Shown: positions 1 to 64,000 of the stretch, in pieces | Position numbering within the stretch: position 1 is the first letter of the stretch | Layout: each line of letters begins with the position of its first letter | Source of the DNA: Marsupella aquatica | Lineage: Eukaryota > Plantae > Marchantiophyta | DNA length: 64,000 bases | Reading direction: 5' to 3' | Assembly (NCBI GenBank): GCA_973895155.1 | Contig: OZ316894.1 | Location: forward strand, 372,001 to 436,000 | Translations under genes and position numbers: made by a program | Notes under the pieces: generated by a model | What the model saw: the letters and a program-made list of their open reading frames with translations, nothing else | What the model was told of the DNA's origin: nothing | Databases searched by the model: none

Positions 1-1420
1 AAATCCCTGGTTTAGGAGGAATCCTAGGGTTACTGATAACTTGGAAGCCTCGGCCATTGTTTGGGTAGGGGTATGCAGTTCTACCTGCTAAGTTACGTGG
101 ACCCACCATTGAAATCTGATACGCCGAATCAGGAGGGTCTTCAAAGAAATACTCCGTGGACTCCGCTTCAGGTCCCGGGTTGTCGACATCATCAAATTTC
201 ACCTGGTGAACTCGGTTCTTCCATCTTGGGCATTCTTGCACGACATGCCCAGATTGGAAGCACTTTGAACACCACGCATGGGCTCGGATCTCAGATGGTT
301 TCTTCTTCTCCACCGGCTTTTCCGCGAGATGTACTGACAGTGCTTTGAGACGATCCGTGATTTCGTTAAGCTTGTCTGCTTTGGCAGTCTTTGGATCGAG
401 TATCGTTCTTCGAGTATGGGATTTGAGTTTCCCCTCCTTCTTAACCCGCCTTTTCTTCTTCTTGCTCCGGCTCTCACTTTCCAAATCACTTTCTGATGAG
501 CTGGAGGTGGAGGACCCGCTGTTCGAAGTTGAATCCGAACTAGATTCCGTCTCCGAACTGGACGAGGTCGAACGATGTTTCTTCTTCTTCTTGCGTTTCT
601 TCTTCTTCTCGTCATCTGATTCGGAGTCACTGTCACTGAAGGTCTCGTACTTGCCCTTCTTGCGGCGTGCCCGCTGGCTTCGCTGGGAGTTATATGTGGA
701 CTCCCGGTAGGTTTCGGCGCACGCTATGGCCGCTTGCATTGAAATTGGATTGTTCTGGCGCACCCAGAATTGCATATTCGTGGGCAAACCATGGAGGAAC
801 CATGTAAGCTGGAGTGCGTCACCCGGCCTGGGCCGTATCTTGGCAGCAAGTTTCTGAAACTTCTGGATGAACTTTCGCAGGGACTCATTTTTTCCCATGC
901 GAAGCTGGCCAATCTTTAATAAAGAGCGCTGCTCGGATCCAATAGCACAAAATTCTTGCAACAACGCAGCTTGGAATTGTGCCCATGTAATCCCGGGTGG
1001 CAACGAGTTGTACCATGGACGAGCTTCTCCCCACATCACTCCGGGGAGGATGGTTAGCTTAATGGCGTCTTCCCCGTTAGCCTTAGTAGTGGCTTCAAAC
1101 TCATCCAACCATTCATCCGGATCATCCCCATGACGCCCTTTGAAAGGTCGATAATGAAACCGCAATCATTGCGATATTTGCGGAGGAGCTTGGGCAGCGC
1201 GGGCCATCGGTGGGGTGGCTGCCATAGGTGGTGGCGGTGGTGGCGCAGGAACCGCAGCAGGACCGGTCGAACCGGACCCCAAAGGTCCCGGTGGTATGTT
1301 CATTCGTCAGGGCGATTGCGAGTCCTCCGAGCCAGAAGAGTCGGAGCTTGTTGGGGTCGCACTTTCTCGTTCGCTGGTCAATCTCCTCAAGTAAGCTGCT
1401 TGAGAACGAGTGACAGGCAT
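1..1420 (-). pseudogene. gag: gag of Ty3/gypsy family A (in-frame stops; runs off the left edge)
   Basis: The minus strand from ATG 1420 reads ...FHYRPFKGRHGDDPDEWLDEFEATTKANGEDAIKLTILPGVMWGEARPWY..., clearly similar to the family B gag at 60854 (HYKAFHGRGDEDPDEWLDDFEGTAAANGESAIKMQILPG). A Lys/Ser-rich tract and a CX2CX4HX4C knuckle (CSKCFQSGHVVQEC) occur near 230-275. Confidence 0.85.
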
Positions 1421-1513
1421 TTACTCGTGTAAATGCAATGGTTAGTACTAGGGCTTGGTGTATTCTGCCCAGGCGAATACGCACATGTCTCCCCTCTACG
1501 GTATGTAGAGTGC

Positions 1514-1531
1514 CCCCTCCATCTAGCGCCA
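1514..1531 (-). promoter_or_regulatory. primer binding site (tRNA-Asn-like) of family A element
   Basis: The minus strand reads TGGCGCTAGATGGAGGGG, one mismatch from the complement of the plant tRNA-Asn 3' end as I recall it. It lies between the LTR and gag. Confidence 0.8.
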
Positions 1532-2442
1532 AAAACAAAGGCTATGTCACGTCGTTGGCGTTGGCCTTAACTCGGGCTTCGACTTAGACGGGCACATTCT
1601 TCGTAACAATGAGGGTTCGGGCAGGGAGGGAAGCACGTAATGCACCTAATTCGTGTAAACTAGCGCTAAGTGCGCCTACTATTAGATACGGACACATCCT
1701 AGGTATGGTTTGTGTTCCGCCGCCAGAACGTACCTTAGTCGATAGCAGGATCGACCCCGGCTTAAGGGCTTCTAAACCTTCATGCTGTCCGCCTTCGATC
1801 CAGATTTGATAATACAGGTCCTCAACCCGTGCTCGCAACCACTTACCCGCAAGCTGCACCCCGTGCACGACTCGGGTAGTGCGTTCGGCCCGGCGTTGTC
1901 GCCTATACACAAGATTCACACTTACACATACACGCACAAGCATACAATCTCGATTTACACGAAGGAAGTAGTGGGAAAGGATTTTACTACAAAGGGGACA
2001 TATGCGTACACTTGATTGACCCGACAGCCCTGGAGTGAACAGGTTCAAGGCCGAGGGTGTACACTACAACGGAGCCCGGCTCCGCACTCGCCCAGCGAGC
2101 TTAGTCCTACCCCCTCCCCTTGATACTCTTCCACTCCCAGAGGTCGGGACTCCTCGCACATACCGCGGATGTCCAAGTTGAAACTAAAAACCCCCCCCTT
2201 GCCTCTACCGAGGGGTGCACTAAATACTACGGCCGAGGAATGGGGTGGCCTCCCCGTTCGAAGATTTGCTAACTGAGGTCCTAACTAAGCTGACTGTCAG
2301 GCCGAAAAATGGCTGTGTCTTATTAGAAGATACTAATCTACGCAGGCTGGACAGCATGGCAGTGTTGCTGTAACTAAGGCAGGTGCCTGTCCCAATAGCC
2401 TGACTTAGCTATTCCTAACCCTACTCTAATCCTACTCTGCCG

Positions 2443-5400
2443 CTAATGTCTGGCATGCTTGCCAGAGCCGCCAGAGTGGGAGCGGTCATCCCGCTGCCTG
2501 CGAAGTCTGTCGTTGTCCGTCTTGAGGAGCTGGACTTGGTCCAGCAGAGATTCGTTCTCTCGCTTCGCCGCGTCCATCTCCTCCGCTGCCTCCTGGCATG
2601 CCTCCTCCAGCTGCTGGGCGTCGCTCGTCAGCTTGCCCACCAACTGGTCCTGCTTCTCGGCTTCAGTTTGAAGCCGCGCTACTTCGGCTTGTAGCGTGGC
2701 TATCTCCGCAGTGTCCCGCTGGGCCCGTTCCTCGGCCTCCTCCAGGTCCTTCTGCCAGATGACAGTTTGATTCTTCAAACTCTCAATCTGGGACCGGAGC
2801 CGTAAAATCTCGGCCTCGTTCCCAGCATTGGCCTGTTCGGCTAGGGTGGTAAGGGCGTGCGCCTTTGCTAACAACTCATCGGCGGCTACAACCTTGGGTC
2901 GTAGTTGCAGAAGCTCAGCCTCTTGAGCCGCCACCTCGTCCTTCAAGTATACGGACTCTACCCGGTACCGCTCTATCCTCTGAAGGGCCTCTGACTGGGC
3001 CCGACCTGCCTTTACTGTGGCAACCAACTCTTGATTGAAGAAACAGGCTACCTTCCGGGCCATGAACTCCCCGGTATCCCGGGCAATCTGATGAGAGAAA
3101 TCTCCCAAAAGCCCGTTCAGAAATGTACCCGGTACGAAGAGTTCCGGGTGGTCCAGGTTATGCCTATCCGGATTCGGGCACGGGCAGACGTCAGCACGTG
3201 CGGGCGCCGGGGTAGTGACATCCAGCACTGGAGACGTAGTGTTGGAAGGGGCTGGAGTGTCCTCCTCCAGCAACGTTCGGTCCTCAGGAATAACCTCCGA
3301 TGGGTCTTCGGGCAGCCCGGGCTCGGGTAGGGCCTCCGCGGTCCTGACTTCTGTACTTGGCCCGGCCTGGTTGATCATATCTACGGCTGCGGATACCGAC
3401 CCATTCGGTACCTCCTCGGCCTCGGCTACAGCTACCTGTGGGGGTGGGTGGGTGAAGCGTGCGTGGCCGTTGGACTTTGGGCCTCGGGTTGGGGCCATCT
3501 CTCCAAGGCCGGGAAAACCCACCTAGCTGGAACCAGCTTAGTTACGTTGACACGGGGAAGGGTTTGTCGATCAAACCGGGCGTACCACTCAAGAATGATC
3601 TCGATGTGGCTTGCAAAATATGCCTTTCCGCCGATGTATAACGTCTTTCTTCGCCGCTCCATCTCTTCATGGAATTTCTTAGCGAAGTACGATGCCCACC
3701 TCCTAGGTCGATAGTTCTCGACCTGGATAACCTGGGCAGCGGAGATCTCACCCCGGGGTTCCATCATGTGGAGGACGTACCATTGGAACTCCAGTCGCTC
3801 GGCTATCTCGGGGATGAGGCAAGTCCTCATCACGAACCCGTTGTCCACTGCTCCGTCGGCGGGAAAACCCGAGGATTGGTACTTGGCTCCCTTGCCCCCG
3901 GGAGCCCGTGACTCGACGCGGTAATCACCTTCGGGTAACCCGAAGATCAACTTGAGCCTTTCTTTCGTGAGGGACATATTCCTTCCCCGCAACCGAGTCT
4001 GCTGACGGGCCTCATCATAATTCTTGACGAATTCCGTCATATCATCCCCGTAGTACCTGCAAGTGTTCTAGGGAAGAGAGGCGAGGTGCTCGAATCCCTG
4101 AGTTTTCAGGTACACCGCATGCTTGGGATGGAGGATGTTTTTATGCACGTTTTCCCCCATGCGGTGCATTGTCACCTTGGCCGCGGCTACCGTGGCCATG
4201 GGTAACCCGGATGCAGCAGCGGCCTCCTTCCTCTTCTTTCCCCGTGACTGGCTCGGGGAGGGTGACACCTCCCCATCCTCTCGATCGGGTATAGGTAATG
4301 CTATCGTCGTTAGCATTGGTGCTGGGGCGGCCACGGTCACCGCGTTGTCTACTGGAGCCACTCTTCGGGGCCGCCTGAGCAAAGGGAGGGTCGCCTCATC
4401 ATCGTCGCTAAGGTCCACAACGTTGATGACGGAGCGCAACTGCACCGGCGGGACGATCGGTGGTGGGGGTTGGCTAGACTAAGGCTGAGCTTGAGCCTGA
4501 GGCCGAGGCCGAGGCTGAAGCTGAGCCTGAGCCGGTGTTGGCGCGGGCACGGGTATGGGGTCGACTGGCCTGGCGCCGGTGGTTGAGGGTCTAGTTCCCA
4601 TGAAGTTCTGCAGGTGCTGGTAGAGTAGCTCCGAAGCAAGTACAGACGGCCTTGTCGCACGGGTAGTGCTGGACGCGTTGTTGATGTTAGCCTGGACCCG
4701 AGTAGGGATGTGGTCGAAGTGATGCCGTTGCAAGTCGATTGTGCCCGGGATACTGAAGACTTCGTCTGGAAGTCAAAGCAAAGCTTCCCAGAACCCGATA
4801 TATTTGTCTCCGTCGAAGAAATACCCTGCTACCTCCGCTGGTCGGTAAAGCTCGTTCTGAAACGGGTAGCCAAAGTTAAAGATACAATGGTGTCCAGCGT
4901 ACACAGGGCTTTAATACTTGGCCTTCGGCACACACAGAGTTCACTGTGGAAATCTGTGGGAGGCTTGGGATACGGGTGATTGCTGACTGCTAGAATGCTG
5001 AGGCGCACCAATGGAAGGACTTTTCTGGCAGATGGTGTTTGCTTCGAGGGTGGGCGCTGGCTCACAGGGACAGATGCCATCAGTTTCTACTTGTGATTGG
5101 CAGGGGACGCTGCTGCAATGGTGGGCTGGTGCCGGGTGCTCGTTGTTGGCGTTGGCTTGAGATGGGGGTTCCACTGAAGAGGTTCACAATTCCTAACAAA
5201 CACGCGTACCAACTTCTAAGACCTAAGGGCTCGGACTACCAAAGATGGAACAGAATTTGGCTCACCAACTGGACGGAGGAGGTATGGGGTAAGAGATGGC
5301 GCGCTCTGTGGGGTTCGGACCTGTCCACTAGAGGAAAAACCTTTCTATGGCGAATCATTGCTGGTGGCCTGTTTACGGGAGCAAGGGCCCTTACTATTGG

Positions 5401-6357
5401 TGCAAGTGATGGTATCTGTCGGCTATGCCCTGGGAGGCTTGAAAGTATTCCTCATCTGTTCGTCCAATGTGTGCATGCTGCTGAGTGCTGGAGACTATGC
5501 TGTGACTGCTGCCTGGGAGTTATGTTTGCACCTGGGCAGGATCTTCTGGACAAGGTGGTGGCCTCATTTGGTCGCAGTCCATTGAGGGTGGCTCGTCTAT
5601 TCCTACTGTTTCAAATTGTGTGGATGATTTGGCTGGGACGTAACACACAGATGTTCAAGGAACTTGGGCGCAGATCCTTTGATGTAAGATTGGTTCTTTC
5701 TGAGACGGTTTTGCACCTGCATGGGGCCTCTCTACGCTTCCTGTCAGGCAGTAAACACATTCGGCTTCTTAGGGCTAAAGAATTAATTGAAATGGAACAG
5801 AGGCGCTGGTTGGTGCGTAGAGATGGACATGTGACTTCGGGCTGATGATGCTTAGAGTAGGTTAGGCTCTTTGATTGGTGTTGTGGCTCTGGTGGGCTTG
5901 GGTTGGGCTCAACTGTGCGGCTCTGTTTTTTGCTTTTGGGGCTTGCCCTTGTGTTATGGCTTCAGGCCTTTTGGTTGCTCATGGATCTGGCTCTCGCTGT
6001 CGTTGACTGGCTGGCTGGGGTTGGGCTCTTTACCGGGGCCGTATATGATGTCTGGGCGAGCCCTGTTTTAGGGGTGCCCTGCTAGCCTCCTGTGGGCGTT
6101 GTCCTTTTGTGCGTGCTTGTGCTGTTTGCTTCCCCCGCCGTGGGGTTTTCACGGGTTATTTCTATAAAAGTTTGAAAAAATTTCCAAGGAAAGATACAAT
6201 GGTGTCGTATTGCTAGGCGGATGGCTCTCTCGTACTCGCGTTCAATTTCGTATCGGCGCGGGTTGGCGTGTTCCAATGAGTCGGCCAAGTGTCTTCCGGT
6301 AGACAGGAACTGCGTCCAGAATCGTAGGGCCGAACTGGAGAGGATCGTGTGCGACAT
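2443..6357 (-). pseudogene. LTR-encoded ORF of family A, copy A1 (disrupted by LINE, a stop and frameshifts)
   Basis: ORF pieces 6082-6357, 4479-4733, 4068-4445, 3432-4040 and 2443-3522 match consecutive parts of the ORF at 47133-49769. Confidence 0.88.
4895..6189 (+). mobile_element. 5'-truncated L1-like LINE
   Basis: A 17-bp TSD AAAGATACAATGGTGTC lies at 4878-4894 and 6190-6206. ORF 5039-5845 has the zf-RVT pattern (KTFLWRI...CRLC...ESIPHLFVQC...CW). The 3' end is A-rich. Confidence 0.85.
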
Positions 6358-6836
6358 TCAGAGGAGGAAGCAGTGACGACTAAGAGGGGGGGAGAGAGCT
6401 AGGGTCGAAGCTGGCGCGTGGACTGAATGACTGGTGCACTTGCAAAGGATCAGCCCCCTTTTATACCCTGAGAGCTCGTCGATCGCCCGAAGCCTCCTCG
6501 TTGCTTATAGGCCGAACCTCTCACGCTTGCAGTGTACCAGCCACTCCGCCGGTCCGAGTCAGCGTGTGACAGTGCCCGCCTCCCGAAGTTCGTTATACGG
6601 ACCCGAGGGGGAGGGGCAGGGGGGCCCATTACACGATCGCAACCTGGTCGTGCGAATAGCGACGCGCCGCCAGCCCGAACATGAATTCCCGTTTATTGAC
6701 TAATGATTCCCTACTCATAATGGCTACCTAAATACTGTCGTTATGCTAATGATAGCGGCCTAAGATACTCCTAAAGCGCGTGCCAAGCATGGTTTAGACG
6801 GAATCACTCATTACCCGCCGTACCGGCGGCGTCACA

Positions 6837-7928
6837 GTCACCCGGGCCTCAACATGTTTCATAAAATCATTAAAGACTCCACGGGTATACCAAACCAGGT
6901 ACACCCCACGTCAATGAAAGGCCCGTGCCTAGCATGTTCCCAAGGCAAACTCACAATTAGGCCATCACCACCTACGACAAAAAATAGGATCTGCATCTTC
7001 CTTAAAGGATCCACGCTGATGTATGTGGCCCAATCGATCCCCCAAGTGCCCGCATCCTTGCACATATCACAAAATTAAAAGCCCAATTCCCAAACAATCC
7101 AATAAAAATCCTCAGAGTTGACAATGCAGGAGAATTTACATCTAAACCTTCGACGACTTCTGCCCATGTGCAGGAATTGACGCTCAATACCTGGTCCCAT
7201 ACGTACACTTCCAAAATGGAATAGCCCAATCATTAATTAAGCGGCTACAGATGATAGCTTGCCCCTCCTTATGCAGACGAGCTTACCCGCATGAGGACAT
7301 GCCATACTGCATGCCACTGCACTGCTCCATTACATACCATCTGCTTTTTAACACCAATACACCTCACCACATGGCACACGGGACAATCCCAAATGTATCC
7401 CACCTACAAACCTTTGGATCCCAAGTGTTGGTACCAATAATGGGCCATAAGAGAACTAAATTGGGACCACAACGGTAGAACTTTAGGCATCTACATCGGC
7501 TTTGACTCTACTACCATCATAAGATATTTAGAACCGACCACAGCTGATATCTCCAAGGCTAGATTTGCATATGCCACTTTTTTGAGGATATCTTCCCTAC
7601 CTTGAGTGCAACGCAGGATGAACCAGCAAAGATTGCTGCCACCAAACTCCAATGGCAGACAAAATCCAAGTTTTGGAACGACCCATGGACCAGCCAAACG
7701 GACATGGAAGTCCAACAAATGATACACTTAATGAGGATAATGGAGCAACTACCAGACTCATTTGCAAACTCCACAAAAGTGACAAGGTCACACCTACCAG
7801 CAGCGAATACTCCATCTCGAATAGATATCACAAGCAAGCAAGCTACAATGCAAGCACCAAAAGCTAAACGCGGTCGCCCACCAGGCTCAAGTGATAAGCA
7901 ACCAAGACAACGGAGGTCTGCACCTCCT
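6837..7928 (+). pseudogene. degenerate Bianca-like Ty1/copia fragment (GAG-pre-integrase and integrase)
   Basis: Motifs GHPGLNMFHKI..CLACSQGK, LRVDNAGEFTS and FGSQVLVPIMGHKRTKLGPQR are colinear with the element at 14194-19685, with many frameshifts. Confidence 0.8.
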
Positions 7929-8522
7929 TGTCGTGTGGACACACATCCATACACAACTCACATTGCGGCACACCATGTAAACAAAGAAAAGATAATCACA
8001 CGACATACAACACATATACACCAAAATCCATAACAATCTCTTGCAAAATGGAACCCCGCCGCAAGGTATCACTAAGTCGAGCCAAACTCACCCGCTAGCC
8101 ATGCGGGACTCCAAGTCTATACACATAGCAGAACCCTGCTAATGTCGCTCTACATGCCAACCGATATACAATCTCTCTCTCTCACCATAGCCACACTCAC
8201 ATGAGCTCTACTAGTGTTGGGAGGCTCAACTTGGAACAATGAGGAGCTAATCCTCATGCTCCAAGGTATACCCCCATGGCACAAAGGGTATGGTAACTTG
8301 GGTGAACAGGTCATCCCTACCAGGTGACCTACTATACCAGGTCATCCTCCCAAACTCACAATACACCATGTGCAACCAACAAAGTTGCAACCCAAATGCA
8401 ACATGGAGTGACAATTGTCGTGCGGACACACATCCAGACACAACTCACATCGCGGCACACCATGTAAACAAGGAAAAGATAATCACACGACACACAACAC
8501 ATGTACGCCAAAATCCATAACC
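7929..8522. repeat. pair of ~107-bp direct repeats (7929-8035 and 8416-8522); probable short LTR(s) of the adjacent gypsy
   Basis: Both copies start TGTCGTG and end CCATAAC(A/C). The second is followed by GCCCCCCT, a polypurine tract on the minus strand. Confidence 0.6.
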
Positions 8523-8696
8523 GCCCCCCTAGCTGGTGGTTAGGCCCCGCTAACTACAGCTAGCCCTAAAACTAAAAGGAAGTATACACCTTTTGGGTAC
8601 ACAAATCAAGAGGTCGGGTGCAAAGAAGCCTCATTGTTAATCGCTTGCCTACGATTTATACTACCTAATAAGTTTTATGCTAACTAAAGCCAATCT

Positions 8697-11461
8697 CTAT
8701 CTACAATTGGGACACAACCACCGTCCTTCAGGGACTGAATCAAGAGGTGGCGTCAAGCACGCCAAGTGCCAACCTCTTGAGCAACCATCACAAATCAACA
8801 TGGTTGCAGCTCCTCGGGTGGATTCACACAACATACACCGTAAGCCTACAGGGATCACTGCTAGACTAGGATATATGCTATCATCAATGTTTGGAAGGTG
8901 ACAAGGTGCATAGTTGTGCACATGATCCTTCCAAACCATACCATCATGACCTTCTAAAACCAGAATGCGTGATGGCAAAACCTTCTGCACTTGTAGAATA
9001 GTACGTCGGGCAGTGACATCCAATTAAAGTAGTAGGTGCTGTCTGTTGCAGATACACATAGTCTCTAGAATGACATCGCCTGATGCTAGGGCGATATCCT
9101 CCTCCCTGAATAGTGGCATACCTCAATGTATCTCGATGTTGTGCAATAGCTAAGTTCTCAAACGCCATGGGCATCACTCTCCAAAACAATTCCGTCCGTT
9201 GAGAACAAGCTCGCATCCACATATCAGGGTCATCCAATTGCAACACTTCACAAACTTCCCGTCAAATGGCTGCTGGCAACATTGACTCCCTACCATAGAG
9301 CAACAAATATGGAGAAAAGGATGCAAGAGATGCTTGCCTACTGAAGCGATATCCCATCTCTAACCATGGTAGTTGCATATCCCAATCACTCATGTGACCC
9401 TTCTGCAAGCCATACTTCTGCAAGCCTCTCTTCACTGTCTGGACAACTCTCTCTACCAATCCATCTGCCTTTGGATGATCCCTAGACATTGTATGGTGTC
9501 AATCAATGCTTGATCACACAAGGCCTGAAAATCTCCATGAAACTCAGTCCCCTAGTCAGTCAAAACCTTAGCAGGAGCACCAAAATGGCTCAATACACGG
9601 TCCAAAAAGGTATAGGCAACTCCTTCACTACCCTTATCTGGCAATGTAACCAACTCAATCCATTTAGAAAAGTGCTCCACCATCACTAAGGCATAACGGT
9701 TGTGAGGTCTAGTCAATGGTAAGGGTCCAACAAAATCTAAACTCCAACGATATCCCAAGCCCATGATTGGCAAGGGATGCAGCTGCGGGGTAGGAGCATT
9801 AAATGATGCTCTCACTCTGTCACACACAGTACACCGTGCCACAAACTATTGCATCTTAGCATGCATTCCAGACCACCAATACTGGGTCTGGAGTAAGTTG
9901 TATGTTCGCTTCACTCCAAAATATCCAAGCTCTTTATGATCATGTTGCACCAATCGTGTGCGCTGGGATAGAGGAGGTACCAACCGCACCCTGCCATCAT
10001 CCCAAACTCTCAATAGGTGAGATCCTTCCCACCTAAACCTCTTAGCTTGTTGTAGGATCCGATCTCTCTCCTTGGCAGTTACCATGCCTGGCATGCTGTC
10101 CGTGCGCAGATACATCATAACATCTGCATCATCATGAATATCATGTCCAGTAAACTCCTCACTAGAAATCTTTGGATCCACAAAGTCTGCAATGGGCCTC
10201 TCCAATGATGCCACTGCACCGAGACCATCCACACTTTGCAACAAACACAAATAAGCAGAAGCATGCCAACCTGGCACCATCTCCTCGTTGGCCTCATCAT
10301 GTCAACGTGCTCTTGTCAAATCCCTCTGGCTCGGGCAGGGATTGCGACTCAATCCATCAGCATCCTGATGTAAGTGACCAGGTCTATGCAAGACCTCAAA
10401 ATCATACTCCTGAAGTATGAGTGCCCAACAAGCAAGCTTACCAGTAAGCTTGTCTGACTCCATCAACCATTTGAGTGGTTGGTGATCTATAATAAGAGTG
10501 AAGGGATTACCAAACAAGTAACATAAAAATGAGCCAATGCCCACATTGCCGCCAAGCATTCTTCCTCATAGGAGCCATACTTTGATTTTGCAGTGTTATT
10601 CGATCGACTGGCATATGCTACCACAAACTCCCTTCCCTCATCATCCTGCTGAGTGAGCACTGCTCCAAGTCCCAGCATGCTCCAATCAGTATGCAACCTG
10701 AATGGACGCCCCTTGATAGGTCTCCTCAAGATGGGCGCTGATGTGAGCTTCTCCTTCAACTGATGGAAAGCTCTTTCCTGGTCAGCACCCCACTGCCACT
10801 CATGGTCTAGTCTCGTAAGTAATGTCAAAGGTTTTGCAATTGCACTGAATCCTTTCACATACCTACGGTAGAAGCTTGCAAGCCCCCAAAATGCTCGGAC
10901 TCTACTCACACCTGTAGGCTGAGGGATGCCAGCAATTGCCTCCATCTTTGTCTGTTGCACACCCAATCCACCTGGATAAATGGTATGCCCTAAATATGCA
11001 ATCTGGTCATGGAAGAACTTGCATTTGCCAGGATGCAGCTTCAGTCCATATTCTCTGAGCCGCTCAAACACATGCTGCAAATGCACAACATGCTCCTCCA
11101 CAGTGTCACTATAGATAATAATGTCATCGATATAACATTTGGCAAAATCCAGGTCTGCCAAAATCCGATCCATGACCCTTTGAAACTCAGTTGGCGCATT
11201 CTTCAATCCAAACGGTAAGAATAGCCATTGATACAACACATTCTTCCCATGAGCATCAATCCCCCAGAATGTTGTCTTCTGCCTGTCACCAATCCTGATA
11301 GGCAGTTGGTGATATCCAACCTTGAGATCCAATGTGCTAAACACTCTCGCATGCCCAATGGCATCAAATATTTCCTCTAGTGTGGGCATGGCATACCTGT
11401 CAAACTTAGTCTGCCGATTAATTGGACGATAGTCTCCACACATCTTTCTGGTGGATTGCAT
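8697..11461 (-). pseudogene. pol: Ty3/gypsy pol fragment: RT, RNase H, integrase, C-terminal PHD finger
   Basis: RT motifs MCGDYR, LPFGLKNAP and YIDD; RNase H motifs LHTDWS and IIDHQPL; integrase motifs HKELGYFG, CTVC and HPKADGLVER; PHD finger CMLC..LICDGCSRGWHLACL..VPEGRWLCPNC. 5'-truncated near 11450. Confidence 0.9.
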
Positions 11462-14400
11462 GATTGAGGACTACCAAAGGAGGCAAAAAGTCTCCAGTCC
11501 TTTCACTAATCTAAAGGACTGCCAACAACCAAGATTAGCACATCTTAGGTAAAAAAGGCTTCATGACACACTTCCACAAATGTTGGGCACACTTCCAAGA
11601 GGTAAGGACTTCCAAAAAGTGTGGACACACTTCCAAAAGACTTGGCATGCAAGATCTAACCTTTCAATCTCAACTACTCAATCCTAGCCATCAAGGGATA
11701 TATGGCACATTCAGTGCTCATGGACTCCTATTAAGTGCTCATGGGGGTTTGTATGGTGCGAGGAAACAGGAGAAATTGACAGCGAGGTTAATGTTTGCTA
11801 GCGAGGTAAAACTAATGGTCAGAGTGGCAGATTGGGAGGATAGTGAGGTTTCTACAATAGAAATGAATCTTTTTTCCAGAATGGGATCATTCCATTCTAT
11901 GTCCAGCGAGGTCACTAGCCTTCAATCATTGACAAACCATATGAATATACACAAGTGAAACACCAGGCGGATATGAAAATGCATAGTGAATCAATGAACT
12001 CAGATATCAACCCGTTTTATAAGTCATGTTTCCAAAAAATGTACTGCCTCCAATATTTTGTCAAAACTGACAGTAAGTTTGAGTAAACATTGCAGAGCTA
12101 TCCTTTGATTCCCTAGAAAATCATAAGTCACTTGAATGACTTTCATCCGACTCTATATCATTCCTACTACTAGTATTGCTCTGGTCACTACTGAAATCCC
12201 GATCAGTTGACTCAGCAGACTCATCAACATATTGCTTAACAAAGCATGCCTCATCGTCAACAAAAGGCAAGCAATACAAATTTTGTTTGGCTCCACGATG
12301 TGACCTACGACCTTGCCTTCCCAAGTGACCACAAAAGCATTATCCGCCTGAATTGCCGATTTCTCTGCATAGCAAGGCAGAGTAAATGTCTTCTGAGGGG
12401 AAACAATCGAAGATTCTTCAACCTTCCTTCGAAGCCAAAATCTCTCTTCAGAAAACCAGTCGACAGGAGTATCTCTGAAATCAGGAACAAAATCAGAGCA
12501 ATATGAATGACAGATCCAATCAAAAGACAATAGCAAGCTTCACCAACCAATTGATTAAAGCAAGGGGATCTGGTATAAGCAAGAGGATCAGTACATTACT
12601 CCAGGTCAAATTCATCATCGCCATCCTTTGCATCAGGAACATTAGGAGCTCCATCTTTGTTTTTTGCACTCTTTGATCCTGCAAGAGAAAATTCATCATC
12701 TGAATCGAGGTCCTCCAATGTTTCAGTGAGGTCTTCAATTTTCTTGTGTCTCTCAAGAACACTCTTCAATGCCTTCTCCGCAGCACCATGGAGAACATCC
12801 CTGTCCTCGACCCCAACAACAAACCTCCCAGAGAGTTCTCCAGCTGAAAAAGAACTACCGTCTCCAATATTCCAATCGAGCACAATGTCTCTAGGCTTTG
12901 TGAGAAGCTCCATAAAGCCTGCATGAATCCAACAGATAATCGACAAGAACCAGAGAAAGCTAACTCTGCCCTGGTATCCCTTTTTGGATAACAAAGACTC
13001 AACATCGTCTTATGTGATGCATCTTCAGACGTTGCCAGAGGGACATACTTCGGGTCCTTTGGGATCTTCCCATTGAATTCAACTCGGCAAAAGACATCCA
13101 GGCTTAAGTTGCAAACCTGGAAAAAACAAAAAAAAATGTCAATTCATGAATCCAGGAAGGCCAGCGAGATCGCTGTCAAAAAAGCATACTAAATCCTGTG
13201 AAATTCAGTCAAATCTCACCTCAATGTTCATGTCTGGCATCCACATCGGGGACCCCAATAAAACGTGGTACTTTCGAAGATGTTTAAATTTGTTCCTCTG
13301 TTCAACAGCTGCAAAAAATTGCTTTGTGTGGTTAAATTCTCCACTGTGGAGAACGGCCACATACCCATCATCACTCAACATTGGCCTCATCACTCCAAAG
13401 AAATAGTAAGGGAGCTTCTCAACCCAGACATTCCATTGAGGAACTTCCACATCAGTAACACGAGGCCTCAGCCCAGTCGGAAGAGCTATGAACCCCAGAT
13501 GGGCACCGGTCCCAGTGTAAGGCTTCCCGTTTATTTTTAAGGGATTCGGGTGTTCAGAAGAACTTGAAATATCTGAAAGCCATTGATCCCCCTCCCCCAT
13601 CCAAGCAGGTCGAACCTTCTTCATACTTATCGAGTCAGCCGTCAAACGAAGATTACTCTTTGCAAGGAAATGTCTTCTTCCATCCAACTAGAGTCCATAG
13701 AGCCTCGCGACACCCTCTCGGATTGACACTTCTTCCTCATCAGAATCTGACAACACTTGAACCTTTCTCTTCTTCTTCAACCTCTGGGACCCTGACTTAT
13801 CACCTCCCGGTTTAGTCACAAGTTCAAAATCGGGTGACTCAGGCTCCACATGATCCTCCGGACGACCATTATTCACAGTCTGAACACTCTCGGAACCTGA
13901 AGACTTCCTCCGTTCTGGATACAAAAAGCAATCTAAGAGCCTTAGGATATGTCATAAACTTAATGAGAAGAGCAGCTTGGGAGAGATAAGAGAAGAGAGC
14001 TTGGGAGCAATAAGAGTATATACTTACTTTTCTTTCCAGAAAGCATAGAGCCATCTCTTGATACCTCTTTGGCAGCGTCTCTCTTCAATTTCCGAGGGCG
14101 GCTCCTATCCACACTCGGTGCCACCCCGAGGCATGCCTGCTCCATCGACACACAGCCAGCAAGTTCTACTTCCGGGTTGCACAATTTAGATTCTGTTAGA
14201 CGATGGCTATAATTCATACACCAACAACACAAGGATAATCTTTTCATGAGCCAATGTGGCTTATAAGGTGTTACACATTGGATGGTTATAACTACCTTCT
14301 CCTAGTCTCATGACTCTCTATATCTAGTCCCTATATACCCCTTTGTATCACTCTATGAGTTAGGGTTAAGTGTATTCTAACACTCCCCCTTGGTTACTTC

Positions 14401-14643
14401 AATAGAATAGAGTTAATCCTAATTCAGGGTATATTAGAACTTATAAACGACATGATCTCATTAAAAACCCCCTGCTTTCTTCTTTGGGGTAAAAAGAGTA
14501 TCACTATCTTACATGTAATAAGTTCGTTAAGTTGAGGGGACTGAGTATATGCTAAGTAGTAATGTGTCATTCTACCAGGTATTACGGGTTTAGGGTGATC
14601 GTAATAATAATGCCTGAAATGGGTAGTCGAGGGCATTTAGGTA

Positions 14644-17600
14644 CTAGGGAAAATCTGAGAGTTTGCGTACTAGGCCGATTCCTGTTGAGTGTGCTTCGTG
14701 CAGGACACGAGGTAAGGGCTTCGTGAATAGATCGGCGCGATTGTCTTTGGAAGGTATCCATTGAACGTTAATCTGATCACCGTGCTGTTCATGTGTATGG
14801 AAGAATTTAGGTGCTATGTGCTTAATTCGATCTCCCTTGATAAATCCTTTAGCAATTTGGTCAACGCAGGGTCTGTTATCTTCATAGATGATTGTTGGTT
14901 TGGTGAGGACTTCTTGACCGGTGGATCCGTGGATATGGTTGATAAGTTGGCGAAGCCATAAGCATTCGCGACTAGCTTCGTATAGGGCGATTATTTCCGC
15001 ATGGTTGGAGGAAGTTGTTGTCAGTGTCTGCTTAGCACTTTTCCAGGATATTGTCGTGGATCCTTGCAGGAAGACATAGCCCGTCTGGGACTTGGCATCA
15101 TCAGGATCGGAGAGGTAACCTGCGTCAGCGAAACCAATCAGTTCATTAGGCATATCTTTAGGAAAGTAGAGGCCAGTGTCAATCGTACCTTGGAGGTAGC
15201 GCAAAATTCTCTTGATACCGTTCCAATGTCTTATCGTTGGCTGAGAGCTGTGGCGAGCCAACAAGTTGACAGTGAAGGAGATATCCGGGCGTGTCTGGCT
15301 TGCCAGGTACATCAAGGCGCCTATAGCTGAGAGGTAAGGTTTCTCTGGGCCCAAGATCGGTTCTTGTTCAGTTCTGCGCTTGTACATATCTGCGCTTGTA
15401 CATATCTTTGGATGAATCTAAGGAGCGAAGTTCCATAGGTGTTGTGACAGGGTATGACTTGTCCATATTAAATTGTTTTAACATCTTCCTGGTATATGTG
15501 GATTGGTGAATCAGAACGCCATTAGGTAAGTGTTCGAATTGAATGCCAAGGCAGAAAAGGGGTGTCCCAATATCCTTCATTGCGAAGATGCCTTTGAGTG
15601 TTGTAATTGTTTGTTCCATAAGAAGCTTAGTGCCCATAAGATTTACATCATCTACATAGATTGCTATGATAATAAATTCAGTTCCAGCTCGTTTTATGAA
15701 TAGGTAGGGAGCGATGTCCTCATTCACGAAACCAAGTGCTATCATCTCAGCACGGAAGCGCTTGTACCAAATACGGCCACTCTGTTTTAAGCCATAAATG
15801 GATCGAAGAACCTGTACAGCAAATGCTTTCGCTGGTTTTTGAGGTTTAGGTATCCTTTGATGAACGAGGTTTACCTCTGTGGGTAAACCCAGGGAATTCA
15901 ATGAAGAATTCGTTTGATGTTCACCATGAGCAATTTGCTTTTCATGTACGTTCTGATCCTCTGATAAGTGTTCAGTTATTTGTTCAGGTACCAGTGGGCC
16001 TGATTGAACAAGGTAATCCTTAAGTTCCTGTGTAGGAACAATCTTATCAATACCCGACTGTATGTCCGGGGATAGAGTAGTTTGATGCTCCCCCTTAATG
16101 TGGAAGGTTACTCTTTGAATTAGCTCGGGTGGAGCTTTCATATGGATATCAGTGTCGAGTATGCCATAAAGGTAAGCGGTAACAACGTCCATAAGGTGCA
16201 TTAGGAGTTTGTGTAAGAGCGAAGGCAATCAAAAATCTGTAAGTGATAGAGTCCATAACCGGGGAATGAGTCAAGTCATAGTATTTTCCATAGATTTGTG
16301 TATAGCCTCTAGCAACAAGTCGGGCTTTATAGCGGACTACTTTGCCTGCTGCATTTCGTTTACGTACTAGTGTAATTCTGTATCCTGTGAGATGTTGTTC
16401 AGCACGTACAATTCGAATCTGTCCAAATACTTGGCGGCTTATGAGTGAGTCGAGCTCGGAGTTAATGGCAGAGTCCCATTTAGGCCAATCGGGACGTTGT
16501 TGGGCTTCTTTAATATTCCGGGGATCTGGTAAGTCACTGGATATATCTTGGGAGATAAGGAAGGCAAAATGTTCGTCAGGTTCAGTTATATCTCTAGGCC
16601 ATAAGTGCCCGATATGCATGTAATGTATTGATATTTCTTCGTTATCGACCAGTGTAGTTCCTGGTGAACGTAAGTAGAGTTGTGTTGATACAGGTTTCTT
16701 CTGTCGTGATCTGGAGTCTTTGGATCCAGGGGGTCTGCATCTCTTTGCCTTGGGGGCATGGTCTGTGGCTCGGGTATCAGGCATGGAAATTCTGGCAGGG
16801 ACGTTAGCTGCTTCTATATGGGATTTCGTGGCAGCAGCAGCATCATTAAAGGCGTCTGGTATTTTTTCCATGTTTCGGTGAAGATTCAGTATGCGCTTTA
16901 CTTTGTCATTTGTGAGTTGTGTACGGGGGTCATTCCAGAATGGGTCCTCAGTTGTCCATTCTAACGTAGGGGTTAGAGTGTTCTGTTTGTAGAGTTGTGC
17001 AGGGGTAAGGAGTGGGGGAAAAATATCCTCACAGAATTTACAATCCTGGTATCTAGCTCGGAACACATCAGCTGTAGTTGGTTCGAGGTACCTGACGATT
17101 GAAGGAGAGTCGAATCCCACATAGATGTCGCGTTGCCGCTGTGGTCCCATTTTAGTATGTTTAGGGCCCAGAATTGGGACGAGAACAAGACAGCCAAACA
17201 TTTTCAGGTGTGTAACGTCTGGTGTAGATCCATATGCTAGCTGATGTGGTGTGTAAGTGTTGAAGGCCGATGGTCTGTATCTTAATAATGCGGCACCGTG
17301 GAGTACAACATGTCCCCAAGCTATAAGTGGCAATTGTGTCTGTAATAATATAGGTCTTGAGATAAGTTGTATACGTTTGATCATTGCTTCTGCAGCGCCA
17401 TTTTGGAAATGTACATATGGTACCGAGTATTGAATGGTGATACCCAGGGCTTGGCAGAAATCGTCGAAGGCAGGTGATGTGAATTCACCAGCATTGTCGA
17501 TTCTTATTGTCTTGATAGCTGAGTCAGGGAATTGAGTTCTTAGGCGTATAATCTGAGTTAGTAGGCGAGAAAATACCAGATTTCGGGTGGGATTAGTGAG

Positions 17601-19327
17601 ACCGAGGACCATTTCGTGGATGAGCATATCATCACTAGAAAGAACCGAAATGGTCCACTTGGTGGGTCTATTGGGCCGCAGACATCCACGTTTAGTTGTG
17701 AGAGGAAATCAGGTATGTGGTAGGTGTTTTTAGTGGTGGCAGGCATTGTAATCAATTTGCCTTGTGCACATGGGATGCATGTCTCATGTTTAGATGATGG
17801 ATGGACTCCTTGGGGAATGCCCGTGGTGTTCTTGAGGATTTTGTGGTACATTCCTGGGCCAGGGTGGCCAAGGCGGAAGTGCCATAGTTCTGTGGGTGAT
17901 AAGGGTTGGGCCTGTGAATGATAAGCTGTAATTTTGGTGGCGTATACTCCAGGGGGAAGAAGTGGTGAGGTCTCTAGTATGATTGGGCCAATATCAGTTT
18001 CCTGAAAGATCTGCAAAGCATCTACTTGGTGGTCAGGTGCAGAGCGAATGTGGAGGTTGTTTTGGCGAATATCGTGGAAGCTGAGTAGATTTCTGGTTGC
18101 AAATGGGGCGTAGATGGCAGATTGGATTTGAATAATTGTGCCATTTGGGAGGGTGAGTTCAGCGGGTCCGTGTCCTTCCTCTAATTGGTTTATACCTGTA
18201 ATGGTGGTCACAAGTCTATTGGATGGGGATATGTACTGAAAGTATTGTTTATCTTTTAATATTGTGTGAGAGGTGCCACTGTCAAGGATGCAGGTATAGG
18301 TGTCGGAGGGTGAGTTGGGGTTCTTTCCCTGTAATACCATGTGTATCTCTGGTGGGGGCGTTGCAAGTGTGTATTGTGAGAGGTCTTCATCAATCTCAAG
18401 ATGGTTTGCAGCTATGGCCGTGTTCGTGGTTTGTAGAGAGGCCTGGTATAGTTTGACCAGGTGGGATTGGGCTTTACAGTTCTTTCTGATATGACCAGGT
18501 CCGCCGCAACGGAAACACTTAGCCTGATTCTTTGTGGGTGTGATGTGTGCAGGTATGTTTTGAGTATAATTTGGCTTGCGTTGCCAAGGATTTGTGGTTG
18601 GCTGTGTGGTGCCGTTGTCCGTGCGTGCTTGGCGTCTCCAATTAAATATTTTGAAGCAGCCCGTATTTCTTCTAAGAGGGCCATTGTTGCCTTTGTAAGA
18701 GGGATTACCTCTGTTGGTACTCGTGAATTGGGTTTCAGTCCTGGGTAGCATACCTGGTGGTCTTTCTCGGGAGTTCTTAAGGAGAAGGAGATCGTTCTTC
18801 TCAGCCAGGAGCATAACTGCAATTAGATCAGAGAATTGGGTGAAGTGGCGTTGTCGGTAGATCTGTGACAATTGCATATTCGTTGCAGAGAATGTGGAGA
18901 GTGTTTTTTCGATCTTGGCTGCCTTGTTGATGGGTTCTCCACATGTTGCGAGTTGAGCAGTTATACGGAAGAGGGCACTGTTGTATTTTGCGATAGTTGG
19001 GTAATCTAGGACTCTTAGATGAATCCATTCGTTGCGAGCGGCTGGAAGGGAGATTAGGCAGAGGTGATCGAACCTCAATTTTAGAGCATCCCAGAGGGCT
19101 CTCGGGTTATACTCTGTGAGGTATTCAAGTTGTAAATCAGCGTCTAGGTGATGGCGGATAATGTACAGGGCCTGGGCCTTCTCTTGTAATGTTCCATAAT
19201 TGTCCCCCAATAAAATATCACCGAGGCCTTTCATGTTGAGAACAATTTCGGCATTCTGTGCCCAAGATAAGTAATTCTCGCCGTCTATTACGAGTGACGG
19301 GAATTGGAGCTTCTCCAAAGTTGTCAT
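14644..19327 (-). pseudogene. pol: copia gag-pol (gag, CCHC, protease ILDSGT, integrase, RT YVDD, RNase H) in four frameshifted ORFs
   Basis: ORFs 17558-19327, 16149-17627, 15368-16228 and 14644-15387. The last frameshift is a 16-bp tandem duplication TGCGCTTGTACATATC at 15375-15406. Confidence 0.93.
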
Positions 19328-19483
19328 TGTCAGGTTAATTGAAGTCTAGTAGCCCTGGGGAATTGGTCGTGGTCTGTGTAAATCAGGGTGCGGGCGGTAA
19401 AGAATTGTCGATGACAATTGGAAGTTATCAAAGAGAGAAAGAGGGAAAAAAACATAAGCTCGAGAAGATTGAAGGGCATAAAA

Positions 19484-19496
19484 CGTGCTAATAACG
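19484..19496 (-). promoter_or_regulatory. half-tRNA-Ile primer binding site
   Basis: The plus strand CGTGCTAATAACG matches the tRNA-Ile(AAU) anticodon arm and abuts the 5' LTR, which is the priming mode known for Bianca elements. Confidence 0.8.
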
Positions 19497-21167
19497 TGTT
19501 AGACGATGGCTTTAATTCATACACCAACAACACAAGGATAATCTTTTCATGAGCCAATGTGGCTTATAAGGTGTTACACATTGGATGGTTATAACTACCT
19601 TCTCCTAGTCTCATGACTCTCTATATCTAGTCCCTATATACCCCTTTGTATCACTCTATGAGTTAGGGTTAAGTGTATTCTAACAGATTCACTAATAAAA
19701 AATTCTGGGACCAAGCCACGATTGATCTTTTGAAGCGCAGCTTTCTCTGTGACATCCAATGTCAGTGACCAATTCTCCAAATCTAAATACCAGGGACAAT
19801 GCAGCACCTCCCATTCACTTATCTTCCGCAAGGGTTCAATGTCCTCAATAGGGTACATCGAGTACTCCCCAAACTTCTCACAACTGGAATCATCTCTTGC
19901 ATATTGAGCCCATTGAGAGAAACATGCCGGGTAACACCACCAAAACGATCTATTTGCCACCTCACGATCCACAAAAAACCTATAAACATACCTTTTTGCC
20001 CTCCGACGGAAAGAAACAATGTCAATCTTTTCCCCAACTTTTGGGGTCCAAATGCTCTTGAAGAACCTTACCTTAACCCGCTGCAGGAAATCTTCTAATT
20101 CATCATCAATTTCAGCAAGGAGGGATGCCTGACTATTCTCCGGGGAAGAAAGAATTCTAGATTCAGGGACAGTGAGAATAATCTCAGATATTGCTTCACT
20201 TAGTAAGCACCTCGCAATGGACTCTACCTGTTCCCATGTTGCCCATCGATGCAACCAGAGCTTGGTCTCACTATCCGAAAATTGAGATGGATGAAAATAT
20301 TGTTTATGCAACTCTGGTCTGCACTGTGCTTCGAGAAGAGTGCAACGGAGTTGTGGACTCAAAGAAGTTACCCCGGTGAAAAGCCTTGCACAATCAAGGC
20401 CACATGAAACATTCCCTCTCCCCTTATCATCCGTCCGCTGAGCTTCCTTCCTTTCTTTCTCACAATAATTATGCATCTCAACACATTTCTTGAAGAAATC
20501 CCCAAAGTCTGGATTCAGGAGCGGGGCAAACTTTGGAACTTTGACATTCCAGTCGGAGAGTTGCTCCTTCATCATATCTTGAACTGCAATGTCTTTTGCA
20601 GCTTTCGACAGAGGTTCGCCCAATTCCTCCTTTAGTGCAAACTTCTTTAACAAGTCAGCAGTTTGCGAAGCTATATTTGCAGCAGAAAGAATATAAATGC
20701 ATGCATCTAAGGTCATATGCTTCGAATACCACGACGACTTCTTTACGTTTTGCGTCTTCTGCTGAAATAACTTGAAATTTTCTGGATCAATTAAATCCTT
20801 GTAAACTGAAAGGTCCGTGCTCAGGATCTTCTTGACCCGATCAACTTCCAACACCCATGAATTCTCGACATGGCATTGTGTCAACCTGACAATGAGTATA
20901 TATTTCAGCAATCGGCAAGAACAAATTGTGCCCAAAAATGAAGCAAAAAGATCAAATGTGTCCAGGCTCTTCTCACCGGTTGAGAGCATGCATCGCAGAT
21001 TCAATCTGCACGAAAGTATCCTTCTCTCCTTTGAAAATCTTCGAGACAACTCGAGGATGATACTTCACATCGTGAGGATTCTCAACAGCAAGTAGGTTCC
21101 ACGAATAGAGACGGTGATTGCCATCGAAGGGTATAACCACCGTGCTAGCAAATAGTAAATAGATATT

Positions 21168-21320
21168 CTCATACGAGCCAATTTTGCCTCGTACAAGCAA
21201 AATTTTGTCTCGTACGAGTAAATAAGTTCCTCGTATGAGCATATCTATTTACTCGTACGAGTTTCTGTTTTCTTGTATGAGTTTCTGTTTTCTTGTATGA
21301 GTATTTTTTTTTCTTGTATG
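21168..21320. repeat. left subterminal ~20-21 bp tandem array with palindromic core CTCGTACGAG
   Basis: About 8 units with cores such as ctcatacgag, ctcgtacaag, ctcgtacgag, ctcgtatgag and cttgtatgag. Confidence 0.85.
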
Positions 21321-21600
21321 CATTTTAGTTTCTTCTCTTCACGGTATGTAGCGTCCATATATGCAATAATTGTGCAGACAATATTATGGCGGGTCCCACC
21401 ATTGTACAACATCAGAGGAAATTTCTTGACGATTTCACACAAGGACTCCAATATATTGCCACGAAATATGAAGTCGAAACAAAGTCATACAATACTAGCG
21501 CCATTGTATTATACAAAAAAACAACACTTTAAGAACTCACACTTCTGCCCGTTAGAAAAGACAAACTACAATTGTAGCTATTCAACGATAAAGCAACAGT

Positions 21601-24600
21601 CTACGTTCTCGTTCCCAACTGCCTATCAAGTATGTAACGGACTTCTCCCAACGTTAGAATTGGCTGGCTACATAATGTCGAATCGAGCACATCCAGTTTG
21701 AACACATTCTTGAACACCCAATACACATGTTTGCAAGGCATGTAAGGCTTCCGATAAGTATGCCGACGGTAGAAATCCTTGCAAGAGCAACATGGGAAAC
21801 AACATATCTGAACCCAATAAGAGGCGACTGATCTCTCATGTTCATGGGTCCGGATACAAAACTGTTTCCCCGACGCATTTCCACTCGTGATCTCTCTCTG
21901 TCCAATGACGCTCATCACTTCTTTTTCAGAGGCTTCAATTCTCTTCAAATGTGTTTGGGTAAGATGCACTCTTTGCAAGCATTTCTTCCCGTTCCTTGAA
22001 GCGCATCTCACAAATGGGTCAGTTAGGTTGATCCTCTCCGGGAAAAGATTGACATCAATCCGTAACGCAGAAGGCAACGGTGCTTCGATTTCATCTCCAC
22101 GGCCTTCAGAGAGAATAAGTCCTTGTTCTTTCAAAAATTGAATCTCTGCTCCAGAAAGATTGGTCCCTCTGGCAATTGGGAGATGTGAAGGAACATTGGG
22201 AATGTTCGAGACTCCTCTCCTTGTTGTGCTTCGGTGACAGCGGTTGTTGGGGCAAAACCATATCTGATCGTTATAAGGTTGCCCCCTGAACATTCTGCAT
22301 CCTCTCACGGAAATTGCAACAACACCATCTGGATTCGGAAGGCCAACCTTCTTTACTCGATTTTGACATTCATCACGACTACCTCCCCGTCCAAGGGTTC
22401 TGTTACACACTGGACCCGCACCCCGTCTTGAGGTCCGATGCAACTGCCAGGCACCGGGAGGTACTTCACTTTCCATTGGGGAAACTGAATGACAATATGC
22501 AATCTCGACAGGTCTTGCAGGCGTCACTGGTGGGACAGAGGATCTCGTTGCTCGAGGCGTAGGTGTGTCAATGACCACAACTTCCTCAGAAGCATCGCTT
22601 TCTGACAAATTATGGACCGCATCAATTCCACCGACTGAAGGCGTAGAAGGCATTTTCTCAAAATCAGTGGAATGTAGGTTTCTCCTTTTCAAACCTTTTG
22701 TATTTGGTGAAGTAACAAGGATGGTATCATGCCTGTGCGAGTCTTCTGCCGAGACGTTCCCAGTTGCATGTCCTTTTCGTTTCACCATTCGAGTTACAAC
22801 ATCACCATTCAATGGAACGCTTCTTTCCAAATCAAACTCAACAGCGTTCGACAGGAGGAGATTGGTGGCTTCCTCAAAGAGACGCGGCGACCCCGCCAGG
22901 TCCGCCGATCAGAAGGCAAGCTCAAAAATAGTTGGGCCAATTCCTCTGCTCAATCCCCTTTTGTATGCAGTATAAGTAGCAATTTGAGCAACCGCTCTAT
23001 TTTGGTCCGTTTTGCATCCTTCAAACAGACCAACCTTTTTTTCTGTTGCCATGCTTTCATTCCAGCATGCCTAGATTCCGAACCAGTACAATTAGGAATC
23101 ATCCCAGCCTCTTCGGCACTCTTGCTCTGAAACATTGCACGCAAGGGTCTAGTACATGTAAGAAATTGCACACAAAAGTGGCAAATGGCAATAACAGTAG
23201 CGCCAGACGCTAATAAACTGATGATGATATTTCCATGTAAAGAACCATTTAACACAGAATAAAGGCAGTCCTTACATCACGCATAGTCCAAACGGATTAT
23301 TAGCGCTCGGCGCTACTATTGTGGAATAAGGAACTCTTCTATCTCACACATGGTTCACTAGCGCCGAGCGCTATTAATGGGAACATGCATCCTAGAGCAG
23401 TGTATAACTCACCAGTCTTATGAAGTTCCCCCATTGTCTCCATCGGACAACCCACCAAGACAGCCATCCTTGCAGCATCCGAAGTTTGCCTGAGTGACAA
23501 TTGCCAGACCTCCACCAGTCATCGATTTCCCTCGAGATTCGATATGCTTTCAAGAAAGTTGGCGCATTCCGAAGACGATCCCACATCTCCTTGTGTTCTC
23601 CGTGCTTTCCATCTTTTACACCTTCTCAAGAATGACGATGAAAAGATTGGAAAAAATGAAAGGCATCTGATCTTTCTCGCTCTGGGTCGGGTACATCGTC
23701 AAAGAACACGTTTCGAACAGCATTCCAACCAGCCTGAGCATTGTCCGCCATGAATCCCCGAATTGTAACATCTTGTAAACCATTTTCATCGGCAACCTCT
23801 AACATCAAACGCCAGGCTCTCTCTAGAGATTTTGCATCTTCGGCCTTTAGCTCACAAGTGAATATGGTGCAAAGTGCCCGGTAATGATGATCATATACAT
23901 GGGCACTGAAAGTAAGCCAAACTGCCGTGCTTCGATGCATGACGTCAAAACTTACCCATGAACCCTCTAACGACCCACCAGGTTTCATTCTTTGGAGCAG
24001 GTCTAGACCACTCCCGTCACCTTTTACGGTCATTTTAAAGATATGAGCACTCTCGTCCCAACAGCCTTGACCAGGGAGCAAGAACCTATGAAGAAAAGGC
24101 AGTTGGATACACTTTTGCATCCTCACAAGAAATTCCAGTTCCCCTTTCCCCTTCTGATCTTGACGGACACTCCTCAAGACGGATGCAAACTTCTGAGGAG
24201 ATGCGACGACCATCAGGGACTCCCAGATTTCCTTCTCTTCTTCAAGAGAGATTTCTTCAACAGAGGCCTCGCAAAATGTATTCGTCAGTGTCTCAGTCGC
24301 AGAGTTTTTAATCCCTGCTGGGGATGCCATGGGGTTTGCAGTGAATCCCTTCTCCAGATGAGACCTTGCAACCTTTTCTGCCTCCCTCAAAAAGACCCGT
24401 CGACTGGGATGATTGTGAAATCCCATATGAACAGCTAGTCGCGACATGTGGGCCAAAGACTTCACGTCAACTTTTGCAGATGGATACATGTAGAACATTA
24501 GAGCAGGGCAGGCCTCAACGCACATCGGAGGTTCGGAGCAATGGTGACAAACAACTCCACCTTCGGAGATCAATTCCCCAACTTGGAATGGGCCCGAAAG

Positions 24601-25412
24601 TTTTGGGGTTCTTGTCCACATCTCATTATTTCGAAACTTGTTGTCTTTCCACCACGGACAAGCATTATTTCGACACTACAGCGATCCCGTACACTGGACT
24701 TTCCCGAAATCCACATTTTTTTCGGAAGAACATTTGAAGACGTTTTCACAATCCGAGTCCAATAATAACAATCCTTACCACGATCCATATCTTTCAAACG
24801 TTCACCTTTTGCGTTCACACAGTCTATCGGGGGTAACTCAAAAACCACATTCCCATTGTAAGATGTGGGAAGACTAGGCACTACGTGATGAACAAAATCA
24901 CTCCCCCTTATAAACCGAGACAATTCACTATGACCTTTGGATTTCAAGATTGTATCCATTGCACTCTGCCGGTACACATTCAAAGGCCCAATCTTTTCTC
25001 GATCCACATTAGACTCCTTTTTAACCGCGGATGGGTAAAGTGGAATCTTCTCTCTGAGAGTAGTCGTTAGTTGCTTATCATCTCCAGAACTTTCTGAGAG
25101 TTCGATGACATTGAGTTCAGCCGCTGTGGGAGGACGAGTATAGGAGGCCCCAGAATCTCTCAAAACAAAAACCTCATATTCTTTCTGAGCCTCCAGAGCC
25201 CAATATCTTTGACCATGAACAACATCGTAGAAAACTGGAGTCTCCCCCAAACAAACCGACACTAACGAGATCGCTAAAATAGATTCCTTGGGGACATCAA
25301 ATCTCACTCCCAAATATTCCTCTGAAACACGCTTTGATTCAGATGATTCGAGGACGGGAATTGTGATTACATCCCGAGTGTCCTTCCTCGTGACAACGAT
25401 ATTTTGAGCCAT
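21601..25412 (-). pseudogene. MULE transposase (Cys/His DNA-binding region, DDE core, C-terminal SWIM finger), mildly disrupted
   Basis: Cys/His region CHHC..C..CPA..HMGFHNH; DDE-like residues SFDVMH, FMADNA, DAFH and ESRH; SWIM finger CSCKDF..PCKHVYW. GT-AG intron at about 23127-23412. One in-frame TGA at 23626-23628 and frameshifts near 24600 and 22960. Confidence 0.82.
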
Positions 25413-25587
25413 GGCCTCAAAAGAGGGACATGCATTTGCCCCGCGCGAAATGAAATATGTTTATCATGAGATTCGAGTACGAGAAGTAAACGTTCCATTC
25501 TCATTATAGAGTCGTTATAGATTTGGACGCACTCCATCAATGACGTTTTGTCATCTTACCAACGGCAGGATTCGGGTTCATAGTTAC

Positions 25588-25735
25588 TAGCGCCTGGCGC
25601 TACCTCTAAGTGTAAAACACTCTTGGATGAGGACTACGAATGCCAATAATAATAGCGCCTGGCGCTACCTCTGGGTGCAAACATTCTTGGGTGAGGAGTA
25701 CGAATGCCAATAATAATAGCGCCTGGCGCTACCTA
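25588..25735. repeat. ~64-65 bp tandem repeat (2.3 units), each unit carrying the palindrome, upstream of the transposase
   Basis: The unit TAGCGCCTGGCGCTACCTCT..TCTTGG.TGAGGA.TACGAATGCCAATAATAA is repeated. Confidence 0.9.
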
Positions 25736-28700
25736 TTTCAATGGACTTGAAAACATTCAATTGAAGGATCAGTACAATAACACGATATAGTACGTGTCAT
25801 TAAGTTGGCACGCTTGAAGATCTTCACTGGATCTTTGCGAATCCGATCCGCCCGGGTCCAAATGTGTCAGAGAGGAAGCGTCCATGAAAGTTATATCAGA
25901 GGGGCCTCTTCGAAGTGGGTACCCAGGACCAAGTGCGAACTCTCCTTATATCTAGTCGTTCCCCTCGGATGTCCTCATTGTCAAGCCATTCTTCACTGAG
26001 TCGCAGTTGTGGCTCATCTTTCGGGCGCGTGGTTCCCGTTCTCGCTTTCGGGTCCAGTTGTTCTTTTTGGCTTTCCTGCGCGTTCTTGTTCTCCTTCTCG
26101 TTGTCGTTTCTCATTCTCGTCCTAGTTCACGCTGTTGTCCTCCTTCACGTTCTCGTTCGCTCTTCTTGTTCTCGTCCTCGTCCTCACTTTCAATGGCACC
26201 TCCATGAGGGAAGGCAAAGGATGAGGCACTTGTCCCGAGCGACACCGACAGGGAGACCCCCGCATCAAATAGCTTACCGCCTCGGCCGAATGCCGAGAGG
26301 ACGACGGTTCCAATATCGAAGAAGGGGAAACTCATCTCAAAGACAAAGAATGTCCCAACTGTGGGTCGCAGCGAAGGATCCAATCGGCCAAAATAATGCG
26401 AGCGGCCCGACTTCTGTTCCCTCTAGGGATATCGCCATTGCTTCAGTCGGCCGTCCAAGAGCCGACACTATGTGCACGAGAGTCTCCGTATCTTCTTCAT
26501 CTACTGAGAGTGATCGTTCTTCGAGCGGGGACTCATCACCGAGCAGGCAAGGATTTGCGTGGTATGGATCGAGCGACTCGAATGACGACTCCGATGCGTA
26601 CAAGCCAAGTTGGTGGGAAGACTGATTTCCCGTTGTCAGGGCGTATCGTTTGAGTGTTGGAGAGACTTGGAGGATCCATCAAGGTTGATAGGATCTGTTT
26701 CCACTCGTTTTTACTTATAGAAAACCCATACCGTTCCTTCCTCGTATGCCGGATTTCTAGTGTAATGTAACATTTTGTATTCGAATGGCACAGCCGTTCG
26801 TTTTTACCTCGGTGTCATTGCTTTTGAATTCAGAAGACCAAGCTTTAATTTTCGGTTCTGCTCCCGTGTTTGCATTGTATTTCTGAATGCGAACTTGATC
26901 TATTTCTTTGAAATGGCCGTAAAGACTCGCTTGCTGTCAATGTTTTGACTAGCGTCGGGCGCTATTATGAGAAACAAAGTGTCCGTAACACTGTCGTGAC
27001 AAGTCTTATCTCTAAAGTGTTTTTGATAGCGTTGGTCGCTATTAATGAAAGGAATTACAAGTCAGGAGTTATTTTACTTTTATTTCAACAAATTCTGTTT
27101 AATTGATGTGAATGTTAATAGCGCCAGGCGCTATTGTAATTCATTGGAATATTCGTTGAATGAATGGGTTCATGTTGTCATGTTTGTTGTCATTGGACTC
27201 GGATTTCGTCATTTATTTGAATACTAGCGCCGAGCGCTAATAAAGTTGGTTTGTCTATACCTGCATAAAATTGGAAAATTTATAGACAATTGTGTTGATA
27301 TTACTGCCCGTAGCTACATTTGAAAGTATGTTGTATAATAGCGCCTGGCGCTATCCAGAACCACCGACACTGATGTGGTTCCAACGGTCACTTTCCAACG
27401 GTAATATTATAGTAGATTGAGGTTCACGGAACCCTTTTTGCTTTTGTCTGGGATGAAAGTCCAATCGGAGAATGCCATCTGTACTTGGGACCGTTGGAAT
27501 CGAATGGCTGGTTCTATTGTATCGGTGTTTAATACGAGGTGGAGATCCTTCGTTTGGGATAATTTAGTCCGTCTACGCGCTCAGACCTCGGACTATACGA
27601 GTTTGTCAAGTGCGTATGTGCGTCCTTTATTGGTCACGTACATTTTGAGACGTGATCGTCACAAGAACTGCACGGCGCGTACGACAGTGCCGGGTGGTCG
27701 AGTCGCTCTCCACGGCAACTTTTGGCTGGGTGATACGAGAATGGGGGAGGCTGATGGTGGTCATTCTGAGTCCTCTCAGTCTTCGTTCGCTGGTTCAGTA
27801 TACACCCATCGTGTCACTCGATCGACTGCGTCCCTATCGACTTTTGAAGCTGAATCTGCACAGCCCTTCCCGAGGTTAAGGAGAGGGAGAATGGACCCTA
27901 AGGAGGTCTCCATGGGTGAAGTCAATGACATAGGCTTATCGATGGACGAGGTAATATCAAAGCACGCGTTGTCGTTCGGGAAGGATTTTCGAGGAATCGA
28001 TAAGGAGCCACCTCGAATTCCTCTTTGTAGATTGCTCCCCATGGAGGTTGTTCGAACATTACAGAAAGAAAGTGCATCGATCGAGAAGTTGAAGGAATCA
28101 TTCCGTGTCACCGGGTACAACTCGCGCATTGGGATGCCTTTCTACGTTCAGCCTGTGAATGCCGACGGGGTTTCGCAGATATGCACCACCGAGATCCGGG
28201 ACTCTTGGGATCCAATCTGGGTCGCAGAGAATAACAAGTTTGAGGAAGAGTGTGATGCGGACCCAGCGTTCCATATTCTAAAAGATAAAATGTTTTGTGT
28301 GTTTGACGGAAATCATCGATTGTACTCGTGGTCAATCGTCACGAGGGAGAATCCGGACAACTTGAAGTATCATCCTCGTGTGATTTGCGTCATTTTCAAT
28401 GGTGACAGAGGTTCGCTAGTTGAGCTCGAGGCGTCAATGCACACCGTGAACCAGTAAGTTCTATTCGTTAACTGTTGTTACCCCTGTCATTCATTTTTGA
28501 CCAAACATGCTTTGCGAAAGTGTTCATTCCCCAATTTTTGCTAGCGCCCGGCGCTACTAATTCCTTTTCATTACATCCAGGCTTGGACAAGCAGTCGTCG
28601 AGCCTTCCTGGATTCTTGACGCGAACAAAATTTCCCAAATTCTGTCGCGTGATCTTGATCACTATAAGCCACTCATCGACAGCGCGAACATGGCAAAGTT

Positions 28701-29858
28701 TGAGGCGATCCGAAAGAAGATGAGAAAGGGTCTTGGTTTACACATAAAATGCCACAGGATGCTCTCATCTACATTCTGTGTGTGGACAAAATCAAGTCTT
28801 ACTCAAATCAATTTAAGTCTGATATGGCTTTAGCCAAAGCTCAAGGGACTCCTTGGTCAGAAGAGGAGACCACAAAGAGGCATGAGGCAATGATGAAGGA
28901 GGCGACCAAAGATTGGTCGATCAAAGTGACGAAGATCACCCCTTTACTTCATCCGGATTTTGGAGATTATTTGGGAACCTGTGCTGAGATGTATCCCGTA
29001 ACTGAGAAGAACAAACGGGAGAAGAAGCCAGACACAGTTGTATGCACAATGGATCGAGCCAGGTTGTTTACTGCTGTTTCATACCTGGATCCAAAATTGA
29101 GGTGCACCCTTCTAGTAGCCCACTGCACTCCCGAGATTCGGAAACAGTTTTTCCATCCTGCAAGTGTCAACGACGAGCCTGTGAAGTAGTGGTGCCATAC
29201 ATGGCATACTTGGAATTCTGTGGAGGGAATTGCAACTGGAATGCTTCACACTTCCTTCAAACAGATTTCTGACCGGATGCCGGCTGACCGTCTCACAAAG
29301 TCTGGGTGTGAGTCAATGGAGGCCGTGCTTAAGATCATTCTCGATGAATTCAGAAACTTTGGGGATCTTGTCAAGGCAAAATTCTTCAACAACTTGTGGT
29401 CTTCCAAATATGCGGACAAGGAAGATTACACAACGGAACCGGAAGAGAGCCAAACGATATCTATACCGGTTTTACATGTGGATGGAGCTTAGATCTCCTG
29501 ACACTCTGTGGGCATACCCGGCTGCATTTCAGAAATGGGTGTGGATATACAGTAAACTTGAAAAGCTAAGATTAAGTGCAAATTTTTAAATTTTCTGGTC
29601 GCTAAAGTTAGAGTTCACTTAAACTTACATTTTTTACGCCTTTTAGTAAGATACGATCTTACAATCTTACGATCTTACGAGTTACGAACTTACGCGGTAC
29701 TAGAAGATTACGCCGTTGCAAGACTAACAGGCGGAAAGTACACTATGAGCCGCATCGCGTGAAATCTTACGACCAGAGCGAATCACTCTCTGCATGACTA
29801 TTTCCGACGCTTACAAGCATCGCTCCGCTTCATCTGATCAACATCCACCTCAAGATTT

Positions 29859-31343
29859 GTGAACCCGAGAGCTATGGCAACATTCGATTGTGATGAGGAA
29901 TACCTCATTGATTCTGTGGCAATTCCAAAAGCGCTCGTCATCAGGCTCCCCAGGACCAAAGAGAGCTATGAATCATTACGCCAATCCTTGAGAGAGCTTG
30001 GACTGGAGAAATTATTACGACTACCATGGACTTCAGAGTTGGACACCTACCTGGAAGATTTTGTCAGAGGATCAATTGTCGCCTCACCTTCACCTACTTC
30101 TATTCGAGGACGGCCCAGCAAATGGACCATAGATCACTTCGCGTATGCTTTTGGATGTTCTGCTGACGGAGAAGCGCTACTTTCGCCCAAGGATGATACA
30201 TCAACTCCATACTTTTCAGGTACCCGGAATAAGAGAAATGGCTGGAATGTGAGTCAATGCAATCATTTGGAGCTAAGAATTCTTTTGGAATTTTTGGTTC
30301 CTATTTTTCATCCCAAGAAACCAACTGTTTGCTCCATTTCTCTGGCCAATACCATCATCGCTGCGCACAGTGGTAGAGTAAAGGTCAATTGGGCTTTGGT
30401 ATTTTTCAATGTTGTGAGGGATCAACTTCGGACATTAAGGGCGAATCAATCAACTCCACTGCAAAACTATCTAGCCCAGCTATACTCCGCTTTTGATTGC
30501 TCACTTCCTGAGGAGGTGATGGAGAGAGATTATCTTATGGAAGAAATCTCCAAGTTGTGGGAACAAGATGAAATTATGCCTACTACAGCAGAAGAGGCAA
30601 ACGTCATATCGCCAGCTTCTCCGGGCAGCCGGGCAAGTCTTCACAATTCAAGTCCTTCAGATGAGGTACCCATGGACCTAGAAGCACTTACTACAGATGC
30701 TGAGATGATAGACTACTCAAGGATCCCCTCACCACCCCCTTCCACAGGAATTGGGAAGTTTCCTATTCGACTTGCACAGGACGACTCCAATCAGACCCTG
30801 ATCAGTAAGGTGTGTGCTTTGCTCAACTGTGACTTTCATTCACTGTACGAGACCATTGAGCAATTGCGCCATGACGCAGTGACACAGGTTCCTCCTTCTG
30901 CACTTTCATCTCCGGATCATGAGAATTCGCCATCATCTTCACCTCCAGCAGAAATTCAGCTCTCCCCAGAGGAACTTTTTGCTGTTAAGACTAGGGCTCA
31001 AATCTCAGTTCCATCCCCTATGGACTTGAAGGAGACCTCACCTACAAATTCAGAGCCTCCTCCCTGCTCATCTGTAGAACATCACTCCTGCCTTAAGATT
31101 GTCCATGAGTTAACTACTATGTTAGGCTGCCGTTCAGAAGAAGTCACCTCCATAGTCGATGAATTTCTTGATAGACCTGAACCTTCACGCTCCCCACTGC
31201 CATCCTCTCAGTTTCCCTATAGTCCTGATTCAAATTATGAGCCTACTGATAGTCTACCTCATAAATCTTTGCACCCCACACAACACTTCTCTCAGCAAGG
31301 ATTTCCCTTTTCTGAAGATTCTGATCCTCCATCCACACCCTAA
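29859..31343 (+). CDS. 494-aa ORF within LTR C; N-terminal region resembles gypsy accessory (Athila ORF/plant-mobile-domain-like) proteins
   Basis: GLEKLLRLPW..LEDFV..SIRG..WTIDHFAYAFG..RNGW..EFL..NWA aligns by eye with the family A (FEHLASLPW..EFV..LRG..LT..IFGLP..NGF) and family B (GLEAFVRLPW..EFV..YG..LT..VFGLP..KNGF) ORFs. Confidence 0.75.
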   Translation: MNPRAMATFDCDEEYLIDSVAIPKALVIRLPRTKESYESLRQSLRELGLEKLLRLPWTSELDTYLEDFVRGSIVASPSPTSIRGRPSKWTIDHFAYAFGCSADGEALLSPKDDTSTPYFSGTRNKRNGWNVSQCNHLELRILLEFLVPIFHPKKPTVCSISLANTIIAAHSGRVKVNWALVFFNVVRDQLRTLRANQSTPLQNYLAQLYSAFDCSLPEEVMERDYLMEEISKLWEQDEIMPTTAEEANVISPASPGSRASLHNSSPSDEVPMDLEALTTDAEMIDYSRIPSPPPSTGIGKFPIRLAQDDSNQTLISKVCALLNCDFHSLYETIEQLRHDAVTQVPPSALSSPDHENSPSSSPPAEIQLSPEELFAVKTRAQISVPSPMDLKETSPTNSEPPPCSSVEHHSCLKIVHELTTMLGCRSEEVTSIVDEFLDRPEPSRSPLPSSQFPYSPDSNYEPTDSLPHKSLHPTQHFSQQGFPFSEDSDPPSTP

Positions 31344-31368
31344 ACCCTAAACCCTAAACCCTAAACCC
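31338..31368 (+). repeat. (CCCTAAA)4 plant telomere-type repeat
   Basis: Four exact units; they supply the TAA stop of the 494-aa ORF. Confidence 0.9.
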
Positions 31369-31619
31369 TTCACTTCTCTCCCTATGATATTCCAGTCTGT
31401 GACTCACCAGATCAGGGATTCGAAGGAGTTAATGCAGCCTTGCGATCCAACCCCAACCTTGTTGCAGTTGTCACTTCTTCTACCCAGACTCCTAGAAACG
31501 CTATCATCTATAAAATGGAGCCTAGAACACCAGAGCAACAAGTCCAGAAGTATGTCACCACTTGTAAGGTTATGCATGCCAATACACCGCCTATAAGTGA
31601 GTTCTAGAGGTTTTATTAT

Positions 31620-32312
31620 TTGAAGAAAGCAGAGGCTAGCTACATTTTTGATCTCAGGATGATTGGTACCTCTCGCGTGGAGTTGGCTCAGTTTGATGAG
31701 TACTGGACAGATTCAGTCTACTTCCGACCTATACTGGCCGTTATGTTTCTACAAGGTGATGTTGAAGTTGATGACCCGGATTTAATCTTGGCCTATTTGG
31801 GAAATATAGCCGCTTATGCTTTAGATTTCTTACTGATTTTTCTAAAACAGAGCAACAAGTCTACTACCCCTGATCACTCATATATTCCCACTGGACCCAA
31901 GGTTATCCTTACTTCAACCACTTCTTATGAAGACAAGCAGCGAGTATGGAACAACATCAGCACGCAGCAGCTAACAAACTACACTCGCTACTTCCGGGAT
32001 GTGCAGTGGAAATTACGATCCTCCTACAACAAGATGCTGAGTACAGAGATGTTCTTACAATTCTACCCATCTGTCTACGCCAACTCGTGCAATTGTTTAG
32101 ATGTCATAGGCATCTTACGGGAAGCAATCAGAATCAACCAGTGCTTTTTGGAGAAAAGGATGCCACTTATGTATTGGGGAAGACAGATGAGATGTCTACC
32201 TTACATCCGGGATCAACCTCACTGTGATGAAGTAAGGGAAGCTATCCGGACGCGCACTATTTGGAAAGTAGAAATTAGAGAACCAGAGGATATTCGACAA
32301 CCAAAAGATTGA
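31620..32312 (+). CDS. 230-aa ORF or downstream exon within LTR C, function unknown
   Basis: Open frame with globular-looking composition. A possible intron GTGAGT(31598)..CTCAG(31657) precedes it. Confidence 0.55.
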   Translation: MKKAEASYIFDLRMIGTSRVELAQFDEYWTDSVYFRPILAVMFLQGDVEVDDPDLILAYLGNIAAYALDFLLIFLKQSNKSTTPDHSYIPTGPKVILTSTTSYEDKQRVWNNISTQQLTNYTRYFRDVQWKLRSSYNKMLSTEMFLQFYPSVYANSCNCLDVIGILREAIRINQCFLEKRMPLMYWGRQMRCLPYIRDQPHCDEVREAIRTRTIWKVEIREPEDIRQPKD

Positions 32313-35300
32313 AGCAGACCTGCAATTTTGTTAAGTGTCAGAGGCAGTTTCAGTTACTGTACCCCGCTCGATTTTATTAGACATGTTTTAAGATTCCAAA
32401 ACTCATCAAGTCTTTTTCAGTAGACAGCTTATACATAGGAAAACACATTGGCAAAGTCTCAATCACTTTGGATTGTAGTTAGAAAGTTAGAAATACTTTA
32501 GTTTGCTGAGTTTTCTATATCGTTAAGTTCCCGCGACTACGACTTTACGATCTTACGATCTTATGATCTTACGAACCTACGCTTTTACGAATTACGATCT
32601 TACGATACTACGGTAAACTTAACTTAGTTAGTTTTAGACCTTTTCATACTTAGTTTTCATTTTTGACTTCTTGAGGGTTTTGAAGGGTCATGACTCTTCA
32701 ACCCCCAAGGGTTTTTCCTCGATGTTTTTCACTATAAGTACCTTCCACTTCTAATAAGCAGCAGTAAGTAAGTCAGACATGACTTGTCGCCCCTTGGTGT
32801 TGTCCTTGTGATTTTGGACTTTTTGAATTCAGAGCAGGCATCCTAGGAGGGACTTACCTCCTTCTTGTATTTTGGAACCCAAATACTTGAAGTAAAACCT
32901 CAGTTATGAATCTCGTGAATTATAATGTCAGATTCCGCTTTGGTGACACATTGTAATCTCACAAGTTCTTAGAGTTAACCCATTGAGTTTAAGTTGCATT
33001 GGAAATGATGTTTTCACCTTCATGTTGCTTAGTACCATCTAAATGCTGAAGTATTTATCCTTTTAGATCTTGACTAAGTATCACTTAGGAAGAAAGGTCA
33101 AGACATGTTGCCGGCATTTTAAAAGGATACTCTAGTATGCAGTTTAGATCTGAAAAGCCGTGTGGATTTGAATTCCCTTAAAGTCATTCCATTATTGCTT
33201 ATGTCTAAGGAGTAACCTTGGTATATTCCAAACTCCCTTAAGCATACTCTAAGAGATTTTTCCTTGTGTTTTGTTAATTGCAACCTTTTGCTTAATTGAT
33301 GGTTATATGATGTTGAGTTATCATCAAAAACTGCTCACCGCTGTGGAGCGATCTTCAAAGTACCTAATTAAAGTAGTCAAGATTGATTACTATGTGTGAC
33401 ACAACAGCTTAAAGCTTTATTTTTAGTTTATTACATCAAACCAACCCAATCTTGTTCTTAACGGGAACGAATACCGAGTTTAGATACGTAAAAGAGTTCT
33501 TTTGGTTCTCTATAGCAAACTACAATGGGTGTCTATCGAAGAGGGAGACGCTCTTGCCAACCTTTATTCGATGTACCCAACGGAGGGAAAGTTTCCACCA
33601 CGTTCATTGTCGGAGTGGGAGAGACTTCACTGTCCCTGGTACCTGGACATAGACAAATGGGATTTACCGTTCGACGAAGCTGAGAAGGATGCCTTCATGA
33701 AGTTGCAGAAGTCCCAGATCCCTGCCAACTATGTGTCTGCAATGAAGCAAGGTCTCCAGTCTGATGTTGACGAATCTGCATCTGAGTTACAAAAGAATTG
33801 TGAGTCTCTTGTCATGCACGTTGACCGAAGCCATAAGCCAAGAGCAAAGGCGAAGAATGAGTCAGCTCACCAAGTGACTCCACAAGGTCCTTCAAGAAAA
33901 GTGAGTAGTCTAAGCGCTTTTTGGTTACTTGTTGGCGCTGCTTATGCAGGAGTTTCATTAGGAAATTCCTTTGATTAATAGCGCCTGGCGCTAGTCTGAA
34001 AGGTTGGACTCATTCAAGTTTCTGTGCCTAATAGGAGGTTGAAAGTCCGACACGGAGGTCCCGGCTGCCGAAGGGAAGAATGATGCAACTCCTCAGGCAT
34101 CGGAGGCAAACACTGGAGCTCAAGAAACCCCGGATCAAGGGACCCCGGATGGTGCTGGAAAATCCATTGTCCCTCTTGACGCAACTAGCACGAAGAAAAA
34201 GAAAAAGAGAGGCGCCGGTGAGGATAGAGCAGCATCATCTACTCGAGACGTTATTTCCTGTGGACTCCAGAGAGATGTCGGGAATTTTAAGTGAAGGTGT
34301 TCTAGACACTGTTTTGTGGAGTCCAATTTAAACAAATTTTACGATTCGGTATTTAACAAGGGGATTAAGCCCATGTGGGTTACTAAAGTTGAGGCCTGGG
34401 GAAAGGAATTGGTAAAGTCAGGAGACAGAGAGAAGGGAGTAATGCATGGCGGAAAAGAGAGGGGCTTTGGTGTGGATGCTGGTTTCATCTATATTCCCAC
34501 TGGATTAAAACCAACACTTCTTGATCGGAAGGTTCCCAAGTGGAACCTTCAGGATTACACTATTCCCAGCTCTTTCTTCCAAGCCATGGAGCCATTCCTT
34601 GCAGACGATGGCCTACTTGCAATTTTACACAGAGGAGACTATGATCAGGTATCTGAAGTGATTGCGGCTTGCCAGGATTCTAAGTGTTTCCAGTGTATTT
34701 CAACCCACCATGTGGTCATGACTACACCAATGTATAGGCCCCGATCTGATACTCAAGTAACAATTCCTCTTGCACATACTAGCGCCCGACGCTACTATCA
34801 GCATTCGCAATATCTACAATTCACTTATCTTTTGTAAGGATGAATGGTTTACTAGCGCCAAGCGCTAATATATGTGTCTGTTTTCTTATACTGCCTTCAT
34901 TGTGAAACTGTGTTGCAGATATTCACACTTACTCTTAATATATTTTGCCGCATTTCGACAAAGGGAAGGGTCCCAAAAGACCCCAAGTTCCGGCCACTAT
35001 CGAATGAAGAAGACCCTTCTGTCACTAACATTATTGGGTTTTCGTTGCCGCGACATGACCCGACTCCTGAGCTCCAATTTGCAGGAAATTCACGCTTGCC
35101 TGTGGGTTTCATGCAAACTATTTTGGAATTGGTGACTCTTCCTGGAGATATCGTTATGGACTGGACAGTAGGTTCCGGTAGTACGTTTGTGGCTGGAGAT
35201 TATTCTGGTCGCTTTGTTGTTGGGCTGGAAAATCGGCCAGAGTTTGTAGATACTTCCGGTAAGGTCTTCCTTGATCTTGATCTCCTAAGAAGATTCCTGG

Positions 35301-36207
35301 AAGTAAGAAGCAGGACAGGCTCCGTGCTATTCTAAATTTTGATTCGGAAGACGAGGATGAGGGTGGCAATGCTTCTCAGCAATCTAAAGATGATGAGGTG
35401 TCGAAGAATGTGGTGGACCTTGGATCTGGAGATGAGGACAGTGAAGAGTCAGAAGAGTAATTTTCTTTAGCTTCTTTCTCTCATTGTATACTTTTTTCCA
35501 AAGAACTCCTCTACTCCCTTTTGTCTAGAAAATTCGCCCGATTTCCCGACTTCGACTAAAGAACTCCAGTTCAAATTCTCAGGTCAGAGTGGAATCTTCG
35601 GAGGCGTTTTCAACTTCGAAGGAACGTCTCTAGGAACGTTGTACAGACCCCGGAGAAGCCATTTGTTCTCCCCTCTTATGCTGAAAAGGCGGCACGATGG
35701 GCAGATTCAGTCAGGACGCTTACTTGGGAGAGTAAGGGTCTTAGACTCAGGAGAGGCTCAGATAGAAAGTTTGTGCATAATCACTTCGTAGATGATATTG
35801 CAAAATCCAAGTATGTGGACGACGAAGCAGAGTCCACTGATAGATCAGAAAGTAGCGGCTCTGAATCGGGCTCAGAGTCGAGTGGTGGTTGTGGATCTGG
35901 TCTTTAGTTCTCCTTGTTTTATTTACCCGTTTATGGAGAACGACGACACTCAATAAGAACGCCGTGACGTGTCGGATTAGAGTAGCGCCCGACGCTATTA
36001 CTGTAGCCGGTAGTTCAAAGAGGTTTTTATTTTGTTTTTTTCCTTATAGCGCCCGGCGCTAGTATAAATGTACTCAATGGCCGCTTCACGTCCAATATAT
36101 GTGACAATATTTTCATACCCTTCGGTGTCTTTTTTTGGGTGCACATTTGCTGGTATGAGTTTTGCTGTTTGCTGTTTGCTGTCACGGAGAGATCCCCCGC
36201 CATTGAA

Positions 36208-36756
36208 TACACTAAACATCTTATCCTTGAGCACAGCAAAATCAGGATGCGAATCACACTCCCTCTCAAAAGCTTCATTCTGCGCCAACCACATTGGATC
36301 CCAGCTCTGTCTGATTGTGTCATTCAGAAACTGCACGTCCCCATTCTCATTTGTCATTTGCACATAGAAACGAGGCGCGTCCTCAATGTACCCTTGAGCT
36401 CGGAACTCGCTCTTAAGAGTCTCTATCGCATTCGAATCTGTCTGCAGAGACCTTACGAGCTGCATGTTCCGCATTCGACATAGTGGAATTCTTGGGGGAA
36501 CAAGAGGATACCCAAATTCATCTAGCCCAAACTGGTAAAGGTGACGGTTAATTACAACTGAGAAAGGCTCGGACTTGGTAGAAGCCATCAAAGGTGGTAC
36601 AATATCCATTGGATCAACAAGCTTTCGCCTCCTTGGAGTCTTCAGCCCCGAAGCAAGTGCTTTGTGGCTTGTAGAACTTCTGGTCTCCCGACGTTGAGAG
36701 GCAGCTGATTGTGAGGCAACGGATGAAATAGACTCAGGAGATGCAAAAGTTGCCAT
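36208..36756 (-). pseudogene. 5' part (ParB-like domain) of the outer element's ParB-MTase-like gene
   Basis: MATFASPES..PPRIPLCRMRNMQLVRSLQ..IETLKSEFRAQGY..LKDKMFSVF matches exon 1 of the gene at 27741 and stops exactly at the TSD. Confidence 0.88.
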
Positions 36757-37356
36757 CGACTGATAAGGAGAAGAGAACCACACGAAGGGAAGACAAGGAA
36801 TTGGTACGGTGAATGCAAAGGAATCCAAAGTCACATGTGTTGGGAATCCAAAGTAAGAATTCAGGGGAATCCAAAGTAACCCATACTACAGTGTACTTGA
36901 CAGTGACAGGGAATATCAGTATTTAACACCTTCATGTGAAAGATCCATCAACAAGATCTCAACTCTGTTAATCCCACCAGCACTAACGTTAACGAAGCTC
37001 CAGTTAACGTTAACTTGGAGTCTAGTTAGTATTTACCAACAACTCGGTCGGATGAAATGTACATTCAACTTCAACGGGTTGGAGACAATTAATCTCTAGG
37101 TGACCAACTTGGGTTGGGTGTCCGTTGACACTAACCATTCTCCAAAAAAAAATATATGCCGATGGAATAAATAAACCAAAGTATTTATGAAATGTACTCT
37201 TTCAAATCAAGTTAACCCTTCCAACGGTAATATAATTTTGAATCTTTGGTGCACGTAGATGCACTTGGTCACCATTTGGAACGAGTCTGGATCTTTTTAA
37301 TGGAAAAATGGACAAACCCCATACGTTGTTTAAGCCCAGTATTTAGACAGTTTTTT

Positions 37357-37993
37357 GCCAGCGACATCGCTGGCCAAATCACTGTAAACCCTAAACCCTT
37401 AATATGATGTTTGTCCATTTAAAATGAGCTCTTAATGCTTTCTGAAAATCTTGAATACTCTACAGAATCTTTGAAACTGTTAACCCCCTCTACTAAAAGC
37501 TCTCGGTTTAACTACTATGTTATGACATTTAGGAAATATATTAGGTTCTGGATTCCTGAATTGACCCCCAAACTGAAATAAAAGTATATGCAAATTTCTG
37601 CGGCTTCAGGCTAGCGGTATCGCTGGCCTTATTGAAGTTTTATGAATGGTTTAATTACGGGACATCTCAGATTCCTCTCTTCTGTTTATATCATGTTGTT
37701 GGTGAACATGATGTTTTCAAATATCAAAAATATAGATCTTAAACACTGAAAACTTACCTGAATTATGTCTAGCGAGGTCGCTAGCAAAACTATTTTTAAA
37801 CACAAAGCTCCAAGTTCATTTAGCGTCCTAGTACACCCCAACTATACCCCAAGTTCAGGAAATGTGCTAGTATATCCCTCACCATACTTCTTGTCAAAAT
37901 AAAATAGGCCATTTAATTAAAGAGTAAACACTAAAATTCTGGTTCATAAGCACCTCATTATTCGAGAAAATTTAGGCTAGCGATATCGCTGGC
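37357..37993. repeat. palindrome family AGCGA-N2-TCGCT of the outer element
   Basis: GCCAGCGACATCGCTGGC (37357), GGCTAGCGGTATCGCTGGCC (37609), CTAGCGAGGTCGCTAG (37769) and GCTAGCGATATCGCTGGC (37976). Also CAGCGAGATCGCTG at 13162 and a degenerate copy at 11903. Confidence 0.85.
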
Positions 37994-38474
37994 AATAATT
38001 CTTTCTTGAAGGTATTATAGCCGTTGAGGTTTTGTCGTATCTGCAACATTAAACTGACGTTCCATTATTCTATATTCATCCATGATGTTTGTGTCCAAGT
38101 ATTATTCTATATATTCATCCATGATGTTTGTGTTTGGATCCTTGTCTTGGTTCTCTTTTGATGGCTCCGAGCGTCATTTTCTGGCGTCGGAGCACTGGAG
38201 ACATTGTTACTCTTGAAGTTTCATGTATGAGAAAGATCACCAATGTGACCGAGGCCTTTCTTTTGACAAGATTTGGGCTCAATAACTGTGATTTCATTTC
38301 GAGGTTGTTCTTTCTTGTTTCACTTCATGGATCTAGGAAGGACGAATTCATTTCAAGAACTCTACATGGTGCAAGAGTTTGGGAGGTTGCTTCCGGAGAT
38401 GTTGTTGAGGTTTTGTCAGGCAGAGATGATTTTCTCGAGCCTTTTCAGAATACTCGGGAAAAAGTGTTTGTGGG

Positions 38475-41400
38475 ATCCCACTAAGCTAAGTGTCAGGGCC
38501 GCCTCTTGGTCCTGATCCTAATCCTAAACTTAGAGATCTGAGCCCGCCCTGCCCACTCACGCCTCCTCCCTCCACGTCCGCCCTCCTTGAAAGGAGCGGC
38601 CCTCCACCACCGTCATGGCAGCGGTGTCTGTTCCTCAGTGGACGCCCCCAACGCTTCCTCCTCGGCCACTGCCGTCGGTTTGTTCTCTGACAGATTACCT
38701 GCCCTGGACCGAGTCAACTCTCCATCGGCCTGACTGGGTCCACCCTCGGCTACGGCCTCAGCATCGGCTACGGCCTCAGCATCGGCTACGGCCTCAGCAT
38801 CGGCTACGGCCTCAGCATCGGCTACGGCCTCAGCATCGGCTACGGCCTCAGCATCGGCTACGGCCTCAACATCGGCTACGGCCTCAACATCGGCTTCGTT
38901 ACCGAGTATCCTGGCCTCGGCTTTGCCATCCCCTCCTTCTAGGGTAGTTGGATCCTCTGCCGTGACCCTGCCTGAGGTCGGTGCTGGGTTTACCTCCTTG
39001 GTCACCACGGCCTGTGGAGCCGTATTACTCCTTGACCCAGAAGGTTTCCGCTTCTTCTTCTTTTCTGGTTCGGCAGCTGGCCCCTTCCCCTTGCCACTTA
39101 CTTCAGGCACTGGTGCAAGTGGCGCGGCTTGTCCTTCGGCCAGTACCACTCCTGGTAACTTGGTTGCCCCAATTGGAGTTGGGCCTGATGAAGCCAAGCA
39201 CTTCAATACTGCGGCTTGTTTCTTCAGCCGCTCCGTTTGGTTGTCGGCTTGCCGTTGTAAGTTCTCTAGCTTCCGCGTGCTTTCCTCCAACTCTTCCTGT
39301 ACTTCATCCAGGTCCTTGCGCGCCTCCTCCAGCTCCTTCTGGGCTTCCTCCAGCTCCTTCTTCAACACAGCTCTCTCCTCCCGGGTTGCTCTTAACTCCT
39401 TGTCGAGCTCTGCAATGATGACAGACTCCATCTGGTTCATCTTGGCGTAAGTCTGATCGAGCATATTGTCCTTCTCGCGGAGGTCGGCCTTGAAGCTGGC
39501 CGTCAGGGATGCAAGCTCCTGCTGTAGCATAATAATCCCTTGATAGGATTTCCCTAACTCCGCCTCCTTCTGTTCAAGGGCTCCGCGGATATCCTCGAGC
39601 TCCCCCTTCAATGCCCTTCCCCTTCTCTGGGTCTCCACCATGGCCCGGTTGTTGGCTGTTATGTGGGCCTCCTCTGCATCCCTTAGCTCTCGTTTCCACT
39701 TCTCCCGCTCCTTGATCGCATCGGCCAACTCTCCTTGGGTCCGAGTCAGTTTATCCTTGATAATCTGATTATCAGTCTATGCGGTATCCAACTGGCCCTG
39801 CATGATATTTAGCTCATGCCGCTTAATCCGCAGCTCATCTTGGGCTTTCTTGGCCGCCCTCAGGTCTTCGATTTTGGCTTCCCTTGCCCTAAGCCGACGG
39901 ATGACCTCGTCCTTCTTGCTTCTTTCCAAAGCCACCGCTTCTTCTAATTGGTGCTTCTCCAACATCTCCCTCTGAAAAAAGGGTCCCTGCTCCAACTCCT
40001 CCCCAAAGATGCTGAGCGCCAGTTCTCCACACATTTCCCCGTACTCCATGGCTCTATCTTTAGCGTAGGTGGAGGAAGTAGAAGTCATCGGCATCATCCA
40101 CCGCGGCCTTTGTTCCCAAGCCGCCTTGCGGATCTCTTCTATCGTGGCTGGAGGGCTGCTTTGTTTTTCTGCAAGCCGCTTGATGTTCTCTGGCCATTCT
40201 CCTCCTGGTAAATCCTTCTCCCTAGCCAGGGCCGCCTCCTCTTCCTCCCTGATTCGCTCCTAAAATTCCTGTGCCGTCTGTTTATGCCGTCAAAGCTCGG
40301 GGGAGCGACATCTGGTGGGGGAGACTCGGGGCTGCTCTGCTGGGTCGGGTCCCCATGAACTACTCTTGGGAGCATGGGGATGAACCGGCCACAGGTCCTT
40401 ACTCCTGGAACATGATGATCCGACCCGTAGCCGAAGTTATCATTGTTGTAGTCCTCCACCGCCTCCTCTTCGGCTTGGACTACCGGCTTCTCCCGCTGCT
40501 CTCCTGGTTTTGTCGTGAACACGGCTTCACCTATCACTGGTCTTGGTTCCTCCTCCGGCTTCCGTGTTGATCTCTTGTTCTCCTTGTCGTGGCCGGGAGC
40601 TACGGTTTGCTTCTCCTTGGCTCGTGTTCCGGCCTCCTTCTCTCCTTGACTCCAGTAAAGGGGTTTTCCCTTGTAAGCCGGCTTAGGCCTACCTCTAGAG
40701 CAGTGTCCTATATTGTTGCCGTTGCCGTTGCCGTTCTCTTTTCTTTCTCCAGCAGTTTCCGCAGATTCTGCATGCCTGGTTGCTGCATCGGCAAGTCCTC
40801 CGTCCTTGGCCTAAACACCTGCTCGATTGTACTAGGACTGTCGGGCGGTTTGGGTTTCTCAGTTGCCGGCCTCTGTTCCGGAACCTCCTCCGGTGCCCTT
40901 GCCTGTAGGGGAAGTACCGGGGCAAAGGTCTTACTTTGGGCATACCGGCACAATAGCGGCATGTGATAGCCAAGCCGGGACATGCTTCCCTTGCCGATCA
41001 CCAGCTGTTCCTCCTTCAAGATCTTCTTTAGTTGAGTGAGGAGGTAACCGTTGTAGTCTCGGCTTGGGTCTGACCTCTCTGCCAGATAGACCTGTGCATT
41101 GCCGATCTCTGGTCTCGGCCAGTTGCAATGCATGGTCACCCGCAAGAAATCGATCATCTCTCCTATATGCGGGTTGGTGCAGGTGTTATGGAAGAAGCCA
41201 TTCTTTGTTGAAGGTCCTGGAAACGACCGGAACTCCTTGTCTGGCAAGGTCTTCCTGGTGTCTACCTTGGTCTTATTGCCCATCGGCAAGCCAAACACTT
41301 CGGCAATCACCTGGGGAGTGAGATAGAAATCCTTCCCATACACCCTTGTCGAATTGGTCTCGTACTCCCATGATCCCACGAATTCTAGTAAGTCTGAATC

Positions 41401-42455
41401 CGGCACCACCTGCTTCAGCCACGGTAACTTTACGAAGGGTTCCAAGCCGGATCCGGCCATGAAGCCTTGGTATTTCCGAGTCTGCATAGCCGTAAAGCAT
41501 GCATCCTCCTCCCGTGCAAAGTGTAATTGCACCTCCTCGGGGAGGATCGCCGCCCAACCTTTCCAGGTGTCATTTCTTGTCGGAATGGCGTTGATGGGGT
41601 CGACCTCCTCCTCCTCGTCGTCTCTCTGCCTCCTGCTCTGCTGTTCTGCTGGCTTCTTTGGTGCCGCCGACCTCGTTCTTTTTGTTGGGGTGGCCTCTTC
41701 GTTGTTGTTTCCCTTCCTCTTCATCTCGGCTGCCGTGGATGTCTCTCCTAGCATGGTTGCCTTTGTCCACCCCTCCGTGCTACCCTTCAACTCCCAGTGT
41801 ATGTCGTTGCAGCGTTTGATGGCTTCGCCGATGCCGACGACTCTGTCTTCGCAAAACAGAAGGTCGTCGAGTTGATTGGTAGTAGGAGTCCACAAGAATT
41901 TGGCCTTGATGAGTTCTCCTCCTAAGAAGGCAGCTTTCTGCAGCTCCCACAATCGAGCGAGCTCCTGCCGTTCTCGAGCTGCTCTCTCTGATTCTTCGTC
42001 CTCGTAAGTCCCAATGTACTCAGTTGCCCGTTCGAACAGGCATCCCCAAAAATGTGCCGCTTGATTGACGTTGCTCATACCCTTATCGAGTTGATAGTCG
42101 GTATCTGCTCCCACCCTGAGTGCTTGCCTAAGTAGTTGACAGTAGTTGGCCGCCCGTAGTTGTCTGCCCAGTTTGTGCTTGCAAATGAGCCATAATTCCT
42201 TGCGATCGGTCCTTACCCCTCTCCTCCTCTGGTTCTCCCTCCCGTTGGTTACCCCTAGCTGCCGGCACTTAGCGTGCCCTAACCCTAATCGTGTTCTCTC
42301 CCCCGGCGTCCTTACTTCCGGCCTCGGCTCGGGTTCCATAGTCACCCTTAATTGTTTATATTTTCCTTATTTTTGTAACTATACTAAGGTGTTTCTAGGG
42401 TTCACTTCCCTTTTCCCACTTTAACTAGCCCAATGATTCCTGGCTAGGCATCACA
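38475..42455 (-). mobile_element. LTR B1 (3'-truncated) with disrupted LTR ORF (38613-42345), inserted in the internal region of element B2
   Basis: Terminus GGCATCACA at 42455. Colinear with about 56126-60010; the last ~770 bp of the LTR are missing. The right flank is B internal sequence matching 63850-63883. Confidence 0.88.
38746..38895. repeat. 18-bp coding tandem repeat GCATCGGCTACGGCCTCA, about 8 units, encoding (AEAVAD)n
   Basis: Read directly; the other B copies have only 1-2 such units. Confidence 0.92.
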
Positions 42456-45400
42456 CCCTCGTGATCGGCTTGTATGCTGATCCCTTGGTATTTCATTTAT
42501 TGCCGATGATAGACGGTGTTGTGGATCCTGCCGGCTCTGCCACAATGCCTGAAGAAAATCCACGGGCCCTGCTGTAGCTTCCCACTTAGCCGTTTCACCC
42601 AATGGGTCCAGCTTTCTTGCTTCCTCCGGGATTGAAGCTAAAAAGGTGGATTCTATGGTAAAGCAATCCTTGGTTTCGTCTTCATATTCCTCCAAGTCAC
42701 TCTCCATAGGTTCTTGCCATAGTCCGCTGGGGGATACTTCTGGTCCAAAGACACTTTCTTCGGTTAGGTCAGTGAGGCATTCTAGCCAACGTACCTCATC
42801 GGCTGACTCGAGTCCACTGTCATACCCATCTACCTCCCTGATGCTTTTCCTTCGGTCATCCTTGGTGTCCCAAGATACCGTAATAGCTGGGGTCTCAAAA
42901 GTGAACTCCTTCTTACCCCAATCCTCTATTACCTTGGCTAGGTACAGCCATGGCCTGCTGATTAATAGCCTAAACGATGTAGGGTTTACCGGCTTCATTA
43001 CTACATAGTTAATGCTAAAGAAGATGCCTCCTATCTCCGTCTTGATGCCGATTAACACTCCCGTGGGAATGACTTGATACCCATTGGCCATGTTTAACAC
43101 TCTTCCAGTCATCTCCGGCGTTAGACCCCATCCTTTTGCTATTGAATCAATCATAATACATACCCCTGATCCTCCATCAATGGGTACTTGTAGTAATATT
43201 TCTCCTTGAATCATTAATGGTAATGCTGGGGCTCCTTGATCTTCTTCTATCATCAGCACGTCGGATTTGGTTGCTACCTTGGGTAATCTCGGCTTGCCAA
43301 GAATCGCCTTTCTTAACTGCTTCCGGAAATACGGGCTATTTTTCAATAGTTGACCTACTGTTGCCGAGACTCTAGATTATAGCACATCTTTAGCCAGGTC
43401 ATAGGGAACTATCGGCTTCTCTTCTAGCGGTGTCTCCATCTTGGCTTCGACCTGCTTTTTCACGCTGGTTTCCACAGCCGTTGGATCTTCCAAAGCAAAT
43501 AGCGCTTTTGCTCGTTTCACATCCTTGGCTATGGCTTCGGTATTCTCGAGAGTTTCTAATTCTCGCAGTTGTTCCTTAACACTAGCCGTAATAGAGGGGT
43601 AGAACAACTTAGGGTGATCTCGATTAAAGTTGTTGTCCTGTGAAGGGTTGGGCTCACTCATGGGTTCATGGCTTACCTGTGTTGCCGGCGCCCTTCCTTC
43701 CCCTTCCATTGATGTTGACGAAGAGTTGATCTTTTCTTCCTTAACCTTCCCCTTATTTTTGGCCAGCCCATCCCACCTTTCCTTCCTTCTGGTAGATCGA
43801 GTAGAGACCCGGTAGCAATCATGATCCAAATCCTCTTTTGAAAATGTTGATAGGGCCTCGGCCTCATCATCAGATGGTCCAAACTCTGCCTCAGCATCCG
43901 TTTGCCATCCGAGTTTGATGTGGTTGATTTGAACTCCTCCGGGGGTAGTACCTGGCGGCAAGATCTTGACCGGCAAGAGCTTATGATTTGTGGCCAGGCC
44001 TACCAACCAAGTAGGATATTGTCCTAGCATGTGACCCTCCTGTCGGCATCCCATACATAGCTGAGCTGGTTGTCCATCACCTTGTTTGCGTGCATTTGGG
44101 CATTCTCTAGCAAAATGGCCTGGTTGACCACAATTATAGCATGCCAAAATTGTTGCACATTCGGCCTAGGAGGTACTGACGGATTCTGAATAATCCGAGG
44201 ATACATTTCTCCCGGATTGTTCCTTAATCCTGACCATAGAGATGCAGGTCGGTTGGATAAGTCTCGTGCTCCAGTCTCACTGATGCTGAAAACACTATCA
44301 GCGGCATCTCCTAGGAAGTACTCTACTTCTCCCTGACATGGTCTAACCTCAGCTATATGCCAAACATGACTGGTGTTGAGTTTAGGACATGCATCTTTAT
44401 GGTGTCCGGTTTTATAACATAGGGCACACCATACAGAGCTATCCTCCTGCACTACCTTCTTCTTCGGCTTTGCCTCTGCTATTATAGCCTTAAGCTGCTC
44501 GGTAAGGGCTACGATGTTATCTGGTGTTTTAGCCTCTAGCTTGACTTTCAACTTCCCCTTCCTTCTTCCCTTCTTTTTCCTAGTTTTTTCTTCTTCATAG
44601 CTAGAAGATGACTCACTCTTGCTACTTCCACTATCCGAGCTTGAGTTATCACTTCTTGACTTCTTAGAATGTTTCTTTTTCTTATCTTTTTTCTTATGGG
44701 GTGATCCTTCCTCCGATGAGGAACTCTCAGACTTAAGCTGCTTCTTCCGGCTAGTGATATCAGCATTAATGTATAATTGAATATCTATAATTGCCTCGGC
44801 TAAAGTCTCTGGGTTCTCTTTCCTAATTGCAAAACTCATCTTCTGTGGCAAAGCATTCACCAACCATTGAAGTTGCATACCTTTAGATGCATTGGTCTTT
44901 GTACGTCTTACCAGCTTTTGGAAGCGTTGCAAGAACTTTCTGAAGGATTTGTTCTCCTTGAACCAAAGTCGTCCCAACTTCAGCACTGCTAGCTCTGAGG
45001 TTCCAATGGGTCAAAACTCCTTTACAAATAGTGATTTGAAGGTATGCCAGATGGCTTGATCTTCCACATCCAATGCTCTATACCAGGGCCTAGCCTCACC
45101 CTTGAATAGGCCGGGAAGAATCTGCATTTTGATGGTCGATTCTCCATTTGCTGCAGCGGTCCCTTCGAAGTCATCCAACAATTCATCCGGATCCTCATCT
45201 CCTCTTCCATGAAAGGCCTTGTAATGAATGCGCGACCGTTGGCTCAGTCTGGTCCCTGGCCTCTCATCTGGCCGTGCCTCTGGTTCCCCCATGTCGGTTG
45301 GAGACTCACTTCTCCTTGCCGACTCTTCTTCTGGTATGTCTTCTTCTTCAATGCCACTTTCTGTTACGGAGCTACTAGCTCTGTCTGCCCCTCTCAGTCG

Positions 45401-45487
45401 TTGTGTATCATGCCACCCGACGAGCTGCTGCAGACGAGCTCTCTCCCGTTGAATTGCTCTTTCTTCCCTTGGCGTAGGTTCAGTCAT
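42456..45487 (-). pseudogene. gag: gag-protease of element B2 (stops and frameshift)
   Basis: ORFs 45011-45487, 44024-44986, 43377-44147 and 42444-43346 match 60854-63847. Protease motif VPIDGGSG. PBS TGGCGCAAGATGGAGGGG at 45534-45551. Confidence 0.92.
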
Positions 45488-47024
45488 TACCTATACTTCT
45501 TCCTATCTTCATATCTCACAGCTTAAGAAATGCCCCCTCCATCTTGCGCCAAAAATGTGGTGCGTCCCATGGCTCCCCAAACCCAAGAAACCCCCCTGCG
45601 CAGGCTGATTCCCACAGGTTTCGTCCTCGGAGAGGCCGTTTCCTCGGCTTAGCGGCATGGGACGCTACTAACTTCCCTCTACTACTTCTATTAACATTTT
45701 ACACACATATACTGGACAGATCCTTCATCGGGTCATGAGATACGAAGTCGGCCTAATCTAGGCCTTCCCTTGTATTCCCCTTCTTTTCTTTAGGTATATT
45801 TGGATTCCGCCGCCAGAATGATCCCCAATTGGTTTGGTTAAGCCGCTAAGACCTCTCTCAGCTCGACACATCCAACTCCCTTGCTTACTTCCCTTTGATG
45901 TGGGCACTCTTCACACAAGTTAATGCGACACACAAATAGCAAAATGACTCCTTCTGACTGAGTTATACCATGCACTTGCCATACAAACAGTACATCTCAT
46001 ACACAAGTTCTACGAACTAAGTCGTGAGGCCAACTCTATTCAACTCTTAGGCATGAGGAAACATGAATATACACAAGGGTCACCGTATAACTAACCGAGA
46101 GCTTCTCTTACTACTTGATCCCAGCCCTGCTGGTGCAACTAAAAACTTGCAAAGGAAGAGGCCCAAAACTCCCCGCTGCCCAGGTACTTATCCTGGCAGT
46201 GGATCTGCCCAAGTCCTTGCAACATAAGCCTAATCTATCCTACCTGTAATGTACCTAACTACAATCTATCTATGTACAGCGAGGCAGGAGCACAAGTGTT
46301 GCTCCTACGAGTGGATCCGCAATCCCACTAATCTAAGTGTCAGGGCCGTCTCTTGGTCTTGATCCTCAGCCTAATCTTGGAGATCCAAGCCCGCCCTGCC
46401 CACTCACGCCTCCTACCTCCACGTCTGCCCCTCCTAAAAGGAACGGCGCCCTTGCACCGTCACGACACCGATGGTGGATCCTCAATGGACGCCCAGTAGC
46501 CACTGTCATCGGTCCGTCCTCTGACAGATTACCTGCCCCAGACTGAGTCAACGGGTCTTCGGCCTGACTGGGTCCACCCTCGGCTTCAGCCTCTGCATCG
46601 GCCACGGCCTCCCCGGCTTGCTCAATTGGCGGATCTGGTACACCGGCTTCATTACTGAGCATTTTGGCTTGGGCCGTTGTGACGCCGCCGGTACGGCGGT
46701 TAATGAGTGATTCGGTCTAACTGCGCTTGGCATGCGCGTTAGGAGTGTCTTAGACCGCTATTATTAGCATAACGACAGTATTTAGGTAATCATTATGGGT
46801 AGGATATCATTAGGCAATAAGGGGGGATTCAGGATCGGACTGGCGGCTGGTCGCTATTCGCACACCCGGGTTACGAGCGTGGAGGGGCCCCTCCCTCGGG
46901 TCCGTATAACGAACTTAAGGAAGTGGCCACTGACACGCACTGACTCAGACCGGCACACCACAAGCGTGAGCGGTTCATCCTATGGGCGTCGAGGAGACGA
47001 CGGGGGATCAACAAGCCCTCAAGG

Positions 47025-47032
47025 TATAAAAG
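47025..47032 (+). promoter_or_regulatory. candidate TATA box of the LTR A ORF
   Basis: TATAAAAG about 100 bp upstream of ATG 47133, conserved in A1 (reverse strand near 6458-6465). Confidence 0.5.
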
Positions 47033-47132
47033 GGGAGCCAACCCTTTGTAGTGCACCAGTCCATCAGTCCACGCGCCAACTTCGACCCCAGCTCTCTCGT
47101 TCGCTCTAAGTCGCCACTACTATCTCCTCTGA

Positions 47133-49769
47133 ATGTCGCACACGATCCTCTCCAGCTCGGCCATTCGATTCTGGACACAGTTCCTATCTACCGGAAGGCA
47201 CTTCGCCGACTCATTGAAACACGCCAACCCGCGCCGATACGAAATCGAACGCGAGTACGAGAGAGCCATCCGCCTAGCAGGACGACACCACTACATCCTT
47301 AACTTTAACTACCCATCTCAGAGCGAGCTTTACCGACCTGCAGAGGTATCCGGGTACTTCTTCAACGGAGACAAATATATCGGGTTCTGGGAAGCATTGC
47401 TTCGGCTTCTGGATGAGGTCTTCAATATCCCGGGTACGATCGACTTGCAACGACATCACTTCGACCACATCCCTGCTCAGGTTCGGGCTATCATCAACAG
47501 CGAGTCCAGCACTACCCGTTCGACAAGGTCGTCTGCACTCGCTTCGGAGAACTTCTACCAGCACCTATAGAGTTTCATAGGAACTCGGCCAGCAACCAAC
47601 ATGACCAACTCAGTTGTACCCGTACCCGTACCGGTACAACCTCAGGCTCAGCTTCAGCTTCAGCCTCAGCCGCAGCCTAGCCAAACCCCACCACCGATCG
47701 CCCAGCCAGCACAAGTACGCTCCGTCATCAACGCTGTGGATCTTAGCGATGACGACGAGGCTACCCTACCCTTGACCAGGCGGCCCAGAGGAGCAAGCGC
47801 TCAGGGGGCCGACACTATATCGTCCCCACCCCCTGCTCTGACCCCAGGAGCGGCCCCGGCAGACAACATGGTGACCGTGGCCGACCCGGGCCCGTTACTA
47901 ACGGCAGTGGCACTACCCAGGCCCGATCGGGAGGATGGGGAGGTGTCACCTTCCTCGAGCCAGTCACGGGGGAAGAAGAGGAAGGAATCCGCCACTGCAT
48001 CCGGGTTACCGTTGGCCACGGTAGCCGTGGCCAAGGTGACGATGCACCGCATGGGGGAAAACGTTCACAAAAACATCCTCCATCCCAAACATGCGGTGTA
48101 CCTGAAGACTCAGGGATTCGAGCACCTCGCCTCCCTCCCCTGGAACACTTGTAGGTACTACGGGGAGGACATGACGGAGTTCGTCAGGAATTATGACGAT
48201 GCGCGTCAACATACTCGGCTGCGGGGAAGGAGTATGTCTCTCACGGAAGAACGGCTCAGGATGATCTTCGGGTTACCCGAAGGTGACCATCGCGTCGAAT
48301 CACGGGCTCCCGGGGGCAAGGGAGCCAAGTACCAATCTTCAAGTTTTCCCTCAGAGGGAGCAGTGGACAACGGGTTCGTGATGAAGACCTGCCTCATCCC
48401 CGAGATAGCTGAGCGACTGGAGTTCCAGAGGTACGCCCTCCACATGATGGAACCCCGGGGGGAGATCTCCGCCGCCCAGGTTATTCAGGTCAAGAACTAT
48501 CGACCTAGGAGGTGGGCGTCGTACTTCGCTAAGAAATTCCATGAAGAGATGGAGCTGCGAAGGAAGACGTTGTATATTGGCGGGAAGGCGTATTTCGCTA
48601 GCCACATCGAGATCATTCTTGAGTGGTACGCCCGGTTTGATCGACGAACCCTTCCCCGTGTCAACGTTACAAAGCTGGTCCCAGCTAGGTGGGTTTTCCC
48701 GGCCTTGGAGAGGCGGCCCCAACCCGAGGCCCAAAGTCCAGCGGACACGCCAGCTTCACCCACCCCACCTCCACAAGTAGCTGTAGTCGTAACCGAGGAG
48801 GTACCGGATGGGTCGGGTGTCACAACCGTTGATGCGACCCAACAGGTCGGGCTAAGTACAGAAGTCGGTACGACGGAGATCTTACCCGAACCCGGTTCTC
48901 CCAAAGACCCACCGGCAGCTATTCCGGAGAACCGGACATTGCTACAGGAGGACGCTCCAGCCCCTTCCAACGTTACGTCCCCAGGGCTGGACGTCACTGC
49001 CCCGGCCCCCGTGCGTGTTGACGTCTGCCCGTGCCCAACTCCGGACAGACACAACTTGGACCACCCGGAACTCTTCGTACCGGGTACATTTCTGAACGGG
49101 CTTCTGGGAGATTTCTCTCATCAGATTGCCCGGGATACCGGGGAGTTCATGGCCCGGAAGGTAGCCTGTTTCTTCAATCAGGAGTTGGTTGCCGCAGTAA
49201 AGGCAGGTCGGGCCCAGTCAGAGGCCCTTCAGAGGATAGAGCGGGACCGGGTGGAGTCCGTGTACCTAAAGAACGAAGTTGCAGCTCAAGAGGCTGAGCT
49301 TCGGCAACTACGACCCAAGGTTGTAGCCGCCGATGAGCTGTTAGCAAAGGCACACGCTTTTACCGCCCTAGCCGAACAGGCCAAAGCTGGGTACGATGCC
49401 GAGATTACACGACTCCGGAACCAGATTGACAGTTTGAAGAATCAAACTGTCACCTGGCAGAAAGACCTGGAGGAGGCCGAGGAACGGGCCCAACGGGACA
49501 CGGCGGAGATAGCCACGCTGCAGACCGAGGTGGCGCGGCTCCAAACCGAGGCCGAAAAGCAGGACCAGCTGGCGGGTAAACTGACAAGTGACGCCCAGCA
49601 GCTGGAGGAGGCTTGTCAGGAGGCAGCAGAGGAGACGGACGCGGCAAGGCGAGAGAACGAATCTCTGATGGACCAGGTCCAGCTCCTCAAGGCGGACAAT
49701 GACAGGCTTCGAAGGCAGCGGGATGGCCGCTCCCATTCGGGCGGCTCTGGCAAGCGTGCCAGGCATTAG
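47133..49769 (+). CDS. LTR A ORF, ~878 codons with one premature TAG (47568-47570); accessory domain plus C-terminal coiled coil
   Basis: The 145-aa and 722-aa ORFs are in frame, and A1 has CAG at the stop position. The C-terminus is heptad-rich. Confidence 0.85.
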
Positions 49770-52700
49770 CAGCGGAGTAGGAATAGATTAGGATTAGGAC
49801 TGGCTTAGTCAGGCTCTTGGGACAGGCACCTGCCTTAGGTACAGCAGCGCTGCCGTGCTGTCCAGCCTGCGTAGATTAGGATCTTCTAATAAGACACAGC
49901 CGTTTTCCGGCCTGACTGTCAGCTTAGTTAGGACCTTAGTCAGCGAATCTTCGGCGAGAGGACACCCCGTCCCTCGTCCCTTAGTATTTAGTGCACCCCT
50001 CGGTAGAGGCAAGGGGGGGTTTTTAGTTGCAAAGTTGGGCGTCCGCGGTATGTGCGGGGAGTCCCGACCTCTGGGAATGAAAGAGTACCAAGGGGAGGGG
50101 GTAGGACTAAGCTCGTCGGGCGAGTGCGGAGCCGGGCTCCGTTGTAGTGTGCACCCTCGGCCTTGAACCTGTTCATTCCGGGGCTGTCGGGTCAACTAAG
50201 TGTACGCATATGTTCCCTTTGTAGTAAAATCCTTTCCCATCATTTTCCTTCGTGTAAATCGAGATTGTATGCATGTGCGTGTGTATGTGTGTGGGTTTCT
50301 CATATATGGGTGGCAGTGCCAGGCCGAACGCACTACCCGAGACGTGCACAGGATGCAGCCTGCGGGTAAGTGGTTGCGAGCACGGGTTGAGGACCTGTAT
50401 CATCGAATCCGGATCGAAGGCGGACAGCACGAAGGCTTAGAAGCCCTTAAGCCGGGGTCAATCCTGCTATCGACTAAGGTATGTTCCGGCGGCGGAACAC
50501 AAACCATACCTAGGAGGTGTCCGTATTTAGCAGTATGCGCACTTAGCGCTAGTTTACGAGAATAAGGTGCATTACGTGCTTCCCTTCCTGCCCGACCCCT
50601 CAGATTTACGAAGGATGTGCCCGTCTAAGCTGAAGTCTGAGTTAAGGCCGCAGCCGATGACGTGACAGCCGTGCCATCCCTGCCTACTAGAGTAGTTTGA
50701 TCTTCTGTCATGACCCTGCCTACGGTTGGTACCGGTTTTACCTCCTTGGTAACAACGGCTTGAGAAGCCGTGTTACTCCTTGACCCAGAAGGTTTTCGCT
50801 TCTTCTTTTGCTTTGGTTCGGCAGCTGGTCCCTTCCCTTCGGTACTTATCTCCGGCACCGGGGTGTGTGTCTCGGTTTGTCCTTCGGCCAGTACCACTCC
50901 TGGTAACAAGGTTGCCCCACTTGGAGTTGGTCCTGAGGAAGCCAAGCACTTAAATACTACGGCCTGTTTCTTCAGCCGCTCCGTTTGGTTGTCGGCTCGC
51001 CTTTGTAAGTTCTCCATCTTCCTCGTGGTTTCTTCCAACTCCTCCTGAGTTTCGTCCAGGTCTTTCCGTACCTCCTGTAGCTCCTTTTGGGCTTCATCCA
51101 ACTCTTTCTGGGCTTCCTCCAACTCTTTCTTTAAGGTAGCCTTCTCCTCCTAGGTTTCTCTCAGCTCCTTGTCGAGCTCCGTAATGACCTCAGACTCCAT
51201 TTTATTCATCTTGGCATAAGTCTGGTCGAGCTGGTCGTCTTTCTCGCGGAGGTCGGCCTTGAAACTGGCCGTCATGGACGCAAGCTCCTGCCGCCGCATG
51301 ATAATTGCCTGATAGGATTTCCCTAACTTGGCCTCCTTCTGCTCAAGGGCTCCGCGGATATCCTCGAGTTCTCCCTTCAACGCCCTCTCCCTTCTTTGAG
51401 TCTCCGCCATGGCCCGGTTGTTGGCTGCTATGTGGGCCTCCTCTGTGTCTCTCAGCTCTCGCTTCTACTTCTCCCTTTCTTTGACCGCCTCAGCCAACTC
51501 TCCTTGAGTCTGAGTCAGTTTATCCTTGATAATCTGATTATCAGATTGTGCGGTATCCAACTGCCCCTGCATGATGTTTAGCTCATGCCGTTTAATCCTA
51601 AGCTCATATTGGGCTTTCTTGGATGCCCTCAGGTCTTTTACCTCGGCTTCCCTCTCCGTAAGCCGTCGGATGACCTCGTCCTTCTTGCTTCTCTCCAAAG
51701 CCACCGCCTCTTCTAATTGGTGCTTCTCCAACCTTTCCCTCTGGAAAAAAGGTCCCTGCTCCAACTCCTCCCCAAAGATGTTGAGCGCCAGGTCCCCACA
51801 CATCTCCCCGTACTCCATGGCTCTATCTTTAGCATAGGTGGAGTAACCAAAAGTCATCGGCATCAACCACCTTGGCCTCTGTTCCCAAGCTGTCTTGCGG
51901 ATTTCTTCTATGGTAGCAAGAGGGTTGCTTCTCTTTTTGGCAAGCCGCCTGATGTCCTGCGGCCAATCTCCTCCTGGTAAATCTTTCTCCCTAGCCAGGG
52001 CTGCCTTCTCTTCCTCTCTGAGTCGCTCCTGAAACTCTTGTGCCGTTTGCTTGATGCCGTCAAAACTCGGGGGAGCGACATCTGGTGGGGGAGACTCGGG
52101 GCTGCTCTGCTGGGTCGGGTCCCCTCGAACTACTCTTGGAAGAGTGGGGATGAACCGGCCACAGGTCCTTACTCATGGAACATGATGGTCCAACCCACAG
52201 CCAGAGTTATCATTGTTGTAGTCCTCCACCGCCTCCTCCACTGTTTGGACTCCCGGCTTCCCCCTCTGTTCTCCTGGTCCTGCCGTGAACACAACCCCAC
52301 AGATCACGGGTTCTGGATCCTCCGGCTTCCACGTTGATCTCATCTTCTCCCTGTCGTGACCAGGGGCCTCGGGCTGCTTCTCCTCGGCTTTGGGACTTGA
52401 AGTTCCACATTCGGACTCCCGGCTCGTGTTCTGGCCTCCTTCTCTCCTTGGCCCCTGTAAAGGGGTTTTCCCTAGTAAGTGGGCTGAGGCCGACTTTAGA
52501 AGCAGTATTTGGTATTGGCCCCATTGCCGTTGCCGTTCTCTTTTCCTTCTCCAGCAATTTCAGCAGATTCTGCATGCCTGGTTGCTGCATCGGCAAGTCC
52601 TCCTTCCTCGGCCTAAACACCTGCTCGATTGTAGGACTGTCGGACTAGGTTGGTTTCTCTGTTGCTGGCCTCGGTTTTAGAACCTCCTCTGGTGCCCTTG

Positions 52701-54252
52701 CCTGCAAGGGCAGTACCGGGGCAAATATCCGGCTTTGGACATACCGGCACAACAGCGGCATGTGATAACCAAGCCGGGACACGCTTCCCATGCCGATTAC
52801 CTGTTGTTCCTCCTTCAAGATCTTCTTCAGTTGGTTGAGGAGGTACCCGTTGTAGTCCCGGCTTGGGTCTGGCCTCTCTGCCAGGTAGACCTGTGCCTTG
52901 CCAATCTCTGCCCTTGGCAAGTTGCAATGCATGGTCACCCGCAAGAAATCGATCATTTCTCCGATGTGCGGGTTGGTGCAGGTGTTCCGGAAGAAGCCAT
53001 TCTTTGTTGATGGCCCTGGAAACGACCGGAACTCCTTGTCTGGCAAGGTCTTCCAGGTCTCTACCTTGGTCTTGTTGCCCATCAACAAGCCAAACACTTC
53101 GGCGATTACCTAGGGCGTGAGATAGAAATCCTTCCCATACACCCTCGTGGAATTGGTCTCGGGCTCCCATGACCCTACGAATTCTAGTAAATCTGAATCC
53201 GGCACCTCCGGCTTCAACCATGGTAATTTTACGAAGGCTTCCAAGCCAGATCCGGCCATGAAGCCCTGGTACTTCTTGGTCTGCATGGCCGTAAAGCATG
53301 CATCCTCCTCCCGGGAAAAATGCAGTTGCACCTCTTCTGGTAGGGTTGCCGCCCAGCCTTTCCAGGTGTCATCCTTTGTTGGAATGGCATTGATGGGATC
53401 GACCTCCTCCTCTTTGGCCTCCGCCTGCCTCATGCTTCCCTGCTCTGCTAGCTTCCCTAGTGCCGCCGACCTCGTTCTTTTTGCCGGGGTGGCCTCTTCG
53501 TTGTTGTTTCCTTTCCTCTTCATTTTGGCTGCCGTGGATGTTTCTCCTAGCACGGTTGCCTTTGTCCACCCCTTCGTGCTACCCTTCAACTCCCAGTGTA
53601 TGTCGTTGCAGCGGTTGATGGCTTCTCGAATGCCGATGATCCTGTTTTCACAAAACAGAAGGTCGTCAAGCTGATTGGCAGTGGGAGTCCATGAGAACTC
53701 GGCCTTGATGAATTCTCCTTCTAAGAAAGCAGATTTCTGCAGCTCCCACAGTCGAGCTAGCTCCTACCGTTCTCGAGCTGCTCTCTTTGCTTCTTCATCC
53801 TCGTAAGTTGTAATGTACTCAGCTGCCCGTTCGAACAGGCATCCCCAAAAATGTGCCGCTTGATTGACATTGCTCATACCCTCCTTGAGTCGTTCGTTGG
53901 TATCTGCTCCCACCCAGAGTGTTTGTCTAAGCAACTGACAGTAGTTGGCCTCCCGTAGTCGTCTGCCCAGTTCGTGCTTGCAAATGAGCCGCCATTCCTC
54001 GCGAGTTGTCCTTACCCCTCTCCTCCTTGATGCTTCCCTACCGTTGGTTACCCCTAGCCGCCGACACTTAGTGCGCCCTAACCCTAATCGTAATCTCTCC
54101 CCCGGCGTCCTTACTTCCGGCCTCGGCCCGGGTTCCATAGTCACCCTTACTTGTTTATATTTTCCTTATTTTTGTAACTATACTAAGTTGTTTCTAGGGT
54201 ACACTTTGTTTTCCCATTTAACCGGCCTAGTGATTCCTGGTTAGGCATCACA

Positions 54253-56125
54253 GTCCGTCCTCTAACAGATTACCTGGCCCAGACCGAGTCAACTCTTCAT
54301 CGGCCTGACTGGGTCCACCCTCGGCTTCGGCATCAGCATCGGCCACGGCCTCCCCGCCTTGCTCTAGTGGTGGGTTAGCTACCGTGGCTTCATCAATGGT
54401 GGTCCCAGCCTCGGCCTTGCCATCCCCACATTCTAGGACCGGTGGATCCACTGTCGTGACCATGCCGGAGGTTGGTGTCGGGTTTACCTCCTCGGTCACA
54501 ACGGCTTGAGAAGCCGTATAACTCCCAGACCCAGAAGGTTTCCACTTCTTCTTCTTCCCTATTTTGGTAGCTGGTCCCTTCCCCTTGCCACTTACCTCCA
54601 GCACCGGTGTGAGTGGCGTGGCTTGTCCTTCGGCCAGTACTACTCCTGGTAACTTGGTTGCCCCAATTGGAGTTGGGCCTGATGAAGCCAAGCACTTAAA
54701 TATTGCGGCCTGTTTCTTCAGCCGCTCCGTTTGGTTGTCGGCTCGCCGCTGTAAGTTCTCCATCTTCCGCGTGCTTTCCTCCAACTCCTCTTGCACTTCG
54801 TCCAGGTCCTTGTGCGCCTCCTCCAGCTCCTTCTGGGCTTCCTCCAATTCTTTCTGGGCTTCCTCCAATTCTTTTTTTAAGGTAGCCCTCTCCTCCCGGG
54901 TTGCTCTTAGCTCCTTGTTGAGCTCTGCAATGACAACAGACTCCATCTGGTTCATCTTGGCATAAGTCTGATCAAGCATATCGTCTTTCTCACGCAGGTC
55001 GGCCTTGAAGCTGGCCGTCAGGGATGCTAGCTCCTGCTGCAGCACAATAATCCCTTGATAGGATTTTCCTAACTCGGCCTCCTTCTGCTCAAGGGCTCCA
55101 TGGATATCCTTGAGCTCCCCTTCAACGCCCTCTCCCTCCTCTGGGTCTCCACCATGGCCCGGTTGTTGGCGGCTATGTGGACCTCCTCTGCGTCCCTCAG
55201 CTCTCGCTTCCACTTCTCCCTTTAATTGACAGCGTCGGCTAACTCTCCTTGGGTCTGATTCAGTTTATCTTGGATAATCTGATTATCAGACTACGCGGTA
55301 TCCAATTGCCCTGCATGATGTTTAGCTCATGCCGCTTAATCCGCAACTCATCTTGGGCTTTCTTGGCCGCCTTCAGGTCTTCCACCTCGGCTTCCTTCTC
55401 CCTAAGCCGTCGGATGACCTCGTCCTTCTTGCTTCTCTCCAAAGCCACCGCTTCTTCTAATCGATGCTTCTCCAACATCTCCCTCTGGAAAAAGGGTCCC
55501 TGCTCCAACTCCTCCCCAAAGATGCTGAGTGCAAGTTCCCCACACATCTCTCCGTACTCCATGGCTCTATCTTTAGCATAGGTGGAGTAAGTAGAAGTCA
55601 TCGGCATCAACCACCGCGGCCTCTGTTCCCAAGCCGCCCTGCGGATTTCTTCTATCGTGGCTAGAGGGTTGCTTCTTTTCTCTGCAAGCCTCCTGATGTC
55701 CTCTGGCCAATCTCCTCCTGGTAAATCTTTCTCCCTAGCCAGAGCTGCCTTCTCTTCCTCCCTGAGTCACTCTTGAAACTCTTGTGCCGTCTGGTTTATG
55801 CCGTCAAAGCTCGGGGGAGCGACATCTGGTGGGGGAGACACGGAGCTGCTTTGCTGGGTGGGGTCCCCTCAAACTACTCTTGGAAGCGTGGGGATAAACC
55901 GGCCATAGGTTCTTACTCCTGGAACATGATGATCCAACCCATAGTCGGAGTTATCATTGCTGTAGTCCTCCACCGCCTCCTCCGCTGCTTGGACTCCCGA
56001 CTTCCCCCTCTGTTCCCCTGGTCCTGCCGTGAAAACGGCCTCACAACTCTCGGGCCCTGGTTCCTCCTCTGGCTTCCAGGCTGTCTTCTCCCTTTGTTTT
56101 CCGCGGGCAAGAGCCTTAGGCTGCT
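54253..56125 (-). mobile_element. internal fragment of LTR B3, cut by B2 on the left and B4 on the right
   Basis: ORFs 54248-55213 and 55260-55610 match the coiled-coil part of the B LTR ORF. It is bounded by the termini of B2 and B4. Confidence 0.85.
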
Positions 56126-59100
56126 TGTGATGCCTAGACAGGAATCACTCGGCCGGTTAAGTGGGTAAAGCAGGAAGGCACCCTAGGAACACCTTAGTAT
56201 AGGGACAAAACAAGGAAAATATAAACCATTAGGGGCAACCATGGAACCCGGGCCGAGGCCGGAGGTAAGGACGCTGAGGGTGAAAACTCGATTAGGGTTA
56301 GGGCGCGTTAAGCGTCGGCGGCTAGGAAGGATCAATGGGAAGAAGGACCGGCAGAGGAGAGGGGTAAGGAGCGCTTGCAGGAGATGGTGGCTCATTTGCG
56401 AGCACGAACTAGGCAGACGACTATGGGAGGCCAACTACTGTCAGCTGCTTAGGCAAGCACTCGGGGAGAGAGTAGATACCGATGATCGACCTAAGGAGGG
56501 TATGAGCAACGTCAATCAAGCGGCACATTTCTGGGGATGCCTGTTCGAACGGGCAACTGAGTACATCAAGACTTACGAGGACGAGGAATCAGAAAGGGCA
56601 GCTCGAGAACGGCAGGAGCTCGCTCGATTGTGGGAGCTGCAAAAGACGGCTTTCTTAGGAGGCGAACTCATCAAGGACGAGTTCCTGTGGACGCCTACTT
56701 CCAATCAACTCGACGATCTTCTGTTTTGCAAAGACAGCGTCGTCGGCATCCGAGAGGCCATCAAGAACTGCAACGACATACACTGGGAATTAAAGGGTAG
56801 CACGGAAAGGTGGACCCAGGCAACGGTGCTAGGAGAAACCTCCACAGCAGCAGAGATGAAGAGGAAGGGAGCCGTCAACGATGAAGCCACCCCGGCAAAA
56901 AGAACGAGGTCGGCGGCACCAAAGAAGCCAGCCGAGCAGCAGAGCAGGAGGCAGGGAGAAGCCGAAGAGGAGGAGGTCGATCCCATCAAGGCCATTCCAA
57001 CCAGGGATGACACCTGGAAGGGCTGGGCGGCAACCCTACCGGTGGAGGTGCAACTACATTTTGCACGGGAGGAGGATGCATGCTTTACGGCCATGCAGAC
57101 CAAGAAGTACCAAGGCTTCATGGCCGGATCTGGCTTAGAGGCCTTTGTAAGATTACCATGGCTGAAGCCGGAGGTACCGGAGTCAGACCTATTAGAATTC
57201 GTGGGGTCATGGGAACCCGAGACCAATTGCACGAGGATATATGGGAAGGATTTCTATCTTACTCCCAAGGTAATTGCCGAAGTGTTTGGCTTGCCGATAG
57301 GCAATAAGACCAAAGTTGATACCAGGAAGACCTTGCCTGACAAGGAGTTCCGGTCGTTCCCCGGGCCATCAACGAAGAATGGCTTCTTCCGGAACACCTG
57401 CACCAACCCGCACATAGGAGAGATGATCGACTTCTTGCGGGTGACCATGCATTGTAACTTGCCGAGGGCAGAGATCGGCAAGGCACAGGTCTATCTGGCA
57501 GAAAGGCCAGACCCAAGCCGGGACTACAACGGGTACCTCCTCAACCAATTGAAGAAGATCTTAAAGGAGGAGCAATAGGTAATCGGCATGGGGAGCGTGT
57601 CGCGGCTTGGCTATCACATGCCGCTGTTGTGCCGGTATGCCAGAGGTCAGACTTTTGCCCCGGTACTTCCCCTGCAGGTAAGGGCACCCGAGGAAGCTCC
57701 AACGCCGAGGCCGTTGGCTGAGAAGCCTCAACCACCTGTTAGCCCTACGATCGAGCAGGTGTTTAGGCCCAGGAAGGAGGACTTGCCGATGCAGCAACCA
57801 GGCATGCAGAGTCTGCTGAAACTACTGGAGAACGAAAAGAAATCGGCATCGGCAACAACAACGGCAACGGCAACAATGCACGACACTACTACAGAGGTAG
57901 GCCTACACCGGCTCACAAGAGAAAACCCCTTTGCTGGAGACAAGGAGAGAATCAGGCCGGAATCCAAGCCCGGTGTTCGAATGTATGTGGGAATCTCAAG
58001 CTCCGAATCTGAGGCAGAATTGCCTGAAGCTCCTACCGACGAAGAGGAGAGGGAGAAGCCGGACGGCCAAGAAGTAGAGGAGGCAGTGGAGGACTGCAGC
58101 CATGATAATTCCGGCTATGGGTCGGACCATCACGTCCCAGGAGTAAGGACCTGTGGCCGGTTTGTCCCCACACTTCCAAGGGTAGTGCGAGGGGACCCCA
58201 ACCAGCAGAGTAGCCCTGAGTCTCCCCCACCAGATGTTGCTCCCCCGAGCTTCGACGGCATAAAATAGACGGTGCAGGAATTTCAGGAGCGAATCAAGCA
58301 GGAGGAGGAGGCAGCCCTGGCTAAGGAAAAGGATTTACCAGGAGAAGATTGGCCGGAGGACATCAGGCGGCTAGCCAAAAAAGGAAGCAAACCTCTAGCC
58401 ACGATTGAAGAGATCCGCAGGACGGCTTGGGAGCAGAGGCCGCGATGGGCGATGCCGATCACTTCTACTTACTCCACCTACGCTAAGAATAGAGCCATGG
58501 AGTATGGTGAGATGTGTGGGGAACTTGCGCTCGGCATCTTTGGAGAGGAGTTGGAGGTAGGACCCTTTTTCCATAGGGAGCAGTTGGAGAAGCACCAATT
58601 AGAAGAAGCGGTGGCTTTAGAGAGAAGCAAGAAGGACGAGGTCATTCGGCGGCTTAGGAGGATGGAAGCCGAGATTGAAGATCTAAGGGCGGCCAAGAAA
58701 GCCCAAGATGAACTGCGGATTAAACGACATGAGCTGAACATCATGCAGGGGCAGTTGGACACCGCGCAGGCTGATAATCAGAATATCAAGGATAAACTGA
58801 CTCAGACGCAGGGAGAGTTGGCCGACACGATCAAAGAGAGGGAGAAGTGGAAGCAAGAGCTGAAGAATACAGAGGAGGCCCACATAACAGCCAACAGCCG
58901 GGCCATGGCGGAGACCCAAAGAAAGGAATGGGCGTTGAAAGGGGAGCTCGAGAAAATCCGTGGAGCCCTTGAGCAGAAGGAGGCCGAGTTAGGGAAATCC
59001 TATCAAGGGATTATGGCGCTGCAGCAGGAGCTTGCGTCCCTGACGGCCAGCTTCAAGGCCGACCTAAGGGAGAAGGACGAGATGCTCGAACAGACTTACG

Positions 59101-60784
59101 CCAAGATGAACCAGATGGAGTCTGTCATCATTGCAGAGCTCGACAAGGAGCTAAAAGCAACCCAGGAGGAGAGGACTACCTTGAAACAAGAGCGGGAGGA
59201 AGCCCAGAAGGAACTAGAGGAGGCACGCAAGGACCTGGATGAGACCCAGGAGGAGTTGGAGGAAATCACGAGGAAGATGGAGAACCTCCAGCGGCGGGCC
59301 GACAACCAAACGGAGCGGCTGAAGAAACAAGCCGCAGTATTTAAGTGCTTGTCTTCATCAGGCCCAACTCCAATTGGGGCAACCAAGTTACCAGGAGTGG
59401 TACTGGCCGAAAAAGCCGCGCCACCTGCACCAGTGCCGGAAGTAAGTGGGAAGGGGAAGGGACCAGCTGCCGAACCAGAAAAGAAGAAGAAGCGGAAACC
59501 TTCAGGGTCAAAGAGTAATCCGACTCCACAAGCCGTGGTGACCAAAGAGGTAGAACCAGCACCATCCTCCGACATGAATACGGCAATAGATCCCGCTATG
59601 ATCACAGGTGGGGGTGGTGCGGCCCAAGCCGAACTACTCAGTAAGGAGGCCGGTATTCCAGATCCGCCTCTTGAGCAGGCCGGGGAGACCGTAGCCGAGG
59701 CTGAGGCCGTAACCGATTCCCGAGCCGATGCCGACGCTGATGGTGGACCCAGTCAGGCCGATGGAGAGTTGACTCAGTCAAGGGCAGGTAATCTGTCAGG
59801 GAATGAGCCTACGGCAGTGGCTGAGGAGGAAGCGTTGGGGGCGTCCATTAAGGATCCACCACCGGTGTCGTGACGGTGCAAGGGCGCCGTTCCTTTTAGG
59901 GAGGGCGGACGTGGAGGGAGGAGGCGTGAGTGGGCAGGGCGGGCGCGGATCTCCACGTTTAGGATTAGGATCAGAACCAGGAGCGGCCCTGACACTTAGC
60001 TTAGTGGGATTGCGGTCCCACTGGTAGGAGCAACACTTGTGCTCCTGCCTTGCTGTACATAGGTAGATTCGGGCAAGTAGATTACTGTTAAGTAGATTAG
60101 GCTTACGATGCAAAGAATGGCGGATCCACTACCAGGATAAGTACCTGGGCAGCGGGGAGCTCAGGGCCTCTTCTTTAGCAAGTTTTTAGTTTGCACCAGC
60201 CGGGCTGGGATCAAGTAGTACGAGAAGCTCTCGGTTAGTCATACAGTGACCCTTGTGTATATTCATGTTTCCTCATGCCTAAGAGCTGAATAGAGTTGGC
60301 CTCACGGCTTAGTTCGCAGAACTTGTGTATGAGATGTACTGTTTGTATGGCAAGTGCATGGTATGACTCAGTCAGAATGAGTCATTTTGCTATTTGTGTG
60401 TCGCATTAACTTGTGTGAAGAGTGCCCACATCAACCAAAAGGAAGGAAAGTAAGCAGGGGAGTGAGAGTTGGATGTGTCGAGCTGAGAGAGGTCTTAGCG
60501 GCTTAACCAACCTATTGGGGATCATTCCGGCGGCGGAATCCAAACATACCTAACAAGATGGAGGGGAAGACAGGGGAAGGCCTAGATTAGGCCGGCTACG
60601 TATCTCATGACCCGATGAAGGATCTGTCCAGTATATGTGTGTAAAATGTTAATAGTAGTAGTAGAAGGTTAGCAGCGTCCCATGCCACTAAGCCGCGGAA
60701 ACGGCCTCGCCAAGCGCGAAACCCGCGGGAATCGGCTTGAGCTGGGGGGTTTCTTGGGTTTAGGGAGCCATGGGACGCACCACA
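56126..60784 (+). mobile_element. 5' LTR of element B4, 4659 bp
   Basis: TGTGATGCC...GCACCACA, followed by TTTT and the PBS. The left terminus is shared with B1 and B2, the right with B2. Confidence 0.92.
56241..59873 (+). pseudogene. LTR B ORF, ~1210 codons, two in-frame TAG stops (57576, 58266); accessory domain plus long coiled coil
   Basis: ORFs of 445, 226 and 533 aa share one frame, and B2 has Gln codons at both stop positions. Confidence 0.88.
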
Positions 60785-60788
60785 TTTT

Positions 60789-60806
60789 TGGCGCTAGATG
60801 GAGGGG
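60789..60806 (+). promoter_or_regulatory. primer binding site (tRNA-Asn-like) of B4
   Basis: TGGCGCTAGATGGAGGGG, 4 nt after the LTR end. Confidence 0.85.
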
Positions 60807-60853
60807 GCATTTCTTAAGCCGTGAGATATGAAGTTAGAACGGAAGCGTAGGTA

Positions 60854-63847
60854 ATGACTGACCTTACGCTGAGGGAAGAAAGAGTGATTCAACGGGAGAG
60901 AGCTCGACTGCAGCAGCTCGCCGGGTGGCATGATACACAGCGACTGAGAGGGGCAGAAAGAGCTGGTAGCTCCGAAACTGGAAGTGGTGTCGAAGAAGAC
61001 ATACCAGAAGAAGAGTCGGTAAGGAGAAGTGAGTCTCCAACCGACATGGGGGAACCAGAGGCACGGCCAGACGAGAGGCCAGGGACCAGATTGAGCCAGC
61101 GGTCGCGCATACATTACAAGGCATTTCATGGGAGAGGAGATGAGGATCCGGACGAATGGTTGGATGATTTCGAGGGAACCGCTGCAGCAAATGGAGAATC
61201 GGCCATCAAGATGCAGATTCTTCCCGGCCTGTTCAAGGGTGAGGCTAGGCCTTGGTACAGAGCATTAGATGTGGAAGATCAAGCCATCTGGGATATCTTC
61301 AAAACACTCTTTGTTAAGGAGTTTCGACCCATTGGAACTTCAGAACTAGCAGTGCTGAAGTTGGGACAACTTCGGTTCAAGGAGAACAAATCCTTCAGGA
61401 AGTTCTTGCAACGCTTTCAGAAACTGGTAAGACGTACAAAGACCAATGCATCTGAAGGTATGCAACTTCAATGGTTGGTGAATGCTTTGCCACAGAAGAT
61501 GAGTTTTGCAATTAGGAAGGAGAACCCGGAGACTTTAGCCAAAGCAATTAAGGATATTCAATTATACATTAATGCAGATATCACAAGCCGGAAGAAACAG
61601 CTTAAGTCTGAGAGTTCCTCATCAGAGGAGGGATCACCCCATAAGAAAAAAGATAAGAAGAAGAAACATTCCAAGAAGTCTAGAAGTGATAAGTCAAGCT
61701 CGGATAGTGGGAGTAGCAAGAGTGAGTCATCTTCTAGTTCTGAAGAAGAAAAAACTAGGAAAAGGAAGGGCAGAAGGAGAGGGAAGACGAAAGTCAAGAT
61801 GGAGGCTAAGCCACCAGATAACATCGTAGCCCTTACCGAGCAACTTAAGGCTATCATTGCAGAGGTAAAACCAAAGAAGAAGGTAGTACAGGAGGATAGC
61901 TCTGTATGGTGTGCCTTATGTTATAAAACCGGACACCATAAAGATGCGTGTCCTAAGCTTAATACTAATCATGTTCGGCATGTGGCCGAGATCAGACCAT
62001 GTCAGGGAGAAGTAGAGTACTTTTTAGGAGATGCCGCTGATAGTGTTTTCGGCATCAGTGAGACTGGAGCACGAGACCTATCCAACAGACCTGCATCTCT
62101 ATGGTCAGGGTTAAGGAACAATCCAGGAGAGATGTATCCTCGGATTATTCAGAACCCGTCAGTACCTCCTAGGCCGAATGTGCAAAGATTTGCGGCGTGC
62201 TATAATTGTGGTCAACCTGGCCATTTTGCTAGAGAATGCCCGAATGCACGCAAACAGGGTGATGGACAACCAGCTCAGCTATGTATGGGATGCCGACAGG
62301 AAGGTCATATGCTAGGGCAATGTCCTACTTGGTTGGCAGGCCTGGCCGCAAATCATAAGCTTTTGCCGATCAAGATCTTACCGCCAGGTACTACCCCCGG
62401 AGGAGTTCAAATCAACCACATCGAACTAGGATGGCAAGAGGATGCCGAGGCAGAGTTCGTACCATCTGATGATGAGGCCGAAGCCCTATCAACCTTCTCA
62501 GAGGAGGATTTAGATCATGATTGCTGCCGGGTCTCTACTCGATCTACCAGAAGGAAGGAAAGGTGGGATGGGCTGGCCAAAAATAAAGGGAAGGTTACGG
62601 AGGAAAGGATCGACTCTTCGTCAACATCAACAGAAGGAGAAGGGAGGGCTCCGGCAATACAGGTAAGCCATGAGCCCACCAGTGAAACCAATCCTTCACA
62701 AGATAGCGACTTCAATCGAGATCATCCTAAGTTGTTCTACCCCTCTGTTACGGCTAGTGTTAAGGAACAACTAAGAGAATTAGAAACCCTGGAGAATACC
62801 GAAGCCATTGCCAAGGATGTAAAACGAGCAAAAGCATTGTTTGCTTCGGAAGACCCAACAGCTGTGGAGACTAGCGTGGCAAAACTGGCCGAATCCAAGA
62901 CGGAAACACCACCAGAGGAGAAGCCGATTGTTCCCTATGACCTGGCTAAAGATGTACTAGAATCTAGAGTCTCGGCAACAGTAGGTCAACTATTGAAAAA
63001 TAGCCCGTACTTCCGGAAGCAATTAAGGAAGGCTATTCTCGGCAAGCCGAGGTTACCCAAGGTAGCAACCAGATCCGACGTACTAATGATAGAAGAAGAT
63101 CAAGGAGCCCCAACATTACCCTTAATGATTCAAGGAGAATTATTACTACGGGTACCCATCAATGGAGGATCAGGGGTATGTATTATGATTGATTCAACAG
63201 CAAAAGGGTGGGGTCTAACACCGGAGATGACTGGAAGAGTGTTGAACATGGCCAATGGATATCAGGTCATTCCCACGGGAGTGTTAACCGGCATCAAGAC
63301 AGAGATAGGAGGTATCTTCTTTAGCATTAACTATGTAGTAATGAAGCCGGTAAATCCTACGTCATTCCGGCTATTGATTGGTAGGCCATGGCTGTACCTA
63401 GCCGAGGTAATAGAAGATTGGGGTAAAAAGCAGTTCACTTTCGGGACCCCCTCTATCACGGTATCCTGGGACACTAAGGATGACCGTAGGAAAAGCATAA
63501 GGGAAGTAGATGGGTACGACAGTGGACTGGAGTCAGCCGATGAAGTACGTTGGTTAGAATGCCTCACTAACCTAACCGAAGAAGGTGTCTTTGGACCAGA
63601 GGTACCCCCCAGCGGATTATGGCAAGAACCAATGGAAGGTGACTTGGAAGAAGAAGACGAAGAGGTCGAGGACTGCTTTACAATAGAATCCACCTTTTTA
63701 GCTGCAATTCCGGAGGAAGTAAAGGATGTAGACCAATTGGATGAAACGGCTAAGTGGGGAGCAGTAGCAGGGACAGTGGATTTTCTGCAGGCGTTGTGGC
63801 AGAGCCGGCAGGGTTCACAACGCCATCGATCATCGGCAAGGAATTAA
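60854..63847 (+). CDS. gag: gag-protease of Ty3/gypsy element B4 (non-chromovirus, Tat/Athila-like), 997 aa
   Basis: Retrotrans_gag-like region, three CX2CX4HX4C knuckles, and protease VPINGGSG..LLIGRPWL. The catalytic Asp is Asn in this copy and Asp in B2. Confidence 0.92.
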   Translation: MTDLTLREERVIQRERARLQQLAGWHDTQRLRGAERAGSSETGSGVEEDIPEEESVRRSESPTDMGEPEARPDERPGTRLSQRSRIHYKAFHGRGDEDPDEWLDDFEGTAAANGESAIKMQILPGLFKGEARPWYRALDVEDQAIWDIFKTLFVKEFRPIGTSELAVLKLGQLRFKENKSFRKFLQRFQKLVRRTKTNASEGMQLQWLVNALPQKMSFAIRKENPETLAKAIKDIQLYINADITSRKKQLKSESSSSEEGSPHKKKDKKKKHSKKSRSDKSSSDSGSSKSESSSSSEEEKTRKRKGRRRGKTKVKMEAKPPDNIVALTEQLKAIIAEVKPKKKVVQEDSSVWCALCYKTGHHKDACPKLNTNHVRHVAEIRPCQGEVEYFLGDAADSVFGISETGARDLSNRPASLWSGLRNNPGEMYPRIIQNPSVPPRPNVQRFAACYNCGQPGHFARECPNARKQGDGQPAQLCMGCRQEGHMLGQCPTWLAGLAANHKLLPIKILPPGTTPGGVQINHIELGWQEDAEAEFVPSDDEAEALSTFSEEDLDHDCCRVSTRSTRRKERWDGLAKNKGKVTEERIDSSSTSTEGEGRAPAIQVSHEPTSETNPSQDSDFNRDHPKLFYPSVTASVKEQLRELETLENTEAIAKDVKRAKALFASEDPTAVETSVAKLAESKTETPPEEKPIVPYDLAKDVLESRVSATVGQLLKNSPYFRKQLRKAILGKPRLPKVATRSDVLMIEEDQGAPTLPLMIQGELLLRVPINGGSGVCIMIDSTAKGWGLTPEMTGRVLNMANGYQVIPTGVLTGIKTEIGGIFFSINYVVMKPVNPTSFRLLIGRPWLYLAEVIEDWGKKQFTFGTPSITVSWDTKDDRRKSIREVDGYDSGLESADEVRWLECLTNLTEEGVFGPEVPPSGLWQEPMEGDLEEEDEEVEDCFTIESTFLAAIPEEVKDVDQLDETAKWGAVAGTVDFLQALWQSRQGSQRHRSSARN

Positions 63848-64000
63848 ATACCAAGGGATCGGCATACAAGCCGATTACGAGGGCAGAACAAATTGAGGCC
63901 CTATTAGAAGCCGAGAGAGCACATCGGCCTAACTCTCAGGAGCAAGAGGTGGATGAGATGGACAGACACGATCCAGAGCCAAGGCAGGAAGGGGAGCCGA

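Follow-up and report, generated by a model that had tools for sequence, protein, structure and literature searches.

The 64-kb stretch of Marsupella aquatica DNA analysed here (the window) contains two related accessory genes, one lying within the other, and each is accompanied by a short palindrome of its own. The locus raises the question of what these genes are and what reads the two palindromes. From sequence comparison, the arrangement is one of two old, diverged lineages of a single transposon-borne accessory ('cargo') gene, nested one inside the other. The palindromes are interpreted below as putative family-specific sites of a dimeric, element-encoded DNA binder, most probably the cargo protein itself, a reading to which we give about an even chance.

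Structure of the inner transposon

The inner transposon (21129..36198, ~15.07 kb) is inserted in the ParB-like exon of the outer gene. Homology to the outer gene breaks at 36187 and 21128, and the split reading frame resumes beyond the insert. The target-site duplication read at the junctions is 9 bp long, GCCATCGAA on the left (21120..21128, + strand) and GCCATTGAA on the right (36199..36207, + strand), identical at 8 of 9 positions and within the 9–11 bp range of Mutator-like elements (MULEs). When the two ends of the element are aligned, the left terminal inverted repeat (21129..21178, + strand; GGGTATAACCACCGTG...) matches the reverse complement of the right one (36149..36198, - strand) over ~40–50 bp with many mismatches, both starting with GGG. 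Seven CTCGTAYGAG-like subterminal repeats with a period of 20–22 bp follow at 21168..21301 (+ strand), with a mirror copy at 36150; these end repeats are distinct from the palindromes, and their position fits candidate transposase sites.

The transposase gene (21604..25460, - strand) consists of three ORFs (25460-24573, 24675-23629, and 22908-21604), and a probable intron accounts for the 720-bp gap at 22909-23628. Its translation carries a zinc-finger-like CxC...CxH tail, which we take to resemble a SWIM finger. The language-model (Atlas) neighbours of the transposase are MULE clusters (score 0.93, 167 shared features), which serves as a lead only, and a Pfam search of the three ORFs returned no family at E <= 5. 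The transposase looks MULE-like. The earlier note had described the outer gene as split by a MULE: the splitting by a transposon with a 9-bp duplication holds, whereas the MULE label draws on the duplication, the imperfect terminal repeats, and the language-model lead, with no Pfam MULE match. A 3.9-kb stretch of the inner element (29587..33483) is palindrome-free, is missing from the outer copy, and overlaps a jump in depth at 32822-33532; it probably represents nested foreign repeats.

Inner and outer copies of the cargo gene

The inner cargo gene (27723..35907, + strand), delineated by tblastn against the outer copy, faces away from the transposase gene. It comprises, all on the + strand, a ParB-like exon (27723-28454), a middle part (28704-29586), a further segment at 33484-33978, two exons of the methylase-like domain (34295-34756 and 34919-35335), and a tail (35545-35907). 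The outer gene is encoded on the - strand in three pieces: a 5' piece with the ParB-like exon up to ...MFSVFNGG (36187..36885), a middle piece with FDGNHRL... and the helical middle domain (19691..21128), and a 3' piece with the methylase-like domain (12121..13951). The 3' piece contains an in-frame TAG (13688-13690), the position of which is read through in the relative P0017, and a frameshift near 12920. In addition, a copia-type LTR retrotransposon (14194..19685, - strand) with 189-bp LTRs that are 99% alike, TG..CA ends, and a 5-bp duplication (GATTC) lies in the outer gene. The outer copy, interrupted by two insertions and carrying one stop within its frame as well as one frameshift, is dead as judged from its sequence. 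Since the window contains no transposase belonging to the outer gene and no recognizable ends, the outer lineage is referred to only as a putative transposon.

Both genes belong to a family of 39 representative clusters, in the tree of which the inner and outer copies fall into different clades; the view that they are paralogues is thus upheld and placed in a larger family. The nearest named relative of the cargo protein is a liverwort protein. The two copies also share an intron position, as the earlier note had proposed. The inner intron (34757..34918, + strand, 162 nt) interrupts the protein between ...SDTQ and IFTLTLNIFCR, and the outer intron (13117..13219, - strand, 103 nt) between ...MNIE and VCNLSLDVFCR; both are in phase 0 with GT..AG boundaries. 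These introns are predicted: they have splice signals, their removal restores the frames, and the relatives P0022, P0028, and P0046 run through the junction.

Domain architecture of the cargo protein

The cargo protein has an N-domain of the ParB/sulfiredoxin fold, a helical middle part, and a domain resembling beta-class DNA methylases. That these form one protein is suggested by two partial relatives, P0013 and P0033, which join the first two and the last two parts, respectively. In a VIA-align search with the AF2 model of the N-domain (pLDDT 84), 16 of 48,161 chains had Z>=2, and the top eight all belong to the ParB/sulfiredoxin (Srx) superfamily, although the Z values are middling: KorB 6.8 (rmsd 3.1, 95 aligned), PadC 6.5, the plant sulfiredoxin AtSrx 6.2, and pNOB8 ParB-N 5.3. 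The leading Foldseek rows are likewise all ParB, Noc, KorB, or Srx, but with E >= 0.09. The model thus supports assignment of the N-domain to the ParB/Srx fold. Pfam ParB models gave no match at E <= 1 for the ParB-like exon or for any of 15 aligned members, and a search of the N-domain profile against PDB sequences returned nothing relevant. There were weak sub-threshold matches, one to DndB in a single member of the 15 (E 0.066) and one to a DGQHR domain (E 0.2).

Nucleotide-binding signatures of this superfamily are GERRxR in ParB, GGCHR in sulfiredoxin, and DGQHR in DndB. The corresponding motif of the cargo family, DGNHR, is invariant in all 14 sequences of the N-domain alignment and is an arginine-containing signature of the Srx/DndB type, not of the ParB GERR type. 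For the middle domain no family was detectable, and no helix-turn-helix (HTH) DNA-binding domain was identified in the cargo protein.

The methylase-like part of the inner protein matches PF01555 with 34.2 bits (cut-off 26.7; E 3.4e-8) at profile positions 163-219 of 221, whereas its relatives score below the cut-off. Matches to PDB sequences include DpnA (1.5e-3), M.PvuII (2.5e-3), and CcrM (8.9e-3). The C-terminal SAM-binding motifs X/I of beta-class methylases are present, with D-W-x-x-G-x-G retained. At the position of motif IV, the inner protein reads IPTG and the outer LPTG; all 31 aligned members have (L/I/F)P(T/N/S/H/L/C/K)(G/S/N/D), and the catalytic (D/N/S)-P-P-(Y/F/W) occurs in none of them. 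In the structural model, which is confident for residues 1-155 and unreliable in its C-terminal half (pLDDT below 50), this position follows strand 48-52 and maps approximately near residues 30-34 of CcrM. The best Foldseek match of the N-terminal half is CcrM (E 1.4e-3, prob 1.00), and its VIA-align Z values are 9.1 for Trm14, 6.5 for M.MboIIA, 6.2 for M.BceJIV, 5.9 for CcrM, and 5.6 for M.PvuII. The predicted structure of this half is therefore that of a Rossmann-type methyltransferase, a generic fold that is not specific to DNA methylases.

Two palindrome types and their distribution

An unbiased palindrome census of the whole window (arms 5–6, spacer 0–4) ranked the outer and inner palindrome types at the top. 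They are the sole palindromes that recur in unrelated contexts; all remaining recurrent ones occupy the same position in repeat copies of one retroelement. The outer type, AGCGA-N2-TCGCT (AGCGANNTCGCT; extended form GCYAGCGAnnTCGCTRGC), has four exact matches in the window (13163, 37360, 37771, and 37979) against 0.04 expected, a count reached in none of 100 shuffles, which bears out the association of this palindrome with the outer gene. When one mismatch is allowed, seven matches are found against 1.28 expected (again reached in 0 of 100 shuffles), the additions being 11905 (AGCGAGGTCACT), 37613 (AGCGGTATCGCT), and 25264. The last falls within coding sequence, in an ORF of the inner transposase gene, and is probably a chance match. 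The other six copies are all within the non-coding DNA of the outer gene: four upstream of it (37360..37990, including 37613), one in the intron (13163), and one degenerate copy downstream (11905..11916). The sites listed in the earlier note are real, but its positions were 1–4 nt too low, and its '37609' is the one-mismatch copy at 37613.

The inner type, AGCG-N5-CGCT (consensus TAnTAGCGCCnGGCGCTAnTA), has 17 matches against 0.41 expected, and no shuffle out of 100 reached 17. All 17 are located between 23199 and 36060, inside the inserted element, where these TAGCGCCnGGCGCTA-type sites occupy introns, the intergenic region, and the 3' end. Three are in the probable intron of the transposase gene (23199..23372), three in the transposase–cargo intergenic region, within a tandem repeat of 64–65 bp (25589..25730), and five upstream of the cargo gene (26951, 27028, 27120, 27226, and 27340, spanning 26951..27352). 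Single copies follow the ParB-like exon in the gap (28543..28555) and lie immediately 3' of ORF 33484-33978 (33980..33992), two are in the intron between the methylase-like exons (34781 and 34854), and two are downstream of the cargo gene, at a distance of 140–215 bp from the element's right end (35984..36060). None is in a homology-supported exon. When these exons and the 3.9-kb nested stretch are subtracted, 4,432 bp of the 15,070-bp element remain, and all 17 sites fall in this portion (p ~9e-10 by length alone). None of the four exact outer-type sites is within 21129-36198, the single one-mismatch copy there being the coding match at 25264.

The site alignments confirm that both types have common AGCG/CGCT arms, with different inner bases and a spacing that differs by 1 bp. 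Only the palindrome core is informative, and the flanking positions contain no information; the palindromes are therefore discrete sites and not copies of a longer repeat, except for the three in the tandem array. The proposal that each homologous intron holds the palindrome of its own family is also borne out (13163 in the outer intron, 34781 and 34854 in the inner one). More generally, each gene has its own palindrome type, confined to its own non-coding DNA, and the types are unmixed in the window. Enrichment of a short motif in the non-coding DNA of its own family, with different motifs in related families, is the pattern of the VANC type, here seen in two elements. On these two elements in one window, protein and site may have co-diverged by family, as the earlier note suggested.

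Possible function of the palindromes and alternative explanations

If the cargo protein is the binder, it would load as a dimer at the palindromes, as ParB or KorB does at parS or operator palindromes, and would thereby tag only those copies that belong to its family. The marking could control the chromatin or expression of these copies, anti-silencing being the likeliest role by analogy with VANC. The methylase-like domain would function in DNA or SAM binding rather than as an enzyme, because the catalytic motif has been lost, and the differing inner bases together with the 1-bp spacing change would prevent cross-reaction between the lineages. A fuller version of this scheme, which we consider a long shot, is that a bacterial-style ParB/parS system has been turned into a transposon self-recognition device. 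In it, a ParB-fold nucleotide switch would load as a dimer at scattered parS-like palindromes, spread over the element, and carry a dead methylase domain that shields the element from host silencing, and sister lineages would have acquired non-cross-reacting site-protein pairs through inner half-site bases and a one-base spacer change.

The palindromes could instead be bound by the transposase of the element for auto-regulation or anti-silencing, as reported for AtMu1. The transposase is encoded on the same inner element, its gene is as closely linked to the inner palindromes as the cargo gene is, and three sites are in its own probable intron; moreover, the AtMu1c transposase alone is described in a 2026 preprint as binding cognate elements and causing their hypomethylation and activation (10.64898/2026.08.24.746577). 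In that account, however, AtMu1c binding peaks at the terminal inverted repeats, whereas the termini of the inner element carry the CTCGTAYGAG-like repeat, and the first 2 kb at its left end contain no full palindrome and one half-site (21496). The outer sites also persist although the window holds no outer transposase gene, and we regard this explanation as rather unlikely. An origin as host-factor sites (promoter, enhancer, or methylation-related) that the elements acquired, with no element-encoded binder involved, would account for the clusters upstream of both cargo genes (26951-27352 and 37360-37990) and between the divergent genes. It also agrees with the richness of the sites in CG and CHG and with a CpG observed/expected ratio of ~1.0 in the non-coding DNA of the inner element, versus 0.73 in its exons (neighbouring repeats, 0.59–0.67). 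A clean difference between two paralogous lineages is unexpected for host factors, however, and the sites occur also in introns and 3' of genes but are missing from the remaining 49 kb of the window despite many other transposons there; such an origin therefore appears unlikely.

Short palindromes are typical methylase targets, and the methylase-like domain might be an active enzyme that writes N6-adenine or N4-cytosine marks on its own element at these sites, in the manner of a type II modification methylase. Self-modification has been proposed for algal counterparts (PMC12477816; 10.1101/2025.02.11.637652), and the SAM-binding end of PF01555 is kept in the cargo protein. Nevertheless, this match is limited to the end of the Pfam profile, no aligned member has the catalytic residues at motif IV, and the conserved core of the outer-type site contains few adenines. 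A symmetric site of 15–21 bp also exceeds the usual length of a methylase target, and we find an active enzyme quite improbable. Finally, the palindromes may be without function, left behind by local duplication or repair and multiplied inside each element. The three sites in the 64-bp tandem repeat are clearly duplication-born, but the remaining 14 inner sites, like every outer site, have unrelated flanks with the core alone in common, exons are avoided, and a symmetric site is kept in both lineages; this last explanation has very little probability in our view.

Significance and comparison with known systems

To our knowledge, VANC in Arabidopsis is the only case in which transposon self-recognition and its diversification are understood in molecular detail. 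The cargo protein described here, with a ParB fold and a methylase-like domain without the catalytic motif, presents a second, unrelated architecture associated with a VANC-like site pattern, and the nesting of one lineage in the other offers a ready-made specificity contrast between two palindromes with common arms. If the predicted binding is true, the locus would provide a simple test bed for protein-site co-evolution and might yield orthogonal modules for DNA targeting. Previous descriptions of ParB-like and methylase accessory genes are from algal giant transposons, and our literature search retrieved no report of such genes on Mutator-like elements of the land-plant lineage.

The cargo protein resembles bacterial ParB/parS, Noc/NBS, and KorB/operator systems in its N-domain fold and in the presence, on the encoding replicon, of multiple symmetric sites of comparable length, but differs from bacterial ParB in that the GERR box is replaced by DGNHR, no HTH was identified, and no Pfam ParB match was obtained. 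This replacement motif has more in common with the signatures of sulfiredoxin and DndB than with the ParB GERR box. With the beta-class N6A/N4C methyltransferases (CcrM, M.PvuII, M.MboIIA, and DpnA), the protein shares the C-terminal SAM-binding motifs and the Rossmann methylase fold, whereas their (D/S/N)PP(Y/F/W) is missing in all 31 aligned cargo members.

Among eukaryotic transposons, the red-algal giant Plavaka, Mutator, and Zisupton elements carry the accessory genes PAG2 and PAG3, and the proteins encoded there include a ParB-like one, with inverted repeats beside it, and a PF01555 methylase-like one (Petroll et al. 2025, 10.1101/2025.02.11.637652). In Plavaka, the ParB-like accessory gene is described as adjoining inverted-repeat arrays, with a PF01555 gene in addition, and the authors likewise propose binding to the element's own DNA (bioRxiv 10.1101/2025.02.11.637652). 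As far as the descriptions allow comparison, the algal elements have two genes, one joining the ParB-like part to a 2OG-oxygenase and one joining the methylase to a SET domain, with the repeats in tandem arrays beside PAG3, whereas the Marsupella cargo is apparently one gene without SET, has lost the catalytic motif, and has sites scattered through all non-coding segments. The 1104-aa ParB-like plus DNA methyltransferase protein encoded by Sola1-1_Ec32 of Ectocarpus (PMC12477816) and the ParB-HTH plus Dam-type fusions of chlorophytes and chytrids (Iyer et al. 2016, PMC4738411) show the same pairing of two domains on a eukaryotic transposon, with transcription likewise pointing away from the transposase gene. 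They belong to other transposon superfamilies and host lineages, the chlorophyte methylase is of the Dam type rather than the PF01555 type, and palindromic sites do not figure in the parts of these reports considered here.

The site pattern has its parallel in VANC of the Mutator-like VANDAL elements of Arabidopsis. According to Hosaka et al. (2017, PMC5735166), VANC21 binds a short motif that is enriched in the non-coding DNA (introns, intergenic regions, and termini) of the VANDAL family to which it belongs, and other families have different motifs. The VANC motif is a 9-nt oriented word, unlike the 13–21 bp palindrome found here, and the protein encoded here is ParB-like plus methylase-like. 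The likeness is a functional analogy only, not one of membership: both systems have an accessory gene beside the transposase gene and family-specific motifs in their own non-coding DNA, partly in tandem repeats.

Organization of the inner element and the outer gene

The window is rich in transposons and eukaryotic in character, containing gag, RT, integrase, copia, and gypsy domains. The pieces of the inner cargo gene (27723-35907, plus strand) are all matched by paralogous segments of the minus strand, located at 36885-36187, 21128-19691, and 13951-12121. The outer homology is interrupted within one exon, after ...MFSVFNGG at 36187, and resumes with FDGNHRL... at 21128; the insert lying between them (21129-36198; 15,070 bp) has a 9-bp target duplication, GCCATCGAA / GCCATTGAA, on either side. 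The broken exon and the flanking duplication confirm the claim of the earlier note that the outer gene has been split by a transposon. The ends of the insert form an imperfect inverted repeat of ~50 bp starting with GGG, and a putative transposase gene of ~1,000 aa (25460-21604, minus strand) is present inside. No family was matched in a Pfam search of the transposase ORFs, and a protein language model placed the central ORF among MULE clusters (0.93, regarded as a lead only), with the tail showing a CxC...CxH pattern. The identification of the insert as a MULE is plausible, mainly on the strength of the 9-bp duplication.

The observed/expected CpG ratio is ~1.0 in the non-coding DNA of the inner element (0.98 without the palindromes), 0.73 in its exons, and 0.59-0.67 in both the nested stretch and the region upstream of the outer gene. 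A ratio this high is a weak hint of low methylation in the germline or of a young age. An Rfam search of 11000-38500 detected no family.

A plant-type telomere repeat, (ACCCTAA) x4.7, was found at 31337-31369, within the 3.9-kb interruption of the inner cargo gene. Two same-orientation arrays of the 8-mer TACGATCT (29652-29694 and 32545-32612) bracket ~2.9 kb, which may represent an additional nested element; the ORFs between the arrays (29838-31340 and 31608-32309) matched no family. At 32822-33532, the summed contig depth is 5-40x that of neighbouring bins in each of the four public runs, which places a short repeat of very high copy number just upstream of the exon at 33484-33978. Contigs from these runs align across the sequence as 343-1,114 pieces per run at 90-100% similarity, indicating that diverged copies exist elsewhere.

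The outer gene is interrupted by a copia element at 14194-19685 (189-bp LTRs with 99% similarity, TG..CA termini, and GATTC as a 5-bp duplication), and contains an in-frame TAG at 13688-13690, where the database relative P0017 reads through, and a frameshift near 12920 in the methylase-like exon. Together with the exon split by the insert, these lesions show that the outer gene is dead. When the inner terminal repeat was sought as the ends of a putative outer element, no match above the shuffled background was obtained, and no second transposase was identified within the window. A gypsy-type fragment (RT, RNase H, and integrase; 9552-11470, minus strand) directly adjoins the outer gene on its 3' side and may have removed that end of the putative element. 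Nested GC-rich retroelement copies, which are 80-90% alike and carry long coiled-coil-like ORFs, are located at 38000-64000 and 1-8000, and an 18-bp tandem repeat is present in this nest at 38705-38920.

The cargo protein

Thirteen relatives of the ParB-like N-terminal exon were identified, the only named one being a hypothetical protein of the liverwort Riccia sorocarpa; the residues invariant in their alignment include P-x-I-P-x-C-R-L and D-G-N-H-R. The Pfam ParB models did not match this exon. The model of the N-domain (pLDDT 84) gave Z scores of at least 2 with only 16 of 48,161 chains, and its top eight structural matches all belong to the ParB/sulfiredoxin superfamily, e.g. KorB (6.8), PadC (6.5), a plant sulfiredoxin (6.2), and pNOB8 ParB-N (5.3). 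The leading rows of a Foldseek search with this model also belong to the superfamily, yet with E values of at least 0.09.

No relative of the helical middle part was found in Pfam, NCBIfam, or PDB sequences; thermonuclease rows (E of at least 0.047) were taken as noise. In P0013, a liverwort relative, residues 318-370 of the middle part gave a sub-threshold match to SAWADEE, a chromatin-reader domain (E 0.0036), and no such match was obtained with the middle part of the window copies. The C-terminal part matches the last quarter of PF01555 above the cut-off (E 3.4e-8), as well as beta-class enzymes in PDB. For its first methylase-like exon, 39 relatives were found among 1.84 billion representatives, and the DPPY position reads (L/I/F)P(T/N/S..)(G/S/N) in all 31 aligned members. 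In the model of the relative P0028, the confident half best matches CcrM by Foldseek (E 1.4e-3) and matches MboIIA, BceJIV, CcrM, and PvuII at Z 5.6-6.5; the other half is unreliable.

P0013 contains both the ParB-like and the middle part in one protein, and another relative, P0033, links the tail of the middle part to the methylase-like part (E 4e-9); the cargo is therefore likely to be one gene of about 1,000-1,100 aa. Searches of longer proteins with the outer middle ORF and the ParB-like exon yielded no longer or fused relatives, which is weak evidence. A tree was built from the first methylase-like exon, using all 31 rows of at least 90 residues and omitting the exon-2 row. In it, the inner copy clusters with P0014 (support 100/99), and the outer copy clusters with P0017 and P0026 (92/92). 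On this exon, the two copies are thus paralogues of different clades, as had been proposed.

Two palindromes and their distribution

The outer-type 12-mer AGCGANNTCGCT (AGCGA-N2-TCGCT) occurs exactly at 13163, 37360, 37771, and 37979 in the window, i.e. four times against 0.04 expected, a count of at least four being reached in 0 of 100 shuffles. Allowing one mismatch gave seven sites against 1.28 expected, the additional ones being at 11905, 37613, and 25264. The sites listed in the earlier note are real, but its coordinates were 1-4 nt too low, and the site given as '37609' has one mismatch and is not exact. The site at 25264 is within a coding ORF of the inner transposase; it was rejected as a probable chance match, given the 1.28 expected. 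The inner-type palindrome, AGCG-N5-CGCT, was found 17 times against 0.41 expected, always within 23199-36060. With flanks included, the consensus sequences are TAnTAGCGCCnGGCGCTAnTA for the inner type and roughly GCYAGCGAnnTCGCTRGC for the outer type. Outside both cores, the information content drops to zero; the palindromes are thus discrete sites and not copies of a longer repeat, except for three inner-type sites contained in a tandem array with a 64-65-bp unit (25588-25734). When all palindromes of the window (arms of 5-6, spacer of 0-4) were surveyed, the two types ranked first, and each of the other recurring palindromes represents one position in repeated copies of one retroelement. A role as RNA hairpins was dismissed because a spacer of 1-2 nt would be too short for a loop.

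None of the 17 inner-type sites lies in a homology-supported exon, and none was found in the 3.9-kb stretch (29587-33483) missing from the outer copy. Three are located in the 720-bp gap in the transposase gene, eight between the divergent genes of the inner element, one in the gap following the ParB-like exon, one immediately 3' of the ORF at 33484-33978, two in the shared intron (34781 and 34854), and two in the final 291 bp of the element. All 17 thus fall within 4,432 of the 15,070 bp (p ~9e-10 by length alone). Four of the outer-type sites are upstream of the outer gene, one is in its intron, and one is downstream. As for the inner half-site word, AGCGCC/GGCGCT, 26 copies were counted inside the insert and none in the outer segments, and no exact outer-type palindrome is present inside the insert. 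The exact types are therefore unmixed between the insert and the outer segments, and the non-coding DNA of each family carries its own palindrome.

This also applies to the intron shared by the two copies. The outer intron (13117-13219; 103 nt; ...MNIE / VCNLSLDVFCR) and the inner intron (34757-34918; 162 nt; ...SDTQ / IFTLTLNIFCR) are both GT..AG introns of phase 0 at the same alignment position, and each contains its own family's palindrome (13163 in the outer intron, and 34781 and 34854 in the inner one), in agreement with the earlier note. Many relatives called from genomic contigs end just past the intron position, and three (P0022, P0028, and P0046) continue across the junction; both introns are predicted to be spliced. 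Splice joints are absent from the contigs of the four public runs at either intron, a result without bearing on expression. At 34756, the last exon base before the inner intron, the window has A and all contigs from the four runs have G, a synonymous difference (CAA|GT to CAG|GT).

In the DNA of relatives, a metagenome scan yielded four short loci (L001-L004). No recurring palindrome was found in L001-L003, in which very little non-coding flank is present. L004 contains TCTGCGATCGCAGA three times (439-452, 602-615, and 3171-3184); its DGNHR-type match is weak (E 1e-5), and the core of the repeat, GCGATCGC, is the cyanobacterial HIP1 palindrome. For these reasons, the L004 repeat was set aside as probably unrelated. 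Scans of prokaryotic genomes and viral contigs detected no relatives.

Possible roles of the palindromes

The symmetry of the sites (13-21 bp), their occurrence exclusively in the non-coding DNA of the matching lineage, the ParB fold, and the published analogues suggest that the palindromes may be family-specific landing sites for a putative dimeric DNA-binding protein encoded by the element, the cargo protein being the most probable candidate; we give this reading an even chance. By binding there, the protein would label elements of its own lineage so that their chromatin or expression could be controlled. Binding of the palindromes by the transposase of the inner element is rather unlikely: seven CTCGTAYGAG-like copies with a 20-22 bp period at 21168-21301, together with one mirror copy at 36150, provide a separate end repeat, which is a better candidate for the transposase site and also favours the landing-site reading. 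The AtMu1c transposase is reported to bind at terminal repeats (10.64898/2026.08.24.746577).

The palindromes could instead be sites for host factors, which we consider quite unlikely, or targets of an active methylase, which is improbable, as motif IV has been lost. That they have no function at all seems very improbable. With regard to the landing-site reading, the co-divergence of protein and site proposed in the earlier note is at present a two-point observation.

Comparison with known systems

VANC21 binds a short motif that, within its own VANDAL family, is concentrated in introns and in intergenic and terminal non-coding DNA; the motif varies from family to family (PMC5735166). In red algae, Plavaka elements bear a ParB-like gene next to inverted-repeat arrays, plus a PF01555 gene (10.1101/2025.02.11.637652); an Ectocarpus Sola1 element encodes a 1104-aa ParB-like plus methyltransferase protein proposed to both bind and modify its own element (PMC12477816); and fusions of ParB-HTH with Dam-type domains are present in chlorophytes and chytrids (PMC4738411). 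The idea and both domains are thus already in print for algae and, functionally, for the Arabidopsis VANDALs. No report of such a system was found in the literature on land-plant-lineage elements (main texts of openly available papers). The new features are the host lineage and the transposon type, the apparent single-gene ParB-like and methylase-like architecture with its catalytic motif lost family-wide, the palindromic sites scattered through every non-coding segment, and the nested pair of lineages with related yet distinct palindromes.

Follow-up and report, generated by a model that had tools for sequence, protein, structure and literature searches.

A Mutator-like transposon of Marsupella aquatica with a decayed ParB/sulfiredoxin- and amino-methyltransferase-like gene and 17 non-coding palindromes, possible sites of self-recognition

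Why would a DNA transposon carry, besides its transposase, a gene that joins a ParB-like domain to a methylase-like one, together with many copies of a single palindrome? We addressed this question for a 15,070-bp DNA transposon of Marsupella aquatica that occupies positions 21129-36198 of a 64-kb window (the whole stretch of DNA analysed). The answer that we favor, at roughly even odds (about 0.5), is that the 17 palindromes in the non-coding DNA of this Mutator-like element are loading sites through which the protein of intact copies recognizes the element as its own, the gene in the present copy being decayed. The main features are as follows.

21120-21128, left copy of the target site duplication (TSD), GCCATCGAA, 9 bp
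21129-21182, plus strand, left terminal inverted repeat (TIR), imperfect
21601-25460, minus strand, putative Mutator-type DDE transposase gene, in open reading frame (ORF) blocks 25460-24570, 24675-23626, and 22908-21601
27741-35907, plus strand, accessory gene (pseudogene)
27978-28457, plus strand, predicted ParB/sulfiredoxin-fold domain
29552-33514, plus strand, 3.96-kb GT..AG interval
34304-35236, plus strand, methyltransferase-like domain in two exons (34304-34759 and 34916-35236)
36145-36198, minus strand, right TIR, partner of the left one
36199-36207, right copy of the TSD, GCCATTGAA, 9 bp

The element is a Mutator-like DNA transposon on the basis of its TSD, its TIRs, and the MULE-like matches of its transposase. 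A 9-bp duplication does flank it, as the first-pass annotation had proposed, although the two copies differ at one position (a single C>T difference, at a CpG); read on the minus strand, the left copy supplies the FDG codons of an outer gene that the element interrupts. Compared in register, the left end and the reverse complement of the right end share 36 of 54 nucleotides; among 200,000 random pairs sampled from 15000-42000, not one scored as high. Subterminal short repeats (CTCGTAYGAG/CTTGTATGAG) extend from the left TIR up to about 21330. The identification of the transposase as a MULE enzyme draws on language-model look-alikes (in the ESM Atlas, the 10 best family-bearing matches were all MULE PF10551, with a top score of 0.93), on the TSD and TIRs, and on a SWIM-like CxC-x15-CxH string spotted by eye in the last ORF block, but not on profile searches, in which the transposase ORFs matched no Pfam or NCBIfam family.

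As had been described, the spliced accessory gene runs divergently from the transposase ORFs; it was delimited by collinear tblastx matches with an outer paralog and by the full-length homologs P0154 and P0161. It encodes, in order, the ParB/sulfiredoxin-fold domain, a long middle region, the amino-methyltransferase-like domain, and a conserved acidic tail, with about 1,050 codons as estimated from exon spans versus 1,191 to 1,244 amino acids in full-length relatives. The inner copy is a pseudogene: an in-frame stop at 29187-29189 and frameshifts near 28725-28735 and 29430-29445 prevent it from encoding an intact protein, so that any action on the element would have to come in trans. The GT..AG interval at 29552-33514, missing from the outer paralog, is probably a later insertion; it contains two ORFs (29838-31343 and 31608-32312; no Pfam or NCBIfam family in either) between TACGATCT tandem arrays and is free of the palindrome.

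The N-terminal domain, with an FDGNHR motif in exon 1, is predicted to have the ParB/sulfiredoxin fold. Its AlphaFold2 model (pLDDT 94.3, pTM 0.88, from a 122-row alignment) aligned best in VIA-align with Noc (7ol9_B) and ParB (7bm8_A), both at a Z score of 8.3 and with an rmsd of 2.7 to 3.0 over 98 residues, and 45 of 98 chains reached a Z score of at least 5. In a wider search of 48,161 PDB representatives, 19 chains had a Z score of at least 2 and the best 12 all belonged to the ParB/sulfiredoxin superfamily (among them KorB 7.3, PadC 6.5, Srx 6.5, SerK 6.2), the first unrelated chain scoring 2.5; none of the 48,161 attained 8, such that these scores fall in the range that the tool rates as middling. 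A viral structure library returned the same families, and the best Foldseek rows were Noc, sulfiredoxin, ParB with CDP or CTPgS, KorB, and PadC, with no match at E ≤ 0.001. The ParB-type N terminus of the first-pass annotation is thus borne out by model and fold comparison, but not by profiles: Pfam ParBc matched none of the 122 family members, and profile searches against PDB sequences found no ParB. The family itself is sizable (224 relatives at E ≤ 1e-3, 81 at E ≤ 1e-10), and the (D/E)GNHR motif is conserved: of the 150 relatives listed, 76 have DGNHR and 19 have EGNHR.

The same searches bear on the possibility that the protein is a transposition or DNA-processing enzyme (a ParB/Srx-type NTPase or nuclease related to DndB, GmrSD, or Osa) and that the palindromes are structural or regulatory. 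In its favor, DndB (the DGQHR family) recurred more often than any other Pfam family, in 6 of the 122 members, SspE, BrxU, DndB-containing, and Osa chains are present in the fold list, and (D/E)GNHR resembles the DGQHR-type motifs of these families. However, these chains score only 2.2 to 3.0, against 7.3 to 8.3 for the CTP-binding clamps ParB, Noc, and KorB, and we consider an enzyme of this kind distinctly unlikely.

At the sequence level, the C terminus resembles beta-class N6/N4 DNA methylases in their SAM-binding part. Pfam N6_N4_Mtase (PF01555) matched 34856-35335 with an E value of 3.4e-8 and 34.2 bits, above the cutoff of 26.7 bits, and PDB matches to DpnA, PvuII, CcrM, MboIIA, and RsrI run through the motif I region (DIVMDWTVGSGST in the inner domain) only. 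The assignment to the beta class made earlier holds for motif I and the SAM-binding region but not for motif IV, which reads GFIYIPTGL in the inner domain. The DPPY position is YIPT or ALPT in the window copies and DLPT or DMPS in liverwort relatives. Of the aligned sequences, 12 extend across motif IV, and in none is it canonical; besides both copies of the window, they comprise 10 Riccia proteins, some of them fragments of near-identical copies. Replacement of the catalytic DPPY motif makes methylase activity doubtful, and with it the earlier suggestion that the element is marked by methylation. Because motif IV has the form (D/Y/A)(L/I/M)P(T/S)G and not (D/S/N)PP(Y/F/W), the domain is more likely a SAM-/DNA-binding module or a non-canonical enzyme than a standard 6mA/4mC writer.

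The palindrome was sought as TAGCGCNNNGCGCTA with at most one mismatch, which gave 16 matches in the window, all within 23198-36061, where 0.05 would be expected; a 17th copy, at 27027, has two mismatches. The copies are distributed as follows.

23198-23373, three (23198, 23301, 23359), in a gap between transposase ORF blocks, a probable intron
25588-27353, eight (25588, 25653, 25717, 26950, 27027, 27119, 27225, 27339), in the divergent intergenic region
28542-28556, one, in intron 1 of the accessory gene
33979-34867, three (33979, 34780, 34853), in introns that precede or interrupt the methylase-like domain
35983-36061, two (35983, 36047), between the accessory-gene stop codon and the right end

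The 64 kb contain 17 AGCG-N5-CGCT cores, every one of them within the element, in agreement with the exclusivity claimed before. None falls in any of the 13 coding-like blocks, which together account for 8,679 of the element's 15,070 nucleotides. Cores with an N3 or N6 spacer do not occur in the window. Three copies (25588, 25653, and 25717) sit in a 64- to 65-bp tandem repeat; the flanks of the palindromes differ, and the copies are therefore not parts of one longer repeat. Four related metagenome contigs showed no recurrent palindrome, but at 1.2 to 1.8 kb they are too short to carry weight.

The inner element has inserted into an older paralog of its own accessory gene, 40 to 55% identical. 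This paralog is part of another element of that kind, diverged from the first but alike in gene layout, whose palindrome has an N4 spacer.

36199-36750, minus strand, N-terminal piece of the outer paralog, ending ...KDKMFSVFNG at the insertion point
19634-21128, minus strand, continuation from FDGNHRLYSW... through the middle region
12153-13687, minus strand, methylase-like domain and tail, with a frameshift near GFMQ/GFME
37358-37992, four outer palindromes (37358, 37611, 37769, 37977; YAGCG-N4-CGCTRG) upstream of the outer gene
13161-13176, outer-type palindrome in an intron within the outer methylase-like domain
11903-11918, degenerate outer-type palindrome (two mismatches) 3' of the outer gene

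The outer gene is broken by two insertions and one frameshift, a copia retrotransposon at about 14644-19345 parting its middle region from the methylase-like domain. The window has five AGCG-N4-CGCT cores, all in non-coding DNA of the outer element and at positions that match the inner ones, namely the region upstream of the gene and one intron within the methylase-like domain; the intron that holds the 13161 palindrome corresponds to the inner-gene intron that holds 34780 and 34853. A paralog with a different palindrome (spacer of 4 nucleotides versus 5) at equivalent positions is what would be expected of a family-specific cis site. The 64-kb window contains no transposase of the outer element, and the linkage of accessory gene and transposase is thus observed only once.

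Could the palindromes instead serve the transposase, as enhancer-type sites within the element, or a host transcription factor that drives the divergent genes, with the accessory protein acting elsewhere? The divergent promoter region (25588-27353) holds eight of the 17, MULE transposases carry DNA-binding domains of their own, and the accessory protein showed neither a helix-turn-helix (HTH) nor another DNA-binding domain, its full-length profile matching nothing in the PDB. Against this, the other nine are in probable introns and at the 3' end, and the complete absence of palindromes from the TIRs and the left 2 kb of the element argues against end-binding sites for the transposase. For a host factor, one would expect neither a lack of sites in the remaining 49 kb of the window nor a change of spacer between paralogous elements. 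We therefore hold sites for another factor to be unlikely.

Passive capture of a host gene, in the manner of Pack-MULEs, with no role in the element and with palindromes that are an unrelated, expanding microsatellite-like motif, appears very improbable. MULEs do capture fragments of host genes, and the inner copy has decayed. Yet both diverged elements retain the whole gene (about 1,050 codons by our estimate) in the same place, adjoining one end, and the flanks of the palindromes are mutually unrelated. By sequence similarity, moreover, the gene belongs to a multicopy family that has named representatives in a liverwort and in ferns; with a full-length Riccia sorocarpa member as the query, all 24 matches were Riccia proteins, on at least eight distinct contigs. 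Comparable accessory genes are also described on Sola1, Plavaka, Mutator, and Zisupton elements of algae (PMC12477816; bioRxiv 10.1101/2025.02.11.637652).

The self-recognition module proposed in the first-pass annotation thus gains from an element-exclusive palindrome and the distinct one of the paralog, and loses in that marking by methylation is doubtful and the present copy is dead. As we envisage it, intact copies would supply the protein, which would load at the palindromes and thereby recognize its own element. We infer that it binds them, possibly as a dimer through a putative DNA-binding part, like ParB on parS. Many sites across the promoter, introns, and 3' end could then give element-wide occupancy, and as a result the element might mark itself or be shielded from silencing by its host, a logic comparable to that of VANC.

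VANC proteins of Arabidopsis VANDAL (Mutator) elements recognize, in non-coding stretches of these elements, short motifs specific to the family. The combination of a Mutator-superfamily element with an accessory protein is shared, but the architecture of the protein differs and the analogy is one of logic alone. With Marchantia MpDN4MT1a/b and bdelloid N4CMT, N4-cytosine methylases that derive from bacteria, the family shares a beta-class amino-methyltransferase ancestry in a eukaryote, whereas MpDN4MT1 retains the catalytic TSPPY motif; in the main text of the Marchantia N4-cytosine methylase preprint, "ParB" occurs zero times. The resemblance to the CTP-dependent clamps ParB, Noc, and KorB extends from the N-terminal fold (some 95 to 98 residues aligned) to a GxxR-type motif after a beta-strand and to several palindromic sites on the gene's own replicon or element; unlike these, the present family has no Pfam ParBc match or identified HTH and is a spliced gene of a eukaryotic transposon. 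Phage ParB-methylase fusions are also similar, a phage "DNA methylase" with a ParB/Srx fold standing at rank 33 of the viral list.

The first-pass annotation knew of no description of this combination, which is incorrect, since it is already in print for Ectocarpus Sola1 and, with PAG3, for red algae (PMC12477816; bioRxiv 10.1101/2025.02.11.637652). Sola1-1_Ec32 encodes a 1104-amino-acid ParB-like and DNA-methyltransferase protein on the strand opposite the transposase of a giant DNA transposon, the same arrangement as here, and self-binding and self-modification were proposed for it (PMC12477816; Genome Biol 2025;26:320). The present element differs in being Mutator-like rather than Sola1, in residing in Marsupella aquatica rather than a brown alga, in its non-canonical motif IV, and in its 17 palindromes, the string "palindrom" being absent from the main text of the Sola1 paper, as is any internal inverted-repeat site (PMC12477816). 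In red-algal Plavaka (EnSpm/CACTA) elements and in Mutator elements of Chondrus crispus, a ParB-like PAG3 lies beside inverted-repeat arrays, and the protein was proposed to bind and modify its own transposon (bioRxiv 10.1101/2025.02.11.637652). The same logic is thus put forward in both papers. Like the Marsupella element, those of red algae unite a transposon-borne ParB-like N terminus, inverted repeats, and a PF01555 domain, but in two separate proteins (PAG2, PF01555 plus SET; PAG3, ParB-like plus 2OG oxygenase; bioRxiv 10.1101/2025.02.11.637652), whereas here ParB-like and PF01555-like domains share one protein, in which Pfam and NCBIfam searches found no SET or 2OG domain. Finally, the red-algal repeats form tandem arrays adjoining PAG3, whereas those of the inner element are single palindromes scattered over all its non-coding parts.

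As judged from its flanking sequence, the inner element, the Mutator-like transposon at 21129-36198, is inserted at the FDG(NHR) codons of a gene that is an older and diverged relative of the one it carries itself, because its two flanks are the halves of a minus-strand gene (the outer gene) that is collinear with the spliced accessory gene of the inner element over its whole length, at about 40 to 55% amino-acid identity (local tblastx). Going by strand, the outer gene reads ...KDKMFSVFNG from 36199 upward and FDGNHRLYSW... from 21128 downward, and joining the two flanks restores one reading frame. A copia-type retrotransposon splits the same gene a second time, separating the middle region from the methylase-like domain. 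The main features of the window are as follows.

5-5.8 kb: zf-RVT fragment
9.8-11.5 kb: gypsy-type RT, RNase H and integrase
13687-12153, minus strand: outer gene, methylase-like domain and tail (tblastx)
14644-19345 (14.6-19.3 kb), minus strand: copia-type retrotransposon with gag, integrase and RT (gag_pre-integrs, rve, RVT_2)
21128-19634, minus strand: outer gene, middle region (tblastx)
21120-21128 and 36199-36207: target site duplication (TSD) of the inner element, GCCATCGAA and GCCATTGAA, 8/9 identical
29552-33514: 3.96-kb GT..AG interval in the accessory gene, missing from the outer paralog, with two ORFs of 501 and 234 aa
36750-36199, minus strand: outer gene, N-terminus (tblastx)
60.9-63.8 kb: retrotransposon gag

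The window is eukaryotic and transposon-rich; the analysis drew on its 64 kb and on protein databases. Copies of a further repeat, encoding long coiled-coil-rich proteins, lie on both strands at 2.4-4.5, 38.6-42.4, 47.1-49.8, 50.6-55.8 and 56.2-59.9 kb; three of its ORFs scanned against Pfam gave just two sub-threshold, chance-level matches, and the repeat looks to be an unclassified family of elements, abundant around the inner element.

The first-pass annotation had described an element with a 9-bp TSD, and this description holds, with a single C>T mismatch at a CpG. The duplication has the length typical of Mutator elements (about 9 bp; 8-11), and the first 54 nt inside the TSDs form imperfect terminal inverted repeats (TIRs) with 36/54 positions identical in register, a value attained by none of 200,000 random pairs drawn from the neighbourhood. 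A possible terminus of the outer element near ~11743 showed just 25/54 identities to the inner end and is not claimed. Three long ORF blocks on the minus strand (21601-25460) make up the putative transposase region of the inner element, and no second transposase copy was found within the 64-kb window. The MULE transposase proposed earlier is a putative assignment: none of the three blocks matched a Pfam or NCBIfam profile, PF10551 included, but in the ESM Atlas the 10 best family-bearing look-alikes found for the central block all have the MULE domain, with a top score of 0.93 (a lead only). The last block (ORF 21601-22908) contains a SWIM-like CxC-x15-CxH string, CSCKDF...PCKH, that was spotted by eye and gave no match to Pfam SWIM. 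"Mutator-like" is therefore the best label, because of the 9-bp duplication, the TIRs and the ESM Atlas lead, with transposase homology resting on no profile. Short subterminal repeats, CTCGTAYGAG and TTTTCTTGTATGAGTTT, recur about 20 bp apart on the left (21154-21331), with a single copy near the right end (36146-36162); these may be bound by the transposase and differ from the GC-rich palindrome discussed below.

The product of the accessory gene (27741-35907, plus strand) had been proposed to carry a ParB-type N-terminus, and structure prediction supports this. The AlphaFold2 model of residues 80-238, built from a 122-row alignment, has a pLDDT of 94.3 and a pTM of 0.88, and the top rows of a Foldseek search against the PDB were Noc, sulfiredoxin, ParB-CDP/CTPgS, KorB, PadC, pNOB8 ParB, SbnI and a serine kinase, though no match reached E<=0.001. 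When the Foldseek chains were realigned with VIA-align, 45/98 scored Z>=5, the best (Z 8.3, 98 residues) being Noc 7ol9_B (rmsd 3.0) and Caulobacter ParB 7bm8_A (rmsd 2.7). An unbiased fold search of 48,161 representatives yielded 19 chains with Z>=2, and the 12 ranked highest belong to the ParB/Srx superfamily (Z 7.3 to 2.6; KorB 7.3, PadC 6.5, Srx 6.5, SerK 6.2, Atu1540 5.7), the first unrelated chain following at Z 2.5. The DGNHR motif is well conserved in the family alignment (G 111/118, N 116/118, H 108/118, R 97/117), and the model has a strand at 106-110 followed by a helix at 112-124; alignment and predicted model together place a GxxR-type, putatively phosphate-binding motif at the strand-to-helix turn. 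On the predicted model, we consider the ParB/Srx assignment of the N-terminal domain established at the level of fold.

Sequence profiles gave little at this end of the protein. Pfam ParBc/ParB_N matched 0/122 family members at E<=1, the full-length family profile had no match in the PDB, and the lone sequence-level hint of ParB was phrog_1033, "ParB-like partition protein" (E 0.1). Galectin-8 and WUSCHEL, returned by sequence and profile searches of the N-terminus against the PDB, were at chance level and were discarded. A rival explanation is that the accessory protein is an enzyme of the DndB/GmrSD kind. DndB was the most recurrent Pfam family among the members, at 6/122 with a best E of 0.028, and a viral structure library returned the same families as the PDB comparisons, with a phage "DNA methylase" and a DndB-like protein of a marseillevirus among them. 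The ESM Atlas look-alikes of the N-terminus include fungal clusters in which 31-47% of members carry DUF3723 (PF12520), a Starship accessory gene; Pfam does not bear out membership in DUF3723, its model matching 0/122 family members and no window ORF, so that the look-alikes are a lead for remote homology, and our literature search found no paper joining DUF3723 and ParB.

For the C-terminus, the earlier reading as a beta-class amino-methyltransferase stands for the motif I region but not for motif IV. The exon at 34856-35335 matches Pfam N6_N4_Mtase (PF01555) with E 3.4e-8 and 34.2 bits against a 26.7-bit cut-off, over profile positions 163-219 of 221, and its PDB matches (DpnA, M.PvuII, CcrM, M.MboIIA and M.RsrI) all run through the FxGxG/motif I region; NCBIfam and PHROGs concur on methylase likeness. 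The sequence places a SAM-binding motif I region near the C-terminal end of a beta-class domain. The upstream exon, where motif IV would be expected, had no PDB or Pfam match. About 190-220 residues before motif I lies GFIYIPTGL in the inner copy, GFIALPTGL in the outer copy, and YLDLPTGL or FLDMPSGL in relatives from the liverwort Riccia sorocarpa; going by spacing, we infer that this position is the structural motif IV. All of these sequences deviate from the canonical (D/N/S)PP(Y/F/W), and both window copies also lack the Asp. With the canonical tetrapeptide missing from every sequence compared, it is doubtful that the family has standard 6mA/4mC activity, and even more so for the two window copies, because the Asp is absent as well. 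A 4mC methylase of the Marchantia DN4MT1 type was ruled out: MpDN4MT1 keeps TSPPY, and the main text of its preprint contains no "ParB". Beyond the methylase-like domain, both window copies (35587-35907 and 12153-12539) and the Riccia proteins share a conserved tail, LPxYAExxA followed by an acidic fvDDeA-type stretch.

Searched against 1.84 billion representatives, exon 1 of the accessory gene (238 codons) has 224 relatives with E<=1e-3, of which 81 reach E<=1e-10; many are first-exon fragments, and the best are only 50% identical. Among the matches listed (150 of 224), 76 have DGNHR and 19 EGNHR; named relatives come from Riccia sorocarpa and from the ferns Adiantum capillus-veneris and A. 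nelumboides. Word-index protein searches with the middle region and with the N-terminus did not turn up any longer relative of either. When a full-length Riccia member of 1,207 aa served as the query, the 24 proteins obtained were Riccia proteins without exception, and since their contigs have at least 8 different lengths, the distribution fits a multi-copy, mobile gene. In one A. capillus-veneris model (P0129), the ParB/Srx-like N-terminus and the middle region are followed by a C-terminal NIF/FCP1 phosphatase domain in place of the methylase-like domain, an architecture that may be a gene-model fusion. A metagenome scan with a single-protein query gave no match; with a 14-row alignment, it gave four contigs with no recurrent palindrome, which are too short to be informative.

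Neither copy in the window is able to make the accessory protein, because an in-frame stop (29187-29189, within a block aligned to the outer copy) and two frameshifts (near 28725-28735 and 29430-29445) interrupt the inner gene, and the outer gene is broken by the inner and copia elements and has a frameshift in its motif I exon. The interval at 29552-33514 is possibly an unclassified nested element removed as an intron. Direct arrays of the 8-mer TACGATCT bracket it (29644-29702 and 32538-32612), a short CCCTAAA run lies inside (31336-31372), its two ORFs have no Pfam or NCBIfam family, and it contains no palindrome.

Seventeen palindrome copies inside the element and none outside had been noted from the sequence, and this count was confirmed across the window. 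Allowing at most one mismatch, TAGCGCNNNGCGCTA has 16 matches, all within 23198-36061, against 0.05 expected, and a further copy at 27027 brings the number to 17; the core AGCG-N5-CGCT (the N5 palindrome) likewise occurs 17 times in 64 kb, each time within the inner element. Every one of the 17 is confined to the portion of the element without coding-like sequence (42% of it), which by our own arithmetic has a chance of 0.424^17, or about 5e-7: three in a probable transposase intron, eight in the divergent intergenic region, four in three accessory-gene introns and two at the 3' end. Their flanks are mutually unrelated, except in one 64-bp tandem triplet. The related AGCG-N4-CGCT (the N4 palindrome) occurs five times in the window, four times upstream of the outer gene (37360-37979) and once, at 13163, in the equivalent of the methylase-domain intron that holds N5 palindromes in the accessory gene; a degenerate sixth lies 3' of the outer gene at 11903, and spacers of 3 or 6 do not occur in the window. 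The N4 sites of the outer element sit where the N5 sites sit in the inner one, so that each of the two paralogous proteins is paired with a palindrome of its own, related to the other but distinct from it. Passive capture of the accessory gene is a rival reading.

The simplest account of the palindromes is that they are a family-specific cis site for an element-encoded protein. Alternatively, they may be sites for the transposase or a host factor. The TIRs and the leftmost 2 kb of the inner element are free of N5 palindromes. If they are a cis site for an element-encoded protein, the ParB/Srx-fold accessory protein is the obvious candidate reader, by analogy with parS-ParB, Noc and KorB. It might protect the element against silencing in the manner of VANC, or might instead mark it or act otherwise. 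Of the self-recognition module put forward in the first-pass annotation, the observation is confirmed (element, ParB/Srx fold and palindrome exclusivity) and the interpretation is supported in part; the canonical methylase motif IV is absent and this copy is dead. Tentatively, and with a probability of roughly 0.3, we propose that land-plant Mutator-like elements bear a eukaryotic counterpart of parS-ParB, in which the palindrome, with its 5-nt or 4-nt spacer, would co-evolve in each lineage with its own ParB/Srx-fold protein; the methylase-like domain, its canonical catalytic tetrapeptide lost, would function in reading or in non-canonical modification, so that own copies could be told from related ones and host silencing escaped or steered. 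Fungal Starship DUF3723 may, in the same proposal, be the same N-terminal domain.

To our knowledge, transposon-borne ParB-like/DNA-modifying accessory proteins have been mentioned in passing in brown, red and green algae, and nobody has shown their binding target. For green algae, the study cited is Iyer et al. 2011. The nested pair of diverged elements, each with its own palindrome (spacer 5 versus 4) at matching non-coding positions, offers a natural comparison, and the spacer contrast makes the idea that the protein recognises its own element addressable by a simple swap. Furthermore, the reach of the family is widened to genomes with liverwort and fern named relatives, and the altered catalytic motif matters for the question whether 6mA or 4mC is written by such elements at all.

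The combination had been thought to lack a prior description, a claim that falls because of two direct precedents in the published accounts as far as these were accessible. The 21.5-kb Ectocarpus element Sola1-1_Ec32 has a ParB-like and DNA-methylase accessory gene opposite its transposase (PMC12477816). PAG3 is ParB-like by HHpred (E 0.29) with a 2OG oxygenase and adjoining tandem inverted-repeat arrays (bioRxiv 10.1101/2025.02.11.637652; Curr Biol 2025), and PAG2 combines PF01555 with SET; their carriers are Plavaka and also Chondrus crispus Mutator, Zisupton and Fanzor elements (bioRxiv 10.1101/2025.02.11.637652). Iyer et al. 2015 (PMC4738411) describe fusions of Dam-type methylases with ParB-HTH from chlorophytes and chytrids. 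The accessible portions of the Ectocarpus, red-algal and Iyer et al. 2015 accounts make no mention of land-plant hosts, paralog-specific spacers or an altered motif IV. Hence, the inner element belongs to a recently noticed kind of transposon already known from algae. Unlike MpDN4MT1 with its TSPPY, the accessory family lacks the canonical motif IV; as with Ectocarpus Sola1 and the red-algal PAG2/PAG3, and judging by published layout, a DNA transposon encodes both a ParB-like N-terminus and a DNA-methylase domain beside its transposase.

Follow-up and report, generated by a model that had tools for sequence, protein, structure and literature searches.

In a 64-kb window (the whole stretch of DNA analysed) we found 17 copies of a palindrome, here called A-type sites, which are confined to a single Mutator-like transposon, element A (Table 1). 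With a probability that we put at roughly 55%, these are family-specific sites for the protein encoded by the cargo gene of this element, in an anti-silencing system analogous to VANDAL/VANC. The pattern TAGCGC-NNN-GCGCTA showed 12 exact matches in the window against 0.00 expected and, with up to two mismatches, 17 sites against 0.84 expected, a number reached in 0 of 100 shuffles of the window. All 17 sites are located within 23198-36061, i.e. inside element A, and none was found in the remaining 49 kb.

Table 1. Features of elements A and B in the window, with strand and basis of the assignment
Feature	Position	Strand	Basis or remark
Element A, Mutator-like DNA transposon, ~15 kb, short degenerate ends	21129..36198		9-bp TSD
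Second palindrome, CTCGTACGAG, arrayed in 7 copies in the left subterminal region	21168..21301		internal CpG-decay control
Half of an 18th A-type site, 3' of transposase	21496..21502	+	other family copies carry the full site
Broken gene for a putative MULE transposase, with two predicted exons	21601..25415	-	ORFs
3 A-type sites (23198, 23301, 23359) in predicted transposase intron	23127..23412	-	GT-AG ends, frames joined in phase
3 A-type sites upstream of transposase	25588..25731		spacing ~64 bp, tandem duplication
5 A-type sites upstream of cargo gene	26950..27353		spacing 77-114 bp
Cargo exon 1, predicted ParB/Srx-fold domain with DGNHR	27741..28453	+	relatives, predicted structure
1 A-type site (28542) in cargo intron 1	28454..28580	+	GT-AG; intron position common to L001 and L002
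Cargo exon 2 (frameshifted), coding for the helical middle region, a candidate DNA-binding domain	28581..29542	+	tblastn with Riccia P0154
Insert C, 3981 bp, no A-type sites	29543..33523		perfect 9-bp TSD
1 A-type site (33979) in predicted cargo intron 2	33901..34034	+	GT-AG only
3' exons of cargo gene, coding for methylase-like domain of the beta class (N6/N4)	34035..35460	+	Pfam PF01555, E 3.4e-8
2 A-type sites (34780, 34853) in cargo intron 3	34757..34918	+	GT-AG, alignment
Tail exon or small ORF, conserved	35545..35905	+	common to B and Riccia proteins
2 A-type sites, 3' non-coding end	35983..36061		137 bp from element A end
B-type palindrome 3' of B cargo gene, one CpG lost	11904..11917		
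Element B cargo gene, 3' part	12124..21128	-	interrupted by Copia element at 14194-19685
B-type palindrome in last predicted B cargo intron	13162..13175		
5' part of element B cargo gene, coding for ParB-like domain	36199..36885	-	45% identical to A
4 B-type palindromes between B cargo and transposase starts	37357..37993		
Start of element B transposase, cut off by retroelement	38161..38474	+	similarity to A transposase

The TSD of element A (21120-21128 and 36199-36207) has one transition, and its 9 bp lie within the 8-11 bp given for MULEs in the available text of PMC6446971. The ends share only ~30 bp of degenerate inverted similarity, which corresponds to the non-TIR type, and carry repeats other than the A-type palindrome. 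Element A was multi-copy in three organisms (read contigs against 21000-29700), and its present copy is decayed, with stops and frameshifts. Together with the TSD, DDE-, CxxH- and SWIM-like motifs read by eye suggest a putative transposase of MULE type; no profile or sequence match to it was found in Pfam, PHROGs, NCBIfam, PDB sequences, plasmids or viral contigs. The first-pass annotation had described insert C as an LTR element, a reading that we rejected on account of its TSD length and the lack of terminal direct repeats (blastn).

Among the 17 sites the form TAGCG-N5-CGCTA is invariant. The fuller consensus is TA-N-TAGCGCC-N-GGCGCTA-N-TA, for which 18 matches were found with three mismatches allowed, namely the 17 sites and an unrelated three-mismatch match at 62379 (1.16 expected). 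A variable 3-nt spacer, as annotated earlier, was not confirmed: it reads C-N-G, with C in 29 of 34 half-sites, so that it is not free and the site is better written as TAGCGCC-N-GGCGCTA. A TA is frequent two bases outside the arms (T 24/34, A 27/34). The arms had been called conserved, which is true of TAGCG and not of the innermost arm base (different in 6/34), and compensatory changes in the arms were not found. Flanks are mostly unrelated, as had been stated, with a median of 15/50 matches at shuffled level; the exceptions are the tandem pair 25653/25717 (28/50) and 6 other pairs of the 136, which equal or barely exceed the 99th percentile of shuffled flanks (21). Independent micro-elements with their own TSDs, an alternative named in the first-pass annotation, were rejected, as no consistent TSD was found around the individual sites.

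None of the 17 sites falls in a predicted exon (P ~2e-8 if sites are independent, 2e-4 when collapsed to 8 clusters); the intron predictions draw on GT-AG ends, an unbroken reading frame across the joint and homologues. This exon avoidance had been noted before, as had the distribution over the transposase intron (three), the regions upstream of transposase and cargo gene (three and five), the cargo introns (four) and the right end (two) and the absence from insert C (0 sites), all of which we could reproduce. Counted from the left end of element A, the first full site comes after 2069 bp, and 8 of the 17 flank the two divergent promoters of transposase and cargo gene. The number of units in the array upstream of the transposase varies between element copies (read-contig joints), and a 10-base insertion behind 21502, encountered in one contig each from runs X1 and X3, turns the half site into a full palindrome.

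All 34 core CpGs of the A-type sites are intact in the present copy. CpG bases were changed in 0/68 cases versus 10/68 C-to-T changes at two adjacent Cs (Fisher p 0.0014), and the CTCGTACGAG array of the same copy has lost 7 of 14 CpGs (p 5e-5, with copies that are not independent), in agreement with the earlier claim that the motif keeps its CpGs while decay is visible elsewhere. As 15 of 20 listed C/G losses in this copy lie in CG or CHG context, a methylation-type decay acts on element A. CpG o/e within 50 bp of the sites was 0.70 compared with 0.62-0.77 in coding DNA; flanking CpGs are thus depleted like those of coding DNA, and by this indirect measure a local demethylation halo of the VANC21 type around the sites was rejected for the present copy.

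The cargo gene is predicted to encode a ParB/Srx-fold domain followed by a helical region and a beta-class amino-methylase domain. For exon 1 an exhaustive phmmer search yielded 228 relatives (E<=0.001), and cargo relatives occur in Riccia and Adiantum; a word-index protein search matched 0 of 372 candidates for the ParB exon and 0 of 7 for the N-terminal half of the methylase. The AlphaFold2 model of the exon 1 domain (pLDDT 89.5) points to a ParB/Srx fold: all 13 VIA-wide structure matches of this domain were ParB/Srx-type chains, the best being KorB (Z 7.1, rmsd 3.0, 95 aligned), and a Riccia model matched Caulobacter ParB (Z 8.7, rmsd 2.3, 99 aligned). Foldseek alone gave no match at E<=0.001. 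The motif [DE]GNHR was present in 107 of 150 relatives, and we take DGNHR of the cargo to occupy the position of the GxxR-type motif of ParB. This predicted fold lends support to the term parS-like used in the first-pass annotation, although a resemblance of the site itself to chromosomal parS is not claimed. The helical middle region (40% identical between A and B) may correspond to the ParB DNA-binding domain; ESM Atlas structure matches included HTH_ParB below the Atlas naming threshold. In the wide structure search this region gave generic helical matches only, and full ParB/Noc chains (NTD+DBD) superposed on residues 21-395 of the Riccia model with an rmsd of 8.5-15 A. The cargo protein had no match in phage sequences and its profiles A1 and A3 no relevant match among PDB sequences; aligned by hhalign with 47 KorB sequences, the cargo profiles found no match, and the N-terminal positive control was missed too, which makes this comparison uninformative.

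The best PDB matches of the methylase-like domain were CcrM and DpnA, and it is permuted as in the beta class, with motif IV preceding motif I. The SAM-binding motif I is retained. The catalytic (D/N/S)PP(Y/F/W) is absent: motif IV of A is Y-I-P-T-G, thus YIPT in place of DPPY/SPPY, B reads ALPT, and both lack the Asp. Riccia sequences covering this motif kept the Asp in 15 of 15 cases and an aromatic fourth residue in 0 of 15, and two Adiantum proteins showed DFPI and DVPF. No PMD-type, SET or 2OG Pfam family was found in the cargo.

Element A has inserted into the cargo gene of a sister element, B, a paralogue of its own cargo gene, whose reading frame it splits exactly at the insertion point. 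Element B has the same layout with divergent transposase and cargo genes; its cargo is 34-61% identical to that of A, and the start of its transposase showed 26% identity to the A transposase N-terminus (95 aa, E 1e-6). At equivalent non-coding positions B carries a different palindrome, GCYAGCGA-NN-TCGCTRGC, including one in the intron at the place of A cargo intron 3. The two site types exclude each other: 17 of 17 A-type sites are in element A and 6 of 7 B-type matches in B, the seventh being a one-mismatch match in an A exon. They have the half-site YAGCG in common and differ in inner sequence and spacing. A related element with a different palindrome makes it likely that each family uses its own protein for its own DNA; as two families were compared, the difference in protein and site may also be due to simple shared descent. 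In two metagenome relatives (1.2-kb contigs L001 and L002) no clear palindrome was seen by eye. The invariant core, the unrelated flanks, the lack of a TSD at individual sites, the 34 retained CpGs compared with the internal controls and the B palindromes at equivalent places favour the earlier proposal of sites selected for a dimeric protein over passive duplication.

We infer that the protein bound to the A-type sites is that of the cargo gene and neither the transposase nor a host factor, and the different repeats at the ends of element A count for this. The protein with its predicted ParB-type fold would bind the palindromes as a dimer, with the helical middle region reading the site, and bound protein would keep element A transcribable against host 5mC silencing, an anti-silencing outcome as for VANC. 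The methylase domain without DPPY/SPPY would then be a SAM-binding or base-shielding module and not an ordinary methylase, and protein and site would co-diverge, each family activating only itself. A more far-reaching version, which we propose tentatively and regard as rather unlikely, is that Mutator families of seed-free land plants domesticated a ParB/parS sliding clamp of bacterial type. An NTP-gated ParB dimer would load at the family palindromes in every intron and intergenic gap and slide over the whole element, its methylase-fold module shielding the DNA against 5mC silencing, and new families would arise via a joint switch of inner bases, spacer and protein.

Transposases themselves can act as sequence-specific activators, which counts against a role of the cargo. 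The AtMu1 transposase binds motifs at the TIRs within AtMu1 copies and hypomethylates cognate copies. By analogy the transposase of element A could bind the A-type sites for internal activation or synapsis and the cargo could have another job, an explanation that fits the short degenerate ends and a transposase that itself differs between A and B (26% N-terminal identity). We consider it unlikely, since the sites are internal, the ends hold other repeats, the AtMu1 transposase bound its own copies at the TIRs, and the ParB-fold cargo would be left unexplained. Quite unlikely in our view is a role of the cargo outside anti-silencing, as a KorB-like autorepressor or copy-number control or as a methylase of altered chemistry. 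KorB, a palindromic-operator long-range repressor of the ParB family, was the best VIA-wide match, almost half of the sites flank the divergent promoters, and the present copy has no demethylation halo; the sites in introns and at the 3' end point instead to an action over the whole element. For an active methylase speak motif I and the Asp of the Riccia sequences, against it the missing aromatic residue in these sequences and the loss of Asp in A and B; in N4CMT the double change of SPPY to APPA abolishes activity.

Recruitment of a host transcription or chromatin factor appears very doubtful. Transposable elements commonly carry host-factor sites, and the A-type sites cluster near both promoters, but no such site occurs in the rest of the window, and the different inner sequence and spacing around YAGCG in B are easier to reconcile with an element protein that co-diverges than with a conserved host factor. 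Most doubtful of all is that the palindromes serve as hairpin or cruciform signals, or are left over from independent micro-elements, and are kept without sequence-specific binding. The sites can fold (hairpins of 5-8 bp, z -1.4 to -4.5 in the 4 tested) and the TA on either side might be taken for a 2-bp TSD. Yet the arm sequence is invariant and free of compensatory changes, variants in cargo intron 3 produce C-A mismatches on the transcribed strand, no longer TSD is consistent, and a free micro-element would not stay in one host family while avoiding exons and insert C.

Two nested families, each with a palindrome and a ParB-fold cargo, make a reciprocal A/B binding test directly possible. 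Cognate binding, if true, would mean that a eukaryote has a recognition code of the parS kind, and would represent an independent origin of self-recognition by transposable elements in liverworts and ferns, and possibly a compact, site-addressable chromatin tool. If the clamp were real, a ParB clamp would exist in eukaryotes, and transposable elements would encode, beside VANC, a second and unrelated anti-silencing machine. We found no published report of a ParB-methylase fusion in a land-plant MULE or of a site switch between nested transposon families; the idea is partly in print for the red-algal Plavaka elements, with a ParB-like PAG3 beside inverted repeats.

The Mutator-like VANDAL elements of Arabidopsis, as described in the available text of PMC5735166 and PMC6446971, resemble element A of the liverwort in their 9-bp TSD, in ends that are short or degenerate, in an accessory gene next to that for the transposase, and in short family-specific motifs in intronic, intergenic and terminal non-coding DNA, where VANC21 binds. 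Motif number changes by tandem duplication in both, and sister families differ in motif, VANC6 using other motifs than VANC21. VANC motifs are 8-9 bp, non-palindromic and mostly tandem, whereas the palindromes described here are 15-21 bp and mostly dispersed; the cargo combines a predicted ParB fold with a methylase-like domain and had no match to VANC/PMD in Pfam, and the local CG hypomethylation typical of VANC21 has left no trace in the element A copy. With the bacterial systems ParB/parS, Noc/NBS and KorB/OB (available text of PMC11790492) the cargo shares its predicted N-terminal ParB/Srx fold, and there, too, several palindromic sites of similar length are spread over one mobile element. 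The OB site (TTTAGCGGCTAAA) has the TAGC half-site in common with the A-type site, which may be chance. The cargo differs from bacterial ParB in its large insertions, its C-terminal methylase-like domain and the lack of detectable KorB sequence similarity, and no ParA family was found among the scanned ORFs of element A, in which the 25.9-26.7 kb region has no assignment.

MpDN4MT1 and N4CMT, in the accessible parts of bioRxiv 10.1101/2021.02.12.428880 and PMC8885841, have the permuted, prokaryote-derived PF01555 fold in a eukaryote, as does the cargo, and one of these two 4mC methylases is from a liverwort. Both belong to the host and have kept (T)SPPY intact, unlike the transposon-borne cargo, which reads D/Y/A-[LMI]-P-[TS]-G and begins with a ParB-like domain. 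The nearest named ESM Atlas clusters of the Riccia ParB and middle region were DUF3723 (score 0.95-0.97, by features), a conserved cargo of fungal Starships and thus also a transposon accessory gene (bioRxiv 10.1101/2021.12.13.472469, available text); no DUF3723 match was found in Pfam, this likeness is a lead only, and Starships use tyrosine recombinases, unlike element A. Plavaka of red algae, and Mutator in Chondrus, carry a ParB-like gene (best match 7BNR) and a PF01555 methylase gene, and the authors propose the inverted repeats beside PAG3 as self-binding sites (bioRxiv 10.1101/2025.02.11.637652, accessible part). According to this source, PAG3 (ParB and 2OG oxygenase) and PAG2 (methylase and SET) are separate genes in a cassette with an EnSpm transposase, and the PAG3 repeats form tandem arrays adjoining the gene. 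Element A, in contrast, has a 9-bp TSD, a single ParB-methylase gene and sites spread through the introns of transposase and cargo gene alike. What further sets A and B apart from Plavaka, with PAG3 compared by its description, is the switch of site from one nested family to the other.

The palindromes in element A, a Mutator-like DNA transposon, are a real and selected feature. Across the whole window a pattern search for TAGCGC-NNN-GCGCTA gave 12 exact matches (0.00 expected), and with up to two mismatches the 17 copies of the first-pass annotation were recovered (0.84 expected), all within 23198-36061. When all spaced palindromes with arms of 5 bp were scanned blind, TAGCG-N5-CGCTA ranked top, also with 17 copies; the best unrelated pattern reached 4. 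When the 17 sites were folded into 34 half-sites, TAGCG was unchanged in every one, followed by C in 28/34, C in 29/34 and a free centre, and preceded by A two bases out (27/34) and T three bases out (24/34). This profile gives TA-N-TAGCGCC-N-GGCGCTA-N-TA as the full site; the arms described earlier are thus conserved apart from their innermost C, and the supposedly variable 3-nt spacer is free only at its centre.

The CpGs of the motif were kept despite decay elsewhere, as had been proposed. None of the 34 core CpGs was lost, and searches at 2-3 mismatches would have caught copies with such losses, whereas the two Cs adjoining the core CpG showed 10 C-to-T changes in 68 positions (p 0.0014) and another palindromic array, close to the left end of element A, had lost 7 of its 14 CpGs. 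Of 40 variant rows out of 1634, 20 are places at which the element A copy had lost C or G, eight in CG and seven in CHG context. CpG observed/expected within 50 bp of the sites was 0.70, compared with 0.62-0.77 in coding DNA and 1.09-1.17 in non-coding DNA farther away; being no better than coding DNA, this counts against a protective halo.

Predicted exons make up 65% of element A without its insert and contain none of the 17 sites, so that the reported avoidance of exons holds. Among the predicted introns concerned, cargo intron 1 was common to two metagenome relatives and cargo intron 3 was backed by a Riccia alignment and by the sister element B; removal of the predicted transposase intron brings two frames together in phase, and cargo intron 2 was predicted from splice signals only. 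Insert C, a 3981-bp insertion in the cargo gene, was likewise site-free as annotated. A perfect 9-bp TSD flanks it, and its ends carry no LTRs, which removes its earlier designation as an LTR element. Its TACGA(TCT) arrays are possibly a third family-specific recognition motif.

Features of element A and its surroundings in the window
Feature	Position	Size or direction	Remarks
Element A	21129-36198	15 kb	9-bp TSD differing by one transition; degenerate similarity between the ends over about 30 bp
Transposase-like gene	25415-21601	leftward	
Cargo gene	27741-35460	rightward	
YAGYAAA words at both ends of A	21129-21168; 36154-36198	short, repeated	candidate transposase-binding words
Segment between two site clusters	25890-26680		GC-rich, site-free, broken low-complexity frames; minus strand weakly matches (E 0.055) NIF phosphatase domain fused to Adiantum cargo relative P0129
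Insert C TACGA(TCT) arrays	29652-29768; 32538-32601		non-coding, either side of the two ORFs; strand-biased (15 TACGA vs 0 TCGTA); CpGs largely kept
Insert C ORFs	within 29838-32312	501 and 234 aa	no Pfam family match; first weakly similar (E 0.03-0.3) to accessory ORFs of GC-rich retroelements at 41.1-41.4 and 57.1-57.5 kb
Copia element in B cargo gene	14194-19685		189-bp LTRs 99% identical; 5-bp TSD
Decayed Ty3/Gypsy pol	8500-11470		RT, RNase H, integrase zinc finger, then PHD-finger-like stretch (by eye)
GC-rich retroelement family, nested copies	38475-64000; 1-6500		gag and, in antisense, long coiled-coil ORFs; positions 38741-38895 hold an 18-bp tandem repeat

The transposase of element A had no match in the profile libraries (Pfam, PHROGs, NCBIfam), and it was the TSD, together with motifs recognised by eye, that led us to call it putative MULE-type, using patterns which we take to be those of such transposases. 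The copy in the window is decayed. Contigs matching 21000-29700 numbered 1999, 2986, 367 and 159 in four public runs from three organisms, which indicates a multi-copy family; they were 80-100% identical to the window, and their most frequent changes were C>T and G>A. Among them, a complete 18th site stands in place of the half-site found at 21496 in the window, and there are joints adding or skipping sites; site number therefore turns over within the family.

The main new evidence, from two families only, is a palindrome that belongs to element B itself. Element A landed inside the cargo gene of B, on which the Riccia relative P0154 aligned with residues 117-276 at 36675-36187 and resumed at 21128 from residue 270. 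The two cargo genes share 34-61% identity, depending on the region, and the transposase of B starts at 38161, divergent from its cargo (E 1e-6). We found no A-type site within element B. YAGCGA-NN-TCGCTR matched seven times in the window (0.27 expected), with four matches between the genes of B, one in the intron equivalent to intron 3 of A, one beyond the 3' end of the cargo, and the last, carrying one mismatch, in an exon of A. The best copies extend to GCYAGCGA-NN-TCGCTRGC. Sites of both elements have YAGCG in common, but differ in their inner bases and by one base in spacing. At position 23406 two contigs of read run X6 (organism C) matched the A transposase exon and then entered an intron with CCAGCGAGG, a B-type half-site, which hints at site switching among close transposase relatives.

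A search with exon 1 of the cargo gene gave 228 relatives at E<=0.001. Ten of these were looked up: six came from Riccia sorocarpa and two from Adiantum, which makes a seed-free land plant the probable source of the window. An AlphaFold2 model of this domain (pLDDT 89.5) had 13 VIA matches among 48,161 chains, all ParB/Srx-type, the best being KorB (Z 7.1, rmsd 3.0, 95 aligned). Against ParB N-domains the model of Riccia P0151 scored Z 8.5-8.7 with an rmsd of 2.2-2.3 A, and five ParB/Noc chains aligned end to end with its residues 9-395 at rmsd 8.5-15 A. Judged from these models, the middle region may possibly be a ParB-type DNA-binding domain; in the ESM Atlas the Riccia region fell close to fungal DUF3723 clusters when compared by features, and close to ParB clusters when compared by structure. 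A permuted PF01555 methylase forms the C-terminus (E 3.4e-8), with CcrM and DpnA as best PDB matches. Several Riccia cargo proteins (P0154 and relatives) are automatically named 'trimethylguanosine synthase' in UniRef, while the domain has the PF01555-type DNA methylase fold.

We infer, with a probability of roughly 0.55, that the cargo protein would bind the palindromes of its own family as a dimer and, once bound, would protect the activity of the two divergent genes from 5mC silencing. A bolder version, in which an NTP-gated clamp slides and so spreads along the element, is rather doubtful. The KorB match and the methylase domain bring up a KorB-like repressor or an altered methylase, which we consider quite unlikely. 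Methylase motif I is retained, and motif IV reads YIPT in A and ALPT in B; its aromatic residue was absent in all 15 Riccia sequences covering the motif (17 aligned), which points to a family-wide loss. In N4CMT a change from SPPY to APPA abolishes activity, according to passages of PMC8885841.

The sites could instead serve the transposase, which is unlikely, or a host factor, which is improbable. Flanks were unrelated, as first annotated, with one tandem duplication excepted, and no consistent TSD was found around individual sites; that the palindromes are a hairpin or micro-element is most improbable.

The proposed binding of the cargo to family palindromes has published counterparts. We found neither a ParB-methylase fusion in land-plant MULEs nor these palindromes in a literature search that left most subscription journals outside. 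No VANC homology of the cargo was seen in Pfam, but the layout of element A resembles the VANDAL/VANC system, for which passages of PMC5735166 describe a 9-base motif that VANC21 binds within VANDAL21, both in introns and in the non-coding DNA between genes and at the ends, while VANC6 uses other motifs. ParB-HTH fused to another methylase clade is described in chlorophytes and chytrids (Iyer et al., PMC4738411, in part). In red algae, Plavaka, Mutator and Zisupton elements encode the ParB-like PAG3 and the methylase-SET protein PAG2, and inverted-repeat arrays adjoining PAG3 are proposed as binding sites in sections of the Bostrychia preprint (10.1101/2025.02.11.637652). The sites of elements A and B would be a variant of the known self-recognition encoded by transposable elements.

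Follow-up and report, generated by a model that had tools for sequence, protein, structure and literature searches.

A family of Mutator-like transposons, whose hosts are likely liverworts, carries an accessory gene in which the methyltransferase-like domain lacks a complete catalytic motif IV in every relative examined. On balance, we favour the reading that this loss affects the whole family and that the domain is kept as a non-catalytic SAM-pocket module of a palindrome-binding accessory protein. Two copies lie in the window (the whole stretch analysed, 64,000 nucleotides), one in an inner element and the other, the outer copy, in the older related element into which it inserted. Since no relative has a complete active-site motif, the domain is likely a retained non-catalytic part of a protein that would recognise, and might also protect, its own palindrome-rich element. 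It is highly probable that the branch containing the window copies is not a writer of 6mA or 4mC and fairly probable that the gene product belongs to a self-binding accessory protein, whereas anti-silencing specifically is a tentative proposal.

The nested elements and their accessory genes

A target-site duplication of 8-11 bp together with terminal inverted repeats is the hallmark of MULEs (PMC6446971), and both are found at the inner element (21129..36198, unstranded; 15,070 bp including an insertion of ~3.9 kb): the duplication has 9 bp, 8/9 identical between its two sides (21120-21128 and 36199-36207), and the inverted repeats are degenerate (36/55 identical). The element interrupts the outer accessory gene within its F-D-G-N-H-R codons. 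On the minus strand, this gene now consists of a severed 5' ParB-like part (36208..36885), the remaining ParB-like and middle domain (19690..21119) and the methyltransferase-fold exons (12596..13900), with motif I at 12857-12877 and a frameshift near 12910. A 'third ParB copy' at 36.2-36.9 kb, considered as a separate gene, was rejected, as it is the 5' end of the outer gene. Head to head with the inner accessory gene lies a transposase-like gene (21601..25460, minus strand), in which DDE-like motifs (23935-49 and 23734-51), D-x-x-H (23656-67) and a SWIM-like C-x-C...C-x-H (21727-21789) were located by eye. Compared in this way, they appear to fit Mutator signatures, a DDE transposase often with a SWIM finger; searches of the Pfam, NCBIfam, PHROG and PDB libraries gave no match for this gene. 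The element context and the palindromes described below are known from two elements of one window.

The inner accessory gene (plus strand) encodes, in order, a ParB-like domain, a middle domain, the methyltransferase fold and a conserved tail. Its ParB-like exon (27405..28457, true start approximate; DGNHR at 28302-28322) is 35% identical over 175 aa to the Riccia protein P0059 (E 4e-34). Family matches were weak (DGQHR, E 0.2; phrog_1033, E 0.063) and the Atlas lead was DUF3723 (0.96), so that a ParB identity of the DGNHR domain is weakly suggested by sequence comparison. The middle-domain exons (28579..33900, namely 28579-~29560 and ~33510-33900) are 40-50% identical to the outer copy, and this region carries a stop, frameshifts and the unrelated ~3.9-kb insertion. 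The next exon (34041..34756, start approximate) encodes a basic linker and the N-terminal half of the methyltransferase (motifs III-VII), with a stop at 34292 that is absent from other copies. It is followed by a phase-0 intron with GT..AG ends (34757..34918) holding two palindromes (34780 and 34853), and by an exon (34919..35460) with motif VIII, a TRD-like loop, the motifs X/I/II region and an acidic tail. This exon matches PF01555 (E 2.5e-8; 34.6 bits, above the cut-off of 26.7) and includes a replaced motif X (35084-35101), motif I (35159-35179), motif II (35222-35236) and, near 35280, a 28-nt gap absent from other copies. The two open reading frames of an earlier, sequence-only reading are actually these two exons of one gene; the gene models P0005, P0014 and P0061 run across the intron site intronless. 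The conserved last exon (LPSYAEK...FVDD, 35584..35907; translations compared by eye, bounds approximate) resembles its counterparts in the outer copy and the Riccia protein P0059, and the order ParB-like then PF01555-like within one gene is common to both window elements and P0059.

A predicted methyltransferase fold with an eroded motif IV

The sequence-only reading had placed motif IV at VDAGFIYIPTG in the inner copy and AHLGFIALPTG in the outer one, and had noted the absence of DPPY/SPPY. Both strings are present, at 34472-34504 (plus) and 13472-13504 (minus), and the coding frames of either window gene contain no (D/N/S)PP(Y/F/W). The register is also right: when the family profile of the N-terminal half is compared with 30 phage and plasmid beta enzymes, FIYIPTG falls opposite LCDLPYG of the phage proteins (score 36.0, E 5e-5; 100 block shuffles reached at most 18.45). 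The whole-domain profile match covers 200 columns with a probability of 98.2% and is colinear, with the motif order IV - TRD - I of beta-class PF01555 enzymes. An AlphaFold model of the relative P0005, built from family rows alone, has block-mean pLDDT of 88-97 over residues 121-290. Its best structural match is CcrM (Z 17.4, rmsd 3.5, 222 aligned), followed by M.BceJIV (Z 17.2), M1.HpyAVI (16.4), M.MboIIA (16.4) and M.PvuII (15.8). The motif IV assignment stands: the position to which the eroded Y-I-P-T of the inner copy (34490..34501, plus) is aligned lies at a strand end in the P0005 model, and the domain is predicted to adopt a beta-class DNA amino-methyltransferase fold.

A five-row model of the N-terminal half reached pLDDT 33, and the five-row profile match scored 17.6, which is not significant (2/60 shuffles were equally high); both were superseded by the set of 73 hits. 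Profile searches of the PDB with the N-terminal half were blank or gave chance matches, and nothing beyond chance came from a search of phages at the DNA level. No longer relatives emerged from word-index protein searches, and a metagenome contig scan with query A1 found no match. The metagenome locus L170, found with query A2, was discounted: the match lies in an off-frame translation of a GC-rich contig and is put down to chance.

Within the family of 73 hits, motif counts come from the 60 of 72 proteins that cover motif IV; P0048 and P0056, which are repeat-protein hits, were excluded, and names assigned automatically in UniRef ('Trimethylguanosine synthase', for example) were disregarded. 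All organism-named relatives (17 among 30 looked up) are liverworts, none of the 17 being an alga; family loci in Calypogeia fissa and Riccia sorocarpa include CAM6096077.1, CAM6082147.1, KAL3686416.1 and KAL3676973.1. In motif IV, proton abstraction falls to the first residue and stacking on the base to the last (PMC7544214). The homolog alignment proposed in the sequence-only reading shows a complete (D/N/S)-x-P-(Y/F/W) in 0/60 relatives: position 1 is A16, F11, Y11, D10, S5, C3, R1, Q1, E1 and H1, and position 4 is T40, S7 and N6, with Y/F/W at 0. Asp at position 1 is found exclusively outside the branch with both window copies; a distant Riccia branch keeps it. A total of 35 rows lacking Asp or Glu, with both window copies among them, form a single branch (SH-aLRT 95) in what is a quick tree without bootstrap. 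Since position 1 is Asp or Ser in 15/60, and three of the five Ser fall inside the branch of the window copies, residual chemistry is possible there.

Although the two window copies had been said to bear the same substitution pattern, they differ (Y-I-P-T against A-L-P-T, the latter at 13475-13486, minus); what they have in common is that both functional positions are lost in each. The proper comparator is D-[LIV]-P-Y, common among the phage enzymes fetched, so the [IL]-P in the middle is no change. The possibility that Tyr and Ala arose from Asp or Ser through private one-base changes was rejected, as no such codon is listed at the site in three comparisons and the same loss extends across the protein family.

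The SAM half is retained. D-[WF]-x-x-G-x-G and the motif II Glu are present in 12/12 rows spanning both. The longer X/I/II string quoted for both copies fits the inner one, but the outer copy reads TKPRDIVLDWNIGDGSSFSAGELSGRFVVGVE, with a frameshift just upstream; the shared core is therefore limited to D-[WF]-x-x-G-x-G and the motif II Glu. Motifs I and II are thus kept as had been claimed, but motif X is not: the H-P-x-x-K-P segment preceding motif I, present in 145/155 phage and plasmid rows, is replaced in 13/13 family rows reaching it.

This retention could mean that the enzyme changed its chemistry or substrate, using SAM with a new set of residues (conserved Thr/Ser-Gly, Trp-Asn, His) to act on protein, on RNA or at a different position in DNA; weak writing of 6mA/4mC may persist in the Asp-keeping Riccia branch. 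Position 4 is Thr or Ser in 47/60 rows and, with the His (Tyr in one sub-branch) that by eye closes the next strand, could form a new active site; related NPPY enzymes modify proteins (PMC7544214). However, position 1 takes ten residues, from Ala to Phe and Arg, unlike a catalytic site, H-P-x-x-K-P is replaced, and replacing the first and last SPPY residues abolished the activity of rotifer N4CMT (PMC8885841). We consider this alternative unlikely.

Eroded subunits are known in METTL14 (EPPL) and MTA9 (NALW) (PMC7544214), and the domain could likewise be an inactive subunit that pairs with an active methyltransferase from another locus and guides it to the element in the manner of METTL3-METTL14 or MTA1-MTA9. 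Beta-class enzymes act as dimers with divided labour (PMC7544214), and active TSPPY enzymes are present in Marchantia. Against this, no active paralog was found in the element or among the 73 hits, and the SAM motifs are retained rather than eroded, which makes a partner role highly improbable. A P0005 homodimer prediction with SAM included scored 0.20 against a mark of 0.42, which speaks neither for nor against dimerisation.

Likely selection on the gene, and element-specific palindromes

Both window copies are broken by stops, frameshifts and insertions, and many relatives are fragments, as would be expected if the domain were functionless baggage, captured once, decaying and co-copied with the element. 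However, reading frames have stayed open, and the splice position, the SAM motifs and the pattern expected of the fold are retained among proteins that are only 15-40% identical; the stop and the gap of the window copy are missing from other copies. Around motif IV, 15/28 listed differences are synonymous against 22% expected, and 23/30 listed coding rows are synonymous in a wider comparison of copies; these figures rest on the differences listed, ignore transition bias and shared descent, and point toward a dN/dS well below 1. Baggage is accordingly very unlikely. No RNA record was listed for the stretch, a result that bears on expression in neither direction. The claim that random decay does not account for the pattern is supported by the 0/60 count and the mostly synonymous differences between copies, and more strongly than a pair of copies would allow; neither of the outcomes that the sequence-only reading had named as refuting it came true. 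Among the three options of the sequence-only reading, whose interpretation overall is partly supported, the pseudo-enzyme appears the best supported.

The inner element contains 16 copies of the palindrome TAGCG[CT]-n3-[AG]CGCTA (23198..36061, unstranded; 17 at two mismatches), all of them within the element and outside the drawn exon spans, compared with 0.00 expected from 100 shuffles. The outer element has its own palindrome, AGCGA-n2-TCGCT (11904..37991, unstranded), exact at 13163, 37360, 37771 and 37979, with near matches at 11904 and 37612. This pattern was picked after the sites were seen; it occurs in 4 exact copies against 0.04 expected, and in 7 at one mismatch against 0.27. The site at 13163 occupies the same intron as the inner pair, and an AGCG arm is common to both palindromes. 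Non-coding, element-specific motifs thus differ between related elements (n=2), as in systems of the VANDAL/VANC type. CpG retention gives a mixed picture: the inner hairpin cluster has the two highest values of 43 windows (1.08 and 1.13), but values are low over the outer palindrome cluster (0.54) and over the methyltransferase exons of the inner gene (0.58).

These CG-rich sites would also suit a reader of methylated bases, in which 5mC, 4mC or 6mA of the palindromes would occupy the emptied pocket and the protein would sense a host silencing mark. The AGCG arm of both palindromes, the presence of 4mC in liverwort sperm (Walker preprint) and the replacement of Asp by small or aromatic residues agree with it, but the base-stacking aromatic was the first residue lost and position 1 is not conserved; we judge this alternative quite unlikely.

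Returning to a non-catalytic module, an ancestor would have acquired a prokaryote-type D-[LIV]-P-Y enzyme, in which Tyr was presumably lost first and Asp afterwards. The ParB-like and middle domains would engage the palindromes in the way that ParB is loaded at parS-type inverted repeats, which would keep the accessory protein attached to copies of the element that encodes it. The role of the dead methyltransferase domain would be an added DNA contact or a scaffold, as in the eroded METTL14 and MTA9, and it would write no 6mA/4mC. The likely pay-off would be that the divergent promoter of the element is held open, or that transposition is aided. A bolder and decidedly speculative extension is that plants possess a second anti-silencing system with sequence specificity, assembled from prokaryotic components: a ParB-like clamp loaded on element-specific palindromes would carry a disarmed SAM-binding methyltransferase fold that shields or reads CG sites and so keeps the methylation of the host away from the element, and protein and palindrome would change together between subfamilies.

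An accessory gene can, it appears, stay under selection after its catalytic motif is lost; writing a mark need then not be the purpose of the gene. The two related elements each supply their own candidate target sites, and named liverwort genomes provide both Asp-keeping and Asp-less forms, so that self-binding can be put to a direct test in land plants of this lineage.

Comparison with known systems

The closest described arrangement is Sola1-1_Ec32 of Ectocarpus, with an accessory protein carrying ParB-like and N4C/N6A methyltransferase domains (PMC12477816). As far as the available part of that account goes, both domains are likewise in one gene (~1100 aa there), opposite the transposase in a large DNA transposon, and the authors propose that the protein binds the element and modifies it. 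The present family differs in its Mutator-like host element, 9-bp duplication and liverwort relatives; its motif IV is eroded, the available text giving no algal motif for comparison, and element-specific palindromes are demonstrated in the present elements. The red-algal Plavaka accessory genes PAG2 and PAG3 are part of a report of PF01555 and ParB-like domains on DNA transposons, some of them Mutator (bioRxiv 10.1101/2025.02.11.637652). In the portion available, inverted repeats beside the Plavaka ParB-like gene are proposed as its sites, but the domains are in separate genes (PF01555 with SET; ParB with a 2OG oxygenase) and the repeats in tandem arrays, whereas here the domains are fused and the palindromes dispersed over introns and spacers. 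In the parts available, both papers on algal genomes put forward that ParB-methyltransferase proteins bind the transposons encoding them and methylate these, and report no test of the idea.

VANDAL/VANC of Arabidopsis, as described in the accessible part of PMC5735166, is also Mutator-type, with degenerate ends, an accessory gene and short non-coding motifs differing between related elements. The VANC motifs are tandem non-palindromic 9-mers, and binding and demethylation are proven for VANC; in the present family both would be candidate activities. According to the available part of bioRxiv 10.1101/2025.02.11.637652, no transposon other than VANDAL is known to bind and modify itself.

The fold and the motif order IV-TRD-I match those of CcrM, M.BceJIV, M1.HpyAVI, M.MboIIA, M.PvuII, M.RsrI and the phage D-[LIV]-P-Y enzymes. 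Unlike these, the window's branch is without the catalytic first residue, all relatives are without the aromatic, H-P-x-x-K-P is replaced, and there are a ~30-residue insertion before motif IV, introns and a ParB-like fusion. An amino-methyltransferase fold kept without a working motif IV is also seen in METTL14, MTA9 and the inactive, likewise transposon-borne domain of the DIRS1 retrotransposon; DIRS1 domains belong to another group (PCIF1-related) and reportedly lost substrate-binding residues, whereas the present family keeps its SAM motifs. Marchantia DN4MT1, in a liverwort, and rotifer N4CMT are also prokaryotic-type beta-class enzymes in eukaryotes, but they are active host genes keeping SPPY, DN4MT1 without extra domains. 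Collectively, ParB-methyltransferase accessory genes of algal transposons are already published, and the gene described here, judged from its sequence, likely encodes a selected pseudo-enzyme within a self-binding transposon protein.

Accessory gene copies of the inner and outer elements

The inner copy of the accessory gene lies within a 15,070-bp unit (21129-36198), which is flanked by a 9-bp duplication (8/9 identical) and bounded by inverted ends identical at 36/55 positions. Mutator-like elements are described with target duplications of 8-11 bp (PMC6446971). In the outer gene, the unit interrupts the F-D-G-N-H-R codons, and the 5' part of that gene is found at 36.2-36.9 kb. The target, duplicated at 21120-21128 and 36199-36207, falls in the most conserved codons of the ParB-like domain of a related element, a single case that either chance or preference could explain. 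The second gene of the inner element, on the opposite strand, had no match in the libraries searched; read by eye against Mutator signatures, it carries DDE-like, D-x-x-H and SWIM-like motifs. The stretch just inside the left end (21154-21330) has sub-terminal repeats of CTCGTA/TACGAG along with one 24-bp inverted pair, which are possible transposase sites. Between the divergent genes, the CpG-rich core has low-complexity open frames on both strands (25888-26625). On either side (1-6800 and 38100-64000), nested copies of Gypsy-like elements, which carry long gag-protease ORFs as well as additional ones, truncate the outer element; neither its transposase nor its end was found in the window.

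The window is eukaryotic; its introns have GT..AG ends, and it contains nested sequence of LTR retrotransposons. The two ORFs of the sequence-only reading belong to a single gene as separate exons. Of these, the C-terminal one matches PF01555 (34.6 bits) and also, though weakly, beta-class enzymes of solved structure; for the N-terminal one there is no match in Pfam. The strings that had been noticed at the expected place of motif IV, the catalytic motif, are present in both copies, VDAGFIYIPTG at 34472-34504 (+) in the inner and AHLGFIALPTG at 13472-13504 (-) in the outer one. The motif I string said to be preserved in both is found as quoted in the inner copy, whereas the outer copy reads PRDIV and GDGSS, with a frameshift just upstream. 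Both copies are broken: the inner one has stops, frameshifts and an insertion of 3.9 kb, and the outer one has a frameshift and is interrupted by a Copia-like element as well as by the inner element. The Copia-like element (14194-19685) has 189-bp LTRs, 99.5% identical, and a pol with stops and frame changes. Within the insertion in the inner gene (~29570-33500), arrays of the TACGATCT type occur near 29644 and near 32538, and one of CCCTAAA at 31336-31372; neither of its two ORFs, 501 aa and 234 aa long, has a match in Pfam.

Contigs from five runs match the inner gene; many are 95-99% identical to it, and their summed depth is high. Neither the stop at 34292 nor the 28-nt gap near 35280 of the window copy appears in the contigs that cover these places. 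Of the 28 differences listed near motif IV, 15 are synonymous, compared with 22% expected by a calculation that takes no account of transition bias or of shared descent. The listed changes at the motif IV Tyr are one silent change and one His contig in each of two runs, with no Asp, Asn or Ser codon among the differences listed. Over a wider stretch, the 40 differences listed (193 more exist) include 30 coding ones, of which 23 are synonymous.

Register and family-wide loss of motif IV

Phage and plasmid enzymes were fetched via the C-terminal half of the methyltransferase fold. Among the 155 with a usable ORF, 145 carry D-[LIV]-P-Y, a share biased by the fact that most rows come from two seeds of that type. 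When the family N-half profile was aligned, unguided, with that of 30 such enzymes, FIYLPTG fell on LCDLPYG (score 36.0, E 5e-5; the controls reached at most 18.45 over 100 block shuffles, and 15.0 on reversal). The full domain is colinear with the phage/plasmid profile over 200 columns (98.2%), and an earlier five-row profile gave the identical register, without significance. An AlphaFold model of the relative P0005, built from family rows only, is confident in the N-half and places motif IV at a strand end. Its best structural matches are CcrM, M.BceJIV, M1.HpyAVI, M.MboIIA and M.PvuII, with fold-level scores against CcrM of Foldseek E 1e-11 and Z 17.4 (rmsd 3.5, 222 aligned). As a lead only, the N-half of another relative, P0002, lies nearest to N6-methyltransferase clusters in the Atlas (0.85-0.87). 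Since D-[ILM]-P-[TSI]-G is still present in a distant branch of the family, the register is settled. The homolog alignment and the fold-level structural match bear out the original assignment: the eroded site of the window copies is motif IV. Most of the fetched phage enzymes carry D-[LIV]-P-Y, and in several of them motif I lacks the usual Phe (D-N-[TC]-M-G-S-G), like the liverwort family; judging from this motif, they could possibly represent its donor subfamily.

A profile from three close relatives retrieved 73 proteins; after adding P0003 and dropping two repeat proteins, 72 remained, 60 of them covering motif IV. Its first residue is reported to act in proton abstraction and its last in base stacking (PMC7544214). 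Position 1 is A in 16, F in 11, Y in 11, D in 10, S in 5 and C in 3, with single R, Q, E and H; position 3 is Pro in 57/60. Position 4 is mostly T (40), S (7) or N (6) and never Tyr, Phe or Trp, so that the lack of the canonical motif extends well beyond the two copies first noticed. A quick tree of 49 family and 12 outgroup rows, excluding those with <95 N-half residues, unites the 35 rows that have neither Asp nor Glu in a single branch (SH-aLRT 95), which includes both window copies in separate sub-branches and leaves the Asp rows outside. In its simplest reading, this pattern suggests that the aromatic was lost in the family ancestor and Asp later. Among 30 family proteins looked up, the 17 with a named organism comprise 12 from Riccia sorocarpa, mostly with Asp, and 5 from Calypogeia fissa, without it; from these relatives, the window too probably comes from a liverwort. 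Motif I and the motif II Glu are kept in all 12 spanning family rows; an H-P-x-x-K-P segment, found in 145/155 prokaryotic rows, is replaced in 13/13 family rows reaching it. The motif IV loss is real and family-wide, and the domain has the predicted fold of a beta-class methyltransferase but lacks the catalytic motif of active members.

Palindromes, ParB-like domain and possible function

The accessory gene encodes a ParB-like domain, a middle domain, the methyltransferase fold and a conserved tail, in the same order as in the Riccia protein P0059 (1191 aa). The ParB label is based on the DGNHR motif, weak matches and Atlas similarity of 0.96 to clusters of DUF3723, a family described as borne by fungal Starships. 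For residues 125-330 of P0059 (window 27900-28454), the nearest clusters are those of DUF3723 from ascomycete fungi, together with cnidarian clusters (0.95-0.96). This hints at one ParB-like domain common to unrelated large transposons.

The palindrome TAGCG[CT]-n3-[AG]CGCTA occurs 16 times in the window and never in 100 shuffles; all copies lie within the inner element, outside the drawn exon spans (about two thirds of the element), and none in the outer element. The latter has four exact copies of AGCGA-n2-TCGCT, a pattern chosen post hoc (0.04 expected), one of them in the intron that carries a pair of palindromes in the inner gene. At one mismatch, six of seven sites lie in or beside the outer element and the seventh in the inner transposase. 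CpG retention around the palindromes is mixed. When palindromes are masked, the top two observed/expected ratios among 43 scanned windows (1.08 and 1.13) belong to those where inner palindromes are densest; the ratio is lower at the outer cluster (0.54) and in the methyltransferase exons of the inner copy (0.58).

Most likely, the methyltransferase domain is a pseudo-enzyme within a protein that would mark out its own element. ParB loads as a clamp; by analogy with its loading on inverted repeats, the N-terminal domains could load on the palindromes. The methyltransferase fold, with a SAM pocket and no catalytic pair, might add a DNA contact or a scaffold. The pay-off could be either a promoter shielded from host methylation, in a VANC-like manner, or aided transposition. 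VANC is described as acting against host methylation at its own motifs (PMC5735166).

Comparison with known elements

An Ectocarpus Sola element is reported with an 1104-aa gene, opposite the transposase, joining ParB-like and N4C/N6A methyltransferase domains as in the liverwort family; the same paper cites similar proteins of green and red algae from Iyer 2011 (PMC12477816). In contrast to the single accessory gene described here, the two domains are reported to be encoded by different genes in red-algal Plavaka and Mutator elements, where inverted repeats lie close by (bioRxiv 10.1101/2025.02.11.637652). Inactive methyltransferase domains are described in DIRS1 elements (PMC4738411), and retrotransposon Dam domains are reported to retain the pocket (bioRxiv 10.64898/2026.05.21.726589). 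SPPY is reported as kept in Marchantia DN4MT1 and rotifer N4CMT. The literature searched, mostly at abstract level and outside subscription journals and Repbase, holds no description of the liverwort family, its eroded motif or its palindromes; red-algal supplements may contain motif data. Within this coverage, the architecture is already in print, and the new part is the eroded motif IV together with the palindromes of the liverwort family.

Follow-up and report, generated by a model that had tools for sequence, protein, structure and literature searches.

A putative selected gene inside the 4-kb LTR of a Ty3/gypsy-type retrotransposon of the liverwort Marsupella aquatica

Elements of the Ogre/OTA clade combine LTRs of up to about 5 kb with a sense-oriented extra ORF located 5' of gag, and in 57% of Ogre elements a plant mobile domain (PMD) is found in this 5' extra ORF. 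The available text of the OTA survey from which these data come (PMC6317226) classifies extra ORFs solely by where they are found with respect to the polyprotein, and it mentions none inside an LTR. The Ty3/gypsy elements Retrosat2, RIRE3 and RIRE8 of rice likewise possess very long LTRs (over 3.2 kb). For the 3.2-kb Retrosat2 LTR, the accessible part of the published description predicts a U3 region at positions 1-244 containing a TATA box, R at 245-2266 and U5 beyond, and it reports that gag-pol is preceded by an additional sense ORF, ORF0, whose evolution is faster than that of pol (PMC3485330). LTRs are presented in the introduction of that paper as non-coding control regions, and its available text gives the LTR no coding role, whereas the ORF described below lies in the LTR itself, upstream of the PBS position; the two ORFs are set apart here by description, not by sequence. 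A review of extra ORFs in plants also speaks, in the portion available, of the internal region (PMC7264820). The premise of the original prediction, that extra ORFs normally lie between the LTRs, thus agrees with the literature examined, as far as the available texts go. The literature searched, which stops short of subscription journals and supplements, yielded no account of an LTR-retrotransposon with an ORF inside its LTR. One apparent match ("LTRs encode") proved to be a generic sentence.

A different kind of mobile element provides the second point of comparison. VANC21, a DNA-binding protein that counters silencing, is encoded by VANDAL21 (Hiun) of Arabidopsis, a DNA transposon (MULE), and structures of its DNA-bound region, residues 296-560, are available (PDB 9lnj, 9lnk). 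According to the accessible part of PMC5735166, VANC proteins bind to short motifs in the non-coding parts of their own transposon and remove DNA methylation.

We analyzed a stretch of 64,000 nt of M. aquatica DNA (contig OZ316894.1, positions 372,001 to 436,000), hereafter the window, in whose coordinates all features are given. On the forward strand, a unit of 3,990 bp (46678..50667) begins with TGTGACG and ends with CGTGACA, i.e., it has TG..CA termini that form a short terminal inverted repeat, and it is flanked on both sides by the 5-bp target site duplication (TSD) GCCGT (46673..46677 and 50668..50672), within the 4-6 bp range. The 3' end reads as that of the Retrosat2 LTR (...CGTGACA) in the available text of PMC3485330. 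The unit is inserted in an LTR copy of a second family, family B (copy B2, 46322..54252, reverse strand). Two paralogues of this host repeat, B1 and B3, are uninterrupted and have a single GCC(G/T)T-like copy at the corresponding site, and a further paralogue, B4, matches the left flank of the insertion and nothing else. These findings bear out the earlier description of the unit, hereafter family A, as a TSD-flanked solo LTR. In addition, some joints in Logan contigs bypass the unit, and contig depth increases about 50-fold at precisely the first base, 46678 (X1), with steps also present in X2 and X5. Loose contig ends immediately before 46678 are purine-rich in three Logan runs (GGGAAGA, GGGAGATA and GGAGGGAGCTA), which hints weakly at a polypurine tract. 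Within the window, no element carrying both LTRs was detected, and the unit never occurs behind a polypurine tract.

A second, degraded copy of family A occupies the position of a 5' LTR on the reverse strand (1545..6836). It is 79-88% identical to the solo LTR in three BLAST pieces, and both ends are common to the two copies. This copy is split by a 1,312-bp insert (about 4895-6199) bearing a LINE-type zf-RVT ORF, and its own ORF is broken by the LINE fragment, one frameshift and three stops. It is followed on the same strand by a leader of 379 nt (1166..1544) and by a gag ORF that runs off the window (2..1165) and matches Pfam Retrotrans_gag (PF03732). Gag of this type, detected in both families (E 1e-7 for family A and 5e-10 for family B), is consistent with OTA-like Ty3/gypsy elements (Metaviridae); the pol regions of both families fall outside the window. 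It had been proposed that this copy is a 5' LTR ahead of a PBS and gag. The leader and gag do lie directly 3' of the unit, and the PBS part of that proposal was not confirmed: the first TGG (TGGCGC...) is 13 nt beyond the LTR end and is at most a putative PBS. Its position is atypical relative to the distance of 0-5 nt used, in the part of the work available, by Neumann 2019. A search of the 64-kb window for tRNA genes found none. Self-priming is not supported for family A, as the LTR contains no stretch of more than 8-9 nt complementary to the sequence that follows it. A gypsy pol with RT-RH-INT-PHD on the same strand (11470-8697) was considered as part of one element with this copy, which would turn the latter into a 3' LTR. 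The junction is not purine-rich and no gag resembling those of families A and B lies upstream; on this basis the arrangement was rejected, weakly, and this pol seems to be part of a different element.

The ORF of the solo LTR comprises 878 codons in sense orientation (47133..49769, forward strand) and, as predicted, is located wholly within the LTR. A single in-frame TAG (47568-47570) is private to the solo copy and is CAG in the second copy, and the ATG directly follows an in-frame TGA in both. Stop-free runs in the unit extend to 732 codons, compared with longest runs of 162 on average and 310 at most in 300 dinucleotide-preserving shuffles. Between the two family A copies, dN/dS of the ORF is 0.25 (bootstrap 0.19-0.31) versus 1.19 and 1.29 in control frames, which contradicts the neutral evolution named beforehand as an outcome that would speak against a gene. 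Small indels in the ORF measure 6, 18 and 57 nt, with one 1-nt frameshift (three of four are multiples of 3), and those outside the ORF are 1, 11, 12, 2, 1 and 1 nt long. The ORF is broken in all six LTR copies of the window (two of family A and four of family B). The encoded protein has KKRK-type basic clusters, a basic domain and a C-terminal coiled-coil tail (49401..49727, forward strand; sub-threshold Pfam coiled-coil matches). As judged from these sequence comparisons, the family A LTR contains a protein-coding gene preserved by selection.

The same architecture was observed in family B. Its LTR of about 3.87 kb in 5' position (56126..59994, forward strand; TGTGATGCC...CCCTGACA, termini TGTGATG...CCCTGACA) bears a homologous gene of 1,123 codons with two in-frame stops (56502..59873, forward strand), followed by gag with a zinc knuckle and a protease-like stretch (60851..63847, forward strand; Pfam Retrotrans_gag and zf-CCHC, protease recognized by eye). 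The order LTR-leader-gag was found twice for family B in the window. The stretch from 54252 to copy B1 (38475..42455, reverse strand), i.e., 54252-38475, was also considered as an intact LTR-gag-LTR element and rejected: it has no matching TSD, and the second family B locus runs past the join with other sequence, so that it looks nested or rearranged. The gag proteins of the two families are 41-45% identical, and by sequence the families are long diverged and distantly related. The LTR-borne proteins share a common architecture, with 27% identity in the globular domain (BLASTP E 3e-18), and ORF indels are mostly in frame in both families. For the family B ORF, dN/dS is 0.25-0.29 versus 0.87-1.52 in control frames; by segment it ranges from 0.06 to 0.44, compared with 0.9-1.0 just upstream of the ATG, and precisely at the ATG (56502) it drops from about 1 to values of 0.06-0.2.

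The TATA-like box that had been noted ahead of the family A ORF was recovered as TATAAAA (47025..47031, forward strand), a predicted promoter 102-108 nt upstream of the ATG. It is kept in both family A copies and is the sole match to TATA[AT]A[AT] in the LTR; in family B, ATATAAA is conserved at 56219. A candidate poly(A) signal, AATAAG (49888..49893, forward strand), lies 119 nt past the stop codon and is also kept in both family A copies. Given that the only TATA box is found about 105 nt before the ATG and AATAAG after the stop, the LTR would be divided into a U3 of about 0.38 kb, an R of about 2.9 kb with the gene in it and a U5 of about 0.75 kb. Such an R would be unusually long, and a TATA motif alone does not establish where transcription starts. 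The Retrosat2 group is similar in the accessible part of PMC3485330, where the LTR has a predicted TATA box close to its 5' end and R is also predicted to be very long. If this layout is right, each LTR, a solo copy too, would combine promoter, gene and terminator in one cassette, and full elements would have two copies of the gene.

The globular domain of the family A protein (221 aa, pI 9.8; 48030..48692, forward strand) has a local dN/dS of 0.135. It has no Pfam match even at E 10, the rest of the ORF giving only the sub-threshold coiled-coil matches, and a PDB sequence search returned no matches at E 10. An AF2 model of the domain reached pLDDT 92 and pTM 0.88, and AF2 with a 5-sequence alignment gave pLDDT 36. 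The top Foldseek match of the model was the VANC21-DNA structure (9lnj_A, probability 0.99). VIA-align superimposed 203-205 of the 221 residues on VANC21, i.e., the whole domain, at an rmsd of 4.1-4.2 A with a moderate Z of 8.2 and 12% sequence identity; VANC21 was the sole structural match, with the runner-up among 48,161 chains at Z 2.4. A VANC21-like fold is predicted, although similarity of fold is no proof of similarity of function. The gene is thus predicted to encode a DNA-binding protein with the fold of VANC21. The same fold is tied to PMD in the available text of a preprint (10.1101/2024.09.27.615353). Unlike the Ogre-type PMD ORFs, the family A and B domains remain below the Pfam thresholds for PMD, DUF1985 and Transposase_32, and no domain of the window reached the gathering score of any of the three. 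Two distant relatives gave sub-threshold scores, one for Transposase_32 (30.3 bits, cut-off 45) and the other for DUF1985 (23.1 bits, cut-off 35.1).

In all, 69 relatives of the domain were detected at E <= 1e-3 among 1.84 billion representatives; those that could be named came only from a liverwort, and most relatives lacked any host-gene Pfam family. A word-indexed protein search found nothing at near length; its profile version found one protein at near length and nothing at longer lengths. A metagenome scan found none. Like VANC21, the LTR-borne protein is encoded by a mobile element, and in-frame tandem repeats occur in variable regions of both proteins, as far as the available part of PMC5735166 describes VANC21. 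The two differ in that VANC21, with DUF1985 and DUF287, derives from a DNA transposon and lacks a long coiled coil. As for possible binding sites, 13 of the 14 GATTAGG matches in the window are located in non-coding parts of family A and B elements, on the sense strand; the total is mildly above chance (14 versus 8.3 expected, with 14 reached in 2 of 100 shuffles).

The explanation that we consider probable is that 46678-50667 is the solo LTR of a high-copy Ty3/gypsy-type element, and that it carries a selected 878-codon gene with a predicted TATA promoter supplied by the LTR; the predicted product is a VANC21/PMD-like DNA-binding protein, likely to protect the element against silencing. The likely ancestor of such an arrangement would be an element of the Ogre/Retrosat2 type, with its 5' extra ORF situated 3' of the LTR and ahead of gag; its PBS would have moved beyond this ORF, thereby bringing the ORF into the LTR. 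The protein would be imported into the nucleus and form multimers, which would recognize short motifs in the non-coding parts of the element; by analogy with the action of VANC21 on VANDAL21, it would then oppose silencing. A more far-reaching proposal, which we offer tentatively, is that in this lineage the LTR is itself a gene (promoter, ORF and terminator, with an R of about 2.9 kb, in every one of the very numerous LTRs, solo copies too), producing a sequence-specific VANC-like anti-silencing protein that works in trans across the whole family.

Accessory genes located partly or wholly in an LTR, and duplicated by integration, are represented by MMTV sag, HIV nef and foamy-virus bel. These are U3 genes of vertebrate exogenous retroviruses that share no sequence relationship with the gene reported here, for which the TATA box suggests a location in R/U5 and whose host is of the plant lineage. 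It is rather unlikely that the LTR-borne ORF is a real gene in U3 of the same kind, that is, a 3'-terminal accessory gene like sag, with genomic RNA starting 3' of the ORF. The gene would then be expressed either through genomic or spliced RNA or under a separate promoter further upstream, and it would be the polypurine tract, and not the PBS, that had crossed the gene. U3 is generally the long, variable part of the LTR and R-U5 is short in most LTR elements, and only about 120 nt separate the family B stop codon from the LTR end, a typical R-U5 length; splicing may also be involved, given a perfect donor-like CGG|GTAAGT at 50365 in both family A copies. In the family A LTR, however, the single TATA box precedes the ORF, with none in the 898 nt 3' of the ORF, which argues against a position in U3, as does the short U3 and 2-kb R predicted for the related Retrosat2 LTR in the part of that report available.

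Two further explanations deny the LTR a functional gene. That the 4-kb unit is not a true LTR is very improbable. The actual LTR would then be short, with an internal ORF like Ogre ORF1, and what looks like a solo copy would represent either a rearrangement or a small non-autonomous element. The lack of a full-length element in the window and the displacement of the PBS-like TGG from the unit end are in favor of such an arrangement, which the original prediction had itself named as contrary to its claim. It is contradicted by the absence of direct repeats within the 3,990-bp unit, by the TSD and TG..CA ends that bracket its full length, the 3' end next to the TSD lying beyond the ORF, by the ends shared between both copies and by the contig depth step at the first base. 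Hardly plausible, finally, is an ORF that represents a host gene fragment captured once and now decaying, with no role in the element. Transduction of genes by plant LTR elements is known (PMC7264820, available part), and every copy in the window is broken; but homologous ORFs occupy the same place in families whose gag proteins have diverged to 41-45% identity, dN/dS is 0.25-0.29 in both families with indels mostly in frame, and relatives of the domain elsewhere mostly lack a host-gene Pfam family.

The arrangement is a new structural variation on the known Ty3/gypsy elements with a 5' extra ORF (Ogre, Retrosat2). It would have consequences for gene dosage, as a full element has two copies of the gene and a solo LTR keeps one, so that recombination that deletes gag-pol leaves the gene in place. 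Reverse transcription would require an R or U5 of kilobase length. For annotation, a whole protein family would be hidden by pipelines that mask LTRs. With the fold match to VANC21 it becomes testable whether sequence-specific anti-silencing factors are encoded by retrotransposons in addition to MULEs, and the match also ties the retrotransposon-borne plant mobile domain to anti-silencing. If the LTR is itself a gene, as tentatively proposed above, the VANDAL anti-silencing system would have its first counterpart among retrotransposons, with a gene that would rise in copy number with each insertion and outlive LTR-LTR recombination.

The 3,990-bp family A unit at 46678-50667 starts with TGTGACG, ends with CGTGACA and has GCCGT on either side. 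It interrupts a repeat copy of family B, a second, distantly related LTR-element family. At the insertion site, the uninterrupted paralogues B1 and B3 contain a single GCC(G/T)T-like copy, in B4 only the left flank could be aligned, and some joints in Logan contigs bypass the unit. The predicted solo LTR with a target site duplication was thus confirmed. A second copy (copy 2; 6836-1545, minus strand) shares both ends with the solo copy (copy 1) and is 79-88% identical to it in three pieces. It is followed 3′ by a 379-nt leader and then a gag ORF (Pfam Retrotrans_gag, E 1e-7), so that the original prediction of a 5′ LTR before PBS and gag held with regard to gag. Integrase-type ends, the target duplication and the place directly ahead of leader and gag identify the unit as an LTR. 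Internal direct repeats were not detected within it, which rules out a small element with short LTRs and also argues against a short true LTR with an internal ORF, a possibility raised beforehand.

Copy 2 is interrupted by a 1,312-bp insert with a LINE-type zf-RVT ORF; the LINE fragment at 4895-6199 (ORF 5039-5845, plus strand; zf-RVT) sits antisense in the copy 2 ORF. Just upstream of copy 2, on the identical strand, is a Ty3/gypsy pol (8697-11470, minus) with RVT_1, RNase H and integrase zinc-binding and core domains, which terminates in a PHD finger (PF00628, E 7e-12) rather than a chromodomain.

Summed contig depth in four coded public sequencing runs steps up at exactly 46678, from ~1,900 to ~110,000 in X1, from ~1,450 to ~25,800 in X2 and from 0 to 66 in X5, and 14,604 X1 contigs fell on a 4.5-kb stretch that includes family B flanks. 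Family A thus has a very high abundance and a sharply defined left edge. Neither a complete element nor a family A unit behind a polypurine tract at an element 3′ end was present within the 64-kb window. In three runs, contig ends lying ahead of 46678 have the consensus termini GGGAAGA, GGGAGATA and GGAGGGAGCTA (agreement only 0.39-0.53), purine-rich sequences that hint weakly at a polypurine tract.

As predicted, an 878-codon ORF (47133-49769) lies wholly within the family A LTR. An in-frame TGA directly precedes its ATG, and both are kept in copy 2. The sole in-frame stop of copy 1 (TAG, 47568-47570) is CAG in copy 2, and ATG 47601, the start of a 722-codon ORF, is not kept there. Open stretches in the unit reach 732 codons, whereas none in 300 shuffled sequences exceeded 310. 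A comparison of copies 1 and 2 gave dN/dS values of 0.25 in the ORF frame (bootstrap 0.19-0.31) and 1.19 and 1.29 in two control frames, which speaks against the neutral evolution that had been considered as a counter-explanation. Constraint was tightest in a globular domain (0.135) and a coiled coil (0.155). Besides the LINE insert and a single 1-nt frameshift, indels within the ORF were 6, 18 and 57 nt; beyond it they were 1, 11, 12, 2, 1 and 1 nt. The dN/dS and indel pattern indicate that the ORF was coding sequence in the active lineage, both window copies being dead.

The predicted TATA-like box was also found: TATAAAA at 47025-47031, the LTR's sole match to TATA[AT]A[AT], is kept in both copies 102-108 nt before the ATG of the sense ORF, with a CT-rich stretch after it. 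AATAAG at 49888, 119 nt past the stop codon, is kept in both as well; the corresponding family B sequence, ATATAAA at 56219, is likewise conserved. Judged from these motifs, transcription probably starts upstream of the ORF; in the simplest reading, the LTR would consist of a U3 of ~0.38 kb, an R of ~2.9 kb with the gene and a U5 of ~0.75 kb. A sag-like location of the ORF in U3 is unlikely. A sequence resembling a consensus 5′ splice donor, CGG|GTAAGT, occurs ~600 nt past the ORF stop (50365-50371) and at the same place in copy 2.

Family B shows a parallel design. Its LTR (56126-59994, plus strand; first letters TGTGATGCC) has minus-strand copies at 42455-38475 and 54252-46322, the latter (B2) hosting the family A solo LTR, and a partial minus-strand copy at 56077-54253. 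At two loci the LTR directly precedes a leader plus an ORF that encodes Retrotrans_gag and zinc-knuckle domains. A sense ORF in this LTR had dN/dS of 0.25-0.29 against three other copies, with control frames at 0.87-1.52. Values were 0.87-1.01 in the 260 nt before ATG 56502 and 0.06-0.44 beyond it, and this drop delimits a 1,123-codon gene at 56502-59873, with two stops in the 56126-59994 copy. Proteins of both families have the same order of parts: N-terminal region, charged linker, globular domain, proline-rich linker, long coiled coil and basic tail. Their globular domains are 27% identical (E 3e-18) and their gag proteins 41-45%, which places the gene inside the LTR before the families split. 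A one-off gene capture is unlikely, since homologous ORFs occur in the LTRs of both. The ORF is disrupted in each of the six LTR copies that the window contains. Amid these much older elements, a Ty1/copia element (14194-19685, minus; gag, integrase, RVT_2) with 189-bp LTRs 99.5% identical is a young insertion.

Pfam gave only sub-threshold coiled-coil matches for the family A ORF and none for the globular domain even at E 10. A profile of the window copies retrieved 69 proteins at E <= 1e-3 (27 at E <= 1e-10) from 1.84 billion representatives. Among the 35 longer ones scanned, 28 had no Pfam family, one each had sub-threshold Transposase_32 and DUF1985, two had weak DDE_Tnp_4, and three had other families (two judged unrelated, one a coiled-coil match). 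Of ten relatives looked up, two carry a name, and each is listed as an unnamed product from the liverwort Calypogeia fissa. Among ESM Atlas clusters, the nearest were Streptophyta hypothetical proteins (score 0.92); clusters with the plant mobile domain (PMD; 14% of members) and DUF1985 scored 0.89.

An AlphaFold model of the domain, built from 32 sequences (five from the window and 27 of the 69 matches), had pLDDT 92 and pTM 0.88. The sole notable Foldseek match was VANC21, the anti-silencing DNA-binding protein of the DNA transposon VANDAL21, on its target DNA (9lnj_A; E 0.015, probability 0.99; all others E > 1). In VIA-align this match scored Z 8.2, with 203-205 residues aligned at an rmsd of 4.1-4.2 A, the runner-up among 48,161 chains reaching Z 2.4. 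A preprint (10.1101/2024.09.27.615353) describes PMD as structurally similar to DUF1985 of VANC and PMD-A proteins as retrotransposon-encoded. A third, divergent copy of this VANC/PMD-like domain (hhalign probability 74%, E 3e-5, 145 columns) occurs outside both families in an ORF at 29838-31343 (plus) whose adjoining ORFs lack Pfam matches. Two further ORF pairs without Pfam match, 27405-28457 (+)/35998-36885 (-) and 13205-13687 (-)/34295-34837 (+), run in opposite orientations, appear homologous on visual inspection and may be parts of an unclassified mobile element.

Ogre and Retrosat2 are the known type: Ty3/gypsy elements whose LTRs are very long and in which a sense extra ORF 5′ of gag encodes a PMD-class domain; in 57% of Ogre elements the extra ORFs include PMD (PMC6317226). 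For the 3.2-kb rice Retrosat2 LTR, the authors of PMC3485330 predicted U3 at 1-244 with a TATA box, R at 245-2266 and U5 to 3292, a split similar to that proposed for family A, and this LTR also terminates in CGTGACA. In A and B, two old sister families, the extra ORF is instead part of the LTR itself and precedes the PBS position. In the available text of a plant extra-ORF review (PMC7264820), the REXdb survey (PMC6317226) and the Retrosat2 study (PMC3485330), extra ORFs are located either with respect to the polyprotein or within the internal region, and full-text searches across the main texts of non-subscription journals did not reveal any LTR retrotransposon with an ORF within its LTR. 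Such an arrangement probably arose when the primer-binding site shifted across a 5′ extra ORF, making it part of U5/R. We consider it highly probable that the LTR carries a selected gene; the full mechanism as proposed is at best somewhat favored, and its anti-silencing part is less probable.

The domain is basic (pI 9.8), and KKRK-type clusters were seen by eye in the LTR-borne proteins. Tandem repeats of 18, 21 and 6 nt lie in frame inside the LTR-borne ORFs (38746-38895, 39282-39361, 51020-51130, 54776-54874, 47640-47682), including, in just one family B copy, an 18-nt array of 8.3 copies (99% match); these multiple-of-3 repeats are reminiscent of tandem peptide motifs that have been reported from the variable regions of VANC proteins. 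GATTAGG is a possible target motif: 13 of its 14 window matches are in non-coding parts of A/B elements, all 13 on the element sense strand, in LTR flanks of the ORF and in leaders (49786-49880, 56290, 59963, 60095, 60585 and minus-strand equivalents), with three within 110 nt past the family A stop codon. Its window-wide excess is small (14 versus 8.3 expected; 14 reached by 2 of 100 shuffles). From the fold match, PMD link, basic pI, basic clusters and in-frame repeats, the encoded protein is predicted to be nuclear, to form multimers and to bind DNA; it would act on the element's own chromatin and, by analogy with VANC21, may have an anti-silencing role.

Follow-up and report, generated by a model that had tools for sequence, protein, structure and literature searches.

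Giant Ty3/gypsy elements of plants have long LTRs, exceeding 3.2 kb in Retrosat2 and reaching about 5-6.5 kb in Ogre (PMC3485330, PMC6317226, PMC6431247), and one of these sources speaks of LTRs as 'long noncoding terminal repeats' (PMC6431247). Extra genes have been placed outside the repeats: Ogre ORF1, ORF0 of rice Retrosat2, RIRE3 and RIRE8, and the extra ORFs (eORFs) of the OTA clade, all from giant non-chromovirus elements, are described as sense ORFs 5′ of gag, fast-evolving and lineage-specific, lying internally between the 5′ LTR/PBS and gag in elements with multi-kb LTRs and TGT..ACA-type ends (PMC3485330, PMC6317226, PMC6431247). A different arrangement is that of Cer1 of C. elegans, where CERV, a non-Gag/Pol protein without homologues elsewhere, is encoded at the env position and acts in the nucleus on Cer1's own RNA (PMC10309623).

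A phrase search of 8.4 million papers for an ORF inside an LTR, covering sources other than subscription journals, returned only MMTV-type cases and unrelated uses of the words. The superantigen gene of MMTV, a mammalian retrovirus, has ~320 codons and lies in U3. This 'LTR ORF', which abstracts place in the 3′ LTR, resembles the gene reported here in being a complete frame within the LTR and in encoding an accessory protein dispensable for reverse transcription; the gene reported here is much longer, and its position in U3 is one that we infer from sequence motifs. No sequence relation between the two was found, and none was expected.

The window (the whole stretch of DNA analysed, 64 kb of a Marsupella aquatica contig) contains two families, A and B, of LTRs that carry a long coding frame (Table 1). 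As in the extra ORFs of the OTA clade, the family B frame is a sense ORF 5′ of gag in an element with multi-kb LTRs and matching terminal bases. In contrast to them, it is part of the repeat itself and precedes the PBS, and is therefore doubled in each element and retained in solo LTRs; also unlike them, no PMD, Transposase_28 or ATHILA Pfam domain was detected in it. We regard the coding LTR as a variation on the extra ORFs that giant gypsy elements of plants are known to carry. The reading that we prefer, with a rough probability of 0.55, is that of a true coding LTR with a selected gene, whose own TATA box is predicted to drive its transcription in every copy.

Table 1 Features of the family A and family B LTRs and adjoining regions in the window.
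Feature	Position	Strand	Remarks
Family B LTR, copy B4 (5′ LTR)	56126..60784	+	Shared termini, depth steps; element runs off window
TATAAA, only TATA[AT]A in B LTR	56220..56225	+	Motif scan
1,211-codon frame of B4	56241..59873	+	ATG 115 bp inside unit; 78% of 4,659 bp
Probable true coding region, from Met88 (MSNVNQAAHFWG)	56502..59873	+	Codon-constraint shift
Second basic patch, KRTRSAAPKKP	56898..56930	+	Sequence
Conserved globular domain (LPW..EFV..LT..FGLP..NGF..TC..P.I.E)	57105..57644	+	Common to family A
Predicted coiled coil, aa 776-1041	58566..59363	+	266 residues proline-free, heptad periodicity
Basic patch KKKKRK, aa 1081-1086	59481..59498	+	Putatively NLS-like, from sequence
3′ non-coding LTR part, candidate genomic promoter/R/U5	59874..60784	+	Conserved blocks
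PBS-like site TGGCGCTAGATGGAGGGGGCA	60789..60809	+	21-mer, 4 nt (TTTT) behind LTR
gag-protease ORF of B4	60854..63847	+	Pfam Retrotrans_gag 5e-10, zf-CCHC 2e-8
Family B LTR, copy X, truncated	38475..42455 (42455->38475)	-	Corresponds to B4 56126-60010
Family B LTR, copy Y	45556..54252 (54252->50668 + 46677->45556)	-	Interrupted by family A solo LTR
Family B LTR, copy Z, partial	54253..56093 (56093->54253)	-	Corresponds to B4 about 58000-59800; trimmed by Y and B4 insertions
Family A 5′ LTR (A1)	1545..6836	-	Then 13 nt, same PBS-like site, gag (1036->2)
Family A solo LTR (A2)	46678..50667	+	Perfect 5-bp TSD GCCGT (46673-46677, 50668-50672)
A2 gene, 879 codons, one stop at 47568	47133..49769	+	TATA at 47025

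The B4 unit measures 4,659 bp, begins with TGTGATGCC at 56126 and ends with ...CACCACA at 60784; its termini (TGTGATG...CACCACA) include TG...CA and a short inverted repeat, being inverted-complementary at 6/7 terminal bases. The 5′ terminus is common to three family B copies (B4, X and Y) with differing upstream flanks, and Y ends at the same CA, PBS-like site and gag as B4 (PBS and gag of Y, 45555->42456), which agrees with the termini proposed in a first-pass annotation of this DNA. Copy X sits within the internal region of the element to which Y belongs, and the window holds only two internal regions versus four copies of the unit. Repeat comparison found no family B 3′ LTR or solo copy within the 64-kb window, as that annotation also stated, and no family B TSD; the window ends 3.2 kb into the internal region of B4.

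Contigs provided a second view of the boundaries. Summed contig depth, itself a poor measure, was 3.1-4.1 times higher over the LTR than over the internal region/gag in 4/4 runs (means of bins along the unit, with the step between bins 60507-60777 and 60778-61048), and contig depth rose ~100-fold at 56126 (X4 and X5), where upstream flanks were heterogeneous (agreement 0.52-0.54). At three contig joints the unit stops exactly at 60784 against other B-LTR places instead of the PBS; GT..AG ends were absent from the joints, and the contigs gave no sign of splicing. A polypurine-like run precedes 56126 in one contig only (X6), and a PPT-LTR junction of a 3′ LTR upstream of 56126 was dropped as a candidate, a single contig being too little. 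Because of the contig depth, the exact ends at 60784 and the TSD-flanked solo LTR of family A, 56126-60784 is very likely, as judged from these sequence features, the true LTR of a Ty3/gypsy-type element. B4 itself appears to be an old, decayed copy.

The first-pass annotation had described a 4.66-kb unit 78% occupied by a ~1210-codon ORF that starts 115 bp inside it. The extent of the frame and the ATG at 56241 were recovered, but the frame is not open in B4, where in-frame stops occur at codons 446 (57576-57578) and 676 (58266-58268), both minority variants among genomic copies in 4/4 runs. Frameshifts or stops are found in the remaining B copies too. No intact copy of the frame is present in the window in either family (four B copies, two A copies). 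Over the whole frame dN/dS is 0.23-0.30 in 6/6 pairs among the four B copies, versus 0.97-1.36 in shifted-frame controls, and falls to 0.07-0.10 in the conserved domain. Constraint sets in within the frame: dN/dS is 0.83-1.01 over codons 1-87, then drops to 0.15-0.31 over codons 88-250. Since codons 1-87 lack coding constraint, the actual start is probably Met88 (56502), giving a gene of ~1,124 codons (72% of the LTR) and making the first 87 codons probable 5′ UTR. Indels are multiples of three in 15/23 cases inside the frame vs 3/13 outside, and none of those common to at least two B copies (12, 3, 24 and 21 nt) shifts the frame. Taken at the level of substitution and indel patterns, the B frame is a real gene kept by purifying selection.

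Family A provides a homologous gene in a sister LTR. The ends of the solo copy A2 equal those of the 5′ LTR A1, and the constrained frame starts at the first ATG past the family A TATA, 108 nt downstream of it. Between A1 and A2, dN/dS is 0.24 for the gene and 0.32 for the upstream segment, with 1.03-1.52 in shifted-frame controls. The LTR DNA of A and B, in which the earlier annotation saw no evident similarity, is indeed largely dissimilar, but one 29-nt element (60525-60552 in B4) and a few 9-13-nt words are common to both. The selection tests bear out its proposal that an architecture is shared by these two deeply diverged families: on codon-level evidence, a coding gene constrained by selection lies within the LTR in both A and B. 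The coding-LTR trait may tentatively be placed before the split of the two families, at somewhat less than an even chance.

In B4 and Y the PBS-like 21-mer stands 4 nt behind the LTR and is followed by gag; together with the preceding T run it forms 25 nt identical between families A and B, despite their unlike LTRs. A tRNA gene scan of the whole window found none, an Rfam scan of the same stretch gave 0 matches, and neither the 21-nt PBS-like site nor the peptide patterns were found in metagenome contigs. The gag-protease frames of B4 and Y, which served as a control for the selection tests, differ with dN/dS 0.15, and the gag proteins of families A and B are only 37% identical. The window ends before the RT of B4, and Retrotrans_gag and zf-CCHC are the Pfam domains matched. 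Elsewhere in the window, a gypsy pol fragment (11470->8700) begins inside RT. This fragment could not be joined to copy Y or to the B4 element, nor assigned to family A or B, and A1 was rejected as its 3′ LTR, the DNA just upstream of A1 not being purine-rich.

The domain that the first-pass annotation saw in both families, and the KKKKRK patch and long coiled coil that it placed in the B frame, were all located. Residues 289-468 of the B protein match both A copies at 26-28% identity (tblastn, E 3e-13 and 7e-17), the A and B proteins match with E 1.5e-18 (blastp), and 27 columns are invariant in the domain alignment. Periodicity of 3.5 residues in the coiled-coil stretch reaches up to 10 times background. 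The idea that the two proteins are also homologous in their N-terminal parts was dropped, as 19/500 shuffles reach the score; a protein start of the form MS...FW is common to both, which is anecdotal. Pfam searches with pieces of the ORF gave weak matches to coiled-coil families only, and hmmscan with the domain of B4, X and A2 gave no match at E<=10; PMD (PF10536), Transposase_28 (PF04195) and ATHILA (PF03078) were not matched at E<=0.01 by the ORF pieces or at E<=10 by the domain. Word-based searches for homologues, started from the 543-aa ORF of copy X (among proteins of near and of greater length) and from the 722-aa ORF of family A, gave none at E<=1e-3, although coiled-coil and proline-rich words may have crowded out candidates, and a PDB profile search with the domain gave 0 matches at E<=10. 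AlphaFold2 on the five-sequence domain alignment returned an unusable fold (pLDDT 33).

By language-model features (ESM Atlas), the closest neighbours of the two families' domains are Streptophyta clusters of PMD-like families, with scores of 0.79-0.85, where 0.9 is the level above which a match exceeds a mere lead. One 306-aa hypothetical cluster and one Transposase_32 cluster were matched by the queries from both families, and the neighbours comprise PMD (PF10536), DUF1985, Transposase_32 and ATHILA ORF1, all with scores below 0.9. These are weak leads, which hint at possible kinship of the B domain with plant transposon accessory domains (PMD-like). The W..ET..T....G....LT...V...FGLP..G stretch of the A/B domain presumably resembles the N-terminal PMD motif. 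The product is predicted to be a nuclear coiled-coil protein of no family recognised by the Pfam, PDB and word-based searches; an NLS role for its basic patch and binding to chromatin are guesses. CERV is a possible model for such a protein, whose function is here pure conjecture.

In both families the LTR contains only one canonical TATA, which stands a short way upstream of the gene and is conserved among copies. The sequence around that of family B, GGAAAATATAAAC, is identical in B4, X and Y, and no variant is listed at 56214-56226 in the four runs. ATG depletion of the putative B leader was considered and is unclear (one further ATG in X and in Y, four in B4). Downstream of the gene, the last 900 bp are the best conserved LTR DNA, B4 and Y diverging by only 8.8% over 59874..60784. 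This part has a block structure with a G-rich tract, a TGACTCA palindrome and an A/T-rich block around 60630-60660, and both families have TATA-like and AATAAG/TAAAAT-like motifs 100-150 nt before the end of the LTR.

Two of the alternatives deny the LTR or the gene. The unit might be a once-per-element 5′ leader with an ORF0, or a separate element before the PBS, as the window, with no family B 3′ LTR, solo copy or TSD, would allow. This is very unlikely given the greater depth of the unit than of gag in every run, the joints that end exactly at 60784 against non-PBS DNA, the excess of unit copies over internal regions, the TG...CA termini followed 4 nt later by a PBS-like site, and the homologous family A unit, found once as a 5′ LTR and once as a solo copy flanked by a TSD. 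Alternatively, the frame might have no function for the element, either as a dead relic or because GC-rich repeat DNA happened to leave it open; this is suggested by the broken state of all copies in the window and by the word-based search of large protein collections, which yielded no homologue; we consider it highly improbable, as dN/dS is well under 1 in the correct frame only and in both families, shared indels keep the frame, the A and B proteins are conserved without DNA similarity, and the B4 stops are minority variants.

The third alternative accepts both and concerns the promoter. The TATA upstream of the gene would be the only one, U3 would be only ~125 bp (B) or ~380 bp (A), and the gene would lie in an R of 3-4 kb as the first cistron of the genomic RNA, ORF1/ORF0-like but upstream of the PBS; RNA polyadenylated in the 5′ LTR would serve as accessory mRNA and read-through RNA as genome. 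With a sole canonical TATA[AT]A in each LTR, just before the gene, the plain reading favours this layout. It is also in keeping with poly(A)-like A/T- and UG-rich motifs found only downstream of the gene, with the first 115-350 bp being the most diverged part of the LTR, as expected for U3, and with the sense ORFs 5′ of gag in related giant gypsy elements (PMC3485330, PMC6317226). The weak Atlas leads to PMD, ATHILA ORF1 and Transposase_32 would likewise fit an origin from a 5′ extra ORF. Against it, usual R lengths are far below several kb, and an R of 3-4 kb would be far longer than any known to us; the block structure and the TATA-/AATAAG-like motifs near the LTR end resemble an ordinary promoter/R/U5 core; and TATA-less promoters are common in plants, so the absence of a second TATA proves little. 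On balance we think this layout unlikely, though it is to be taken seriously.

In the preferred reading, the LTR as a stand-alone gene, the whole frame, whether begun at 56241 or at 56502, lies inside the B LTR, as the family A frame does inside the solo LTR. Each LTR would be a small gene consisting of a TATA, a short leader, ~1,124 (B) or 879 (A) codons and then ~900 bp with the poly(A)-like motifs (A/T- and UG-rich). Most likely the gene would lie within U3, a placement favoured by the strong conservation and block structure of the last 900 bp, by the 29-nt element common to A and B and by the motifs near the LTR end. The promoter for genomic RNA, R and U5 would then occupy the final few hundred bp, which are conserved, and solo LTRs, like the two LTRs of a full element, could provide the protein in trans. 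Such a protein would be expected to reside in the nucleus and to oligomerise via its coiled coil, leaving binding on behalf of the element to the conserved domain near its N-terminus, which may be a plant-transposon domain of PMD-like type, though a very distant one.

Annotation pipelines mask LTRs, which are regarded as regulatory repeats that encode no protein. A selected gene in the LTR recasts the solo LTR, which would no longer be a scar but possibly a trans-acting gene copy, and makes the coding LTR a plant-type counterpart to the LTR ORF of MMTV. It also raises the question of what length of U3 or R reverse transcription can accommodate; if the single TATA were also the genomic promoter, replication would use an R of 3-4 kb. 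A very abundant lineage of giant gypsy-type elements may have made of its LTR a complete gene, with TATA, about 900-1,100 codons and a poly(A) region, a proposal to which we give rather less than even odds. If it is true, every LTR, including thousands of solo LTRs, is a potential stand-alone copy of a gene for a nuclear coiled-coil protein of an unnamed family, and the coding LTR points to an abundant protein family seemingly missing from gene catalogues.

The window contains eukaryotic repeat DNA, with LTR retrotransposons carrying gypsy- and copia-type domains nested in one another. Self-comparison located four copies of the family B LTR (B4, X, Y and Z; 82-85% DNA identity), and two LTRs of the sister family A are present as well. 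Only two family B internal regions lie in the window, those of B4 (60785-64000) and Y (45555 to 42456), which align over 4,276 columns, LTR end included, with 88.8% identity. Wherever the target of a family A or B insertion can be read (four cases, at 42455, 54252, 56126 and 46678), it is a family B element: X lies in the internal region of Y, Y and B4 in the LTR of Z, and A2 in the LTR of Y. The pattern may stem simply from how abundant these copies are, or from a tendency to insert into own copies. A1 has an extra 1,312-bp insertion compared to A2 (4894-6200; at A2 47283, within the family A gene), containing a 227-codon ORF (5162-5845, + strand).

Coordinates of family A and family B LTR copies in the window
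Copy	Feature	Position	Strand	Remarks
B4	family B LTR	56126-60784	+	located by self-comparison
X	family B LTR	42455 to 38475	-	corresponds to B4 56126-60010, beyond that unrelated DNA
Y	family B LTR	54252 to 50668 and 46677 to 45556	-	full length, split by an insertion
Z	family B LTR fragment	56093 to 54253	-	corresponds to B4 ~58000-59800; cut at one end by Y, at the other by B4
A2	family A LTR	46678-50667	+	within the LTR of Y
A1	family A LTR	6836 to 1545	-	ends match A2

Elsewhere in the window, a small copia-type element (14194-19685) is, judging by the 99.5% identity of its 189-bp LTRs, a young insertion. In chromoviruses a chromodomain occupies the position after the integrase; a gypsy pol fragment (8700-11470, - strand; RT, RNase H, integrase zinc and core domains), which begins within RT and could not be tied to family A or B, carries a PHD finger 3' of the integrase (PF00628, 7e-12). 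The 19-kb stretch at 19686-38474, of lower GC (0.40-0.47), is possibly a large mobile insertion, virus-like or of another kind; it includes an N6/N4 DNA methylase ORF (34856-35332, + strand; Pfam PF01555, 3.4e-8; PHROG DNA methyltransferases, 1.9e-8) and many long ORFs on both strands without a Pfam or PHROGs match.

The 5' terminus of the family B unit, TGTGATGCC, is common to B4, X and Y and directly preceded by three differing flanks, and the 3' terminus, ...GGGACGCACCACA, is common to B4 and Y and followed by TTTT, the PBS-like word TGGCGCTAGATGGAGGGGGCA (a candidate primer binding site) and a gag ORF (Pfam Retrotrans_gag, 5e-10; zf-CCHC, 2e-8). The termini form an imperfect 7-nt inverted repeat. 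Given these shared termini, the boundaries 56126-60784 proposed in the first-pass annotation are right. Its statement that the window holds no family B 3' LTR or solo copy also holds; no family B target-site duplication was found in the 64 kb. Indirect proof of principle comes from family A. A2 (start TGTGACGCC, end GACGTGACA) has a perfect 5-bp duplication, GCCGT, on its two sides (46673-46677 and 50668-50672), the site being single in the uninterrupted B4, and both ends of A2 recur in A1, where the same PBS-like word as in family B lies 13 nt further on, followed by a gag ORF; A2 is therefore a solo LTR carrying the family A version of the gene. The PBS-like word and preceding T run are identical between the families over 25 nt, and the gag proteins are 37% identical over 121 residues. 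The LTR DNA of A and B, previously described as lacking evident similarity, is indeed not alignable; what the two share is limited to one element of 29 nt and a few words of 9-13 nt.

Parts of the window were found in 13 coded public sequencing runs from nine studies, six of these runs containing at least half of its words, and contigs of four runs were compared with 55900-64000, depth being taken as summed contig depth. In two of the four, matching contigs numbered in the tens of thousands, so family B is very abundant. Depth over 56171-60777 relative to 60778-64000 was 3.5, 4.1, 4.1 and 3.1 in runs X1, X2, X3 and X6 (bin means, the drop falling between the bins that meet at 60777/60778), and rose across 56126 from 312 to 33,758 in run X4 and from 826 to 49,526 in run X5. 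As summed contig depth is a poor measure, these values are taken to show no more than that units clearly outnumber internal regions. In three contig joints the unit stops exactly at 60784 and continues into other places of a B LTR (59940, 57625 and 58192), which would be the pattern of a 3' LTR or solo LTR of an element inserted in another B LTR, an arrangement with three cases in the window. Counting against LTR status, contig letters upstream of 56126 are heterogeneous (agreement 0.52-0.54); a polypurine-like run precedes 56126 in one contig only. Overall, we put the probability that the family B unit is a true LTR at about 85-90%.

The frame within this unit is a gene whose protein was subject to purifying selection during the diversification of families A and B. 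Nei-Gojobori dN/dS, calculated in the B4 frame on an alignment of the four family B copies, was 0.23-0.30 over the whole frame in all six pairs. By region, it was 0.07-0.10 (conserved domain, aa 251-445), 0.11-0.21 (coiled coil), 0.14-0.33 (middle part) and 0.49-0.90 (acidic C-terminal tail). For comparison, the same columns in the two other frames gave 0.97-1.36, and the gag-protease ORF (B4 vs Y) gave 0.15. Values from transposon copies blend selection acting in active lineages with the neutral decay that follows insertion, so if anything they understate the true constraint. Indels agree: 15 of 23 within the frame are multiples of three (one of the other eight is an artefact of joining Y), against 3 of 13 in non-coding LTR parts, and every indel common to two or three copies (12, 3, 24 and 21 nt) preserves the frame. 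Among listed run variants, two of three within the frame are 3-nt changes, the third having a trivial depth share, while five of six 3' of the stop codon are 1-2 nt. In family A (A1 vs A2), dN/dS was 0.24 over 47601-49766 and 0.11 in the domain, with 1.17 and 1.33 in shifted frames. The B protein matches both A copies at 26-28% identity over ~180-230 residues (tblastn E 3e-13 and 7e-17; blastp E 1.5e-18), and the 27 invariant columns of the domain alignment bear out the earlier observation of a shared domain.

The frame runs in B4 from ATG 56241 to the stop at 59871-59873, so that the length and LTR share reported before (~1210 codons, ~78%) hold (1,211 codons, 78%), but it is broken by in-frame stops at codons 446 and 676, a detail absent from the first-pass annotation. 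X has two frameshifts, Y stops and frameshifts besides the A2 insertion, and Z is a fragment with frameshifts. The B4 stops are private decay of an old copy, because nearly all contig depth, in all four runs, has a different letter at the first base of either stop codon; differences between B4 and the bulk of copies in contigs are mostly transitions of the cytosine-deamination type. The retropepsin catalytic motif is D-S/T-G; where it would be expected in B4, the protease-like segment of the gag-protease ORF (63400-63700) reads INGGSGV, which may be another decay change of that copy.

The annotated ORF start, 115 bp inside the LTR, does have an ATG (56241), but codons 1-87 are unconstrained (dN/dS 1.01, 0.88 and 0.83, vs 0.17, 0.21 and 0.31 in codons 88-250) and Met88 (56502, MSNVNQAAHFWG), retained in X and Y, is the likelier start. 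The single TATA[AT]A in the 4,659-bp LTR, TATAAA at 56220, lies in a 13-mer identical in three B copies and only 21 nt upstream of ATG 56241, which would fall outside a transcript starting ~30 nt past the TATA. In family A, the single TATA[AT]A (GGTATAAAAGG at 47025, retained in A1) is followed 108 nt on by a first ATG (47133), whose frame runs into the 722-codon ORF with one stop in A2 (47568); dN/dS of this upstream segment is 0.32 (shifted frames, 1.52 and 1.03). Given where codon constraint begins, the family B gene most likely spans 56502-59873, or 72% of the LTR (1,124 codons), and the family A gene 47133-49769, or 66% (879 codons).

Both families have a TATA, a leader, a long constrained frame and then a non-coding LTR portion of ~900 bp (A, 898 bp; B, 911 bp), in agreement with the shared architecture first noted. 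These last ~900 bp are the best conserved LTR DNA (8.8% diverged between B4 and Y, vs ~20% in the first 115 bp and a gene dS of 0.47). They are organised in discrete blocks: a G-rich tract directly past the stop codon, a 97-98% identical block with a palindromic TGACTCA pair (60235-60430), the 29-nt element common to family A (60525-60552) and an A/T- and UG-rich block, GTATATGTGTGTAAAATGTTAATAG, ~130 nt before the LTR end; in family A, TATTTA and AATAAG motifs occur about as far from the end. The 29-nt element (TTCCGGCGGCGGAA..CAAAC.ATACCTA; 50484-50512 in A) sits 155-260 nt upstream of the LTR end in both, and the word TTAGGATTAGGA is likewise common to A and B just 3' of each stop codon. 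Synonymous divergence was 0.3-0.56 in the LTR gene and 0.32 in gag, far above the divergence of 0.09-0.15 in the non-coding 3' part, which points to strong constraint on 59874-60784, third-position CpG decay, or both.

From its N terminus on, the protein has a region carrying the basic patch KRTRSAAPKKP, the conserved domain (~180-230 residues), a linker rich in proline and acidic residues, 266 proline-free residues (aa 776-1041) with strong 3.5-residue periodicity and an E/K/Q/R/L/A content of 0.6-0.77, and then KKKKRK and an acidic tail, in keeping with the basic patch and long coiled coil recognised earlier. Pfam gave only below-threshold coiled-coil hits for the protein and nothing at E<=10 for the domain, and no relatives were found by word-based search of 5.8 billion protein clusters, profile search of PDB or scans of metagenomes. 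Structure prediction from a five-sequence alignment reached a pLDDT of only 33, too low for use. An ESM Atlas feature search gave only leads, with scores of 0.79-0.85, 0.8 being a score that a third of shuffled proteins attain; A and B domains both matched one Streptophyta hypothetical cluster, one Transposase_32 cluster and ATHILA ORF1 clusters, and the B domain also DUF1985 and a cluster with the plant mobile domain (PMD) in 18% of members. The stretch W..ET..T....G....LT...V...FGLP..G resembles the N-terminal PMD motif, and a distant PMD-like relation is a lead rather than a result. Our guess from its composition is that the protein might act in the nucleus, associate with itself and bind element RNA or chromatin.

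In plants, giant gypsy elements other than chromoviruses have LTRs up to ~5-6.5 kb and extra ORFs; PMD is present in 57% of the extra ORFs of Ogre, Transposase_28 in 23% of those of Retand and ATHILA ORF-1 in 16% of those of Athila. These descriptions assign the extra ORF to the internal region and count LTRs as non-coding (PMC6317226; PMC6431247), whereas here the ORF is inside the repeat. The phrases 'in the LTR' and 'within the LTR' are absent from a review of additional ORFs (PMC7264820), and searching the literature by phrase for ORFs located in LTRs brought up only the LTR ORF of MMTV and unrelated uses. Similar cases could be hidden in published extra-ORF data. We regard the present element as an extra-ORF gypsy element whose ORF came to lie inside the repeat.

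How the gene is transcribed is best read, as we infer from motif positions, as a gene with its own TATA box filling an enlarged U3, its transcript terminating at the LTR poly(A) site and the last few hundred bp serving as an ordinary promoter/R/U5 core for genomic RNA. In the main alternative, the upstream TATA would be the sole promoter and the gene would lie in R as the first cistron of the genomic RNA; this fits the plain motif count better and would connect the gene with the extra ORFs found 5' in Ogre-like elements. It is less likely, requiring an R of 3-4 kb, a length of which we know of no example. If the gene does occupy U3, with its own TATA and poly(A) site within the LTR, then each LTR, solo LTRs included, would be a stand-alone gene.
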